From positions 5,766,001-5,830,000 of the forward strand of contig OY740804.1 in assembly GCA_963514005.1 (NCBI GenBank): a stretch of DNA of 64,000 nt, given 5' to 3'. Within the stretch, counting starts at the first letter, position 1; each line of letters begins with the position of its first letter. The notes below the pieces were generated by a model. That model did no database searches. It saw only the letters and a list, made by a program, of their open reading frames with translations, and was not told where the DNA came from. Below are positions 1 through 64,000 of this stretch, piece after piece. Made by a program: the position numbers and the translations under genes. The stretch is from Raja brachyura (Eukaryota).

Positions 1-573
1 CACATCCTATCTGTGACTGCATGGGGTTTCTCTGGGTGCTCTGGTTTCCTCCCACATTCCAAAGATGTGCAGTTTTGTAGGTTGATTGGCTTCCATAAAT
101 TCTCCCCAGTGTGTAAGATATGAAAGTGGGATCACATAGAACTAATACAACGGTGATAGATGGACAGTATAGACTCGGTGGGCCAAAGAGTCGGTTACAA
201 CACTGTATTTAAACTAAACTTAAAATTCAGCAGTCTACATTCTGATGAAGAAATCATCGCCTATTCCTTTGCTCCGGAGATGCTGCCTGACCAGCTGAGA
301 TACTCCAGCTTTTTGTGGCTAATTTTATGGAAGCAGGTACAGGGGATGCTACTGCTTGTGCATCTGCCTCACAGCCCCTGTCGGCTGGGTTCAATTCCGA
401 ACTTCATTGCTTTTTGTGTGGAGTTTGCATGTTCTCTCTGCGACAGCATTGTTATCCTCGGGATTCTCCAGTGTCCTCCCACATCCCAGAGCATGCTGGG
501 TGGTAGGATAACTGCCAACAGTAACATGCAAGAGAATAGGTGAAGGGGTGTAGGTTGGGGGCAGATTAAGGAC

Positions 574-1384
574 AAAGTTCAAAGGACATTTATTATCACA
601 TACACCAATTGGTGTAGTGAAATGTGACTTGCCATTGCAGCACATAAATACAGATAAAACACTACATTAAAGAATGTAACAGTGAACATAAAAACATCCT
701 CCCACAATGGTTCCCACTGTGGGGGAAGGCAGCAAAGTTCAGTCCCATCCCCAGTTCACCCATAGTCGGGCCTATTGAGGCCTCTGCAGTTGCTGCTACG
801 GCAGCCCGATGCTTCAGGCCCTCTGGCCTCGGGAGAACATTCTCAGTGGCCCGGAGTGTCTGGAGCGGCAGCTTCCTCCTCGGAGTTCCCGAAGTCCACG
901 GGCCGCGCCAGTCGGAGCTCTGACTCTGGCGATCTCGTCATGAGATCCCAGGCTCCGCGGTGTTTAAAGCTCAGCGCCGCCCGCCCGCGGCTGGAAGCTC
1001 CACAGACCGCAGACCGCAGCTCCGCGATGTTCCAGTCGGCGGTCCCAGCCCTCCGGAGCCCATCGCACGGCGACCCGGGCAAGGCATCGCCCGCTCCATG
1101 ATCACGCTCCAGTGCTGTGTGCCGCCCCAAAGCTGAAGTCCCGGCCGGTCCCGGCAGGAAACGCCACTCCAGACTGCCGGTAGGCCGCGAGGGAGGGGCG
1201 AAGATACGGCCCGGAGAAAAGCCGCATCGCCATCCAGATAGGTACTGAGAAAATAGTTCCCCCCTTCCCACATAAAAAGACTAAAACCTCTCCAAAACAA
1301 ACACTTTTAACTAACTAAAAATTACAAAAAGAGTGAAAAGACTAACAGCTGCTGGCAGGGCAGCCATACTCGACGGCGCCCCCT
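574..1384 (-). mobile_element. GC/CpG-rich non-autonomous retro-element of a related design
   Basis: CpG-rich core, T-rich segment near the 5' end, and an AATAAA plus short-repeat tail on the minus strand. Confidence 0.5.
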
Positions 1385-1892
1385 ACTGATTAATGGGATT
1401 GTTCCAAGAGCTGTTATTGAATCGATGGGCCTAAAAGGTTTGGCAGGGTAGCTGCAGGGATGAGTCTTCCCCTTTTTTTAAGGTGCATCCGACTCAAAAT
1501 ATGAGGTCCGTCTTTCATGAAAGGGACAAGAAGAAGACTCTTTACAAAGAATCCTCGGTTATCTTACCAGGAGGCCATGAAGGCTCAATCACAGTAAAAA
1601 TCTATATTTTTATACAAAATTATAGGAAGCAAGGGATATGGAATCAGTTCACAAAACTGGTGCTGTGTCAATTATGATACCATTGAGTGGTGGAGTAAGT
1701 ACAAAGGGCCGAATGGTCTACTGAAGAGAGACACAAAGTATTGGAGTAATTTAGTGGGTCAGGCAGCATCTCTGGAGATAAAGGATAAGTGACATTTTAG
1801 GTTGGGACATTTCTTCAGACTATACTCTTGCTTTATGTTCTCTTCAAACTATGAGCACTGCATGGTATGATTTTTGGCACAGTGCTGTTATC

Positions 1893-2970
1893 TAGGAAAG
1901 AGTAGGAGTAAACGGGTCCTTTTCACAATGGCAGGCAGTGACTAGTGGAGTACCGCAAGGCTCAGTGCTGGGACCCCAGCTATTTACAATATATATTAAT
2001 GATCTGGATGAGGGAATTGAAGGCAATATCTCCAAGTTTGCGGATGACACTAAACTGGGGGACAGTGTTAGCTGTGAGAAGGATGCTTGGAGACTGCAAG
2101 GTGACTTGGATAGGCTGGGTGAGTGGACAAATGTTTGGCAGATGCAGTATAATGTGGATAAATGTGAGGTTATCCACTTTGGTGGCAAAAACAGGAAAGC
2201 AGACTATTATCTAAATGGAGGCCGATTAGGAAAAGGGGAGATGCAGCGAGACCTGGGTGTCATGGTACACCAGTCATTGAAAGTAGGCATGCAGGTGCAG
2301 CAGGCAGTGAAGAAAGCGAATGGTATGTTAGCTTTCATAGCAAAAGGATTTGAGTATAGGAGCAGGGAGGTTCTACTTCAGTTGCACAGGGTCTTGGTGA
2401 GACCACACCTGGAGTATTGCGTACAGTTTTGGTCTCCAAATCTGAGGAAGGACATTATTGCCATAGAGGGAGTGCAGAGAAGGTTCACCAGACTGATTCC
2501 TGGGATGTCAGGACTGTCTTATGAAGAAAGACTGGATAGACTCGGTTTATACTCTCAAGAATTTAGGAGATTAAGAGGGGATCTTATAGAAACTTACAAA
2601 ATTCTTAAGGGGTTGGACAGGCTAGATGCAGGAAGATTGTTCCCGATGTTGGGGAAGTCCAGGACAAGGGGTCACATCTTAAGGATAAGGGGGAAATCCT
2701 TTAACACCGAGATGCAAAATACTTTTTTCACACAGAGAGTGGTGAGTCTCTGGAACTCTCTGCCACAGAGGGTAGTTGAGGCCAGTTCATTGGCTATATT
2801 TAAGAGGGAGTTAGATTTGGCCCTTGTGGCTAAGGGGATCAGAGGGTATGGAGAGAAGGCAGGTACGGGATACTGAGTTGGATGATCAGCCATGATCATA
2901 TTGAATGGCGGTGAAGGCTCGAAGTGCCGAATGACCTACTCCTGCACCTAATTTCTATGTTTCTATGTTT
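1893..2970 (+). mobile_element. 5'-truncated CR1 (HER1-like) LINE with an open RT C-terminal ORF
   Basis: ORF 1938-2876: [23 protein letters not shown]. (TTCTATG) tail. Confidence 0.93.
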
Positions 2971-3604
2971 TTATCTTAGTTGAATGTTGTTTCAAACAAT
3001 AAAGGAAGTTCTATTAGATGCTCTGTTTTGTTGGCAGCTTTTTCTCCATTAACCTGTGGCACAGTGGCGCAGCTGGTAGAGCTGCTGCCTCACATCGCCA
3101 GAGACCCGGGATCCATAAATCTCTCAGTTACTTAGTCAGACATGATTTCACTCTCATAAATGCACCATAACCCTGTCCCAATTGCTTGCTAAGATCACAT
3201 TAACTTTTCCTTGAAAACAAATATGGAAGTGAGATGCTGAAATATTCTATTTTGGATTTTCCCATGCGGAGTGTCTCACTTCCCTTTTTTTCTTTCTGAG
3301 AAAATATATTGAAGGCGTTCAAAACACGTCTCCTCCCAGGGATCCTTACTAATTGAATTTGCCTAACCTAATGTGTATTGAACTCAGACATAATCATTTG
3401 ATGACCACTATTAGTTCTTTACTGATTGTGTGTTCAATCGTACACCTGCTGTACCAGGGTCAAGATGCAACAAGCGATGCTTTTAAGTTGTTAGTAATTC
3501 TTATCGCCACACAGGCTGTCTTTTAGGGCAGCAATCTGTCTTGAAATAGATTAAAGTGAGATATAATTATTTCATTATCTTCTTTGTCCTATATTAACAC
3601 AGTG

Positions 3605-4246
3605 TCCGATTGTATACCAACCTCCCTTCCATTGACTCCATCTACATTACACGCTGCCTTGGCAAGGTCACCAGCAAAATCAGGGATGAGTCACACCCTG
3701 GACACTCCCTCTTCTCCCCTCTCCCATCAGGCAAGAGGTACAGAAATGTGAAAATGCATACCTCCAGATTCAGGTCAGTTTCTTCCCAGTTGTTAACAGA
3801 AAATCCTCTCTCTGACTAGATACCAGTCCTAACCTCCCATTTACGTCATTGGAGACCATCAGACTATCTTTTCCCAAAATATACTGGACTTTATCTTGCA
3901 TCAAATGTTATTCACTTTATCCTGTATCCGTACACTGTGGATGTCTGATTGCAATCATGCATAGGTGGACAGAACTGCTGTAGAAACTCAGCGGGTGAGG
4001 CAGCAACTATGGAGCGAAGGAACAGGTGACCTAGGCTCTCGACCCGAAATGTCGCCTATTCCTTCACTCCATAGGTGCTGCCTCACCCGCTGAGTTTCTC
4101 CAGCATTTTTGTCTACCTTCGATTTTTCCAACATCTGCAGTTCTTTCTGAAACAGTAATCATGCATAGTCTGTCTGCTGACTGGAGAGCATGCAACAAAA
4201 AGCTTCTCACTGTACCTCAGTACACGTAACGATAAATTAAACTAAA
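3605..4246 (+). mobile_element. Rex/Babar-like LINE 3' fragment with a Penelope-derived insert at about 3964-4153
   Basis: DESHPGHSLFSPLPSGKRYR. Related minus-strand pieces at about 41000-41305, 42520-42765 and 48960-49250. Confidence 0.65.
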
Positions 4247-4477
4247 GTTTCCAACCGGACTGTGAATGACATCCTGGCCAAAGATTTTGTGAACTGAGCA
4301 CGAAGGGATTTTTAACAACTTACAATGTTGTTGAGGTTTAGTCGGAAATCCAATCCGCCTCCCAACCAGTAAGGCTTGCTGGGGAAATCTAACTTTTAGC
4401 AATTGTGAGTCAAGTTTGTACTGGGTTACTTAGCTGGTTGCAAGAATCAAACTTGGAATGAAGCAAAACCCATCAGG

Positions 4478-4750
4478 AACAGTGGCACAGCGCCAGAGAC
4501 CTGGATTCGATCCCGACTTCAGGCGCTGCCAGGGTGGAGTTTGCACATTGTCCCTGCGACCACATGGGAGCTCGCCGGGTGCTCTGGTTTCCTCCTACAT
4601 CCCAAATATGCACAGGTTTGTAGGTTCGTTTGCATCTGTAAATTTCCCCCAGTGTGTAGGATGTGAATATGGGATAACATTGAACTACAATGGTGTGGAA
4701 TTGGTTGGCCCGAAGGAACTGCGTCCATGCTGTATCTCTAAACGAAATTA
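4478..4750 (+). mobile_element. tRNA-derived SINE (HE1-like)
   Basis: A/B-box-like head (gtggcacag..gattcgatccc), conserved core, CR1-like tail. Further copies at about 1-225, 38705-38915 and 60780-61098 (+), and 10070-10320, 33915-34170, 55540-55812 and 63655-63830 (-). Confidence 0.75.
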
Positions 4751-5558
4751 AATCGCCCATCATTAACAAGCTCCAAACATGAGAAGAAACCTGCCCTGAG
4801 AGCAAAGTCCCAGCCAGGATCACATCCACCACAGTTCAGAACAAATCCCACGAACATCAGCATGTCTTGCCCACCACAAGTAGCCTGCCAATGAGCCATT
4901 CTTTGTCCAAGGGTTATCAGAGGGTTGGGTGTGGGTCTATGCTACCTTTCCTGAAGACCTCTGTAGCCAACATGCAGCATAGACACAGTGGTCCTCTCTC
5001 AACTACATAATGAGCTGATTCAGATTTACCTTTATTGTCATTCAGACCTTTCGGTCTGAATGAAATTTCGTGCCTACAATCAGACATGTAATAAAAGTAA
5101 CAAAAACACACAATAAACACAAATTTTACATCCACCACAGCGAGTTCACCAAACACCTCCTCACTGTGATGGAAGGCAAAAGTCTTAGTCTTTGTCTCTT
5201 CCCTCCTTGTTCTCCCTCTGCGCTGATGTGCAGGTGTGCCCAGAGTTGGCACAATCCCTTCTGACTTTGTCCAGTTATCTGGACCTCATAAGTTCATAAG
5301 TCATGGGAGCTGCATGGAGTCATAGCGTAACTACATTCTATCATATGATGAACATTCACTATAGATTCATGCAATTATTTATAGCCAATGAGAACTTCTA
5401 GTCATTTGTCAGCAATTGGCTCACTCTTGTTTCACAACCAGGTTTCCTGTTGCTTTCTTCATCATTTATATTGTAACATGTCTTGTTGATGGGTGTTTAG
5501 TTCTCTGGACTAAGAGTTAAACGATAAACGTCCCAGCATAGGGTCTTCATCTAAAACG

Positions 5559-5595
5559 ATGTTGGTGCCAATTCTTCTTATTTGTTTCTTGCCCG
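5559..5595 (+). CDS. Gene A signal-peptide exon (MLVPILLICFLP)
   Basis: ATG plus 37 nt, hydrophobic, then G|gtgagt. Same length and phase as the leaders at 24358 and 40442. Confidence 0.8.
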
Positions 5596-8500
5596 GTGAG
5601 TAACATTCAGAATTGGACATTCTGATAATTAGTATTGGTTTGCGCGTTATAGATTGTTTCCACTGCAGAGATGCAGTGCTTTTAATGTTTAATGTTTTGT
5701 GCATCATTCCTAACTGTCACTGTATGTCATGTTGTCACTTGCGGGCGGAGCACCAAGGCAAATTCCTTGTTTGTGAATACTTGCCCAATAAAGTTATTCA
5801 TTCATTTATTCATTCAGATGGTTAAAAATGTGTAGCCACGTAAAGCTGCAAAATGTTCAGCACATAATAATAGGACCAGTATTGGAATATAGGCACGTAA
5901 ACACACTCTCTCGCTGTAACATGGTACTACACAAATCATCACCCATGTATCCAATGTGTACTTCAAATAGCCCTTGCTTTACCTCTGTCTCCACCCCCTC
6001 CCCTTTCCCAGTTCTCTCACCAGTCTTACTGTCTCCAACTACATTCTTCCTGCCAACTTCACTGACATCAGTCTGAAGAACAGTCTCGACCCGAAACGCC
6101 ACCCATTCCTTCTCTCCAGAGATGCTGCCTGTCCTGCTAAGTTACTCCAGCATTAGTGTCTACCAGCGGCATGATTGTTGATTTCTCAAACTGCAAGGAA
6201 CCGTTGCATTCCCTCTCTCTCCGTCCCTCCCCCACCCTAGTTTTCTTGCTAATTTCACCAATATTTATTCCTTTATTATCACCTCATCCCCAGCCAACAA
6301 TGGACCATTGTGGACTCCACCTTTCTTGAGTTATCGATGTGGGTTCTACGTTGTTCTGTACTTTCCCATACCCCTAGTTTCACCCTCCCTGACTCACAGT
6401 CTGATGAAGGGTCTCGACCCAAAATGATTCCTATTCAAATTTCTCCAGAGATGCTACCTGACTCGCTGAGTTACTCCAGGATTTTGTGTCTATCCGAGAC
6501 TATGATTGATTGTGAAATAAGCAAAATGGGAGTTTATTTTTAGTAAGTTCATCCAAGTAATAGCTTCAAAGTGTAGATGCACCCATTCCATTTTGTAAAC
6601 ACTTTAACAGTTTCCTAGTTCTTATTAAAAGCTGTTGTGGAATAACATTGTCTCCACATAGGTTATCTCCAAATTATACTACACCGATTATTTAATATAT
6701 GATGTATGAAAAATAAAATGGCTCCAGATCATGGGTGAAGAAATTAAATGAGAAACTTGACTGTTTCAACAGCATTCTCGACATTAGTAATGAGTTTTCA
6801 TGTATCATATATATGGTCTACATATTGGAATACCATAGTGGTATACAGACACACTGAACTTTGGTGGACAGAAGATCCTGTTTCCGCGCTGTATCTTCAA
6901 AGTAAAGTGTAAAGTCAGTTGTTCAAGGCAGTGGAGGGTGACCCAGGGATTCATCCTAGATCTCTTGAGTTGAAAGTAACCCTAGAATGTACTGATCCGG
7001 GTGGGGGGGAAGTACAGACATGGCTGGTCCAACAATGCCAATGACTGCACTTCAGACTAAAGTCATTGGGGAACAAGGGCAGAATAGGGCCATGCATGGA
7101 GAGGGAAAGCAAATTGGTGGATGATCAAGGAGGCTTCCCCTCCCCCTTCTCATTACCACCTCTCCCCTCCCTTTACCACCCCTCCCCTCCCCCACCACCA
7201 CCACCCCCTCTCTGCCAGGTTTCCCCTTCCTACTAAAGTTTGCCTGGATAAAGGTCCTGACACAAAACGTCACCTGCCCATTCCCTCCACAGATGCTGCC
7301 TGACCTGCTGAGTTACACTTTTTTTTAATACAAATACTTTTACTTAGAAACAAAACAAACATACAAAAAAAAGTTACACAATCAAAACAGCCTTTGTGGC
7401 ATTTTACAAAATAACAGTCATCAATTTTAAAATAACATTGTCATCATCGGGATTACATTCGACCTCCCGCGGCGACCAGCATTCACGGAAGGCCTGCAAA
7501 GTCACTGAGTTACACCGGGACTTTGTGTTGGGCTCAAAGGTAAGTGAATGTCCACACACGGGTTCGACCATTCAGCCCCACGCAGATGTGCAGACATTTC
7601 ACCCATGCCTCTTCCTCCCTTTCCCCCTTGTCCACTGCCAAATATACCCCTCTCTCTGACTTTACATTTTGCTTCTCTGCTCTCTTATCTTACAACCTTT
7701 GGACCACTTTTCACCTCCAGTCTTTGTCCACCCGTGAACCAGTCCAAATCCCCCCCCCCCCCCCCCCCCTCATCTGTGTCTACTTGTTATGCTGCCTATC
7801 CCGCTGAGTTACTCCAGCATTTTGTCCCTATCTTCCACCTGTCACTTGCCAGGCTTTATCCCATCCCCACCTCTCTTCCAGCTTTCCCCACCCTACTCTA
7901 ATCAGCCTGAAGAAGGGTCCCAACCTGACAAGTCACGTGTCCATTCCCGCCACAGATGCAGTCTGATCTGCTGAGTTACACCGGCACTTTGTGTTTGGCT
8001 CAAGGGTAAGTGTATGTCCACACACGAGTTGGACCATTCGGCCCATCGGTGGTTAGAGTGGGTGGGCCAGCATAAGCTGTGTTAAGTAGATTTGTTCCGT
8101 ACATTTTCCTAACATGTTACCTTTCAGTTTCAGGTGCACTGTGGGCAAAGAAATATGTAAGAGGAGTTGTGGGAAAATATATCACAATCGATTGTCACTA
8201 TGCAGCAGAGCACCGCTCACACACAAAGTACTGGTGTCACGGGTGGACTCGCTGGTGCACAGTTTTAGTGGAAACAAATGGGCAACACGGACGGAGTGGA
8301 AGAGTGTCAATCACAGATAACCCGGCACGAGGAATATTTACTGTGACTGTGGAGGATCTTCACTCTGGAGATAGAGGATGGTACAGATGTGGAATTACTA
8401 AACCTGGCTTTGATCCAATGTTTGAAGTTCATCTCCAAGTATCTGGCGGTACGTTTCGCAGCGATTGACTTGACGTCTCCACTGAAACGCCTAATCCATG

Positions 8501-11500
8501 TTTTCTCCGGGTAGGGTCAGGGCAGCACCAATATCCCGAGGCTCCGCAGCAGTGCAGAGGCCTGCGGGGAGCGGGCGGGGGTCGGGAAACCCCCACTCAT
8601 GTTGCTCTCACCCAGTGCGGGCTCTGTCCCACTGAGCGGCCACACACTTCAAGTGGGATGCTCAGCACATGTCCCTGCCTCTGCACGGGCTTGTAAGACA
8701 AGTGTCGATGGCGTGTGTTGGTCAGCGCGAGCAACTTGGGTGGAAGGGCCAGTTTCTACGCTGTATGAATCTGTACCCATATGAAAGATTCCAAACTGGT
8801 GGCTCTGGCTGAGATGAAGATGAGGTGAAAATTGTAGTGTCTCATTTTCAGATGTTCACTCAGTGTCTCACTACCTGCTCTATTCCCACAGAAACCCTGT
8901 CTGTTCCTGTGCTTGGATTTTTGTCACCAGCCATTGTCTCCTGTCTCGGGGCCTCAGTGACAGTGTCCTGTGAGTCGGTCCGGGGATCCCTTCCCATTAG
9001 CTACACCTGGTATGAAAAGACCCCATCTGGGGATTCAAAGATCTCAGACAACAATAACCTGGATCTACATTGTCAATCATTCCAACACCAGCACCATCAA
9101 TATTATTGCACAGCCTCAAATCAATGTGGATCAAAAACCAGTGAAATGGTCAACGTGTCCATCTCCAGCAGTGACGTGCCTTGCAGTTTCCTTGTGAAAA
9201 CCTACGGCGCTGGTAAGTAGTGGAGGGAATGAGGACAAGAAGGGGAAGTGGGGGTGGGGTGGTTCATAAGATCATGTGGTAGAAGCCTAAATAGACCATT
9301 TAATCATGGCTGATCTATCTTCCCCTCTTCACCCCATTCTCCTGCCTTCTCCCCATAACCCCCGTCACCATGAAATCAATGCACGTTATTTAATTAACTT
9401 ATCAATATTAAAACGATGGAATTATGGTTCATTTGTCAATACTTGGTTGCTGAGCTCCAGAAATAGATTTGACAGTGCTGTCAAATAGACAGTGCTGATA
9501 TAGGCCAGCTTCCTGACTCGAACTACCTCTTATGTTCACACAGCTTTAAACTAGGTTTGCAGTGACATCAGTCCAAGCAAATTCACTTTCCCACCAACAT
9601 CTCCACATGATCCACACTCTGATATGATAAGGGATCAGAAATTATCCGTAAATGTGGCCACAGTTATCTTCTAGACGACAGTATCAGATTTGGTCCACTG
9701 TGTTAATGTTGACCATTCAGTACCATCGATACTAATCCCATTTACCAGCACCTCGTCCATTGTGGCTATTCAGGTACCTCTATCTTCTCGGTTTACATTT
9801 TTTTCTTGATACCCTTGAACCATCCTGCTCCTTTACTTAACCATGTGTTCTCCACTTTTACACATATCTGCCATGCAATATGTTCCATAAAATACCCTGT
9901 CTCTGCTGCTCACAGTTTTGCACACCTGTAATAGGTTCTCCCTTGCTCACCTGTTCTGCATGGAATTTTGTAAGACCCTTATCCAGCCCCTCCCCATAAC
10001 TATAATATTTCATCCCAAATGTGAAAATTGGGATGAAATTACACTAAATGTGAAATTGCACCCTTTTGATTAGTTTATGGATACATCGTGGAAGCAGGCT
10101 CTTCGGCCCACTGAGTACGCAACGTACACTAGTTCCATGGGGACAAGTTATAGAAGCCAATTAACCAACAATCTTGCAAGACTTCAGAATGCGGGGGAAA
10201 CTGGAGTGCTTGGAGAAAACGCATGCAGTCACGGGGAGGAGGTACAAATTCAGTACAGACAGCATCCGTAGTCAGGATCGAACCCATGCCTCTGGCGCTG
10301 TAAGGCAGCAACTCTACTACTATCAACACCTGGCACCAGAGTTGTTACCAGCACTCCAGCTTGTTATGATAACATCTTCCATTTGCTGCAAATCACATTG
10401 AAGAAGCATTACCCTGTCCCTATCATTACCCTATCAACTCCTTACATCAGAAAATCATACCTCCTTGTTCAACTGCAAGTGAAAAGCAGTGAAACTGTCT
10501 TTTATTTCCATGTTCCAACAGGTCATGAATATTCTTGTGAACATTTGAAAACATCCAATTACTCTGCAAGGTAAACCGCTCTGTTTCCAATGAAAGTTAC
10601 ATTGTACTAATTCCTGCTGTGCTAATTGGGAATGGTTTAATTGGGAGAAAGTTGTGCCTTCCTTTCACTGGCACATGTGTAAGAGTATTGATCTGAAAGC
10701 ACAGTGGCACAGCCTGTAGAATCACAGCCTCACAACGCCATGACATAGGTTCATTAGATGCTGTACCGCTGTCCATGTGTGATCTGTAAGTTTTGCCTTC
10801 AATTGTGTTGGTTTCATGTAAGTGCGCCAGTTTACTCCCAGCTCCTGAAGACGTGTCAGTTGTAAATTGCCCCGTGTGTACAGGAGAACGGTTGAATCTG
10901 TGAAGAGTGGGTGGGGCGAGGAGGGGAGGTGGGGGAGTTGTTGGACGGTAGTGGTAGTTGATGAGAAAGTGGGGAAAATAAAAATAGGATTGACACAGGA
11001 ATCATGTGAAAGCAGTTGACCGAACGGCCAAATTGCCTGTTTCTATACTGTGTTTCTCAATGGGACTTTGATCCAAGGAACCCAAATATCAGGAAGCATA
11101 ATCAATGTTTGTACATGTTTCAAGCCTGACACCAAATATAAATGTATCTCTTAAGTATTATTTAGTAATATATATAATTTGCAAACCAGTTATTAGTTAG
11201 CTCGTCAGAAGGGGATTTACACTGGGTTTATATCTCATTGTGTTGTGTATATGCTTGGATGATAAGAACAAGTTCCTCTATTTGCTGTTTTCAGAGAGCG
11301 CTCCCTGCAGTATTCACCATGACTTATCCATCACTAACCTCATCCCATGCTGTGAGATGAATATAGTTGCCAAACCCAAGTCTTGCAGTTTACCTTTGCT
11401 GAGACTTGCTCTGGTGTGGCGTTGATAGGAACTCCACTTGATATCACTTGTGGCAAAACCTTGCTATTGATGGGGTCATACACCAAAAATACTCTGGCGT

Positions 11501-12763
11501 AGAATGTGAGAAGACAGTCTTGAATCAGACCGAAATCAGCAAACTCAGTTAACTGACCCTCTCTTACATTGAACCTTGGAACCATTAAAGAAATATTATC
11601 CTTGAATATTCCATCACAATATCGTCATGAAAGTGGGAACACTTTGTTATTTATCTTATTACAATTGAAATAGGTCTGGCTTTCTATCACACTCGTGGGT
11701 GAACGTCTCGACCCAAAGCCTCACGCATTCCTTCTCGACAGAGATGCTGCCTCCCCTGCTGTGTTTCTCCAACATTTTGTGTCTATCTACTCATCCTCAG
11801 TCTTGTAGCCATGCTCCAGCAATGAGGTTAGTAGTAGTGATGATATGTTGTCCCTGCCCCCAGTCCAACCCCCGTTATTTCTGCAAGCTGATCTCCATTG
11901 GCTCTCCTGCTTCGCGCCGCTCCACTTCACCAAGATTATGAAGCAAATAACAGCTAAATGTTTTAAATATAAACCGTCTCATTTTCTTCCATTGATTCTA
12001 TATCTCTTGCTCTTTGCACAGTTACATCTCATGGAAAGTGGGGCGCTGGCTCCTCTTTCTCCTGCTTGTAATCTGGAGTATCTCAACCGCGGTGTTCACA
12101 AGAGGCTCTATGGTAGGTTTTATTGTCATCATGGTCATAAATGATAGGAGCAGAATTAGGCCATTCACCCCATCATATCTGATCTGCCCCCAATCACGGC
12201 TCATCTATTCTTCCCTCTCGATCCCATTTCCCTGCCTTCTCCCCATAACCCTTGACATCCTTATTTAGCAAGAATATGAAAATCTCCCACTTAAAAATAT
12301 CAATCGATTTGGATATATACAAAAATGCTGGAGTAACTTAGTGAAACAGGCAGCATCTCCGTGGTGAATTGACTTGGCCTCCACAGCGTCCTGTGGTAAT
12401 GAAATCCATACATTCACCCAAGTCTGGCCAAAGCAATCCATTCTGTATCCAAAAGGTTTCCATTACTGCTTTCCAATATCCTGTCCATTGATAGAAACAA
12501 AAACCATGCACGTTTTCATATCCTAACGTCAAATCAAATCTCTATGTAGATGATATCATGAGGTTTTGTCCGATTGTACGTGTGCAGGGTGGATTTCTGT
12601 GGCCAGTGTGGATTTGTTGGGGTCCGTCTTCTAGACAGCAATGGGAGTGGTCGGGTCAAACAAAGCGTGGTTCCCACTGTCAGTGAGTCTGATGACTTCA
12701 CATTGTCTTTTGCAGAGACACAATGAGTCAGAACCTCGCCACTCGGCCCATCAATTACAATGA
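5559..12763 (+). CDS. Gene A: CD300/pIgR-like (MDIR-type) Ig receptor, leader-V-C2-stalk-TM-short tail, 288 aa, activating-type
   Basis: Exons 5559-5595, 8128-8448, 8892-9212, 10522-10570, 12022-12112, 12716-12763. All have AG/GT boundaries, intron phases are 1,1,1,2,0, and the total is 867 nt open to TGA. AATAAA at 13147-13152. Confidence 0.85.
7319..7504 (-). mobile_element. 5'-truncated L1/Tx1-type retrocopy with poly(A) and an 11-bp TSD
   Basis: TSD CTGAGTTACAC at 7308-7318 and 7505-7515. Poly(T) at the left end. Minus strand reads TLQAFRECWSPREVEC, resembling a Tx1 ORF2 C-terminus. Confidence 0.75.
8128..8448 (+). CDS. Gene A Ig V-set exon (CD300/pIgR type)
   Basis: [34 protein letters not shown], with the extra C-C' cysteine pair. 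cag acceptor, gtacgt donor, 321 nt. Confidence 0.92.
8892..9212 (+). CDS. Gene A Ig C2-type exon
   Basis: [26 protein letters not shown] motif. acag acceptor, gtaagt donor, 321 nt. Confidence 0.9.
10522..10570 (+). CDS. Gene A 49-nt stalk exon (GHEYSCEHLKTSNYSA)
   Basis: ttccaacag acceptor, AG|gtaaac donor. Conserved at 34342 and 56009. Phase 1 to 2. Confidence 0.82.
11297..11356 (+). pseudogene. Donor-dead 60-nt S/T/P-rich stalk pseudo-exon in gene A
   Basis: Reads ALPAVFTMTYPSLTSSHAV and ends AG|atgaat where GT is expected. Paralog at 60217. Confidence 0.5.
12022..12112 (+). CDS. Gene A transmembrane exon (SYISWKVGRWLLFLLLVIWSISTAVFTRGSM)
   Basis: ttgcacag acceptor in phase 2, hydrophobic stretch, gtaggt donor. 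Paralog at 35472. Confidence 0.85.
12716..12763 (+). CDS. Gene A terminal coding exon ([15 protein letters not shown])
   Basis: cttttgcag acceptor, phase 0. Paralog at 36182. Followed by a conserved 3'UTR and AATAAA. Confidence 0.72.
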   Translation, partial: RHNESEPRHSAHQLQ

Positions 12764-13146
12764 AGACTCCTAGCTTGCACCAACAGTGAGGGAATTCTGC
12801 ACCGCGATGAAATATTTATGCATCATCCTGCTTTGCCAACTGATATCAAATAGACAGAATATACGTCTCTTGCAATTCAACTAATGATTTCATGAAAGTG
12901 ACTTCAAAGCAATGTTCCAAACTTTCCAAACCATATCTGTTTCCAAATCTCATTTCCCGCACTGATCTTAATTTTCGTCACCTCTTCCAAGGTTTTTTTC
13001 ATCACCTTCAAACGGTTGTTTTAACCTTTGCATGGTTTCCATTGCTCCAGCATCTTATACTCTGTTAAACTATATTATATGCGTTCAACTTCCTGGAAAA
13101 AATGTTTTCACTGATTAATGAATATTAATGCATCAGAAAGCTTCTT

Positions 13147-13152
13147 AATAAA
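13147..13152 (+). terminator. Polyadenylation signal, gene A
   Basis: AATAAA near the end of the A/B-conserved 3'UTR. A/B homology stops about 40 nt later. Confidence 0.6.
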
Positions 13153-13223
13153 TTGTTATTGTCGATAAATGGTTTGTCTAATTTGTTTTAAGATGAGAGA
13201 TTGTTTTAAGATTGTGTTAAGAT

Positions 13224-14378
13224 GTATAAAAGATGAGATAGCCGCACACTTAGAAAGCTGTAACAGGATCGGTCCGAGTCAGCATGGATTTATGAATGGG
13301 AAATCATGCTTGACTAATCCTGGAAATTTTTGAAGATATAACTAGGAAAATGGACAAGGGAGAGCCAGTGAATGTAGTGTACCTGGACTTTCAGAAAGCA
13401 TTTGATAAGGTCCCACATAGGACATTAGTGGGCAAAATTAGGGCACATGGTATTGGGGGTAGAGTGCTGACATGAATAGAGAAGTGGTTGGCAGACAGGA
13501 AACAAAGAGTAGGGATTAACGGGCCCCTTTCAGAATGGCAGGCAGTGACTAGTGGGGTACCGCAAGACTCGTTGCTGGGAACGCAGCTATTTACAATATA
13601 CATCAATGATTTGAATGAAGGGATTCAAAGTAACATCAGAAAATTTGCAGATGACACAAAACTGAGTGGCAGTGTCAACTGTGAAGAGGATGCTATGAGA
13701 ATGCAGGGTGACTTGGACAGATTGGGGGAGTGGGCAGATGCATGTCAGATGAAGTTTAATACAGATAAATGCGAGGTTATCCACTTTGATAGAAAAAACG
13801 GGAAGGCAGAGTACTATCTAAATGGCGTCAAGTTGGGAAAAGGGGAAGTACAATGGGATCTGGGTGTCCTTCTTCATCGGTCTATGAAAGTAAGCATGCA
13901 GGTACAGCAGGCAGTGAAGAAAGCAAATGGCATGTTGGCCTTTATAACAAGAGGAATCGAAGATAGGAGCAAAGAGGTCCATCTGCAGCTGTACAGAGCC
14001 GTAGTGAGACCACACCTGGACACTTCCTTGTACACTCTGGAGTTTAGAAGGATGAAAGGGAATCTCATTGAAACATATAAGATTGTTATGGGCTTGGACA
14101 CGCTAGGGGCAGGAAACATGTTCCCGATGTTGGGGGAGTCCGGAACCAGGGGCCACAGTTTAAGAATAAGGAGCAAGCCATTTAGAACAGAGACGAGGAA
14201 ACATTTTTTCGCACAGAGAGTGGTGAGTCTAGATAGGCCCTTAAAAATAGCGGAGTCAGGGGATAATGGGAGAAGTCGGGAACGGGGTACCGATTGGGGA
14301 TGATCAGCTAAGATCACAATGAATGGCGGTGCAGGCTCGAAGGGCCAAATGGCCTATTCATGCATCTATTGTCTATTG
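13224..14378 (+). mobile_element. CR1 LINE fragment with internal deletions
   Basis: RT motifs in ORF 13488-14303, TCTATTG tail. Confidence 0.9.
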
Positions 14379-14517
14379 TGTGTGCAGGGTAGTGTTAATG
14401 TGCGGGGATTGCTGGTCAGTGTGGACTCGGTGAGCCGAATGGCCCATTTCCTCGCTGTACCTCCAAACTGAACTAAACTAAACTAGTTGAAAGTCTATTT
14501 TACTTCGGAGTCACGTG

Positions 14518-17500
14518 GAAGTGTGGGATACTAACTTCAGGTTTTGCAATGTAAATTAATACATCGTCTGCATATAAGGAAATTTTATTCTCAGTATCTT
14601 TGGTATTGTACCCATATATTTCAGGATGGGACCTCACGCTTTCTGCTAATGGTTCTATTATGAGTGCAAATAATAGCGGGGATAATGGACATCCTTGTCT
14701 ACAGCCTCTAGATAAGTTAAATTTAGCTGATAACATTTTATTCGGTCATATTCTAGCTGTTGGGTTAGTATATAAAAGTTTTACCCATGTGCTAAACTTC
14801 TCACCCAATTGAAATATTTTCATAACTGAAAATAAATAGGGCCATTCCACCTGGTCGAAAGCTTTCTCAGCATCTAATGAAATAATTGCTAGATCTTTGT
14901 TAGTACTTCTTTTTGAGTATCAATATTGAATAATCGTCTCAGGTTACATGACGAATACCATTTTGGTATAAATCCTGTTTGATCCGGGTGTATTAATTTA
15001 TTAATCACTGTGCTTAATCTTTGTGCTAGGATTTTAGTTAATATTTTTGATCAGTATTTAGAAGAGCTATAGCTCTGTATGATCCTGGATCATCCAGGTC
15101 CTTATCTATTTTTGGTATGTGTTATAATAGATTCATTTAGCGTTTCTGGTAATTTCTGTTGGGTATAAATATGTTCGTACAATGTCTTGAAAAGCGGAAC
15201 AATCAGGTCATAGAATGTTTTATAGAATTCTGAGCCTAAGCCATCTGGTCCCGGGGATTTACCGTTTTTTAAAAATCTGATAGACTCTTCAATTTCTTTT
15301 ACTGTTATTTCAGCGTCTAATAATTCTCTATCTTTCAAATCTAACCCTTTAAGATTGCATTTTTGTAGGAATGCTTCTATTCCTGTCCGGTGATCTATCG
15401 TTTTAGCAGAGTAAAAGTCTTGATAATATTGCAGAAATCTCTCATTAATATCCTTAGGTTGTACTAGTGGTTCTCCTGTTTCTGATTTAATCCTATGATT
15501 TTTTTTTTCCCCGTCCAGTTTCCGTAATTGACGAGCCAATAATTTTTGAGGTTTATCTCCAAATTCAAAATGTAATTGTTTAGTATATTGGTAAAATTTT
15601 ACAACTTGGTCTGAGTATATTTTGTTTAATTTATATTTCAATGCTGCAATTTTATTGTGTTTTATCACGGTTGGTGTAGCCGCATTCTCTATGTCTAATT
15701 GTTTTATTTCCCTTTCCAATGCCTGTTGTATCACCTGATTCTTTTTATTATGAAATGCTTGGGAGGAGATCATCGCTCCTTCAGTAAATGCTTTAAATGT
15801 TTCCAATAGTAGGGAGGCAGACGTTTCAGGGTTATCATTAATTTCAAAGAACATATTAATCTGTTTAGAAAGATATTCCTGAGATGCTTTTTCCTTTAAA
15901 ATTTGTGGGTTGAGTCTCCATTGTAACTGTTTCTCCGTCCTTCCATTTAATTTAATCATAAATGTTAAGGGGGCATGGTCCGAGATTATAATATTGTGAT
16001 ATTTCGAGTTATAAGTAAATGGAATAAGCTTAGAGTCCACCAAAAAATAATCTATTCTTGAATATGTTTTATGTAGCGGTGGATAAAATGAATATTCTTG
16101 TCCAGTTGGGTTTTCTATTCTCCAAAAATCCTTGATATTACTAGTATCTATATATGCATTTAATAAGTCACTGGACTGCAATTTTGTTTTCCGTTGTCTT
16201 GATGATCTATCTAAATAGGGATCTAATGTACAATTTAAGTCTCCTCCGATTATTAAATTGTGTTGTGTTAATTCCGGAATTGTATTAAATATTTTCTTAA
16301 AAAACAAGGGACTATCAAAATTTGGTCCATAAACATTAATAAGAGTCCATTTTTGTGCATATAATTCACCTATTAATACAATATATCTACCATCACTGTC
16401 CGTTATAATCGATATATGTCTAAAAGGTATCCCTTTACGGATTAGTATTGCAACACCTCTGGATTTATGTGTGAATGAGGAATGATACGTTTTATCAATC
16501 CATTTCGCTTTCAATCTATGTTCTGCATCCTTTTTTAGGTGAGTTTCTTGGAGGAATATTACATCTGTTTTAAGTGCTTTTAAATGTGCTAATACTTTAC
16601 CTCTCTTGATTGGTTCGTTAATACCCTTAACGTTCCAACTACAAAATGTTATTCCTTCACCCCCAATCTTCATATTTGAATCTTGCATCTTTTGTTTAGG
16701 GAGGTCTATAAAAGAGCAGATGGTTCAGCTCAACAAGCCCGACATTACACCCGAACATCAGTTAGATGAATTTTAAGTCTTTCTCACGTATATATCTCCT
16801 TTGATAAAACTTATAACTCCATTCAAACTAAAAATTATAATAAAGTATTATATTGAAAAAGTGATAGATTAAGTGGTTAGTAAAGTGAAAAAAGAGAGAA
16901 AAACTACATCTATGAGTAGTGTAGTTAGTGATAGCCATACTAACATAGCTAGTCATCTACCGACTTCCGTAGCCGATGAAAAAAAAACTTAACTAGCTCC
17001 ATATTCTCTTTAAGATGACATTTCCATAGCGATATTTTACCGGGGGGGTGGGAAACATTTTAGATTCCAAAGTATTCAAATTCCATTAGTGAAATATATA
17101 TATAAAAAATAAAAAAAGGAAAGAAAAGTGAAATCAAGGTTTAAATCCAACCGTACTCATAATTACCATTTAGCTAATTCTAAGTAATTCAATTATAAGT
17201 AATTAGTAACCATTAGTAATAATTATTAATACTACTGCGAAGTTATAATTAGTATTTGTCAGTTATTTATGTTAATAGTAACTATGAGTGTAACACGTCC
17301 ATGGGAAAGGCCTTATTCAGCATCCTTATCCAATTTCTATTGTCCTCAGGTATAACAGCTTAAATTCCATCCGATCTTACAAAGTTACATTGTTCGTTGA
17401 CGTCAGGTATTTTGTAGATAATATTCAGTCATCAGGCAGGTTCTTGATCTTCTGGGCGAACTCCAATTCATCCGCAGGGTTGGTAAAGATACGTTCATTC

Positions 17501-18641
17501 TTATTGTAGGTAACTCTTAATGTAGCCGGGTACATCAAACCATACTTCAGATCTTTCACATCCTTAAGTATTCTTTTTGGCTCTTTAAACAGCGCTCTCT
17601 TCCTGGAGATCTCCACAGGATAATCTCGGTATATACTGATCTTATCTCCATCGTATATGAGATTCCTGGTACGAACAATTTTTTTCATCATCTCCTCCAG
17701 TACATGGTCATATTGCACCTTTACTATAATTTGTCTTGGTGGGGCATCCGCCCATGGGCGACGTCTCACCACTCTATGTGCTTGAGCTAGCAGAGGCTTT
17801 TGATCCAGGTTTAAGACTTTTTGCAATAAGTCTGCAGCGAATTCGCAGAGGTCTCAATTCCCCTCTCTCCCTTCTTGAATGCTGACGATTCTTAAGTTCT
17901 GACGCCTCTGATGTCCTTCCAGTTCAGTGCATTTTTCAGTTACTTTTCTCAGTAGTTCTGAGAAACGTTGGTTTTCTCTGATAAGCTGTTTTGTTGTTTC
18001 AGCATTTGTTGAAGCAATCTCCTCTAGATTGGTTATTGCTATAGTCTGTTGATTCAGTGCTTTCTCGATGGGCTCCAGCCTATCATTAAAGCTGGATTCC
18101 ACCGAGTTGATTTCAACATCCACCTCCGTAATTTGTTGTTCCAGCTTTTCTTCTGTTTCTTTTTTCCATTTTTCCGATAATTCAAGGACGGTGAAGTTGA
18201 TTTCTTCATTCACTTCCTCCTTAAACTCCTTAAACTCTTCTTTGCAAATTTGAAGTTCTTCTTTAAAATTCACTCTCTTCAGTTCTTCCTTTATATTTTT
18301 AATTTCCTGAGTTAGAAAAATCCGAAGATCTTCTATCTCAGATTTTTTAGGCTTTGGTTTCCTCGAAACATCTTCCTGGGACGACGTTGTACCTGAGCCC
18401 AAGGCTTTAGTCGGGCCTACTTCTTCCGGTGCCGATTTTGACTTGGTAATCCGTTTTGGTTGCTTGGGGGGGGTATGTTGCATAGACATACCGGAGTCGC
18501 ATGCCTGATGATGTCACTCATGCGTTGCAGGCAGCCGGTGCAGTAACAGCAGGTAGGTCCGTTTTTCTCCCTGTTTTTAGTGATCTTTTCATGGAGCTAG
18601 CTGCCGCTGGTCTCTACCCCTGCATAGCGCCACCGGAAGTT
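14518..18641 (-). mobile_element. L1-clade LINE with 5'UTR, ORF1 and ORF2, 3'-truncated within RT
   Basis: ORF1 is split over 18489-17854 and 17826-17425 (coiled coil, RRQNLRI, AHR, ISIYRDY, LMYPATLRV). ORF2 16688-15102 has an APE domain (SWNVKG, LQETH, GDLN, SRIDY, SDH). RT remnants to 14518 (GCRQGCPLSPLLF, YADD). Confidence 0.93.
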
Positions 18642-18809
18642 GGAAATGTATATAACCCTGTGTGATACTGAGGTTAATACAAATATTCTGCAAGCAGAAT
18701 GTGCCTGTAAGAATTTTAAACATATATGGTTTCTACACAACTACAAAACAGTAAAGAAGTAACTCTCCTCCAAGGGAGGACAAGAATGTGGGGGAGGCTG
18801 GAAATTGAG

Positions 18810-19138
18810 AAAATGCTCCACACTTGACTTAGTCAAGGGTTCTAAGACCCATGTATGCCTTCCTGTAAGGCAGGCTCCGAAGGAGTTTCCATACGCTGAG
18901 TATGGTGCCTATGAAAATGGGATTCTGATTCTCCAGTACCTTGGTTAGATCTGGATGAGGTCCCTAGAGCAAGATAAAATGCTCCAAACTCTAATCAGTC
19001 AAGGGTTCTAAAGACCCATGAGATTCTAAGGCAGGCTCCGAAGGAGTTTCCATACACTGAGTATGGTGCCTATAAAGAATGAGAATCTCGTTCACCAGTG
19101 CCTTGCATAGGTCTGGATGATGTCTCCCTAGAGCAAGA
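18810..19138 (+). repeat. Two diverged ~165-bp direct repeats
   Basis: aaaatgctcca..taaggcaggctccgaaggagtttccatac..ccctagagcaaga at 18810-18974 and 18977-19138. Confidence 0.85.
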
Positions 19139-21244
19139 CTTGTGAGTACCAGGGCAGGATGAAACTGGCCCTGAAGCTGGTGTCCCTACTTATGTGTAAA
19201 CACCAGAGCACAATAGAAATGCTCCGGGTGTTCCCGATGTAGCACCAAGTTTTGCTATATCGGTATGGACTGGTGAGGCTATGGATGAACCTGGCGGCCA
19301 ACATTATTTGGTTTCTCACCTACTCTAAGAAACTGTTATGACTGAAACAGTAAAAATATATTAAAATATATAAAACACCCGTCTATTGTGCCTCGCTCAG
19401 GGTGCGAACAGTAACTCAGTAATTGGGCACCCATAAGTGTAATGATGCGAGGACAGGAAATGTGTCCCAGCATGTCCTCTAGCTGATATTCAGTTGGCAT
19501 CACTGCATTTGGGGAAGACATACATGGGTTGATAATGTCCAATACTTTTAAGACATGCTTGCATTACTCTGCAATGCATATTCAATCCCAATTGTATGAT
19601 GAAAATTGCCATTTGGCTATCATTATACCCAAAAAATGCAGGATTATGTGGGCAAGCTATAACCAGATTTATGATTGATGAAAAACTGCCCAAACAATTA
19701 AGGATATTTGCCTTATAAAACTCCTCACCCCTGCTTTGAGAAAACAAACAGGTTGAATACTAACCCCTATATTAAGAGAAGGGATCTTCTGGTTCATTTA
19801 CAGGAGTACAGAAACGTCATTCCATCACACAGGGAATTTCTGGGAAACAACCTCTGGTTGGTTGTAAGATTACAATTGTTTTGTAATTCTGCATTAAATC
19901 TGATCGGCTTGGTGTTTGAATGTACCAGGAACTCGTCAGGTAGAGATAATATATCCCAGACGCAAGTCATTCTGGCATTCTGGCACTCACAATCTTAAAT
20001 TTATAGTTCAGTATAGGCATTTTAAAAAGTACAGTAACAAAGTTGTTATCACAAGGCTGCGATATGGCTATTATTAGACCTAAAAAAGATGCCTTATTAT
20101 TCAGGTACTTCAATTAATTGGATGGGTCAGCTGAAGGAATTACCTAATGGGTTAAATTCAGCCCTCAGATTGCTCACACAATTATTGAAACCAGCACTGG
20201 TGTTAATGAGGGCTCAGAATCACATTGTAATTACTTATCGAGAGGATATGTTACTTGTAAATGGGAGACAGCTGAAGAACTTGGTTCAGCAACCATAAGC
20301 TTATTGAAAGGGTAAGGTTCTGTACATCCAAACAACATGTAAGTTACAGGCATCCCAAACAATTGATTATTTGGGGTTTGTCATTAATACAGTTGATATG
20401 TCAATAACTTTACCAACAATTAAGGTTGGGGATGTTACAAATGCCTGTACTTGTCTTGGTAAAAAACATTATCCCACCATCCAAGAAGTAGCTACGGTTA
20501 CTGGTAAAGGGATAGCAGCATTCCTGCTGTCGAATTGGGACCTCTGCATGATCAAAGTCTGCAAAGACCAGAGAATAAGCGTAAAAGCGTGCAGGTCATT
20601 GATTAGGTCCATGCAGTTCCCAACTAAAAAGGTTGAGCTGAATTGCAATGATGGATTCTCAATGTTGCACAAGTTACTAGAAGTAAAAATGTGCTTGTTC
20701 AGCAGTCTTCAGTGATGACAGACTGATGGGAGTGCTCTCGGATGGGGAGCCAAGGACAGCGACAGCAGTTGTGGTGGTCGATGGACTGTCCAAGACGATT
20801 TAATTCTCCAAACACATGGTATGAATTATTTGGAGTTATTGGGGGCGTTTTATGCATTGATAGCTGTTTGTTCTACAATAAAGAACTTACATGTTCAATT
20901 ACGAGTAGACAATACCACAGCTGTGGGAGAAAACAATATTGTGGTAAGACAACAGATCACAAAAGTTCAATGACAATACAGAATGAATGTTAAAATTCAA
21001 AAAGTTTCAAAAAGATTGTCAGACAGTATGAGTACCAAATGTTGATCAGTTGTGTCTGGATTAAATCTCCAGTGGTCTAAATGTGTCTCATAGGAGCCAG
21101 ACCCAGGAGCATTAGCGGTGGATGCATTCTCGCTACATTGGGGAAGTATAGTCTTTTATGTTTTCCCCATTTTGCCTGATTAGGCAATGTGTCACCAAAA
21201 TAGAGCAAGTCTCCACCGAAGGCATTTGGTGGTTCCAAACTGGT

Positions 21245-21328
21245 ATTGCTTCTCAGCCTTTTGGCTAAGATCAAGTGTAATATCTGTTCTTATCGGTTAA
21301 TATCTGATACGTCCCTTATCTAGGGACC
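21245..21328 (+). pseudogene. U2: U2 snRNA 5' fragment (retro-pseudogene)
   Basis: ATTGCTTCTCAGCCTTTTGGCTAAGATCAAGTGTAATATCTGTTCTTATCGGTTAATATCTGATACGTCCC matches the 5' end of U2 with few changes. Ends after stem IIb (GTCCC/GGGAC), with no Sm site. Confidence 0.9.
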
Positions 21329-24261
21329 GTTACTACACAGCCATTGTTCCCATTGGTGCTCAGAATGATTATTCAGACATTCATAACAAATCACAGGTGC
21401 AGTAATTGATAGTACATCCAGTAACAGCAGAAGTCATCCATTACATGACTGTATTAATTGTTAATCCGCAGGTTCTGATGGAAAGTCGGATAGGACCATG
21501 GATGTCATAACTGCAGAGATAGCACTAAGAAACAATAAGATACAATATATGTATTGGAGTTCCTTGCTATGTTGCACCTGAGTTATAGTACCATTAATGG
21601 AGCTCGGAGTGCTTTGTCCTCCTATTTAGGACAATTTCAGAACGACAATTTATCAGGTCTCATCCATTAATATCCCGATTTATGAGAGAAATTTTAATAA
21701 AATCCTACCAAACACAGATATACAGGAATCTGGGGTGTCAGTATAGTTCTCACATTGCTTCGGCAATTGACTCCAATTACGTCACTGTCTTTTCAGAAGT
21801 TAATATTTAAAGTGATTATGCTCATGCCATTAACATCAGCACAATGAGTACAAACATTACAAATGTGCGGTTAGATTATATGCAGTTGGTTGTAGATAAA
21901 ATAACGTTTTATGTCAATGATCTAAGCAGGCAAAGCAAGCCAAGAAAGGCTGGAACCAATGTAATCTTTAAGACATACTCTGTCAACTAAACATTGTGTG
22001 TGGTTAAGCATCTGACCTAATATATATTGAATTAAGAGTCTCCGAGATTGTGAGACACCAATGTTCATTACCCACAAGAAACATATAAAAAATTGACAGT
22101 ACAAACTATTTCTAGATGGATAAACAGGTGCTGGATTAACTGGATTAGACACTGATGCGTTTAAATCTCACTCCACAAGGGCGGTATCAATGTCCGCGGC
22201 GAAGGTGCAGGACGTGCTGCTCGACCAAACTCTGGAGACCACAGGATGGTCTAAAGAAGAAACTTTTCTAGATTTTATGACAAACCTGTTGTTACAGTGC
22301 CAGGGTTGCACATGCTGTGTTGGGTTCTGTTCAAATTGTTTGCTTTGGTGCATATCATTTGTTGTAATTTCCCCTGGGATAGAGGGGTTATTACTTTTTT
22401 TAAATTAAAATATTAAAATGTTTATTACATAATTTCAAGCAATATATATTATTTACTCACTACTGTGTAAACTGAAGCAGTGTGTCATATGGAATGATCT
22501 ACGGCATGAAAATCACAGAGCTTTGAAATCTTCACGTAGTCACTCACGTGAGTCTGAAGTAAAATAGTAAGATTAAATGAGAACTTACCTGTTCGAAGTT
22601 TGATCTTTATTTTATGAGGAGTTACGATGAGGGATTACGTGCCCTCCGCTCCCGACCCTCATAATCTAAATGATCATCTGGTAGTTCTAGTCTTTGTGAG
22701 CCTTACTATCTTACTCCGGCTATTGGTTCTGTGTTTTTCACGCCGATGCTTTGAAGTATACCTAGCGTGCGCCTGGCGGGTCTTCTTCACGTAATCCATC
22801 ATCGTAACTCCTCATAAAATAAAGATCAAACTTCGAACAGGTAAGTTTTCGTTTAATCTTACTATCCTTGTGCACTACAAAATGGTTGAGTTGCAGCTTG
22901 CAAAGCGCGGGGTGTGAAACTGCAAACACATTGTGTTGCTTTCCTCAGTCTGACTTGTGACTGTAACCCCGCCCACGAAAGAACTGTGAAGGATGTTGTT
23001 TGAAAATAAGAAATGGTGACCTGCAAAAACGGAGTAACCACCATAAAGTTCGGAAAGATTCAAGGATTGCTTTGGGTAAGTGTCCCACTGACAAAGATAA
23101 ATATTCCCCACACAGTAAGCGGGGAGACGAGGAAATGAGACCAGAGGCTGCTTTGAACTCACAAACCCCCAGGTCAGGGATATCCGAGGGGTGCTGAATA
23201 GTCAGAGATACTTGCAGATTCTGTGATCACAGTGATGCTGCCTGGCCCGTTCAAATCGAGCTTGTTAATGATTCAATGGGCGGAATGATCTTGAATTTGA
23301 GCTTTTCCCCGCTGCAAGACATCCCAAAGTGCATCACACATAGTGAGGGATAAATGGTCTGAGATGCCACGGATAGACACAACATAATGGAGCAACTCAG
23401 CGGGACAGGCACCGTTGTTTTTAGATGTGGGTACAGGCTTGGAATGCACTTTAATTTAAAATGTTCAGACAGCCATTTATTTCTTTACACGGAATTGTTC
23501 TGCAGTGCTGACACTTTGCTCGTGCTGCTGATACAAGGGTGTGTAGATTCGTATCTCTGAACCGTGTCTTGCGGGCAGCTCGATGTAACACTGCTTGCTG
23601 AGCAGTGTTTTGCAGAAATCATGGGTCAAAGCAGGACGAGAATTAAAATTAATTGTTTTGCAGCATCGCCGGTTCCTGTCTGCAGCATTTATGGGAGGAA
23701 ACGGGAAATAGCTAAGAACCAAAAGATCCTTTACTGAGGATCGCCAACGCTCACGTAACATCAGTGGCGGACACATCAGTGTGTTACACCCATACCACGC
23801 GATGCACAACATTGCCACAGATGTACACAACCCGAATAAACAGCACTGATCCCCTCAATATAACACACGCAGGACCATAGCCCGCAGCAGAGGACAGGTT
23901 AGATTATCATGCAACCATTTTCGTACAAATTTAAATTAATCGTAGCAAACTGATGTACAAAGTCAGCAAATTACATGTACAAGACAACAACTCTGCTAAT
24001 TTATTAGCTCTGAATTACAATTGGGCAGGCCCATGGATAGGAAAGGTTTGGGGAGATATGGGTCAAGCGTGGGCAATTTTGACTAACTTAGATAAGCATC
24101 TTCGTCTAATGCGTTGGGGAGAAGTGCCTGTTTCCAAGCTATATGTCTCTGTTACAATCTGACCCAACCATTTGCTAAATATAACCTGGAACATTTCACA
24201 CTGTAACGTGTAGAGCTGCTGTTGGCTCGCTGTGGTTCACGATCTCATTTCCTGATCCTAT

Positions 24262-24268
24262 CTTCCTC
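24262..24268 (-). promoter_or_regulatory. Possible ETS/PU.1 site (GAGGAAG) about 90 nt upstream of the gene B ATG
   Basis: Motif conserved at the same offset in gene C (40346-40352). Short motif inside a duplicated block, so weak support. Confidence 0.25.
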
Positions 24269-24357
24269 ATTGCTATTAGAGAGATGTGTTTGTATCTGAG
24301 AGCTCAGAGCTGAGCGACCGACAGACAAGTGCTGGCATTGCCACTATGGATAAAACA

Positions 24358-24394
24358 ATGTGGATTCCCATTCTTCTCATCTCCTCGCTGCGTG
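24358..24394 (+). CDS. Gene B signal-peptide exon ([12 protein letters not shown])
   Basis: 37 nt, G|gtgagt donor, near-identical to 40442-40478. Confidence 0.82.
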
Positions 24395-27300
24395 GTGAGT
24401 GATAGCCAGAACTAAATATTCTAATAATCAATGTTAGTTGGGGCCCCGTGTACTCTTTCCACAGCAGAGATGGATACGAATGTGTAGACATGTAATGGGG
24501 GCAATGGAACTCAGTGCATTGTAGTGTCGGCGTGTCATTTATTTTATCAGAATTTTATGTTGTCCATTATGCCTTTAAATCAGAATACAGTGTTGTTTCA
24601 TATCTTTGATACGCCATAATGGATTGGCAATATAAAGGAAGTTTAGCTTACAGAGTCCGGGCAATGAAACCATTTTATTTCGTGAAAGAGTAACATGCTC
24701 ATAGCTAGGCAAGTTTTCAGGAAGCAGAAAATGTGGAATTAATGTCGCAGATACAATTTCTCCCGCTCACGTTGGTTTCTGTGGAGCTAATGTGGCTGAC
24801 ATATTTTTCTCTCGACTTCCTCTTAAAATTAGGAGTCATTCCCTACACACCCTTTGCCTCTGACTGTGTAGAGTTGTCCGCTTCACCCACATGGCACGTT
24901 AACGATTCTGCTCTGGAATTCAAATAGATTTAATTGTTTTGTTACTGATTTTCACCGGACGAAGGTAGCTCACAAGGCCAGTATTTATTGTCCTGATCTC
25001 TTTTTTTTCCCCTTTCTGGGCCATTGCAGAGGGACGCTTCGGAGCCAAGCTCATTGTGGGGGCTCTGCAGTCGCTTGTAAACAAGTCTGGGTAGGACTGG
25101 TAGATGGGGTTGGGGTGATAATGTCGTGCCTTCATGGTCACAATTGCTGCTATACGTTTCTGTTTTAACCTAATTTTAACCACTGTTGCAACGTGGTCAA
25201 ATTGCATCCATTTATATGCATACCATGGCAACTAGATTTGGAGCATATACTCCAAGTCAGCTGTACCAATAGTCAATAAGTCCAATAGTAGGCTATTCCG
25301 CACTTTGAGGCAGCGCCGCCAATCACTGTGATCATGACTGATCATCCACAATCAGTACCCCCTTGCTGCCTTCTCCCCATGCCCCCCCCCCCCACTACGC
25401 TATCTTTAAAACCTCTATCTATCTCTCTCTATCTACCACTGCACCGCCTGGGATTGTTGAAAGGTAGCTCATAGAAACATAGAAAATTGGTGCAGGAGGA
25501 GGCCATTCGGCCCTTAGAGCCAGCACCACCATTCATTGTGATCATGGCTGATCGCTCCCAATTAATAACCTGTGCCTGCCTTCTCCCCATATCCCTTGAT
25601 TCCACTAGGCCCCAGAGCTCTATCTAGCTCGTGAAACTACGCTGCACTGCCTCAATCACAAGGATACCCTTCCGCAAATTAGGAGACCAAAACTGGACAC
25701 AATACTCCTGATGTGGTCTCACCAGAGCCATTATACAACTGCAGAAGAAACTCTTTACTCCTGTATTGAAATCCTCTTGTTATGAAGGCCAAAATTCCAT
25801 TAGCTTTCTTCACTGCCTGCTGTACCTGCACGCCAACTTTCAGCGACTGGTGTACAAGGACGCCCATGTCTTGCTGCACCTCCCCCTTGCCTAACCTAAC
25901 CCCATTGAGATAATAATATGCTCCCTTGTTTTTGCCGCCAAAGTGGATAACCTCACATTTATCTATATTATACTGCATCTGCCATGCATCTGCCTACTCA
26001 CTCAACCTGTCCTGGTCTCCCCACACCTCCTAACATCGTCTTCACAGTTCACACTGCAACCTAGCTTTGTGTCATCCGCAAACTTGCTAGTGTTGCTCCT
26101 AATTTCCTCTTCCAAATCATTAATATATATGGTAAACAGTTGCGGCCCCAACACCGAGCCTTGCGGCACTCCACTCTCCACTGCCTGCCATTCTGAACAG
26201 GACCCGTTCATACCTACTCTTTGCTTCCTGTCTGCCAACCAATTTTCTATCCATGTCAACACCCAACACCCAATACCATGTGCTCTAATTTTAGTCACCA
26301 GTCTCCCGTGCGGGACCATATCAAAGGCACTGCAACACTGCCGCGCTCTCTCAGTACCGCACTGCGAACCCAGCCCAGTTTCTGCTCAGGGATCTGCAGT
26401 GGGAAGTAAACCCTGATTAAGTAATTATACTGACCCGGGGACAGAACACTGACACAACTGGTACAAGAAGTGCAGCGACTGTACGTCAGACCAGAACCCT
26501 TGACCGTGAAGCAATATGACAACCCTGGAACTTTCTAACTTTTCTTTAATATTATTTTCAAGATGTATCTACTTTCATGAAACGGGTATATTCCTCTCAG
26601 TTCTGAAAGTTTCTCCCCTCAGTTTCAGATGCAGTGTGGGGAGAGAGGGATGTAAGAGGAGTTGTGGGAAGAGCGATCACAATCGATTGTCACTATGCAG
26701 CCGAGTACCGCTCACACACAAAATACTGGTGCCGTGTGCGGAGTCGCCAATGTATAGATATGGTGCAAACAATGGAGCAACATAAACGGAGTGGAAGAGT
26801 GTCAATCAGAGATATCCCGGCACGAGGAATATTTATTGTGACGGTGGAGGATCTTCACTCTGGAGATACAGGACGGTACCGATGTGGAATTACAGCACCT
26901 GGCAAAAAACCAGTGTTTCACCTACAGCTCCAAGTATCTGACGGTACGTTTCTCAGCGATTGACTTGACGTCTCTACTGAAATGCCTGATCCACGTTTTC
27001 TCCAGGAAAAGTCAGGGCGGCACCGATATCCCGAGGCTCCGCAGCAGTGCAGAGACCTGCGGGGAGCGGGCGGGGGTCCGGAAACCCCACCCATGTTGCA
27101 CTCACCCAGTGCGGGCTCTGTCCCACTGAGCGGCCACCCACTTCAACTGGGATGCTCAGCACATTCCCCTCCCTCTGAACTGTATGAAACATCACCCTGT
27201 CGGATGTTTGCATTGCGACTCAAACTAATAATCCGACAGATCAGAGAGAAACAAGTATTCCTCGCGGTCTGAACACCCGAAGAATAATAAACAGCGAATC

Positions 27301-30300
27301 AGTCCCCAGAGCTCAACATACTTCATTCAGTCCGCCCGGGGGCAGGCCAACCTGCATCGCGCCCCCACCTCAGGGATCAGTCAAACCCTCCCCACCCCGC
27401 GCTCTCTCTCTCTTTCCCTCTGCCGCGTCACTGCGCCCCCAACCCCAGCAACCACTGCCCACCCACCGCCCGGCAGCCAACCAGCCTCTCCACCCGGACA
27501 TTTCCCCGGCGGTAAGCAGAATAAACTCATCTTTCGCCCCATCAGCCGTCGCACCCCGCAGAAAATCCTCCGACATTTTCGCCACCTCCAACGGGATCCC
27601 GCTACTGGCTACACCTTTCCATCTCCACCGCTTTCTGCTTTCAGAAGAGACCGTTCCCTCCGTAACTCCCTGGTCAACTCGTCCTTTCCATCCCAAACCA
27701 CCCCATTCCCAGATACCTTCCCACACAACTGCAGGAGATGCAACGCATGTCCATTGAATGGCGGTGCTGGCTCGAAGGGCCGAATGTCCTACTCCTGCAC
27801 CTATTTTCTATTGTCCATTGTCTATCTTATGGCAGGTACAAAATCATGCGAGGAATAAATCGAGTAAATGCACAGTCTTTTGCCCAGAGTAGGGGAATCT
27901 AGAACCAGAGGACATCGTTTTAAGACGAGGGGTGAATGATTTAACAAGAACCTGGGGAGCAACTTATTTACACAAAGGTTGGTAGGTATATGAAACGAAC
28001 TGCCCCGGAAGTAATTATGGGGGGTACTATCCCAACATTTAAGAAACATTTAGACAGCTACATGAATAGGATAATTTTAGAGGGTTAAGGGCCGAGCGAG
28101 TTAAAGTCAAAAGTCAAAGTATCCTTTATTAAACTGAACGAAATGTCGTTGCCTTGCAGTCATACATATAATAAAAAACAAAAAACACACAATAAACACA
28201 AATTTAACATCCACCACAGTGAGTTCACCAGGCACCTCCTTGCTGTGTGGAAGGCAAAAGTCTTAAAGTCTTTGTCCCTTCCTTCCTTGTTCTCCCTCTG
28301 TGCTGAGGCGACCCATGCCCCCGATGTTATCGTCCACTGCGCCCGTGGCCGAGCCTCCGAAGTCGGGCCGCTGCCGCCGCCGGAACACCGGAAGGCCGGA
28401 ACGCCGCCACAACTCCGAAGTTGGACCGCCAGGGCCCCGAGGCCGCCACCTCCACCATTAGGCCTCAGCGGAGACGGGGACGGACGACACGACAAGAAAA
28501 AGTCGCATCCACCCGAAGGAAGAGACTAAAACCATGTTTCAGGCCCCACCTCGTCCCCCCCCCCCCCCCCCCCCACACCCACACACACACACACACACCA
28601 TTACACAAGCTAATAAACTAAATTTAACTAAAACAGACAAAAGAAAACAACAACAAATGTGGATCCCTTGAAGGGAGACATGGATGAAATTATTATGGGC
28701 AACAAATAAATGGCAAAAGAGTCGAATAGGCCAGGCAGTGCTGCCACTTCCGGAGTGCAGGTGGAACTAGTGTAGATTGGGCGTTTTGGTCAGCGCGGGC
28801 AAGTTAGACCGAAGGGCCAGTTTCTACGCTGTATGACTCTCTGACTCTATGTAGATGGATGGGTCAGATTCCAACATGGCGGCTCCAGCTAAGATACAGA
28901 GATGGTGGATATTGGCGAGTGTTTGATTTTCAGATGTTCACGCAGTGTCTGACTGTCTTCTCCTTTCCCACAGAACCCGTGTCTATTCCTGTGCTTCAAT
29001 TTCTGTCACCAGCCAATGTCTTCTGTCTCCGGGGCTCAGTGTCAGTGTCCTGTGAGTCGGTCAGGGGATCCCTTCCCATTAGCTACAGCTGGTATGAAAA
29101 TACCCCATCCGAGGAATCAAAGATCTCAGACAACAGTGTACTGGATCTACATCGTCAAGCCTTCCAAAACCAGCACCATCAATATTATTGCACAGCCTCA
29201 AATAATAATGGATCCAAATCCAGTGAAATGGTCAACGTGTCCATCTCCAGCAGTGACGTATCCTGCAGTATCCTAGTAAAAATCAACGGCACTAGTAAGT
29301 AGTGGAGGGAATGTGGAGAAGAAAGGGAAGTGGGGGTGGAGTGGTTATTGAGAGCAGCAGAAATAGCCAACTCAATCATGGCTGATCTATCTTCCGCTCT
29401 TCACCCCATTCTCCTGCCTTCTCCCCAAAGCCAAGACATCATGAAATCCATGCACGTTATTTAATTAACTTATCAAGATTAAAATGATGGAATGATGGTC
29501 CATTTGTCAATATGTGGATGCTGGGCTCCAGACATACATTGCCCAGTGCTGGTGTAAATCAACTTCCTGGCTAGAACTACCTATTATGTTTACACAGCTT
29601 TTATCTAGATTTGCAGTGACATCAGTCCAAGAACTTTCACATTCCGGCATCATCTCTACACAATCCACACACAGATCTGGTAAGGGAATGAATATTATCA
29701 GTAAATGTGGCCACAGTTAACTCCCAGACAATGGTATTAGATTTGGTCCACTTTGTTAATGTTGACCCTTCAGAACCATCGATACGAATCCCATTTACAA
29801 ACACATCGTCCATTCTGGCAATTCAGGTACCTCCACCATCTAGATTTAAAAATGTTTCTTGAGAACCTTGAAACATCCTGCTCCTAAACTTAACCATATC
29901 TTATCCACTTTTACGCATATCTGCCGTGCAGCATATTCCAAAAATACTCTATCTATGCTGGTCACAGTTCTGCACACCCGTAATAGGTTCCCCCTTCATC
30001 ACCTGCTCTGCATGGAATTTTATAAAACCCCTACCCAGCCCTTCCTCATCATAGTAATGTTTCATCTCAAGCAATGCTCTCGCAAGTGAAATTGGAAACA
30101 TTTGATCAGTTCATGGATACATAGAAACATAGAAACATAGAAAATAGGTGCAGGAGAAGGCCATTCGGCCTTTCGAGCCAGCACCGCCATTCATTGTGAT
30201 CATGGCTGATTATCCCCTATCAATAACCCGTGCCTACCTTCTCCCTATATCCCTTGACTCAACTAGTCCCTAGAGCTCTAACTCTCTCTTAAATCCATCC

Positions 30301-33300
30301 AGTGTCTTAGCCTCCACTGCCCTCTGTGGCAGGTAATTCCATAAATTCACAACTCTCTGGGTGAAAACGTTTTTACTCACCTCAGTCTTAAATGTCCTCC
30401 CCTTTATTCTAAGACTGTAGCCCCTGGTTCTGGACTCACCCAACATTGGGAACATTTTTCCTGCATCTAGCTTGTCCAGTCCTTTTATAATTTTACATGT
30501 TTCTATAAGATATCCCCTCATCCTTCTAAACTCAAGTGAATACCAGCCTAGTTATTCAATCTTTCCTCGTATGACAGTCCCGCCATCTCAGGGATCCATC
30601 TCGTGAACCTACGCTGCACTGCCTCAATCAAAAGGATGTCCTTCCGCATATTAGGAGAGCAAAACTTTACACAATACTCCAGATGTGGTCTAACCAGAGC
30701 CCCATACAACTGCATAAGAACCTCTTTACTCCTATACTGAAATCTTCTTGTTATGATGGCCAACATTCCATTAGATTTCTACACTGCCTGCTGTACCTGT
30801 GAGCCAACCTTCAGTGACCGGTGTGCAAGGACGCCCAGGTCTCGCTACACCTCCCCCTTACCTAACCTAACCCCATTGACGTAATAATCTGCCCCCTTCT
30901 TTTTTGCTGCCAAAGTGGATAACCTCACATTTATCTATATTATACTGACCCTGCCACGCATCTGCCAACTCACTCAACCTGTCCAGGTGACCCTGCAACC
31001 TCCTAACATCCTCTTCACAGTTCACACTGCCACCCAGCTTTCTGTCATCCGCAAACTTGCTAGTGTTGCTCCTAATTCCCTCTTCCAAATCATTAATATA
31101 TATGGTAAACAGTTGCGGCCCCAACACCGAGCCTTGCGGCACTCGCCACAGCCTGCCATTCTGAAAAGGACCCGTTCACTTGTACTCTTTGCTGCCAACC
31201 AATTTTCTATCCATGTCAACACCCTACCCCCAATACCATGTGCTCTAATTTTAGTCATCAGTCTCCCGTGCGGTAGCTTGTCAAAGGCTTTCGGAAAGTC
31301 TAGATACACTACATCCACTGGCACCCCTTCATCAGTTTTACTTGTCACATCCTCAAAACATTCCAGAAGATTAGTCAAGCAGGATTTCCCTTTCATAAAT
31401 CCATGTTGACTTGGACTGATCCTTTTACTGCTATCCAAATGCACCATTGTTACCTCTTTAATAATTGACTCCAGCATCTTTCCCACCACCGAATCACCCA
31501 ATACTATTTCTCATCATATGAAAATTTCTTTTAGTCCCTCTACTCTCTTAGATCCTCTGTCCTCCAGTACATCTGGGAGATTGTTTGTGTCTTCCTTAGT
31601 TAAGACAGATCCGGAGTACCTATTCAACATTCTGCCATTTCTTTTGCCCATAATAATTTCACCCGTGTCTTCCTTCGAAGGACCCACATTTGACTTCGCT
31701 ACTTTTTTCCCTTAACATATTTAAACAAGTTTGTAGTGTCCTTTATATTCCTGGTCAGCTTCCCTTCATACTTCATCTTTCAGCCGGTATTGCCCGTTTT
31801 GTTTCCTTCCCATGAAAGTTTCCCAATCATCTGGCTTCAGGCTACTCTTTGTTGTGTTATACATCTTTTCTTTTAGTTTTATTCTATCCCTAACTTCTCT
31901 TGTAAGCCCCGGTTCGACCATCATTCCCGTTAGGATCCCTTTCCAGTCTACCTTGGCCAGCTGCCCTCTCATGCCTTCATAGTCGCCTTTATTCATCTGT
32001 ATCACTGATAATTCCGAATTAACCTTCTCCTTCTCAAATTGCAGATTAAAATGAATCATATTATGATCACTACCTCCAAGCGGTTCCTTTACATCGAGTT
32101 CTCTTATCAAATCTGGTTCATTGGACAACACTAAATCCAGAATTGCTTAATCTCTGGTCGGCTCCATTACAAGCTGCTCTGAGAATCCATCTCAGAGGCA
32201 TTCTACAAACTCTCTTTCTTCTGGTCGTTAACCAACCTGATTTTCCCAGTCTACCTGCATATTGAAATCCCCCATCACCATAGTGCCATTAGCTTTGTTA
32301 CATGCCAGTTTTAACAATTTTAGTGTCTTCTTGCCTTTACATTTCCTCAACTCAATCCACAGTGACTCTACCTCGTCAGTCCCTATGTCTTCCCTCGCAA
32401 GGGACTGAATTCCATCCCTCACCAGCAGAGAACCCCCCCTCATCTGCCCATCTGCCGGTCATTTCTGTAGGATGTATAACCCTGAATATTAAGTTCCCAG
32501 GCCCGATCCTCCTGCAGCCATGTCTCAGTAATCTCCACAAAGTCATATCTACCAACCTCTAACTGAGCCTCAAGCTCAACTACTTTACTTCTCATATTTC
32601 GCACATTCATATACAATACTTGTAATTCCTTACGCATCTCACCTTTCACATCTATCCCTATTACACTTGGCCATACTCTCCTACCCTTCGTGAGCTTCCT
32701 TTCCTGTTAAATCTGGGGTAATTGACTATCCCTTTACTCTCTTTCCCTTTAACTCCATCCTCGACTATCCCATTTGACACCCTACCCCTCTTATTCAGTT
32801 TTAAAACACCCGTGTAGCAGTGGCAAACCTGCCTGCCAGAATGCTGATCCCCCACCTGTTAAGATGCAATCCGTTCCTTTTGTACATTTCCCTTACTCTG
32901 TCCGTGACATCCTGGATCCTGGCATCAGGAAGGCAGCACACCATCCTCGAACCCCGTCTGTTCCTGCAGAAACCCCTGTCCGTACCTCTCACAATGGAGT
33001 CCCCAACTACAATGGCGTTGCCTGACGTTGGCCTCTTTGGTTTTGGCTCAACAGCCCTCTTTGCTTCGCAAGCCAGTCCGCGCCTCAGTGTGACAATGTC
33101 TTCTGTCCCGACAGCTTCTAAGTGGGTGAACCTGTTCACAAGATGTACAACACCCGGGGACGTTTGCATTCTTTGTTTCCCTCCTTTTCCCACCTTCTCT
33201 CTTCCAGTACCTTAGGTGTAACAATCTTACTGTAGGACCTGGCGAGGAACGACTCAGCTGCTCAGACGAACCTGAGGTCACCCACTTGCTTCTCCAATTC

Positions 33301-36229
33301 CCCAACACGGTCCTTCAGGAGATGTACCTGGATGCACTTCTCACATGTGTGATACATCGTATAATACATTGTATAATACACTCATAATGCCATATCTGAG
33401 TTACTGCGTGGCAATATGTGGTAACACCTACAAAATCAACCGACAGCCGTTATGCACATTACAAAAAAGAGCAAAGAGAATTATCAATAACGTTGGATAT
33501 CTTGAACAACCAATTTATTATTCTTAAAGTCACATACACTGAAGTTCACCGATCCGGTTAAATTTAAGACTGCACAAATCATGTCCAAAGCAAGAAATAA
33601 TTTACTTCCAGGAAATATACAAAAACAGTTTATGGAAAGACAGGGTGGGTATAATTTGAGAGGGGAACATAATTTTAAAAAACTCATTTTTGCTAAATTT
33701 GTATAAGATAATTATAAGCAGTTGAATAAGGGGTGGGAATTAATAAGCTTTAGTTTCTTCCTGCTCCTTTTCGGACACATACGATTTCATTTATTTATAG
33801 ATATTGTTTATGACACTTTATAAATATTTTTGGGGGGTTTTGTATGCTCTTTCACAGTTGCTCTTTATTCTTTTATTCTGTTCGAAATAAAGAATTATTT
33901 TTTATTTAAATCGAGCAAACAGGCTGAGTACACAACGTCCAGTAATCGCCAGTAGACTAGTTCCATGGGGACAATTTACAGAAATGCCCCGTGTGTACAG
34001 GAACCAACAAACTACACGACTTCAGATTGCGGGGGAAACTGGAGCGCTTTGAGAAAACCCACAAGTTCACAGGGAGGAGGTACAAATTCCATACAGACAG
34101 CATCCGTAGTCCGGATCGAACCCGTGCCTCTGGCGCTGTAATGCAGCAACTCTACCGCTGCGCCACCGTCCCGCACTCGCCTGCTTGTCATGATAACAGC
34201 TTCCATTTGCTGCAAATCACACTGAAGAATCATTACCCTGTCTCTTAAGCCTATCAACTCCTTACATCAGACACCCATACTCTCTTGTTCAACTGCAAGT
34301 GAAAAGCAGTGAAACTGACATTTATTTCCTTGTTCCAACAGGTCATGAATATTCTTCTGATAATTCGATAACATCCAATTACTCTGCAAGGTAAACCGCT
34401 CTGTTCCAATGAAAGTTACAATGTACTAATAGCCGGTGTTTTGATTGGGAATGATTTAATTGGGAGATAGTTGAACCTTCCTTTCGCTGGCATTGAATGT
34501 CACGAGAGTATTGATCTGAATGCACAGTGACACAGCCTGCGGAATCACAGCCTCACAACGCACGACCCTGGTTCATTAGGTGCTGCCTGTTTATGGTCTG
34601 CATGTTTTCCCTTTCATTGTGTTGGTTTAATTTAAGTGCTCCAGTTTCCTCCCAGCTCCTAAATATGTGCCAGTTGTAAATTGCCCCGTGTGTACAGGAA
34701 AACGGTTGAATCTGTGGATATAAGAACGTTAATACCGCCGATATGAGCGAACCTCTAACCAAAATTTCGAACACGATTCCTCCATCCACACAGCTACCGC
34801 GTCAATCCAAGTAATATCGAGGATGTGATATTAAATATTATCATTTTAAATTTAGTTCATTAATTGGCCTCATCTGTTTCCATATTTATTGCCCCATCTG
34901 CTTTCCACCATTAGAATTGATCCTTTTTAATTATTCCTCTCTATTCATATGGATTTTATTATAATCTTCCTTCAGCTGCATTTTCATTCTTCCAGGGTAT
35001 TACACTATTCTTTGTATCCTTACTCATCCCCGGTTTCCCGCTCCCGTGACTCCCAGTCTGAAGAATAGTCTAAACCCGAAACTTCCCGCATTCCTTCTCT
35101 CCAGAGATGCTGCCTCTACCGCTCAGTTTCTCCAGCATTTTGTGTCTATCTACTCTGTATTCGCTGTGTTTCACTGCTCCATCTCGAGTCTTATTTCCCT
35201 GTCTTCTCCGAATCCATTTAACCGTGTAATTTCTCATTCCCAGTCTTGTAGCCATGCTCCAGCTATGAGGTCAGTAATTGGTGATCATAAGTTGTTGTGT
35301 CCCCCCCCCCCAGTTCAACACCCGTTCTTTCTCCCACCTGATCTCCATTGACGCTGCTGCTTCGCCCCGCTCCACCTCACCAAGATTATGAAGCAAATAA
35401 CAGGTAAATGTTTCAAAGATAAACCGTCTCGTTTCCTCCCATTGATTCTGTATCTCTTGCCCTTTGCCCAGTTACATCGCATGGAAAGTGGGGCGCTGGC
35501 TGTTCTTCCTCCTGCTTGTGATCTGCAGTATCTCAACCGCGGTGCTCACAAGAGGCTCTAAGGTAGGTTTGATTGTCATCGTGTTCGTAAATTATATGAG
35601 CAGAATTGGGTCATTGAGCCCATCATATCTAATCCGCCCCCAATCACGGCTGATCTACCCTTCCCTCTCGATCCCATTCTCCTGCCTTCTCCCCATAACC
35701 CTTGACATCCTTATTTATCAAGAAGATGAAAATCTCCGACTTAAAAATATCAATTGATTTGGATAGATACAAAAATGCTGAAGTAGCTCGGCGGGGCGGG
35801 CAGCATCTCCGCTGTGAATTGACCTTGCCTCCACAGCCTCTTGTGGTAATGAAATCCGTAAATTCACCACCCTCTGACCAAAGCAATCGCTTCTCATCGC
35901 CGAATGTTTCGAAACGGTTTCCATTAATGCTTTCGAATATCCTGTCCATTGATAGAAACAAAAACCGTGCACGTTTTCATACCCTGGAGTTTAAGCAAAC
36001 GTCTATGTGGATGATATCACGAGGTTCTGTCATGTTGTACGTGTGCAGCGTGGAATTCTGTGCCCGGTGTGGATTCTGTAGGGACTATCTTCCAGACAGC
36101 AGTGTGTTGGGAGTGGTCGTGTCAAATAAAGCGTGGTTCCCACTGTCAGTGAGCCTGATGACTTCACATTATCTTTTGCAGAGACGCGATGAGTCAGAAC
36201 CTCGCCACTCGGCCCACGAATTACAATGA
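24358..36229 (+). CDS. Gene B: CD300/pIgR-like (MDIR-type) Ig receptor, leader-V-C2-stalk-TM-short tail, 288 aa, activating-type
   Basis: Exons 24358-24394, 26623-26943, 28974-29294, 34342-34390, 35472-35562, 36182-36229. Exon sizes and phases are identical to gene A. AATAAA at 36616-36621. An in-frame upstream ATG lies at 24346. Confidence 0.85.
25471..26328 (-). mobile_element. CR1 LINE fragment in gene B intron 1
   Basis: RT motifs in ORFs 26002-26319 and 25679-25978. The empty site is visible in the paralog at about 41875. Confidence 0.9.
26623..26943 (+). CDS. Gene B Ig V-set exon
   Basis: ORF 26634-26963: [24 protein letters not shown]. gtacgt donor. Confidence 0.9.
28101..28753 (-). 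mobile_element. Second copy of the non-autonomous GC-rich retro-element
   Basis: Reverse complement of 37350-38114 with a shorter internal array. Empty site at about 54170. Confidence 0.7.
28974..29294 (+). CDS. Gene B Ig C2-type exon
   Basis: ORF 28859-29302: [24 protein letters not shown]. cag acceptor, gtaagt donor. Confidence 0.9.
30121..33345 (-). mobile_element. Long degenerate CR1 LINE (ORF1 SGNH-esterase remnant, endonuclease, RT)
   Basis: [16 protein letters not shown] at 32801-33193, ITETWL/GDFN/GSDH endonuclease motifs, RT motifs, (ATAGAAAC) tail at 30121. Confidence 0.92.
33346..33910 (+). mobile_element. L2-group (Crack/Daphne-like) LINE 3' fragment
   Basis: [29 protein letters not shown], followed by a 3'UTR ending in AATAAA. 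Confidence 0.65.
34342..34390 (+). CDS. Gene B stalk exon ([16 protein letters not shown])
   Basis: Paralog of 10522-10570 with the same splice sites. Confidence 0.8.
35472..35562 (+). CDS. Gene B transmembrane exon ([31 protein letters not shown])
   Basis: Paralog of 12022-12112. cag acceptor, gtaggt donor. Confidence 0.85.
36182..36229 (+). CDS. Gene B terminal coding exon ([15 protein letters not shown])
   Basis: Paralog of 12716-12763. Confidence 0.72.
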   Translation, partial: RRDESEPRHSAHELQ

Positions 36230-36615
36230 AGACTCCTAGCTTGCACCAGCAGTGAGGGAATTCTGCACCGCGATGAAATGTTTATGCATCATCCTGCTTT
36301 GTCAACAGATATCTACTGGACAGAATATACGTCTCTTGCAATTCAACTAATGATTTCATGAAAGTGACTTCAAAGCAATGTTCCAAACTTTGCAAACCAT
36401 ATCTGTTTCCAAAACTCATTTCCCGCACTGATCTTAATTTTTGTCACCTCTTCCAAGGTTTCTTTCGTCACCATCAAACTATTGTTTTAACCTTTGCATG
36501 GTTTCCGTTGCTCCAGCGTCTTATACTCTGTTAAGCTATATTATATGCATTCAACATCCTAGAAAAAAATTTTTTGTCACTGATTAATGAATATTAATGC
36601 ATCAGAATGCTTCTT

Positions 36616-36621
36616 AATAAA
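36616..36621 (+). terminator. Polyadenylation signal, gene B
   Basis: Paralogous AATAAA. Confidence 0.6.
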
Positions 36622-37278
36622 TTGTTATTGTCGATAAATCGCTTGTCCAATTTGTTTTGTGTAGACTGTAACTTTAGTGATGAAGAACAGACTGCAATCA
36701 GACTGCTGGATAATCCTCCGGTTGCCAAACATTAAAGGCGTTGCGGAAAGGCAATCAATTAATCTTTCACACCATGCTATTCTATCAGGACAAAATTATG
36801 CAACGACATTGTTCAGCCGATTAGCTTTATTTTTCGCTCCACATATGTTGACTGACGCGCTAAGCACATCCAACATCTGCAGATTTAATTTCCGATATGC
36901 AACTAATTTTTAGGTAGGAAGGAACTGCAGATGCTGGTTTAACCTGAAGATAGACATAAATTGCTGGGGAAACTCAGCGTGACAGGCGCCATCTGCGGAT
37001 AGATCAGGTAGGTTTAGGCGCACTGAGCGGCGGTTTTCAGCGAAACGATCGCCGAGCCTGCGCTTGTTCTCGCATCTCGGCGATCGTTTCGCTGAACGCC
37101 GCCACTCAGACCGCCTAAATCTATCTGATTTCCCGGTCGCTAAACAGTTTAACATCCCCTCCCATTCCCACACTGACATTTCAATCCTGGGCATCCTCCA
37201 TTGTCATAGTGAGGGTTACACAAAAAGCTGGAGAAACTCAGCGGATGCAGCAGCATCTAGGGAGCGAAGGAGATAGGC

Positions 37279-37306
37279 GACGTTTCGGGTCGAGACCCTT
37301 CTTCAG
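37279..37306 (-). ncRNA. Minimal hammerhead-ribozyme-like core in a Penelope terminal repeat
   Basis: CTGAAGA-A-GGGTCTCGACCC-GAAAC-GTC. Identical core at 48332-48359 (+). Confidence 0.45.
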
Positions 37307-37349
37307 TCCATAGTGAGTCCTTGCGCAAATTGGAGGAACAGCACCTCAT

Positions 37350-38114
37350 CCATCCGGAAGTGGCGGCGCAGCCTGGCATCTGCGGCTCGCCTGTTGTCTG
37401 TTATCTGTTTTTTTTTTCGTTTTGTTTTATTGTATCTGTGTTAGTTAAATTTTAGTTTATTAGGCTGTGTATGTGTGTGTGTGGGGTGGGGGGGGGGGGG
37501 GAGAGAGAAACAAGGTTTTAGTCTCTCCCTTCGGGGGGATGCGACTTTTCTTGTCGTGTCCCCCGTCACCGTCTCCGTCTGTGCTGAGGCCTAATGGCGG
37601 AGCTTGCGGCCTCGGAGCTGTGGCGGCGTTCCAGCGGCGACCCGGCCTCAAAGCTGTGGCTGGGTTCCAGCGTTCCAGCGGCGACCCTGCTTCAGAGCTG
37701 TGGCGGGGCTCCAGCGTTCCAGCGGCGGCAGCGGCCCCGGCTTCAGAGCTGTGGGTGTGCCGTTCCAGCGTTCCAGCGGCGACCCGGCTTCAGAGCTGTG
37801 GCGGGGTTCCAACGTTCCGGAGAGGGCGGTGGCGGCAGCCCGGCTTCGGAGGCTCGGCCGCCGGCCTAGTGGACGACAACATCGGAGGCCTGGATCGCCT
37901 CTAGCACAGAGGGAGAACAAGGAGGGAAGAAGACAAAGACTTTAAGACTTTTGCCTTCCACCACAGTGAGGAGGTGCCTGGTGAACTCACTGTGGTGGAT
38001 GTTAAATATGTGTTTATTGTGTGTTTTGTTTCTTATTATATGCATGACTGCAAGGCAACCAAATTTCCTACAGACCGAAAGGTCTGAACGACAATGAAGG
38101 ATACTTTGACTTTG
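37350..38114 (+). mobile_element. Non-autonomous GC-rich retro-element (CCGGAAGTGGC head, (TTTGAC) tail) with an internal ~44-bp tandem repeat
   Basis: Second copy at 28101-28753 (-), 3' piece at 5017-5225 (-). Tandem units at 37608-37818. Confidence 0.7.
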
Positions 38115-40441
38115 ATATTTCGCTTGGGCAGCTTACACCCCAACCGTGTGAACATTGACTTCACTAACTTCAAGTAACCCGTGCTTTCCCTGTCAATCCA
38201 CCCCCCCCCCCCCCCCCCCCCTTTCCCAGTTCTCGGATCAGTCTGATAGTCTCCGATTACATTTTATCTCGAATTGCTTTGTTGTCCCTTCTCCCAGCTA
38301 ACAATGATCTACATGTTCCTTGACCTCCATCCCCTTTGTCCCGTTTCCAAACCACGGATCCTTATCCAAGTATCTCCCTCTCCCCTGACTTCAGTCTGAA
38401 GAAAGGTCTTGACCCGAAACGTCACCCCTTCCTTTCATCCATAAATGCTGCGTGTCCCGCTGAGTTACTCCAGCATGTTGTACAACAATATGTTTTTGAA
38501 CAATATGTGATTGAAAGATACAGTATGGATACAGACCATTTGGCCCACGAGTCCACGTCAACCAGCAAGCAACCCTTTCACACTAATTCTATGTTACCCC
38601 ACTTTCGCGTCTTTTCAGTACCGTAATATAGATAAACATTTTAATGCTGCAACGAGTTATTCATTTTGTCTACCGTAAAAATGAGTTAAAGGACAAAAAT
38701 AAAGGCCACGGTGGCGCAACGGTCGAGCTGCTGCCGTACAGCGCTTGCAGCGGCGGGGACCCGGGTTCGATGTGTACGGAGTTTGTACGTTCTCCCCGTG
38801 ATCACATGGGGTTTCTTCGAGATTTTCCGCCTCCTCCCACACTCGAAAGAGGAACAGTTATGTATGTTAATTGGCTTGCTATTAATGAAAATTGTCCCCA
38901 GTGTGTGTGCAGTAGTGTGGCTTCGCCGCTGGCACTTTGCTCGCGCTGCTGCAACAAGGGTGTGTAGATTCGTATCTCTGAACCGCATCTTGCGAGCAGC
39001 TCGGAGTAACACTGTTTGCTGAACAGTGTTTGCAGAAGTCATGGGTCAATGGCGAATGGAGATAGAATTAAATTGCTTTGGTGCATCGTCGGGTCCTCTC
39101 TGCAGTATTTTTAGTTGGGCAAGTAAACAGCAAATAGCTCCTAACAAAAGATCCTTCACAGAGGGCCGTCAACGCTCATCTAACATCAGTGGCGGACACA
39201 TCAGTGTGTTACACAGATACCACGTGATGCACAACATTGCCACAGATGTACACAACCCGAATAAACAGCACTGTTCCCCTGAAAGTAACACACCCAGAGC
39301 GATAGCCCGCTGCAGATATTAGGTTATATTATAATGCAACTATTTGCCGACAGATTGAAATGAATCGATGCAAGCAGATGCAAAAAGTCAGCAACTGACA
39401 TGTACATGAACACAAATCTGATAATTTATTAGTTCTGTATTGCAATGAAGACAAGTTAACAATTCAATTCACCGTGCATATTCTACCTTGCTTTAACTTC
39501 ACTAAGTGTATCACTTCGCCCTTGTTTGAGTTACATTCCACATCCCGCTTTCCCAGCTGATCTCCATCCTGTGGTAATTCTAGACAAACTTCTTCATAGC
39601 CCACTACACCATCAATTATCATTTTCAAAACGTGAATAGCATAACAATCGTGTTTGAAAGTTTGTATTAAAGAGTTGAAGCAGAGAGGAGAGGGTCAAAC
39701 TACAATTAACCTCAGCTGATTTCAGGTGAAAAGCCCGTAATTCCTAACGCTAGCTTCCTGTTTTGCCCCTTGTCGCCAGTAATATATCAAAAGATAAGTT
39801 CCAATAATTATATTTTTGATCTGTCGGTCCACTTACAAAATCAACAAGAGGAAATTATCCAAAGTGTACACATCTTAGACGTTTCTACTCTTCTAAATGT
39901 CATATTTTATCCAATGTATCATTGGTTACAAGAAGGGTCCCGATCCGAAATATCACCTATCCATTTTAGTTCTAGTTCTAACATTTTTTCCACCCCTGTT
40001 CAGTGTTAATAGACTCTGAGTACAGAGATAATCGCCGCTCCATCCTAACGGATACATTATACTGGCGAAGTGATTGAAGCAGCTACAATAACAACATGTA
40101 AGGAGCAATTGGACAGGTCCATGTATGGGGAAGGTTTGGGGAGTTTGGGGTTGAACGCGCGCAAATATGACTAACTTAGATGAGCATATTGATCTAACGC
40201 GTTGAGGAGAAGGGCCTGTTCCGTGACGTATGATTCTGTGATAATCTGACCCGACCATTTGTTAAATATAACCCTGAGCCTTTCACACTGTAACGTGTCG
40301 AGCTGCTGTTGGCTCGCTGTTCAGCATCTGACGTCCTGTTCCCTTCTTCCTCATTGCTATTTGAGAGATGCGGCTGTATCTGAGAGCTCAGAGCTGAGCG
40401 ACAGACAGACAAGTGCTGGCGTCGTCACTGTGGACAAAACA

Positions 40442-40478
40442 ATGTGGATTCCCATTCTTCTCATCTCCTCGCTGCCCG
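40442..40478 (+). CDS. Gene C signal-peptide exon ([12 protein letters not shown])
   Basis: 37 nt, G|gtgagt donor. Confidence 0.85.
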
Positions 40479-43400
40479 GTGAGTGAAAGCCAGATCCTCA
40501 TATTCCAATGATCAATGTTATTTGGGGTCCCATGCACCCTTTCCACAGCAGAGATAGTTAAGTATGTGCAGAAATGGGTGAGATGCAACTCAGTGCGTTG
40601 TGGTGATGGATCTGAAATCACATTTGAATATCTAGACTATGTTCCTAGTTTAACCACTGTTGACACGTGGTCTAATTACATCCCGATTATAGTTTATAGG
40701 CATAAAATCGCAAATAAATTTGGAGCAGATACTCCAAGATACCTGGACCGAAGGACAGAAGATGTAACATCACCAGGAAGTTAATTCTACACTTTTAAAA
40801 TGTGTTTACAAGAGACGGGGGAGTCGGGATTGTGGACTCATTGTGACAGTTCAAATATTCCCTGCATTTGTCCAATTCAACTCTGTCGCAAACCCAACAA
40901 TTCCCCCGAGTCTGAGACTGAACCACTGTCCACGCTCCATCCACCTACCCCCAACTCTCTCTCCATCCTCACTCGGATCCGCGGCCTAGTCGTGAAATTC
41001 AAGTTCAGTTTATTGTCACGTGTACCGAGGTACAGTGAAAAGCTTTCTGTTACGTGCTAACCAGCCAGATACATGATTACAATCGATCCTCTCGCAGCGC
41101 ATAGATACATGAAAGGGATATAAAGAGTAGTGTAAGGTAAAGCCAGCAAAGTCCGATCAAGGGTAGTCCGAGGGTCACCAAATAGTTCGATCGTTCAGCA
41201 CTGCTCTCTGCATGTGGTAGGATGATTCCGATGCCTGATAACAGCTGGGAAGAAACTGTCCCCGAATCTGGCGGTGTGTGTTTTCGCGCTAGTAACGCTC
41301 TCCGGTAATGGACCCGCTTTATTGTAACTCGTTCGTCCTCTGTGTCCTCAGTCAGGGCGTTGTAAAGGCAGTGACGGCGGTGAATGTCTAAACACGGGTC
41401 CGGCTTTCCGCGCCCGGGTGGGACTAGAGAAGGACCAGGCGCTGTCCACGGGCACCTGGGGGATTTCCGGGACATCTGGGCACCGCCTGGGGTTGAATAC
41501 ATCCATGACAAGTATTGTAACATAGTTGTATAGTAGTTTATAGACTGGGGGAATATAAATGGTCGGCACGACTGGAAGGGCCGAGAAGGCCTGTTTCCGT
41601 GCTGTAATTGTTATATGGTTATATGGTTTATTTAGTATATTTGTTTGTCGTATTATGGTGGTGGGTTCTGTTTTGTTTTATTGTATTGTAAATATTCTTT
41701 TTAATAATTGAATAAATTATATGATAATTTAAAAAAATACACGGGTCCGGCCCAGTGCGGGTTGAGAGATGAATATTCGCAGCGCAGCCGGCGGCACCGC
41801 CAGTAAAGTAGCAAAGTGGGGTATTTCTGTCGGGTGAGAGGCCGGGCACCGCCTGGGATTGTTGAAAGGCAGCTCTTGCAACACTGCCGCGCTCCCTCAG
41901 TACCGCACTGCGATCCCAGCCCAGTTTCTGCTCAGGGATCTAGAGTGGGAAGTGAACCCGCATTCTACTGACCCGGGGACAGAACACTGACACAACTGGT
42001 ACAATAACAGCACTGCCTGCACTTCAGACCGGAGACATTGGCCGAGAAGCAATATGACACATTATGGAACGTTTTAAGTTTTCTTTCATGTAATCTTCAA
42101 AATGTATCTATTACCATTAAACAGTTAATTTGCTCTCCATCTGAAAGTTTCTCCGCTCAGTTGTAGGTGCAGTGTGGGCTAAGTGGGATGCAAGAGGAGT
42201 TGTTGGAAGAACGATCACAATCGATTGCCACTATGCAGCAGAGTACCGCTCACACACAAAATACTGGTGCCGTGGGAGGAGTCGACCGTGTAGAGTTTTA
42301 GTGGAAACTAATGGGCAACACGGACGGAGTGGAAGAGTGTCAATCACAGATAACCCGGCACTAAGAATATTTACTGTGACTGTGGAAGATCTTCACTCTG
42401 GAGATACGGGATGGTACAGCTGTGGGATTACAACATCTGCCGACCACCCAATATTTAACGTTTATCTCGAAGTATCTGACGGTAGGTTTAGCAGCGAATG
42501 ACGAGGTCTCTGGCAGAAAGATAATACATGATTACAATCGATCCTCTTACAGTGCATAGATACATGAAAAGGAAATTACGTTTAGTGTAAGGCAAAGCCA
42601 GCAAAGTCCGATTAAGGGTAGTCCGAGGGTCATCAAAGAGGCAGATAGGAGTTCAGCATTGCTCTCTGGATGTGGTAGGATGATTCAGATGCCTGATAAC
42701 AGCTGTGAAAAAATTGTTCCAGAATCTGGCGGTGTGCGTTTTCACGCTAGTAACGCTCTCCGGTAAGGGACATGGAAGCGGGTGGTGAGTGGGCGAGTGG
42801 TGAGTGGGTGAGTGGTTGGGTGAGTGGGCAGATGCATGGCAGATGAAGTTTAATGTGGATAAATGTGAGGTTATCCACTTCAGTAGCAAAAGCAGGAAGG
42901 AAGATTATTATCTGAATGTTGTCAGGTTGGGAAAAGGGGAAGTACAAAGAGATCTGGGGGTCCTTGTTCATCACTCACTGAAAGTAAGCATGCAGCTGCA
43001 GCAGGCAGTGAAGAAAGCCAGTGGCGTGTTGACCTTAATAACAAGAGGAGTTGAGTACGGGAAACAAAGCGATCCTTCTCCAGTTGTACATGGCCCGAGT
43101 GAGACCACACCTGGATTATTGTGTGCAGTTTTCAACTCCAAATTTGAGGAAGGGCCTTCCTCAAGGGCGGGACTGTCATATGTCGATTGAATGGAGCGGG
43201 TGCTTGTATACTCTGGAATTTAGAAGGATGAGATGCGATCTTATTAAAACATATAAGATTATTAAGGGATTGGACACGTTAGAGGCAGGAAACATTTTCA
43301 CGATATTGGGTGAGTCCGGAACCAGAGGCCATAGTTTAAGAATAATGGATAGGCCATTTAGAACGGAGATGAGGAAAAACTTTTTCACCCAGAGGGTTGT

Positions 43401-46400
43401 TCATCTGTGGAATTCAAAAGAAAGAATCATGCTGATGCATTCAAAAGAAGGATAGGTAGAGCTCTTTGGGCTAGCGGAATGAAGGGATATGGGGAAAGGC
43501 AGGAACGGGGTACTGATTTTGGATGATCAGTCATGATCACATTGAATGGCGGTGCTGGCTCGAAGGGCTGAATAGCCTACTGCACATATTGTCTATGTAT
43601 CTATGTATGTATCTACAGTTCCTTGTGTCTCCACCTCATCATATGGAAAAGCAAGGTCAATCAAAACTTGAGCAAGAGAACATTATACCCGTGAGAGTAA
43701 CTGGACGCAGTGGTTTCCTCGTGGTTGTTTTCGGATGTTACTTGTGTATTTGAAGTGAACCCTGCTGATGTTAACGACTCACGAATAGATTTAGGTTCTG
43801 TTGAGATAAAGAAATAAAAGACAATTAAAGATAGACAAAACACGCTGGATTAACTCCGCGAGACAGGCAACATATCTGGAGAGAAGGAATGGGTAATGTT
43901 TCGGGTCTGAGGATGGGACTCGACCCGAAACGTCATAGAGAGAGAGAGTTAGATGGAGCTCTTAAAGATAACGGCGCTAGGGGATATGGTGAGAAGGTAG
44001 GAACGGGTTACAGATTGTGAATGATCTGCCATGATCATAGTGAATGTCGGTGCTGGCTCGAAGGGCCCAATGGCTTACTCCTGCACCAATCTATTGACCC
44101 GCTTTATTGCAACCCGTCCGTCCTCTGTTCTCAGTCAGGGCGTTGTAAAAGCAGTGGCGGCGGTGAATGTCTGAACACGGGTCCGGCCCAGTGTCGGTTG
44201 ACAGATGAACGATGGCAGCGCAGCCGGCCGCACCGCCAATAAAATAGCAAAGTGGGGTCTTTCTGTAGGGTGAGAGGCCGGGCACCGCCTGGGATTGTTG
44301 AAAGGCAGCTCCTGCAAAACTGCCGTGATCCCTCCGTACCGCACTGCGATCCCAGCCCAGTTTCTGCTCAGGGATCTGGAGTGGGAAGTGAACCCTAGTT
44401 GTACTGAACCGGGGACAAAACACTGACACAACTGGTACAATAATAGCACTGCCTGCATTTCAGATCGGCGACATTGACCGTGAAGCAATATGACATATCA
44501 TGGAACGATTTAAGTTTTCTTGCATGGAACCATATAACCATATAACCATATTACAATTATAGCACGGAAACAGGCCTTCTCGGCCCTTCCAGTCCATGCC
44601 GACAATTTATGTTCCCCTAGTCCCATCTACCCGCACTCAGACCATACCCCTCCATTCCCTTCCCGTCCATATACCTATCCACTTTACTTTTAAATGTTAA
44701 AATCGATCCTGCCTCCACCACTTCTGCAGGAAGATCATTCCACACAGCCACCACTCTCTGAGTAAAGAAGTTCCCCCTCATGTTACCCCTACACTTATGT
44801 CCCTTAATTCTCATGTCATGCCCTCTTGTTTGAATCTTTCCTACCGTCAATGGAAAAAGCTTATCCACGTCAACTATGTCTATCCCTTTCATCATTTTAA
44901 AGACCTCAATCAAGTCCCCCCTTAACCTGACCCGAAACGTCGCCTATCTCCTTCGCTCCTTAGATGGTGCTGCACCCGCTGAGTTTCTCTAGCTTTTTGT
45001 GTAACCCTCCACCCTTAACCTTCTGCGCTCCAAAGAATAAAGACCTAACTTGTTCAACCTTTCTCTGTAACTTAGTTGCTGGAACGCAGGCAACATTCTA
45101 GTAAATCTCCTCTCTACTCTCTCTATTTTGTTGACATCCTTCCTATAATTAGGCGACCAAAATTGTACACCATACTCCAGAATTGGTCTTACCAATACAT
45201 TGTACAATTTTAACATTATTTCCCTACTCCCATATATTCAATGGTCTGATTTATAAAGGCCCGTAATGTGATGTTCAAAATGTTTCTATTTCCATTAAAC
45301 AGTTCATTTGCCCTCCATCTGAAAGATTTTCTCCTCCATTGCAGGTGTAGTGTGGGGAGAGACGCATGTAAGAGGAGTTGTGGGAAGAGCGATCACAATC
45401 GATTGTCACTATGCAGCAGAGTATCGCTCACACACAAAATACTGGTGCCGTGTGCGGAGTCGCCAATGTACAGATATGGTGGAAACAAATGGGCAACACG
45501 GACGGAGTGGAAGAGTGTCAATCACACATAACCCGGCACGAGGAATATTTACTGTGACTGTGGTGGATTTTCACTCTGGAGATACAGGATGGTACAGGTG
45601 TGGAATTGCAACATTTAATGGCCGTCCAATGATAAACGTCGAACTCGAAGTATCTGACGGTATGTTTCGCAGCGATTGACTTGTCGTCTCCACTGAAATG
45701 CCTGATCCATGTTTTCTCCGGGAAGGGTCAGGGCAGAACCGATATCCCGAGGCTCCGCAGCAGTGCAGAGACCTGCGGGGAGCGGGCGGGGGTCCGGAAA
45801 CCCCACTCATTCTGCTCTCACCCAGTGCGGGATCTTCCCCACTGAGCGGCCACCCACTTAGAAACATGGAATCATAGAACATACGTGCAGTAGGAGGCCA
45901 TTCGGCCCTTCGAGCCACCACCGCCATTCATTGCGATCATGGCTGACCGTCCCCAATCAATAACCCGTGCCTGCCTTCTCCCCATATCCCTTGATTCCAC
46001 TAGCCCCTGGTGGTCTATCTGACTCCCTTTTAAATCCATCCAGTGATTTGGCCTCCACTGCCCTCTGTGGCAGGGAATTCCACATGTTCACAACTCTCTG
46101 GGTGAAGACGTTTTTTCTCACCTCAGTCTTAAATGGCCTCCCCTTTATTCTAAGACTGTGGCCACTGGTTCTGGACTCGTCCAACATTGGGAACATTTTT
46201 CCTGCATCTAGTTTGTCCAGTCCTTTTATAATTTTATATGTTTCTATAAGATTTCCCCCTCATCCTTCTGAACTCCAGTGAATACAAGCCTAGTCTTTTC
46301 AATCTTACCTCATAAGAGAGTCGTGCCATCCCAGGGATCAATCTCATGAACCTACGCTGCACTGCCTCAATCACAAGGATGTAATTCCTCAAATTACACC

Positions 46401-49400
46401 AAAATTGTACGCAATACTCCAGATGTGGTCTTATCAGAGCCCTATACAACTGCAGAAGAACCTCTCTACTCCTATACTGAAATTATCTTGTTATGAAGGC
46501 CAACATTCCATTAGCTTTCTTCACTGCCTACTGTACTTCCACGCCAACTTTCAGTATCCGGTGTACAAGGACACCCAGGTCTCGCTGTGCCTAACCCCGT
46601 TGAGATAATAATCTACCCCCTTGTTTTTGCCACCAAAGTGGATAACCTCACAATATCTATATTATACTACATCTGCCACGCATCTGCCCACTCACTCAAC
46701 CTGTCCAGGTCACCCTCCAACCTCCTAACATCCTCTTCACAGTTCACACTTCCACCCCGTTTTGTGTCATCCTCAAACTTGCTAGTGTCGTTCCTAATTC
46801 CCTCTTCCAATTCATTAATATATATGGTAAACAGTTGCGGCCCCAACACCGAGCCTTGCGGCACTTCACTCGCCACTGCCTGCCAATCTGAAAAGGACCC
46901 GTGCACTCCTACTTTTTGCTTCCTGTCTGCCAACCACTTTTCTATCCATGTCAACACCCTACCCCCAATACCATGCGCTTTAATTTTAGTCACCAGAATC
47001 CCGTGCGGTTCCTTATCAAAGGCTTTCTGAAAGGCTAGATCCACTACATCCACTGGCACCCCTTCATCCATTTTACTTGTCACATCCTCAAAAAAATCCA
47101 GAAGACATCAAGCATGATTTTCCGTTCATAAAACCATGCTGACTTGGACTAATCCTTTTACTGCTATCCAAATGCCCCATTATTATCTCTTTATTGATTG
47201 ACTCCAGCATCTTTTCCACCACCGAAGCCAGGCTAACAGGTCTGTAATTCCCCGTTTTCTCTCTCGCTCCTTATTTGAAAAGTGGAATTTTTCACTTTCG
47301 TTTCACTTTTCACTTCAAGTGGGACGCTCAGCACATTTCCATTCCTCCGAACTGTATGAAATTTCACCCTGTCAGAAGTTTGCATTCCGACTCAAACTAA
47401 TAATCCGACAGTGAGAAACAAGAATACCCCGAGAGTTTTAAAAAAATCAATTCCAGAGCTCAACAGACTACGATCAGTCCTTCCGTGATAGGCCATCCCG
47501 CTTCCCACCCCCACCTCAGGGATCAGTCACTCCCTCCCAAACCCCGGGCTCTCTCTCTCTCTCCGCCTGTCCCGTCAATGTGCCCCCACCCCCAGCAGCC
47601 ACTATCCACCCACCGCCCGGCAGCCAGCCAGCCTCTCCACCCGGACTTTTCCCCGGTGGTAAGCAGAATAAACCCATCTTTCACCCCATCGGCCGTCGCA
47701 CACAGCAGACAAACCTCCAACATGTTCGCCACCTCCAACGGGATCCCACAACTAGTCACATCTTTCCATCTCCACCGCTTTCTGCTTTCCGAAGAGACCG
47801 TTCCTTCCGTAACTTCCTGGTCAACTCGTCCATCCCTCCCCCCCCCCCCCCCCCCCCCCCGACCACACACCCAAAAAAACCCATCCCCTCCTCAGGTACA
47901 TCCCCCGACAACTGCAGGAGATAGATCACCTGTCTGTATACCTCCTTCCTCTACTCCGTCCAAGGACTCCAACAATCTTTTCGGGAGAGGGTTCACTTGC
48001 ATCTCATCCAAGCTCGCCTACTACATCCGCTGTTCCAGGTGTGAACTACTATATATCGGCGGAACCAAGCGCAGACTCGGCGATCGTTTCGCTGAATAAC
48101 TCCGCTCAGTCAGCCTCGGCCTACGCTACTTCCCGATTGCTGAACACTGTAATTGCCCCTCCTATTCCCAAACGCACCTTACTGTCCTGGACCTCATCCA
48201 CTGTATGCCTCGTTGTCACTTTCCCTTCAGTCGACAATGATTCATTCTACATTTTCTTTTCACCTTTGATCACTTGTTTTCACACCTTGCCTTTCCATTT
48301 ATCTTCTGTCTCCCGGCCCATGACTCTCAGGCTGAAGAAGGGTCTCGACCCGAAACGTCACCCATTCATTCCTTCGATAGATTCTGCCTGCTCCGTTGCG
48401 TTACTCCAGCATTTTGTTTATATCTTAAACGGATCGTAAGTAGAGCAGAGATGGTTAAGTGTGTGCATGCGTATAATGGGGGAAATGGAACTCAGTGCAT
48501 TGTGGTGATGGATCTGAAATCACATTTGAACATCTAGGCAGTGTTCGTAGTTTAACCACTGTTGACACATGGTCTAATTGCACCCTGATGATAGTTGATC
48601 GGCATAAAATAGGGAATGAATTTGGAGCAGATACTCCAAGACTCCTGGTCCGAAGGAGAGAGGTTCGAACGTCATCAGGAAGTTAATTCTACACTTTTAA
48701 AATATGTTTACAACTGAGGTGGAAGTCAGGATTGTGGACTCATGATGGCAGTTCAAACATTCCCTGCATTGTCCAACTCAACTATGTCGCAAACCCAACA
48801 ATTGAGACTGAACCACTGTCCTTGCTCTCTCCACCCACCCCCAACTCTCTCTCCATCCGCTCTCCGATCCGCGGACCAGTCGTGCAGAATTGTGAAGGGC
48901 GAGCCGGGGTCATTGGGAATAGAACCTGTCCATGATAAGCAGCGGAACATTGGGCTCCCAATTCAGTTTAGTTTATTGTCACGTGTACCGAGGTACAGTG
49001 AAAAGCTTTTATGTTGCGTACTAAGCAGAAAGACAATACATGATTACAATCGATCCTCGTACAGTGCATAGATACATGAAAAGGAAATAACGTTTAGTGT
49101 AAGGTAAAGCCAGCAAAGTCCGATGAAGGGTAGTCCGAGGGTCATCAAAGGTGTAGATAGGAGTTCAGCACCACTCTTTGGATGTGTTAGGATGATTCAG
49201 ATGCCTGATAACAGCTGGGGAAAAACTGTCCCCGAATCTGGCGGTGTGCAGCTCCTGCAACATTGCCGCGCTCCCTCAGCCCATAACTGCGATCCCAGCC
49301 CAGTTTCTGCTGAGGGATCTGGACTGGGAAGTGAAGCGATTTGTACTGACCCAGGGACAGAACTCTGACACAACTGGTACAATAACAGCGCTGTCTGCAC

Positions 49401-52400
49401 TTCAGACCAGAGACATTGTTCATGAAGCAATATGACACATCATGGAACGATTTAGGTTTTCTTGCAAGTAATCTTCAAAATGTACCCATTTTCCATTAAA
49501 CAGTTCATTTGCTCTCCATCTGAAAGTTTTCCCCCTCCATTTCAGTTGCAGTGTGGGGAGAGAGTAATGTAACAGGAGTTGTGGGAAGAGCGATCACAAT
49601 CGATTGTCACTATGCACCAGAGTACCGCTCACACACAAAATACTGGTGCCGTGGGAGAAGTCGCCAATGTACAGATATGGTGGAAACAAATGGGCAACAC
49701 GGACGGAGTGGAAGAGTGTCAATCACAGATATACAGGCACTAAGAATATTTGGTGTGCGTGTGGAAGACCTTCACTCTGGAGATACAGGATGGTACAGCT
49801 GTGGGATTACAACATCTGCCGACCATTCAATGTTCCACGTATATCTCCAAGTATCTGATGGTACGTTTCGCAGCGATTGACGACGTCGCCACTGAAATAA
49901 TCCTCCGACATTTTCGCAACCTACAACGGAATCCCACAAGTAGCCACATCTTTCCATCTCCACCGCTTTCTGCTTTCCGAAGAGACAGTTCCCTCCGCAA
50001 TTCCCTGGTCAATTCGCTCTTTCCCACCCAAACCACCCCGTCCCCAGGTACCTTCCCCTTCAACTACAGGAGATACAACACCTGTCCCTATATCACTCCC
50101 ATCTACTCCGTCCAAGGGTCTCAACAGTCTTTTCGGGCGAGGCAGAGGGTCACTTGCATCTCCTCCAACATCATCTACTATGTCTGCTGTTCCAGGTGTG
50201 AACAAGCGGATGTAGTAGATGGGAGACCAAGCGCAGACTGGGCGATCCTTTCGCTGAACAACTCCGCTCACTCTGCCTCGGCCTTCGCCACTTCCCGATT
50301 GCTAAACACTTTTATTCCCCCTCTCATTCTTAAACTGATCTTTCTGTCCTGGACCTCCTCCAGTGTCAGAGTGAGGCCAAAGGCAAATTGTAGGAACAGC
50401 GCCTCATATTTCGCGTGGGCAGCTTACAACCCAGCGGTTTGAATATTGACTTCTCTAACTTCAGTAACCCTTGCTTTACTCCTGTCTCCATCCCGCCCCC
50501 AACCGAAGCCTCCAATTCGTTTCACTGGCTTCCTGATTATATTTTACTGAGTGTCTGCCTCGGCGTCACCTTCCCTTCAGCTGACAATGATCCATTCTAC
50601 ATTTTCCTTTAACATTGTCACCTTTGATCACTTGTTTTAACACCTTACCCTTCCATTTCTCTTCTGTCACCCCGAACATGACTGTCAGGCTGAAGAAATG
50701 TCTCGACCCGAAACTTCCCCCATTCATTCTCTCGAGAGATGTTGCCTGCTCCGCTGTGTTACTCCAGCATGTTGTGCCTATCCTAAAGGGATCGTGATTA
50801 GTTTTCGCGTTTAAATTTCAAAGCATTGGATAGGGTTATTGGCACGCTAGTCTTCATCAGTGAGAACATTCAGAACCTAATTTGCTTCAGATGTGCAGAT
50901 GTTGAGTCCACACTTTGGGAATTGTGTTCAGCTTTCGTCCCTCAGCTCCATGAAAACTGCCTTTGAGGTGGACGACATTGCCTGGACAGGATGGGATTGA
51001 CGCAGGGAGCGATTGGACAAACTCAGACTACATTCCTGGGTGTGGAAATGATTGAACGAGGAACTTACGGAAATGTATCAATCATGTGAAGCATATTCAT
51101 TTTCCCACGATGTGTGGAATCAAAAAGTGGAGGACAGATGCAATGGGAACTATTTAAAGAGGGGGTAATAGTACGGAGCCATTGACTGTAATGGCATGTT
51201 TTGCACAGATCAGTGACCGAAGCTGAACACAATTCGCCCAAGTTCGAACTCAATCACATAGGTACAACTGAAACAAAACATCCCAACTTATGTTCTGAGG
51301 GACAACATTTTCCACACATTGGGTAATATGCACATGGAACCTGTTGCCAGGGGGAAGTTGGTGAGGCACTAAGAATAACAGCATTTAAGATAAATGTTGG
51401 ATATTTGCATAGATTGGGATCATTGCGAGTGATAAATGAGAAACGCGGATATATGAAAATGCCCTCGAGAGACATGTTGGTCGGCATGAATGAGCTGTTG
51501 CGACGGGCATCTTTCGGTTCTCTATAACTCTAACCTTCTTCGGTTTCTGGGCTTCGCACACTCACAGAGATGTAGATGAGCCGATGAAATATCAACCGGA
51601 GGGTTCGGGCTGAGATAAAGGGCTGCTGAGATTTAGCATGTGTTTGGTTTTTAACTGTTCATACAGGTGACTGAATGTTTGTTCCATTCCCACAGAACCC
51701 GTGTCTGCTCCTGTGCTCAGATATCTGTCACCAGCAAATACCTCACGTCTCGGAGGCTCAGTGTCAGTGTCGTGTGAGTCTGTCCGTGGATCCCTTCCCA
51801 TCCAATACACATGGTTTGAGAAGAACGAGCATTGGGTTTCAACGATCTTGAAAAGCAAGCAACTGGATCTGAGTTGTGAAATCCTCAGAGGTGAACACCT
51901 TCAATATTACTGCACAGCCGCAAATAATCGTGGGACAAAATCCAGTGAAATAGTCAAGGTGAAAGTCTTCAAAGGAGCAGGAACGTGCAGTTATGTGACT
52001 GAAATGAACAATGCAGGTGAGTGTCCCTCTCGTGCCCCTGAACCTGCTGCTATTCACCTTGTGGCGATGTTTGTGGATTTCTTGTTATTTGCAGACGGCA
52101 TCATTGCAGCCACCGTGAGCTCATGGTGTAAAATGCGAGAGTTTGTTTGGGGGACTGGCAAATAATTGCCTGTTGCTTTCACCTGGGAGGTGTTGAGCTT
52201 CGAAAGGAGAGAAAGGCCTGCACTTATCACAACGAGTTGAGTGCATTCCATCAAAGTTCTGCCTTCTGCGTTAAAAATGATTTTCTGGCTGCCGCTTAAG
52301 GTCTCAGTCACTTTGAGACAGAGAAGGCAACCAACTTGATTCTGTTTGGATCCACCATCATTTACATCCAAGGATGTACAATTTCATGATCATGTTCATG

Positions 52401-55400
52401 ATTTTAACTCTGTTAATTGGTGTTAAACTCCAGTAATCTCACAAAATTAAAGTGGTATCTCCTTGACCGTCACTCCATCAAGAATAACCCTTACTTATGT
52501 CAAAGATAATTTTGAAATGAAACCCCATCCTCAACCTCCCCCGTTGATGCAGAGCAGCAGCAGTTAGCACCATCTGCACTATGCAATGCAGCAACTCACC
52601 AAGATTCGCAAGACATTCCCTTCCAATTGCAACAGGCTCCGTGTTCAATGCATCATTCTTCACCATTCACACCCTCATTGGCTGGGAAGCGCTTTGGAAT
52701 GACCTGTGTAGATGGTGAGGGACGGTGTACAGTATCTGTCTCTCATCGCAATCTAAGTGGATTTCAACAGTTAAAAACATCATTAGGCGAACTCCCCTAT
52801 GCACATTGATGCGTACTATAATGCACATATTTGTGAAAGGTTCATTTTGCTCTTCACTTTATGAAAGATTTCCCCTTCAGTTTCAGGAGCACTGTGGGCA
52901 GAGAGCGAAGTAAGCGGGGTTGTGGGAAGAGCGATCTCAATCGATTGTCACTATGCAGCAGTGTACCGCTCACACACAAAATACTGGTGCCCTGGGACAA
53001 GTCGCCAGTGTACGCATGTAGTGGAAACAAATGGGAAACATGGACAGAGCGGAAGGGTGTCAATCACAGATAACCCGGCACGAGGAATATTTACTGTGAC
53101 TGTGGAGGATCTTCACTCTGGTGATACAGGATGGTACAGCTGTGGAATTACTACACCTGGCGAACCAACATTTAATGTACATCTCCAAGTATCTGAAGGT
53201 AGGTTTCTCAGTGAGTGACTTCATGTCTCGACTTTGGCATCTGCATAAAACATATGTTGGGTCACATATGGGAGTCTGGCGCACAGTTCTGGTCGCTGCT
53301 TTATAAAACAAATGATGTGAAAGGTTTGGAGAAGTTGCAGAAAAGGTTCACCGGGATATTTAGTTGTAGTTTACAAATGTAACATGGAAACGGATCCTTC
53401 GGTCCACCGAGTCCGCACCGACTAGCGATCACTGGTCACACTAGTTCTATGTTATTCCACTTTCCCATTCGCTCACTGCACACAAATTTACAATACCGCC
53501 ATTCACACACCTCATTAGTGCCACATTATCACTATCAACAATTCTATACAAGGAAATAAAAAAGTTGTTGATAGTGATACTGTTGCACTAATGAGGTGTT
53601 TGAATGTTGGTATTGTAGAATTATGGCAGAGTTTCAGATTAAAAGAAGAACTGCAGATGCTGGAATTGCAAAACAAAGAGAGATGGTGCTGCTGTGTACT
53701 GGTACAGTGGCAGACATGGTTGTTCGGCAGCTGGGAGGATGGAGAGACACTGAGATGTTCAAATCTGGTAAATTGTGAGGAGAAGGAGCAGAGAAGACTT
53801 ACAAGGATGTTCCGATGACTTGAGGGCCTGACATACAGAGAGGGTTTAAGCGGATTAGGACTTTATTTCTTGGAGCACAGGAGGATGAGGGATGATCTTA
53901 CGGCAGGTAAAAAATCATGCGAGGAATAAATCGATTAAACACACAGAGTCTTTTGCCCAGAGTAGGGGAATCGAGAACCGGAGGACAAAGTTTTAATATG
54001 AGGGGGGAATGATTTGACAGGAACCTGGGGAGTAACGTTTTTACACAAAGGTTGGTAGGTACATGAAATGAACTGTCGACAGAAGTAGTTATGGCAGGTA
54101 CTATCGTAACATTTACGAAAATATTGGACAGGTACCCGAATAGGATATGTTTAGATGGTTAAGGGCCAAGAAAGGGCAGGTGGAACTAGTGTAGTTTGGG
54201 CGTGTTGGTCAGCGTGGGCAAGTTAGACCGAAGGGCCTGTTTCTACGCTGTATGACTCTATGATTCTATGTAGATGGATGGGTCAGATTCCAACCTGGCG
54301 GCTCTGGCTAAGATATGGTGGATATTGGCGAGTGTTTGATTTTCAGATGTTCGCCCAGTGTCTGACTGTTTGCTCCATTCCGACAGAACCCGTGTCTGTT
54401 CCTGTGCTTGGATTCCTTTCACCAGTCAATGACTCCTGTCTCGGGGGCTCAGTGACAGTGTCCTGTGAGTCGGTCAGTGGATCACTTCCAATTAGCTACA
54501 CCTGGTATGAAAATACCCCATCTGGGGATTCAAATATCTCAGATCAAAATGCTCTGGATCTACATTGTCAATCCTTCAAACACCAGCACCATCAATATTA
54601 CTGCACAGCCTCCAATAATAATGGAACAAAATCCAGTGAAATGGTCAATGTGTCCATCTCCAGCAGTGGTATGTCCTGTAGTTTTCTAGTGAAAACCAAC
54701 GGCACTGGTAAGTAGTGGAGGGAAAGAGGAGAAGAAGGGGAAGTGGGGGTGGGGCGGTTTATCAGATCACAATTGATAGAAGCAGAAATAGACCATTCAA
54801 TTATGACTGATCTATCGTCCCCTCTTCATCCCACTCTCCTGTCTTCTCCACATAACCCCGACACCCTGAAATCCATGCACATTCTTTAATGAACTTATCA
54901 ATATTAAAATTATGGATTATTGCCCATCTGTCAATACTTGGTTGCTGGGCTCCAGGAATAGTTTCCCCAGTGCTGGTGAAGGGCAGATTCCTGGCTAGAA
55001 CTTCCTCTTATATTTACACAATTTTAAGCTAATTTTGCAGTGACATCAGTCCAAGCACTTTCACTTTCCCGCCATCATCTCCACATGACCGACACTCAAA
55101 TATGGGAAGGGAACAGAAATTATCCGTAAATGGAGCCACAGTTAAATCCTCGAGGACTGTGTCAGTTTTGGTCCAATGTGATAATGTTGACCATTAAGTA
55201 CCATAGATACTAATCCCATTTACCAGCACCCCACCCACAGTCTTCTCAGACTTGACAATTCAAGTGTCTTCACCATCTAGCTTTTAAAAATTTTCGTTGC
55301 TCAGATACCCTCTAAATATTCTACTCCTTAACCCAACCCTATGTTCTCCACATCTATGCACATCTGCTGTGCTGATTTCCCACAAAGTACCCTATCTATG

Positions 55401-58400
55401 TTCCTAATAGCTTTACACACCTGTAATAGGTTCCCCCTTCATTTCCTGTGTGGATTAAAATCCCCATCTGTGCAGCCTCTCCTTCGAACTGTAATATTTC
55501 ATCCCAGGCACTATCCCTCGCATGCAATCACATCCTTTAGTTCAGTTTAGACATCCAGCGTGGAAGCAGCTGCCTTTAACTAGTTCCATCCTACTAGTTC
55601 CATCCTACTCACTAGGGACAATTTACAGAAGGCAATTAACCTAAAAACCTGCATGTCTTTAGAATGTGGGAGAAACCCGGACCACTTGAATAAAACCCAC
55701 CAAGTCACATGGAGAACATACAAACTCCATGCAGACAGTACCCGTAGTCAGGATTGAACTCGGGTCTCCTGTGCTGTACGACAGCAGCTCAACAGCTGGG
55801 CCACTGTGCCGCCTTTCTGTTGGCGATCTGAGTCGTAACCAGTGGTCCAGCTTATCATGACAACATCTCCCATTTGCTGCAAATTACACTGAACAAACAT
55901 TGCCCTGTCAATTAAAGCTATAAACTCCTTATATCGGACAAACATGCTCTCTTGTTCAACTGCAAGTGAAAAGCAGTGAAACTAATTTTTATTTCCTTGT
56001 TCCAACAGGACTTGAATATTCTTGTGAAACTTCGAAAAACCCAAATTATTCTTCAAGGTAAACTACTCTGCTTCCAATGAAAGGTGCCATCTACTAATTG
56101 CTGGTGTTTTGATTGGGGTTGCTTAAATTGGGAGAAAGTTGTGCTTCAATTGGGAGACAGTTGTGTCTTCCGTTCACTGGCATTAAAGGCCCTTGACAGT
56201 ATTGGTCTGAATGCACAGTGATACAGCCAGTGGAGCCACAGCCTAACAATGCCAAGACCCTGAACTTGTCGATGTGCCATCTATGTGTGTTCTGCAAATT
56301 TCGCCTTTCATTGTGTTGGAAGGAACTGCAAATGCTGGTTTAAACTGAATATAGGCACAAAAAACTGAGTCACTCGGCGGGTCAGACAGAACCTTTGGAG
56401 AAAAGGGATAGGTGACGTTTTGGGTAGAGACCCTTCTTCAGAGTGAGAGTAGGGGGAAAGGGAAACGAGAGCGATATCGATGGTGATATAGAAAGGTATA
56501 AAACATTGAATGATAAATATGCAACAAAAGTCACTATGATGAATGAAACGATTCATTGTTAGCTGTGGGCTAGGTGAAAACGAGTTGTATGGACAATGAG
56601 ACATTACAAGACAACAGTGCCATTTGTACAATGACTAGGGTGGCGGAGGGACGGTGAGAGAGGGGATGCAAGGGTTATTTGAAGTTATAGAAATCAATAT
56701 TTATACCGTTTGACTGTAAGATGCCCAAGCAAAATATGTGGTGCTGTTCCTTCAATTTCCATTTGGCCTCACTCTGGCAATGGAGAAAGTCCAGAATAGA
56801 ACAGTCAGTGTGGGAATGGGAGGGGTATTTAAATAGTTTAGCAACTGGGAGATCATATAGTCCCAGGCAGACTGAGCGTATCCGTTCAGTAAAACGATTG
56901 TCCAGTCAACGTTTGGTCTTGCTGATGTATACGAGTCCACACCTGATCCAATAGATGAGGTTTGAGGCGGTTCAAATGAATTCTGCCGTACCTCAAATGA
57001 CTGTTGAGTTCCTTGGACTGTCGAGGGAGGAGTTATAGGGACAGACTGATTCCTGGGATGTCAGGACTTTCATATGAAGAAAGACTTGATAGACTCGGCT
57101 TGTACTCACTGGAATTTAGAAGATTGAGGGGTGATCTTATAGAAACTTACAAAATTCTTAAGGGGTTGGACAAGGTAGATGCAGGAAGATTGTTCCCGAT
57201 GTTGGCGGAGTCCAGAACAAGGGGTCGAAGGGCCGAATGGCCTACTCCTGTACCTATTTTTCCATGTTTCTATGTTTCTATTTCCTGCAGTTGAACGGGA
57301 AGGTACCTGGGGAGAGGGTGGTTTGGATACGTAAGGATGAGATCACCAGGGAGGTATAGGTCATAAGGCCATAAGGGATAGGAGTAGAATTGGGGCATTC
57401 AACAGGGAACGGTCTCCTGCACACGACCTGGCATTCAAATGAATTTGGGCCATCTCCAAAACATCCCTCCACTTTCTCGATCACACTGTCTCCATCACAG
57501 GAGATAGGCTATCAGTGGATGTCTATTATAAACTGACTGACTCCCACAACTATCTCGACCACACTTCTTCTCACAGGATTTGTGTAAATGTGGTTGATGG
57601 TCAGCGCAGATCTGAAGGGCCAAATGGCCTGTTTCCATACTGTGTCTCTCTATGGATCCTACGAGGCCAAATATCAGAAAATATAACCAATGCTTTTCCA
57701 TGTGTTTCAAGCCTGACACCGAAAGATAAATTTATCTCCTAAATATTCTTCTACACAAGAGTTTAGAAGAATGAGGAGGGACCTCATTCAGACACGCATA
57801 ATAGTGAAAGGCTAGGATAGAATGAATGTGGAGAGGGTGTTTCCACCAGTGGGAGTGTCTAGGATTAGAGGACGTAGCCTCAGACTTAGATGTTCTTTTT
57901 AGGAAGGAGAATATCTTCAGTTCAAGGGTGGTGAATCTGTGGAATTATTTGTCACAGAATGCTGTGAAGGCCAAGTCAGTGTATACACTTAAGGCAGAGA
58001 TAGATAGATTATTCTTTCATACAGGTGTTGGACGTTCTGAGGAGAGGGCAGGAAATGGGGTTAGGTGGGAGAGAATGCTCAGTCAGGATTGTATGGCGGA
58101 GTAGACTTGATGAGCCGATTGGCCTAATTCTGCTCCTATTCCTTATGATCTTATTCTATAATAATATGTATATAACTTGCAACCCAGATATTAGTTAACT
58201 CATCAGAAAGGGAATTGAACTTGTTTACATCTCATTGTATGGTGTATATGCTAGGGTTATCAGAACAGGATCCTTCATTTGTTGCCATTCATAGCCAATA
58301 CGGGCTGAAAAGATGGCCAGGAATATAAAGAAGGACAGTAAAAGCTTATTTAGATATGTTAAGGGGAAAAGCATAGCAAAATCAGATGTGGGCCCCTTGA

Positions 58401-61400
58401 AGGCATACACGGGTGAAATTATTATGGGGAACAAGGAAATGGCAGAGGAGTTGAACAGGTACTTCGGATCTGTCTTCACTATGGGAGACACAAACAATCT
58501 CCCAGGAGTACTGGAGGACAGAGGATCTAAGGGGGTAGAGGAACTGAAAGAAATTATCATTAGGAGAGAAATAGTATTGGGTAGGCTAATGGGACTGAAG
58601 GATGATAAATCCCCTGGGCCTGCTGGTCTGCATCCCAGGGTCCTCAGGGAGGTGGCTCTAGAAATAGTGGACGCATTGGTGATCATTTTCCAATGTTCAA
58701 TAGATTCAGGATCAGTTCCTGTGGATTGGAGGATAGCTAATGTTATCCCACTTTTCAAGAAAGGAGCGAGAGAGAAAATTGCGAATACAGACCAGCTAGC
58801 CTGACTTCGGTGGTGGGAAAGATGCTGTTGTCAATCATTAAAGAGGTAATAATGGGGTATTTGGATAGCAGTAAAATAATTAGTAATAAAGTAATTAAAG
58901 TCAGCATGGATTTTTGAAAGGGTCATCATGCTTGACCAATCTTCTGGAATTTTTTGATGATGTGACAAGTAAAATGGATGAAGGGGAGTCAGTGGATGTA
59001 GTGTATCTAGACTTTCAGAAAGCCTTTGATAAGGTCCCACACGGGAGACTGGTGACTAAAATTAGAGCACATGGTATTGGGGAGTAGGGTGTTGGCGTGC
59101 ATAGAAAATTGGTTGGCAGACAGGAAGCAAAGAGTAGGAGTGAACGGGTCCTTTTCAGAATGGCAGGCAGTGGCGAGTGGCGTGCCACAAGGCTCGGTGT
59201 TGGGGCCACAACTGTTTATCATATATATTAATGATTTGGAAGAGGGAATTAGGAGCAACACTAGCAAATTTGTGGATGACACTGGGTGGCAGAGTGAACT
59301 GTGAAGAGGGTGTTAGGAGGTTGCAAGGTGACCTGGACAGGTTGAGTGAGTGGGCAGATGTGTGGCAGATGCAGTATAACATAGATAAATGTGAGGTTAT
59401 CCACTTTGCTGACAAAAACAAGGGGGCAGATTATTATCTCAACGAGGTTAGGTAAGGGAGAGGTACAGCGAGACCTGGGTGTCCTTGTACACTGGTCACT
59501 GAAAGTCGGTGTGCAGGTACAACAGGCAGTGTAGAAAGCTAATGGAATGTTGGCCTATATAACAAGAGGATTTCAGTATAGGAGTAGAGATGTTCTGCAG
59601 TTGTATGGGGCTCTGTTAACACCACATCTGGAGTATTGTGTACAGTTTTGATTTCGTAATTTGAGGAAGGACATCCATGTGATTGAGGCAGTGCTGCGTA
59701 GGTTCATGAGATTGATCCCTGAGATGGCGGGACTGTCAAATGAGGAAAGATTCAAAAGACTAGGCTTCTATTCACTTGAGATTAGAAGGATGAGGGGGAG
59801 TCTTATAGAAACATATAACATTTTAAAAGGAAATTATAAAAGGACTGGACACGCTAGATGCAGCAAAAATGATCCCAATGTTGGGCGAGTCCAGATCCAG
59901 GGGCCACAGTCTTAGAATAAAGGGGAGGCCATTTAAGACTGAGGTGAGAAAAAACGTTTTCACCCAGAGAGTTGTGAATTTGTAGAATTCCCTGACACAG
60001 AAGGCCAAATCACTGGATGGATTTAATAGAGAGTTAGATAGAACTCTAGGTGCTGGTGGAATCAACGGATATGGGGAAAAGGCCGGCACGGGTTATTGAT
60101 TGGGGACGATCAGCCATGATCACAATGAATGGCGGTGCTGGCTCAAAGGGCCGAATGGCCTCCTCCTGCACCTATTTTCAATGTTTTTATGTTTCCATGT
60201 TTCTATGTTTCTATAGGGCGTTCCGTGCAGTATTCACCATGGCATCTCCATCACTAACCTCACCCCATGCTGTGAGATGAGTATGGTTGCCAAACACAAC
60301 TACTGCTGCTTTGCCTTGCTGTCACCTGCTCTGGTGTGGTACTGATAGGAAAATGCATAGTGAATATTGGGCTGAAACACCACCTTACAGAGTTGGTCCA
60401 CCTAGAGCGTGACCCTGAGTGGTAGGAACGTTAATTCACACTGCTGACCTTGAGATAGTCATGGTGAGCCATTTTCCGAAGATGTTCCATATTGCAGACA
60501 GCTCTAAATAAACAGTCAATGTCCAAACAAATGTTGGTGGACGTGGAGATGGAGTTGAAAATGGCATTGGGTGAGATTTGGTGAATGAAGTGTATTGTTT
60601 TCACTTTGGCATGGTGTTCTCTCCACCGAGGTTGGAACAGGGTTGTAGAACCGTGTTCACAAAGTGGTGATTTGAAGGATAGCTCCAAATATTTGGGTAA
60701 ATCTTTCAGTTACCACACCACTACAGTACTGAGGGAGGGTGCGTGCTAGCTGTAAGATATGAAAACTCCAATAACAGTGGCATGGTGGGACAGCGATATA
60801 GTTGCTGCCTTATTGCCCCAGAGATTATGTTCGATCCTGACTACGGTTGTTGTCTTTGTGGAGTTTGTTCATTCTCTCAGTGACCATGTGGGTGTTCTCC
60901 AGGTGTTCGCGATTTCTCCCACATTCCAAAGACGTGCAGGTTTGTAGCTTAATTGGCTTCTGTAAATTGTCTCTAATGTTTAGGGTATATCTAATATATG
61001 GTGATTGCTGGTCGATGCAGATTTGGTGGGCCGAAAGTCATATTTCCATGCTGTATCTCTAAAATAAAATAAATTAAACTAAACTAAACTAAACCAAACT
61101 CAGCTGAACTAAACTAAAGTAATCATTGCTATTAAAATGTAACAGTTCCCATGCATTGTTTGTGAAGGAGAAGCATGGGTTCCTTAGTGGTTGGACGCAA
61201 TTGCTCTTGAACCAGTTTCACGCTCGTTGGTCAATGTAACCTTAATGTGAGCAGATTAGCTGCTGCATTTCCCACAGAAACAGATTCTACACGTAATTTC
61301 CTTTGCTGCACACTTTTATAAAATCATGAAGGGGGCCATATAAATGCTTGACATTTGTTCTTTACTGAAGTCCAAGAATCAATGATGAGCCATGTCTCAC

Positions 61401-64000
61401 CCTTCCCTATTCTCTGTCTGACAGGCTCACTTACATATTTGCGTCTGGTGTCACTGTGTTTCTCCTGATTCTCATCATTGCCTTCTGTTGGTACCGAAAG
61501 CGTAAATCCAAAGGTGAGTTTCCAATTTCCCTTAATAATTTCACAATACATGCCTCAGTTCCTTGCAGAATGTCAAGAGATTTAATTATGTTCTAATCAA
61601 CAAATGCCCTGCATTAAAGTAATAAAGTGTAAAAGGAAGCATGAATGATCAATAATGCTATCATGTTTGATGCTATCATGGTGACACGGTGACAAAAACT
61701 GTTCTTTTAACATCATTGTACAGAAACTGTCTGAGTGTGAAATGGCAGAGTTGTGTGAGAAATAAGAGGCTGGGTAGAAGTAAGATTTACATATTTACTC
61801 TAATTCTCTCAGCTGTTAGAATATGCTTTGTGAGATTAGCTGTTGTATTTCGACTCGGGTTAAGTCGTGTTTATTGCCACATGCACAAGCACGGTGAAGT
61901 AATTACAATGAAGATCACGCTTGCAGCCTCACAGGGACATAGACAACATACAACATACCTGCCTCACACAGAGGGTGGTGGGTATATGGCAGGAGCTGCC
62001 AGAGCAGGTAGTTGAGGCAGGGCAGGTCTAGCCTGGACAGGTAATCCAAGATGTGAATGCCCATGAACTTGAAGCTGCCAACTATCTCCACCGCCGATGA
62101 AAATGAGAAAGTTCACTTTGCTGTGTCTCAGTCAGAGAGCATTAGTGGAAATTATAACAATAAACATTTCAGATCCAAGACCCATCATTACAACAGGGAA
62201 AGAGGGAAAATAGGGGGGAACCTAATTGAAAGATCAAATAGTGAAAGGCCTGGAGACAGTGGATGCAGAATGGATGCTTCCACTAGTGGGAGAGTCTAGG
62301 ACCAGAGGTCATAACCTCAGAATTAAAGGACATTCCTTTATGATGGAGATGAGGAAGAACTTCTTTAGTCAGAGGGTGATGAATCTGTGGAATGTTTTGC
62401 CACAGAAGGCTGTGGAGGCCGTCAATAGATATTTTTAAGGTATAGATGGATTCTTGATTGGTACAGGTGTCATGGATTATGGAGGGAAGGCAGGAGAAAG
62501 AGGGAGAGATAGATCAGCCATAATTGAATGGCGGAGCAGATTGATGGGCCGAATAACTTAATTCTACTCCTATCACTTATGAACTTATGAAAAGATTTTG
62601 GAGCAGATAAGGTTAGGGTGATGGACACAAGTTGCTGGAGTAACTGAGCGAAACAAGCAGCATCTCTGGAGAGAAGTAATGTGTGATGTTTCAGGTCGAA
62701 ACCCTTTTTCAGACTGATGTCAGGCGAGTGGCAGTACAGAGATAAAGTATAGTCGAAGACAGTAAGGCCGGCCAGAGAACTGTGAAGGGGGAGTGGATGG
62801 AGAGAGGGAAAGCAAGGGCTACTTGAAGTTAGAGAAGTCAATGTTCATACCACTGGGGTGTAAACTTCCCAAGGAAATATGAGGTGGGGGGTGGGGTAGT
62901 GTATAGGGAATATGATCCATTCTGAACATTACGTACATTAATCAGAACACAGGGCAGATTCTTGGTCCGTACGTGCAAATACACTGCAGTACTTTAGGGG
63001 TTCTCCTAAATATAAGGTCGTGGCAATAACAGGTAGATGTTTGTGTGTTGGGAGGACCTGCAGATTGTGGTTTGCACTGAAGATAAACATAAAATGCTCT
63101 AGCAATTAGCGGGTCGGGGCGACATTTTGCCAGCAGCGCAACAGAAAATCATCAAATATAGTAGTTCTCAGCTTAGCTGGATAAAAGAAACAGATTGAGT
63201 ATATGTGTGTATGTGTGCCTATACACACTGAACTTTTTTTTCTCTCCCGTTATGTACTATGTTTACATATTCTGTTGTGCTGCAGCAAGTAAGATTGTCA
63301 TTGTTCTATCTGGGGCATATGACAATAAAACACTCTTGACTCTTGAAAAACAACAGTTGACGTTTCGAGGCGAGACCCTTCTTCAGACTGAGAGTCAGGG
63401 GGAAGGGAAACGATATATAGAAGGTACATAGAACAAATGAATGAAATATATAAATGAATGATGTTTAAACCTGTTCCTGATATGGCTCTATCGACAACAT
63501 ATTTTCCAGAATCCAAGTACAATGCATCACACGGTGAAGACAACAATGAAATCCAGGTAAAAATGTGAAATATAAATTATCTGAGGGTTGAAAAATATAT
63601 AATATTGAATTATCTGTGTTTACACAGGCCATTTAGCAACACCAGTCCACTCCAGTTAAGAGAACCAGCACAGAAACAGGCCCTTTGGCCCACCGAGTCC
63701 ACACCGACCTGTGACCTCCGCACACTAACACTATCCTACACACACTAGGGACAATTTGCAATTATACCAAACCAATTAACCTACAAACCTGTTGTCGGCA
63801 CTGTCAGGCAGCAACTCTACCGCTGTTCCTCCCTGCTACACTATCTTTGTGTTATAAACAGCAGCCATGGCTTGGCTCTGCACTGAACAGTTTGGGACCT
63901 ATTTTGCAATACACATCTGTTGAGGACCTTTCAAATCTATTAGGTGGTAAAATTGGATTTTGTTATATTTTAGGAAATGGCTGTGTTGGAAGGAAACCAC
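40442..64000 (+). CDS. Gene C (3'-partial): six-Ig-domain CD300/pIgR-like (MDIR-type) receptor V-V-V-C2-V-C2, uncharged TM, multi-exon tail, probably inhibitory-type
   Basis: Exons 40442-40478, 42161-42481, 45345-45659, 49546-49860, 51696-52016, 52881-53198, 54387-54707, 56009-56057, 61425-61513, 63510-63556, 63974 to window end. All are open and phase-compatible (720 codons in the window). I found no second leader or TM exon between them. Confidence 0.75.
42161..42481 (+). CDS. Gene C Ig V exon V1
   Basis: ORF 42172-42501: [19 protein letters not shown]. gtaggt donor. Confidence 0.9.
42806..43614 (+). mobile_element. CR1 LINE 3' fragment
   Basis: [16 protein letters not shown] motifs, TCTATG tail. 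Confidence 0.88.
44530..45265 (-). mobile_element. CR1 LINE 3' fragment of a second family, (TTATATGG) tail, with a small Penelope-derived insert
   Basis: ORFs 44989-45216 and 44617-44913 encode the RT C-terminus. The same tail occurs at 41510-41625 (+). Confidence 0.85.
45345..45659 (+). CDS. Gene C Ig V exon V2
   Basis: ORF 45350-45679. ttgcag acceptor, gtatgt donor, 315 nt. Confidence 0.88.
45859..47286 (-). mobile_element. CR1 LINE fragment
   Basis: RT motifs in ORFs 46667-47083, 46234-46449 and 45957-46196. Confidence 0.9.
47690..48420 (+). mobile_element. Penelope-like element remnant (GIY-YIG endonuclease and terminal repeat)
   Basis: [27 protein letters not shown]. Confidence 0.78.
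49546..49860 (+). CDS. Gene C Ig V exon V3
   Basis: ORF 49551-49880. tttcag acceptor, gtacgt donor, 315 nt. Confidence 0.88.
49898..50780 (+). mobile_element. Penelope-like element remnant
   Basis: [24 protein letters not shown]. Paralog of 47690-48420. Confidence 0.78.
51696..52016 (+). CDS. Gene C Ig C2 exon C2a (divergent C2 subtype)
   Basis: ORF 51701-52165: [24 protein letters not shown]. cacag acceptor, gtgagt donor, 321 nt. Confidence 0.88.
52881..53198 (+). CDS. Gene C Ig V exon V4
   Basis: [35 protein letters not shown]. cag acceptor, gtaggt donor, 318 nt. Confidence 0.88.
53230..54270 (+). mobile_element. Old interrupted CR1 3' fragment upstream of C2b
   Basis: Degenerate RT C-terminus and tail. 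Its 3' part recurs at 27825-28100/28756-28850 and its tail at about 8710-8775. Confidence 0.65.
54387..54707 (+). CDS. Gene C Ig C2 exon C2b
   Basis: ORF 54260-54715. Close paralog of the gene A and B C2 exons. gtaagt donor. Confidence 0.9.
56009..56057 (+). CDS. Gene C stalk exon ([16 protein letters not shown])
   Basis: Paralog of 10522-10570. Confidence 0.8.
56310..57575 (-). mobile_element. Penelope-like remnants (minus-strand GIY-YIG/terminal part; + strand RT piece at 57470-57575)
   Basis: Similar to the copies above. [21 protein letters not shown] motif. Confidence 0.65.
57040..57281 (+). mobile_element. Short CR1 3' fragment nested in a Penelope remnant
   Basis: [16 protein letters not shown] motif and tail. 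Confidence 0.8.
57750..58153 (+). mobile_element. CR1 3' fragment
   Basis: [10 protein letters not shown] motif and CR1-type 3'UTR. Confidence 0.7.
58295..60216 (+). mobile_element. CR1 LINE (ORF2 middle and 3' part) inserted at the acceptor of the pseudo-exon
   Basis: [13 protein letters not shown] and [10 protein letters not shown] motifs, TTCTATG tail. ATAG on both sides (possible TSD). Empty site in gene A at about 11295. Confidence 0.9.
60217..60276 (+). pseudogene. Donor-dead 60-nt S/T/P-rich stalk pseudo-exon in gene C
   Basis: tag acceptor, [19 protein letters not shown], ends AG|atgagt (one base from gtgagt). Phase 2-2. Confidence 0.55.
61425..61513 (+). CDS. Gene C transmembrane exon ([30 protein letters not shown])
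   Basis: Pyrimidine tract plus acag. The phase-2 start matches the stalk exon. About 22 uncharged residues, then a basic stop-transfer sequence and G|gtgagt. Confidence 0.85.
62240..62590 (+). mobile_element. CR1 3' fragment
   Basis: [25 protein letters not shown]. Confidence 0.75.
63510..63556 (+). CDS. Gene C cytoplasmic exon 1 ([16 protein letters not shown])
   Basis: ttttccag acceptor, open in phase 1, CAG|gtaaaa donor. Confidence 0.6.
63974..64000 (+). CDS. Gene C cytoplasmic exon 2, truncated by window end (EMAVLEGNH...)
   Basis: T-rich tract ending in ttttag, open in phase 0. Confidence 0.5.

Follow-up and report, generated by a model that had tools for sequence, protein, structure and literature searches.

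Three tandem predicted modular domain immune-type receptor genes with two kinds of membrane anchor in the skate Raja brachyura

Our analysis places three adjoining predicted receptor genes, A, B and C, with all exons on the plus strand, in a stretch of the Raja brachyura genome that is 64,000 nucleotides long (the whole of this stretch is called the window below). We consider it likely that they are tandem genes of the modular domain immune-type receptor (MDIR) family, put together from a few exon modules, with a putative adaptor-type arginine anchor in A and B and, in C, an uncharged anchor whose tail may be of the ITIM type. Judged by homology, the locus is best read as part of this known family and not as a new kind of receptor. 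Each gene would encode a type I membrane receptor made of leader, V, C2, stalk and one of two anchors.

Exon modules and gene anatomy

The three genes lie within 58 kb, and the window holds no runs of N. When the open reading frames of the window are compared with the window itself by tblastn, V exons are found at about 8.1, 26.6, 42.2, 45.3, 49.5 and 52.9 kb and C2 exons at about 8.9, 29.0, 51.7 and 54.4 kb. Altogether there are three leader, six V and four C2 exons, one 49-nt stalk exon per gene, and two anchor modules that are unrelated to each other. The initial annotation had described three tandem genes with common leader, V, C2 and stalk exon types and two unrelated transmembrane (TM) and tail modules. 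All of these could be located, one anchor module per gene (the basic-residue type in A and B, the uncharged type in C), and the frames are open and the splice sites canonical in leader, V, C2, stalk and anchor exons:

5559..5595, plus strand: gene A leader exon, MLVPILLICFLP followed by G, phase 1, donor GTGAGT
8128..8448, plus strand: gene A V exon (V1), both ends in phase 1, tandem acceptors ending at 8127 and 8133
8892..9212, plus strand: gene A C2 exon (C2b type)
10522..10570, plus strand: gene A 49-nt stalk exon, G-HEYSCEHLKTSNYSA-S, from phase 1 to phase 2
12022..12112, plus strand: gene A TM exon, YISWKVGRWLLFLLLVIWSISTAVFTRGSM, Lys/Arg at the outer edge, 30/30 identical to clearnose-skate MDIR5
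12716..12763, plus strand: gene A terminal exon, stop TGA at 12761-12763
24346..24394, plus strand: gene B leader exon (start at 24346 or 24358), ending with an additional G
26623..26943, plus strand: gene B V exon (V2)
28974..29294, plus strand: gene B C2 exon (C2b type), extra Cys replaced by Arg at 29153-29155
34342..34390, plus strand: gene B 49-nt stalk exon, stalk Cys replaced by Ser
35472..35562, plus strand: gene B TM exon with Lys/Arg
36182..36229, plus strand: gene B terminal exon, then stop
40442..40478, plus strand: gene C leader exon, ending with an additional G
42161..42481, plus strand: gene C V exon 1 (V3), 91% to the first V of Amblyraja radiata XP_032898097
45345..45659, plus strand: gene C V exon 2 (V4), upstream acceptor lost
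49546..49860, plus strand: gene C V exon 3 (V5), upstream acceptor lost
51696..52016, plus strand: gene C membrane-distal C2 exon (C2a type), grouping with the first C2 of MDIR5
52881..53198, plus strand: gene C V exon 4 (V6), 83% identical to the second V of MDIR5 and grouping with it
54387..54707, plus strand: gene C membrane-proximal C2 exon (C2b type), FCRL5-like
56009..56057, plus strand: gene C 49-nt stalk exon
61425..61513, plus strand: gene C TM exon without a charged residue
63510..63556, plus strand: gene C cytoplasmic exon 1
63974..64000, plus strand: gene C cytoplasmic exon 2 (EMAVLEGNH...), truncated at the end of the window

Only three leader exons occur in the window (starts at 5559, 24346 or 24358, and 40442), and each ends in phase 1 with a GTGAGT donor. 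The V and C2 exons are symmetrical (phase 1/1), of which the C2 exons fall into two subtypes, C2a and C2b. The 49-nt stalk exon, of a cysteine-bearing type and present in all three genes, alters the reading phase. Genes A and B both read leader-V-C2-stalk, followed by a TM exon with Lys/Arg and a terminal exon, which in gene A is followed by a polyA-signal hexamer at 13147. Gene C has four V and two C2 exons and reads leader-V-V-V-C2-V-C2-stalk; its TM exon is uncharged, and its tail is encoded by two or more exons. Within the window, gene C lacks an R-type TM exon, and neither gene A nor gene B is followed by a TM or tail of the C type.

Gene B is a mosaic of the other two. Its promoter, leader and intron 1 are C-like (positions 23507-24526 match 38928-40605 of gene C at 82%), and its stalk, TM and tail are A-like (positions 35233-36658 match only 11790-13189 of gene A, at 87%). 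This agrees with the idea, put forward when the locus was first described, that the modules are swappable. The cluster probably arose by tandem duplication, by duplication of units consisting of intron 1 plus V, and by recombination exchanging 5' and 3' halves, which would have given gene B its C-like 5' and its A-like 3' half.

One could also argue that the cluster is partly non-functional, with gene B a decaying recombinant and some N-terminal V exons of gene C skipped or dead. In that case the exon map would overstate both the number and the length of the real products. Gene B may indeed be decaying, with two cysteines gone that genes A and C retain (LHC to LHR in the C2 domain, EYSC to EYSS in the stalk). 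V4 and V5 have lost the upstream one of two tandem acceptors, pairwise dN/dS among V exons ranges from 0.40 to 1.06, and the introns are rich in LINE debris throughout. However, the reading frame is open in all 23 exon segments, the truncated last one among them, and their splice sites are AG acceptors preceded by pyrimidine tracts and GT donors. Framework codons are still constrained (dN/dS 0.49, against 0.90 in the loops), and RefSeq models from other skates (P0051, P0170 and P0010) join two V exons before a C2. On balance, partial decay seems somewhat doubtful to us, and we prefer to read the locus as three genes that are presumably expressed and whose exons would all be spliced together.

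Domain types and membership in the MDIR family

All six V exons match Pfam V-set (E 2.6e-13 to 2.8e-11), and all four C2 exons match Ig_3, Ig_2 or Ig_C17orf99. Compared with PDB sequences, V1 obtains its highest total HMMER score with pIgR (6e-48, summed over several domains). The best single domain is that of CD300f (2.9e-21, 79.6 bits), with CD300a at 2.8e-19, and pIgR D1 as a single domain scores 47-52 bits. Both extra C-C' cysteines of V1 (KYWC...C) align to pIgR D1, and both are present in all six V exons. The stretch RSHTKYWC before the C-strand cysteine, near-invariant in the six exons, aligns with RHTRKYWC of pIgR D1. C2b matches FCRL5 (6e-40; six FCRL5 domains at 18-32 bits each), and the C2 exons have the motifs PVSxPVL...GSLPI.Y...YYCTA.N in common with human FCRL5. 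On these matches we class the V domain as CD300/pIgR-type, as the initial annotation had done with reference to the C-C' disulfide that defines the CD300/TREM/pIgR group, and the C2 domain as FCRL5-type.

CD300/CMRF35-like receptors (CD300f/CLM-1, CD300a) resemble the window genes in their V domain with an extra C-C' disulfide and in forming gene clusters, in which some genes have a charged TM and a short tail and others have ITIM tails. However, CD300 receptors have a single V and no C2, whereas the window genes have an FCRL-type C2 after the V and up to four V domains per gene. A receptor of the CD300/CMRF35 layout, with a single V directly before stalk and TM, was rejected, as every window gene has at least one C2 between V and stalk. 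pIgR, besides its summed score, has tandem V domains of the same subtype, but it is V-type only, has a long transcytosis tail and lacks FCRL-type C2 domains, Arg-TM variants and an ITIM tail. A V-only ectodomain with a transcytosis tail is ruled out, since C2 domains are interleaved and the tails are 20 residues long or, by homology, ITIM-type. FCRL5 matches in its C2 domains, and FCRLs also bear ITIM or ITAM tails, but they have no CD300/pIgR-type V domain. The N-terminal domains of the window genes are of that type, which rules out an all-C2 ectodomain as in FCRLs.

The domain types also bear on the presumed ligand. The genes could encode cartilaginous-fish receptors for immunoglobulin (Fc or polymeric Ig receptors) instead of CD300-like lipid sensors, as the total V score of pIgR, the RSHTKYWC stretch and the FCRL5-like C2 domain might suggest. 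Against this, the best single domain is that of CD300f, well above pIgR D1, and the cytoplasmic tails are unlike the transcytosis tail of pIgR. We regard such a function as very improbable.

The reading we prefer, a tandem set of MDIR genes, draws on homology along the whole exon series. With P0041 as query, 63 of 639 candidate proteins reached E<=1e-10, and these include 'Modular domain immune-type receptor 5' and '2' of the clearnose skate, Rostroraja (Raja) eglanteria. Further relatives are predicted by RefSeq in skates, rays, sharks and a chimaera, many of them under the name 'pIgR-like'. MDIR5, which is laid out as C2a-V-C2b-stalk-Arg-TM-tail, maps onto the window exon by exon: 12/12 in the leader, 83% in V6, 80-81% in C2b, 75% in C2a, 30/30 in the TM of gene A and 14/16 in the tail of gene B. 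In common with MDIR5 and MDIR2, the window has the leader, the CD300/pIgR-type V, two C2 subtypes, the EYSC stalk, the Arg-TM anchor and the tail, and MDIR2 is like gene C in its uncharged TM and long tyrosine-rich tail. In the trees, V6 groups with the second V of MDIR5 (98/86), C2a falls into a 7-row clade with its first C2 (100/99), and the C2 exons C1, C2 and C4 fall into a 9-row clade with its second C2 (95/93). Several V subtypes are common to different skate genera. The V exons are 66-83% identical to those of MDIR5 and MDIR2; since the ectodomains reach only this level, we are looking at other members or at another skate species.

MDIRs are characterised as a multigene family with charged-TM, ITIM-bearing and motif-less or secreted forms; the window shows Arg-TM (A, B) and uncharged-TM (C) forms, whereas an ITIM of gene C would lie beyond its end and such motifs are seen in homologues. 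The 2006 abstract is said to describe ectodomains of variable numbers of a few Ig-domain subfamilies, and two (A, B) or six (C) Ig exons per gene match such a layout. The exon-by-exon homology and the domain trees bear out the earlier proposal of an MDIR-type, CD300/pIgR-like receptor cluster. The accompanying suggestion that members and arrangements may be undescribed was overstated: the family is known, and what stands is that the V-V-V-C2-V-C2 arrangement of gene C is not among the 42 relatives whose sequences were compared. Other skates have RefSeq models arranged as V-V-C2-V-C2 and as V-C2-V-C2-V-C2. Gene C has the C2a-V-C2b core of MDIR5 with three additional N-terminal V exons and carries it on an uncharged anchor, whereas MDIR5 has an Arg anchor. 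The MDIR family was named in 2006 (Cannon et al., Immunogenetics 58:362, as cited in PMC3031540); the open literature, as far as searched, consists of this one primary description and almost no follow-up.

Anchors and the pairing of receptors

In classical paired receptors (LILRA/LILRB, PIR-A/B, Fc alpha RI, NKp46) the genes are clustered and have ectodomain exons in common, and an outer Arg-TM with a short tail is set against an uncharged TM with an ITIM tail. These receptors belong to another Ig family, with C2 domains only. Their ectodomains are near-identical within pairs, whereas those of A, B and C are 75-80% identical at the protein level (76% between V1 and V6, 80% between the C2 of gene A and C2b of gene C). 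Clustering and similar ectodomains are both found in the window, more weakly than in classical pairs.

The TM exon sequence of A and B ends in TRGSM/K, with Lys/Arg at the outer edge of the TM, and the tail extends 20 residues past the hydrophobic core and has no tyrosine, much as first described. The arginine lies three residues into the outer end of the helix, on the margin of a hydrophobic core of 17 residues and not mid-membrane. FcR-gamma-coupled receptors, among them Fc alpha RI, NKp46 and LILRA, carry their TM arginine on the outer side as well. A and B (V-C2 with an MDIR5-type anchor) would signal, if at all, most likely through an ITAM adaptor with an acidic TM.

For gene C (V-V-V-C2a-V-C2b), the predicted uncharged TM and multi-exon tail are both present (TM at 61425-61513, tail exons at 63510-63556 and from 63974 onward). 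The second tail exon is cut at 64000, so that no ITIM is visible within the window. The closest match to the TM and cytoplasmic exons, P0007 (68%, 62% and 78% identity), has the tail motifs VVYADI, SIYASV and PTYAVV, and most uncharged-TM relatives have ITIM-like motifs in their tails. Gene C may have an ITIM-type tail as well; in its closest homologues the tail has two or three ITIM-like motifs through which SH2 phosphatases would be recruited. With any ITIM-bearing exons outside the window, the label 'inhibitory' rests on homologues, and we infer the activating and inhibitory labels for A/B and C from such comparisons.

The anchor of A and B might also not be activating. It could be a mere tether, or a site of shedding or oligomerisation, with the arginine conserved for membrane positioning, and the cluster would then fall short of a true activating/inhibitory pair. 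The arginine and lysine do border the hydrophobic core on its extracellular side, and MDIR5 was reportedly listed in the 2006 MDIR paper as lacking typical signalling motifs. Moreover, Akula et al. 2014 (PMC4016189) report no FcR gamma chain in shark genomes, so the usual adaptor may be absent. Against a mere tether, the arginine keeps its position in 34 of 34 occurrences of a relaxed TM motif among 217 proteins, from skates, rays and sharks, while the neighbouring lysine varies (K, T, N, S, E, D). An arginine on the extracellular side is also contrary to the positive-inside rule, its position is that of the FcR-gamma-coupled receptors named above, and a short tail without tyrosine is typical of adaptor-dependent receptors. 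We think a purely structural role unlikely and favour an adaptor-type anchor in A and B.

Meaning for the MDIR family

A far more speculative view, to which we give little credence, is that MDIRs are the Ig-receptor system of cartilaginous fish, with pIgR/CD300-type V and FCRL-type C2 domains joined in one gene family and a stalk exon that switches between membrane-bound and secreted frames. In bony vertebrates the V (pIgR/CD300) and C2 (FCRL) modules sit in separate Fc-receptor families. If this view were true, PIGR-like and FCRL-like Ig receptors would both have in this locus either a living image of their ancestor or a counterpart in function, which would contradict the published view (PMC4016189) that bony fish were the first to have receptors of these types.

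For the MDIR genes as we read them, the gain is more immediate. RefSeq and genome annotations scatter members of the family under misleading names such as pIgR-like, CMRF35-like, FCRL5, CXADR-like and even TRIM69-like. The window provides a clean genomic anatomy, with phase-1 Ig exons, a phase-changing stalk exon, interchangeable anchors and recombination mosaics. This anatomy is useful for annotation and for the question of how paired receptors originate by exon shuffling. Finding pIgR/CD300 and FCRL domain types in one predicted cartilaginous-fish gene also bears on when the building blocks of Fc-receptor-like molecules arose.

Three tandem genes and their exons

Our results indicate that the window is very probably a cluster of three structurally intact genes of the MDIR type. 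The genes lie one behind the other and differ in the number of Ig domains and in the anchor, that is, the transmembrane (TM) exon plus tail. C2b denotes the membrane-proximal C2 subtype of all three genes and C2a the membrane-distal C2 of gene C.

Gene layouts in the window
5559-12763, + strand, gene A: leader, V (V1), C2b, stalk, TM, tail
24346-36229, + strand, gene B: layout as in gene A, with V2 as its V exon
40442 to beyond 64000, + strand, gene C: leader, V, V, V (V3 to V5), C2a, V (V6), C2b, stalk, TM, cyt1, cyt2 onward

The initial annotation had described three tandem genes with common exon types and two unrelated TM/tail modules. We located all of these exons, found their frames open and saw one anchor type per gene. 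The window contains no N runs, and tblastn of its ORFs against the window itself gave six V-type and four C2-type Ig exons on the + strand. All six V exons pass the Pfam V-set model (E 2.6e-13 to 2.8e-11), and the four C2 exons match Ig_3, Ig_2 or Ig_C17orf99. Only three leader exons exist (at 5559, 24346/24358 and 40442; located with batoid proteins from a word search), each ending in phase 1 with a GTGAGT donor. For stalk, TM and tail exons we used longer relatives, obtained by scoring a C2b exon against a library of 1.84 billion proteins (1062 matches at E<=1e-3, 224 at E<=1e-10, 46 at E<=1e-30); 35 of these relatives were read. All searches were made exon by exon.

Splice sites were set from alignments of the exons with their flanks; the frame is open and the AG and GT sites are canonical throughout. 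The Ig exons are 315-321 nt long and in phase 1 at both ends. With slashes marking splice points, C2 exons start at CACAG/AACCC and end at G/GTAAGT (A/GTAAGT in gene B); V exons start at a tandem acceptor, CAG/TTTCAG/G, and end at GAC-G/GTA. V4 and V5 have lost the upstream AG of the tandem acceptor and kept the downstream one. Depending on which of the two acceptors is used, the domain junction would gain or lose two residues (Val-Ser).

Acceptors of the V exons
8126-8133, 26621-26628, 42159-42166, 52879-52886: tandem acceptors, 6 nt apart
45343-45344, 49544-49545: single (downstream) acceptors of V4 and V5

Two further candidates were rejected. A leader fused to V1 would require the upstream ORF FVPYIFLTCYLSVSG, which has no ATG and a stop just upstream; the VSG before V1 is explained by the upstream one of the two tandem acceptors. 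The tail of a fourth gene at 3673-3708 is a weak match of only 12 residues (E 0.02 in a 5.5-kb search) that lacks splice context. This peptide, SKIRDESHPGHS, resembles the Arg-anchor tail and may be a decayed tail exon of an upstream gene, or chance.

Domain types and family membership

When V1 was compared with all PDB sequences, pIgR had the top overall score, a sum over several domains (6e-48). Among single domains, CD300f/CLM-1 matched best (2.9e-21, 79.6 bits), ahead of CD300a (2.8e-19), and NKp44, TIM proteins, TREM2 and FCMR were far weaker. The C-C' disulfide of pIgR D1 aligns with the extra cysteine pair KYWC...C of V1, which is found in 6/6 V exons. The V domains did not group with a non-CD300 family, and their assignment to the CD300 group, proposed earlier, holds. 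The C2b exon resembles human FCRL5 (6e-40): six FCRL5 Ig domains reach 18-32 bits each and have the motifs PVSxPVL, GSLPI.Y and YYCTA.N in common with the exon. Thus, the genes combine a V domain of the CD300/pIgR type with a C2 domain of the FCRL type.

With P0041, a natural relative of 305 residues, as the query of a word search, we obtained 639 candidates, 63 of them at E<=1e-10. The matches include 'Modular domain immune-type receptor 5' (MDIR5, 501 aa) and '2' (MDIR2, 416 aa) of the clearnose skate, Rostroraja eglanteria. MDIR5 can be mapped onto the window exon by exon.

MDIR5 segments and their counterparts in the window
Leader: 12/12, gene C
First C2: 75%, C2a
Second V: 83%, V6
Second C2: 80-81%, the three C2b exons
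Stalk: matches
TM: 30/30 identical, gene A
Tail: 14/16, gene B

We also built maximum-likelihood trees, with 34 V and 28 C2 domains taken from the window and 17 relatives, and they give the same picture. V6 pairs with the second V of MDIR5 (98/86). The first C2 of MDIR5 shares a clade with C2a (100/99), and its second C2 shares one with the three C2b exons (95/93). V3 and the first V of an Amblyraja radiata model have 91% identity. The domain subtypes therefore predate the skate genera, and the window belongs to a rajid skate that is not among the annotated species. Together with the MDIR5 and MDIR2 matches, the map and the trees bear out the MDIR-type identity that had been suggested.

According to cluster look-ups, relatives occur in skates and rays (Rhinoraja, Leucoraja, Amblyraja, Hemitrygon, Mobula, Narcine) and in sharks (Mustelus, Hemiscyllium, Stegostoma, Heptranchias, Carcharodon). 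The chimaera Callorhinchus has relatives as well, among them the GenBank entry AFK11143.1, which bears the name MDIR2. RefSeq calls the relatives pIgR-like, CMRF35-like, FCRL5, CXADR-like, TRIM69-like or uncharacterized. It had also been suggested that members and domain arrangements may be undescribed, and this is true only in a weak sense. Genes A, B and C are new paralogs, and the V-V-V-C2-V-C2 arrangement was not seen among the relatives whose sequences were compared, but the family itself is already known.

Assembly and divergence of the cluster

Self-comparison of the window reveals a mosaic. The promoter, leader and intron 1 of gene B (23507-24526) resemble gene C at 38928-40605 (82%) and have no match to gene A. 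From stalk to tail, gene B (33952-36658) resembles gene A at 10124-13189 (82-87%), and for its TM and tail part there is no counterpart in gene C. Within gene C, V3, V4 and V5 sit in repeated units of intron 1 plus V (40547-42508 resembles 48444-49887, and 41739-42502 resembles 44175-45680); these units contain no copy of the leader.

Pairwise dN/dS is 0.40-1.06 for V exons and 0.44-0.96 for C2 exons. Pooled over 15 V pairs, the 33 codons of the A-strand start, C-C' region and FG loop have a dN/dS of 0.90 vs 0.49 for the framework. We reject positive selection on these loops as a demonstrated cause, because the ratio does not exceed 1 and loop dS is raised as well. Mosaic gene conversion accounts for the loop pattern as well as selection does. 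For V1-V2, V1-V4 and V2-V4, the exons are 82-85% alike, vs 89-92% in the 150 bp of intron just downstream (8449-8600, 26944-27095 and 45660-45810, respectively, for V1, V2 and V4). Overall, the rates fit either fast evolution of the ectodomain or mosaic conversion.

Introns and spacers are full of LINE debris (15102-18489 on the - strand, 1938-2876, 13488-14303 and about ten further sites). There is an L1-like element with two ORFs, one for an endonuclease (Exo_endo_phos, 1.1e-14) and one that is coiled-coil and resembles ORF1. Reverse-transcriptase fragments are numerous, and many of them show 70-88% similarity to one another. High-copy repeats stand out at 7694-7887, 9246-9439, 10216-10409 and 11574-12543, where the contig depth summed over four DNA runs is 10^4 to 10^6 vs about 10^2 elsewhere. 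One high-copy repeat begins about 20-60 nt downstream of the gene A TM exon donor. A search for sequencing runs that contain the stretch gave 5 DNA rows from 2 studies and no RNA run. Reads over 7500-13300 are short genomic contigs with cross-mapping from paralogs or repeats, exact in organism A and 0.3-3.4% different in organism B.

Anchors, with possible alternative products and signalling

In genes A and B a 91-nt TM exon, ending in STAVF/LTRGSM/K, is followed by a 48-nt terminal exon that adds 15 residues. As previously described, the TM carries a basic residue and the tail is short and free of tyrosine; it measures 20 residues and follows a hydrophobic core of 17. Gene C, for which an uncharged TM and a multi-exon tail had been described, indeed has an 89-nt TM exon, whose TM segment has zero charged residues and is followed by RKRKSK, then a 47-nt cytoplasmic exon at 63510 and a further exon from 63974. 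This last exon runs past the window end, and no ITIM is visible in the part of the tail within the window. We looked in the window for an Arg-type TM exon or remnant inside gene C and for a C-type TM or tail behind genes A or B, and found neither, which confirms the earlier observation on modules.

The 49-nt stalk exon, one per gene, is 3n+1 long and shifts the phase from 1 to 2 (10522-10570, 34342-34390, 56009-56057). If it were skipped, translation from C2 would enter the TM exon out of frame and stop after a 16-residue peptide (in gene A at 12021-12071, + strand, visible in frame 3). The product would lack a TM and presumably be secreted. That frameshift peptide forms the end of three RefSeq models (P0008, P0051, P0167), which come from Leucoraja and Amblyraja. 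A block between the stalk and TM exons of gene A (11286-11431) resembles one in gene C (60206-60351), and gene B has no such block. When translated (…GKCIVN…), the block is similar to the C-terminal part of the Rhinoraja model P0171, and it could be an alternative terminal exon. Gene B has lost two cysteines found in both A and C: LHC is replaced by LHR in C2 (29153-29155) and EYSC by EYSS in the stalk (34342-34390). Either the two could pair with each other or B could be decaying.

The window genes may be expressed; indirect support comes from MDIR5 and MDIR2, which match exon by exon and are database entries without a genome contig. A further hint is P0005, a leader-V-stalk-Arg-TM-tail protein that is encoded uninterrupted on a Logan contig of 1028 nt.

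Among 217 proteins searched, a relaxed form of the anchor motif xxRWxxF occurs 34 times; the Arg is found in 34/34, and the Lys two residues before it varies among relatives. Most relatives that combine an uncharged TM with a tail of 60 or more residues have 1-4 ITIM-like motifs. The Rhinoraja protein closest to the TM and cytoplasmic exons of gene C, XP_078277138 (P0007), has the ITIM-like motifs VVYADI, SIYASV and PTYAVV in its tail. Within its residues 674-701 the helix contains an Arg (VTVRLLIL) at the position that Phe occupies in the gene C TM (61425-61513; VTVFLLIL).

We infer that the anchor Arg of genes A and B would pair with an ITAM adaptor with an acidic TM, and that gene C would recruit SH2 phosphatases. 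Three points count against this signalling. The Arg of the A/B anchor is located at the membrane edge, which speaks against adaptor pairing. MDIR5 was reportedly classed as having no signalling motifs in the 2006 MDIR paper. Finally, Akula et al. 2014 (PMC4016189) report that shark genomes have no FcR gamma chain, PIGR or FcRL. It is plausible, at about an even chance, that the cluster encodes paired activating and inhibitory receptors.

Follow-up and report, generated by a model that had tools for sequence, protein, structure and literature searches.

A likely six-Ig receptor gene of the skate MDIR family with three tandem V exons behind one leader

Gene C of Raja brachyura appears to be an intact gene of the MDIR3 type, and its exons are likely spliced serially to give a six-Ig membrane receptor (V-V-V-C2-V-C2) that is predicted to be inhibitory; minor shorter isoforms are probably generated by ordinary in-frame skipping. 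The gene lies in a window of 64,000 nt, the whole stretch of DNA that was analysed (assembly GCA_963514005.1, contig OY740804.1, positions 5,766,001 to 5,830,000). A sequence-only reading had proposed either a six-Ig receptor or one leader that chooses among alternative V cassettes. The first of these alternatives fits all the evidence, comprising the open frame of 802 amino acids, the match to MDIR3 and the family context.

All exons of gene C are located on the forward strand. The coding part of the leader exon (window positions 40442–40478), which contains the start of the signal peptide and ends in a phase-1 donor, encodes an N-terminus that matches MDIR3 and MDIR5. In most paralogs two in-frame start codons are found four codons apart (window region 40430–40444); the first is lost in gene C, the second in genes E and Z. 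The leader is followed by V1 (42161–42481, 321 nt; Pfam V-set, 4.6e-12), which has tandem acceptors before 42161 and 42167, by V2 (45345–45659, 315 nt) and by V3 (49546–49860, 315 nt). All three V exons are open, in phase 1-1 and bounded by AG and GT. As had been claimed before, V2 and V3 have lost the upstream acceptor, with CA in the place of V1's upstream AG, and the claim of open, phase 1-1 exons was verified for V1–V3 and for the whole joined gene. The remaining exons were found beyond the region covered by the sequence-only reading: C2a (51696–52016, C2/I-type Ig), the fourth V exon V4 (52881–53198), a leaderless internal V exon typical of the V-C2-V-C2 genes of the family, C2b (54387–54707), the stalk exon (56009–56057), the transmembrane exon (61425–61513), whose span has no charged residue, and two tail exons. 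The first cytoplasmic exon is at 63510–63556; the last exon, with two ITIM-like motifs and one ITSM-like motif, starts at 63974 and extends past the end of the window (63974–64000) to OY740804.1 position 5830249. An in-frame stop is present within 6 codons past each V donor. Soluble forms produced by read-through were considered and rejected: although these stops are present, neither AATAAA nor ATTAAA occurs within 300 nt after the V donors.

Joining all exons resulted in a protein of 802 amino acids with zero internal stops and the domain order V-V-V-C2-V-C2. The predicted product has a membrane span free of charged residues, and its tail contains three tyrosine motifs, named according to the ITIM/ITSM consensus. 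MDIR2, MDIR3 and MDIR5 of the clearnose skate came up in a protein search, and the nearest named proteins were from skates and rays. Identity to MDIR3 extended over 560 of 695 aligned residues (80.6%); V3 showed 70–72% identity to MDIR3 and MDIR5, and 67% to MDIR2. Pfam assigned V-set to four of the six domains and Ig_2, Ig_3 or C17orf99-type to the other two, and the V domains match structures of pIgR and CD300 (PDB). In PMC3031540, MDIRs are described as related to CD300, TREM, FCAR and pIgR. Sequence similarity places gene C in the skate MDIR family, which is CD300/pIgR-like.

The related proteins show how V domains are arranged in this family. MDIR3 (ABC86797.1) has the order leader-V-V-C2-V-C2, with two V domains joined directly. 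Adjacent V domains were present in 33 of 132 related database proteins, nearly all of them genome-based gene models; MDIR3, reportedly cloned as cDNA, is the only one of these V-V relatives that is not a genome-based model. The original MDIR study is said to have described a family with one to six Ig domains. For a stingray gene with three V exons seven model isoforms were available, and four of these include V1, V2 and V3 in series, two skip V3, and the remaining one joins a different leader and V to V3. None of the seven joins the main leader to V2 or V3, and none skips the first V. The downstream acceptor is used by one stingray model isoform. In a serially spliced receptor the extra V domains would extend the reach and provide more, or broader, contacts with ligand, and signalling would proceed via the tail tyrosines.

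Self-BLAST of the window was the basis for the alignment of intron copies. The earlier claim that intron 1 restarts shortly after V1 and leads to V2 was borne out, with the restart at about 42513. The partial copy before V2 (42513–45344) consists of three pieces (42513–42771, 44093–44529 and 45266–45344) split by inserted repeats, and is covered by the pairs 41069–41313 versus 42524–42771 (87.5% identity), 41308–41404 versus 44093–44187 (89.7%), 41739–42093 versus 44175–44529 (90.1%) and 42088–42502 versus 45266–45680 (85.3%). V2 is followed by post-V sequence of the intron-2 type (45660–48443) with a LINE-like insertion at 45856–47288; this sequence is homologous to the intron after V3 up to 50801. 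A second copy of intron 1, which had been proposed to start at about 40547 and to lead to V3, was confirmed at 48444–49545 (40547–40994 versus 48444–48884, 83.7%; 40996–41278 versus 48960–49248, 86.2%; 41869–42508 versus 49248–49887, 86.9%).

Two junctions result from this arrangement. Junction 1 (about 42513) is located about 30 nt past the V1 donor and is common to the paralogs D and E. At junction 2 (48443/48444) post-V sequence meets intron-1 position 40547, with a microhomology of just a few bases. A leader-like sequence was sought between V1 and V3 and was absent. The first restarted piece belongs to a repeat dispersed throughout the genome, for which 40 of 2099 first-look candidates were scored. 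Among these 40, the best matches (93–95%) were the intron-1 copies of the cluster, and the piece continues into intron-1 sequence; the full junction 1 was confined, within these 40, to gene C and two of its paralogs. An artefact due to collapsed repeats is unlikely, because the V exons are just 86–88% identical and carry different insertions between them.

The leader was indeed left behind, as the sequence-only reading stated, with no leader between V1 and V3; its view that intron 1 plus V was duplicated within the gene fared less well. A tree built from 42 V exons placed the V1 exons of C, D and E apart from V2 and V3, and V1, V2 and V3 fell into different clades. V2 is 92.4% identical to g4980_V1 and 85.7% to V1. 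AU tests rejected none of the constrained groupings (V1+V2+V3, p 0.07; V1+V2, 0.06; V2+V3, 0.26; V1+V3, 0.16). The intron copies show no greater closeness to gene C's own intron 1 than to intron 1 of other genes, and the intron trees were largely unresolved. An Amblyraja model contains a V1-like (96%) followed by a V2-like (85–88%) domain and misses V3, and V3-like domains are found in other Amblyraja and Leucoraja models. We therefore somewhat favour an origin of V2 and V3 by fusion between neighbouring paralogs over duplication inside gene C, since V1–V3 are not sisters, the introns are not closest to the gene's own intron 1, and V3-like exons occur in other genera. On the other hand, a 2-nt deletion past the donor, which two other genes also have, is common to V1 and V3, and so are four rare bases within the exon; duplication or gene conversion would account for these shared features. 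The gain of V2 and V3 would be due to non-homologous recombination, with post-V sequence becoming linked to a position in intron 1. As all Ig exons are in phase 1-1, any such join would instantly be in frame, and modules may therefore have been repeatedly gained and lost in the cluster.

Of 71 matches to V1, 44 were close V exons lying in a stretch of about 1 Mb on the contig, and the 600 kb around the window that were analysed take in 42 of these. We defined 29 units by their leaders, among them four with the order V-V-V-C2-V-C2 (genes C, D, E and Z) and six with V-C2-V-C2. Like skate MDIR genes, those at this locus are numerous, clustered and variable in their number of domains. The leaderless internal V4 exons formed their own clade of 10 within the cluster. 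Paralog D is intact and also open for 802 amino acids; among the four three-V genes, E and Z have frameshifts in C2b. The junctions of gene C were also found in D and E, and those of Z differ. Thus two paralogs (D, E) share the three-V layout, which appears to have arisen independently in the third (Z). Gene Z (OY740804.1 5729611–5756304) has its three-V front by other junctions and a frameshifting deletion in C2b. Gene g5709 (OY740804.1 5709519–5714878) carries the post-V/intron-1 junction located between V2 and V3 of Z, with the second V exon missing, which points to module loss after duplication.

Several further observations were made in the cluster. Paralog E (OY740804.1 5874072–5891379) combines the ectodomain of gene C with a short tail of the MDIR5 type and basic residues near the membrane span, and is paired-receptor-like. 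The 1-nt frameshift in its C2b could mean a pseudogene or an assembly error, and the idea that gene E is an activating partner of gene C was dropped in view of this frameshift. D and E have the same V2 sequence but different V1 exons (OY740804.1 5838660–5882399), and V3 to C2a of C and D are more than 99% alike; this patchy likeness may reflect gene conversion or partial haplotype duplication. Upstream of gene C, genes A and B (window 5553–12760 and 24358–36226) have the order leader-V-C2-stalk and short tails of the MDIR5 type. Interleaved with the cluster, at OY740804.1 4.82–5.47 Mb, are further V-like exons that form a second group and are more distant (31–39% identity to V1). Long open reading frames on the minus strand (window 14503–18513) are endonuclease/RT and ORF1-like and presumably belong to a LINE-1-like element.

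The three V exon pairs aligned without a gap, against 10 gap events in the introns (1609 aligned bases). The dN/dS values among the V1–V3 pairs were 0.62, 0.52 and 0.96, and were lower in framework than in variable positions, a comparison that is partly circular as the positions were defined post hoc. Framework dN/dS was 0.74 for V2 and 0.59 for V3 versus 0.46 for leader-adjacent pairs, and this counts against the serial reading. The pattern of gaps and dN/dS fits maintained, diversifying domains, a fit that is weak for V2.

Instead of a largely serial product, gene C may yield through substantial unregulated skipping a mix with one to three front V exons and a sizeable share of leader-V2 and leader-V3 joins, which we regard as unlikely. 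Nothing in the frame prevents skipping, since all 8 subsets of V1–V3 are in frame and open, and the pyrimidine content of the acceptors is alike in V1–V3 (0.60–0.70). V1 is flanked by inverted repeats in gene C only (92%, 87 nt) and V2 in genes C, D and E (69–75%, about 860 nt), and these repeats could favour skipping; such inverted pairs were, however, no commoner around exons of V runs (4 of 12) than around other V exons (6 of 25) or C2 and stalk exons (7 of 30). The stingray models argue in both directions, as V3 is left out in two of the seven while the first V is always retained. A leader-V2 product could still be secreted, given that 10 of 62 leader-adjacent V domains of relatives lack the two residues encoded after the upstream acceptor.

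Loss of this acceptor, which shortens the product by two residues, was seen in 6 of 23 leader-adjacent V exons, in 7 of 9 V exons that follow a V (a set that includes g5029_V2, probably with an undetected leader) and in 0 of 10 that follow a C2. With C, D and E counted once, the ratio was 3 of 4 versus 6 of 21 (Fisher p 0.12). The idea that losing this acceptor marks an internal V exon was rejected in view of the 6 leader-adjacent exons. It decides nothing between series and cassette, because it also occurs in leader-adjacent exons and in relatives.

Mutually exclusive cassettes, in which the leader picks V1, V2 or V3 so that gene C yields three four-Ig receptors, are very improbable. Each V exon retains an acceptor context of the first-exon type derived from intron 1, the loops differ among V1–V3, and single-V forms would have the common V-C2-V-C2 layout of the family (6 of 29 leader-defined units). 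Against this, the introns between V1 and V2 (2863 nt) and between V2 and V3 (3886 nt) rule out steric exclusion, double inclusion carries zero frame penalty, and V domains stand in series in MDIR3 and other relatives. Pairing of the post-leader intron with the regions before V1, V2 and V3 was no better than for shuffled sequences: a candidate docking region (40479–40700) gave −64.9, −63.4 and −65.9 kcal/mol versus shuffle means of −71.3, −65.0 and −69.3 kcal/mol, a result that applies to this one region, short or differently placed docking sites being outside its reach. The region before V4 did pair better than shuffles (−90.5 versus −77.0, sd 7.0). Six inverted matches were present in the span, none of them a selector shared by V1–V3. 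In Dscam1, mutually exclusive, tandem duplicated Ig-coding exons occur in one gene. Gene C also has tandem similar Ig exons; they are, however, symmetric whole-domain exons separated by long introns, and docking/selector pairing was not found. A choice by the leader, possibly made per cell, with the inverted repeats looping out V1 or V2, is just as hard to credit. The literature searched, outside of which most subscription papers fell, contained no V-cassette splicing in the MDIR family, and only PMC3031540 named MDIRs. The second of the earlier alternatives is thus left unsupported, as no enforcing feature was found and relatives show serial V domains.

A further reading, to which we give little credence, holds V2 and V3 to be passengers, recent or degenerating copies left out of most transcripts, or the whole gene to be silent. 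It would accord with the C2b frameshifts of E and Z and with a dN/dS of about 2 for V2 against its closest outside relative (on 3.5 synonymous changes). Against it, both exons have open frames and intact splice sites in genes C, D and E, open V2-like and V3-like domains exist in other skate genera, and the V exon pairs are free of gaps. A search of sequencing runs with V3 brought up no RNA run, a result that has no bearing on expression.

The preferred reading, a serially spliced six-Ig receptor, has its closest counterpart in MDIR3 of the clearnose skate. Both have a leader, V domains including tandem leaderless ones, a C2-V-C2 block, a stalk, an uncharged span and a tail with three tyrosines, but MDIR3 has two front V domains and gene C three. 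The two V domains of MDIR3 are 87% alike, and V stacking looks independent in the two genes, because both MDIR3 domains are nearest other cluster exons (best match g5002_V1). The Cx6C motif, which bioRxiv 10.1101/2022.04.21.489081 gives for the CD300, pIgR and TREM families of V-set receptors, is also present in the V domains of gene C. pIgR has five V domains in series, whereas C2-type domains are interspersed in gene C. According to that preprint, zebrafish NILTs are clustered, non-rearranging receptors; they have 1, 2, 4 or 6 Ig domains, the order of which varies, and many of them carry ITIMs. They are a separate teleost family with a similar modularity of 1–6 domains, without the V-C2 pairing of the gene C cluster.

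Cassette choice, if true, would make gene C an unusual case of a vertebrate innate receptor diversified by splicing: a single skate innate receptor gene would provide alternative ligand-binding tips in a Dscam-like manner, built from captured paralog exons. Most likely, gene C adds to the MDIRs a member that exceeds MDIR3 by one V domain at the front. The joins that build such "modular" receptors are visible at base level, with three different leader-dropping joins in one cluster, and the same cluster also displays one later module loss and paralogous spread.
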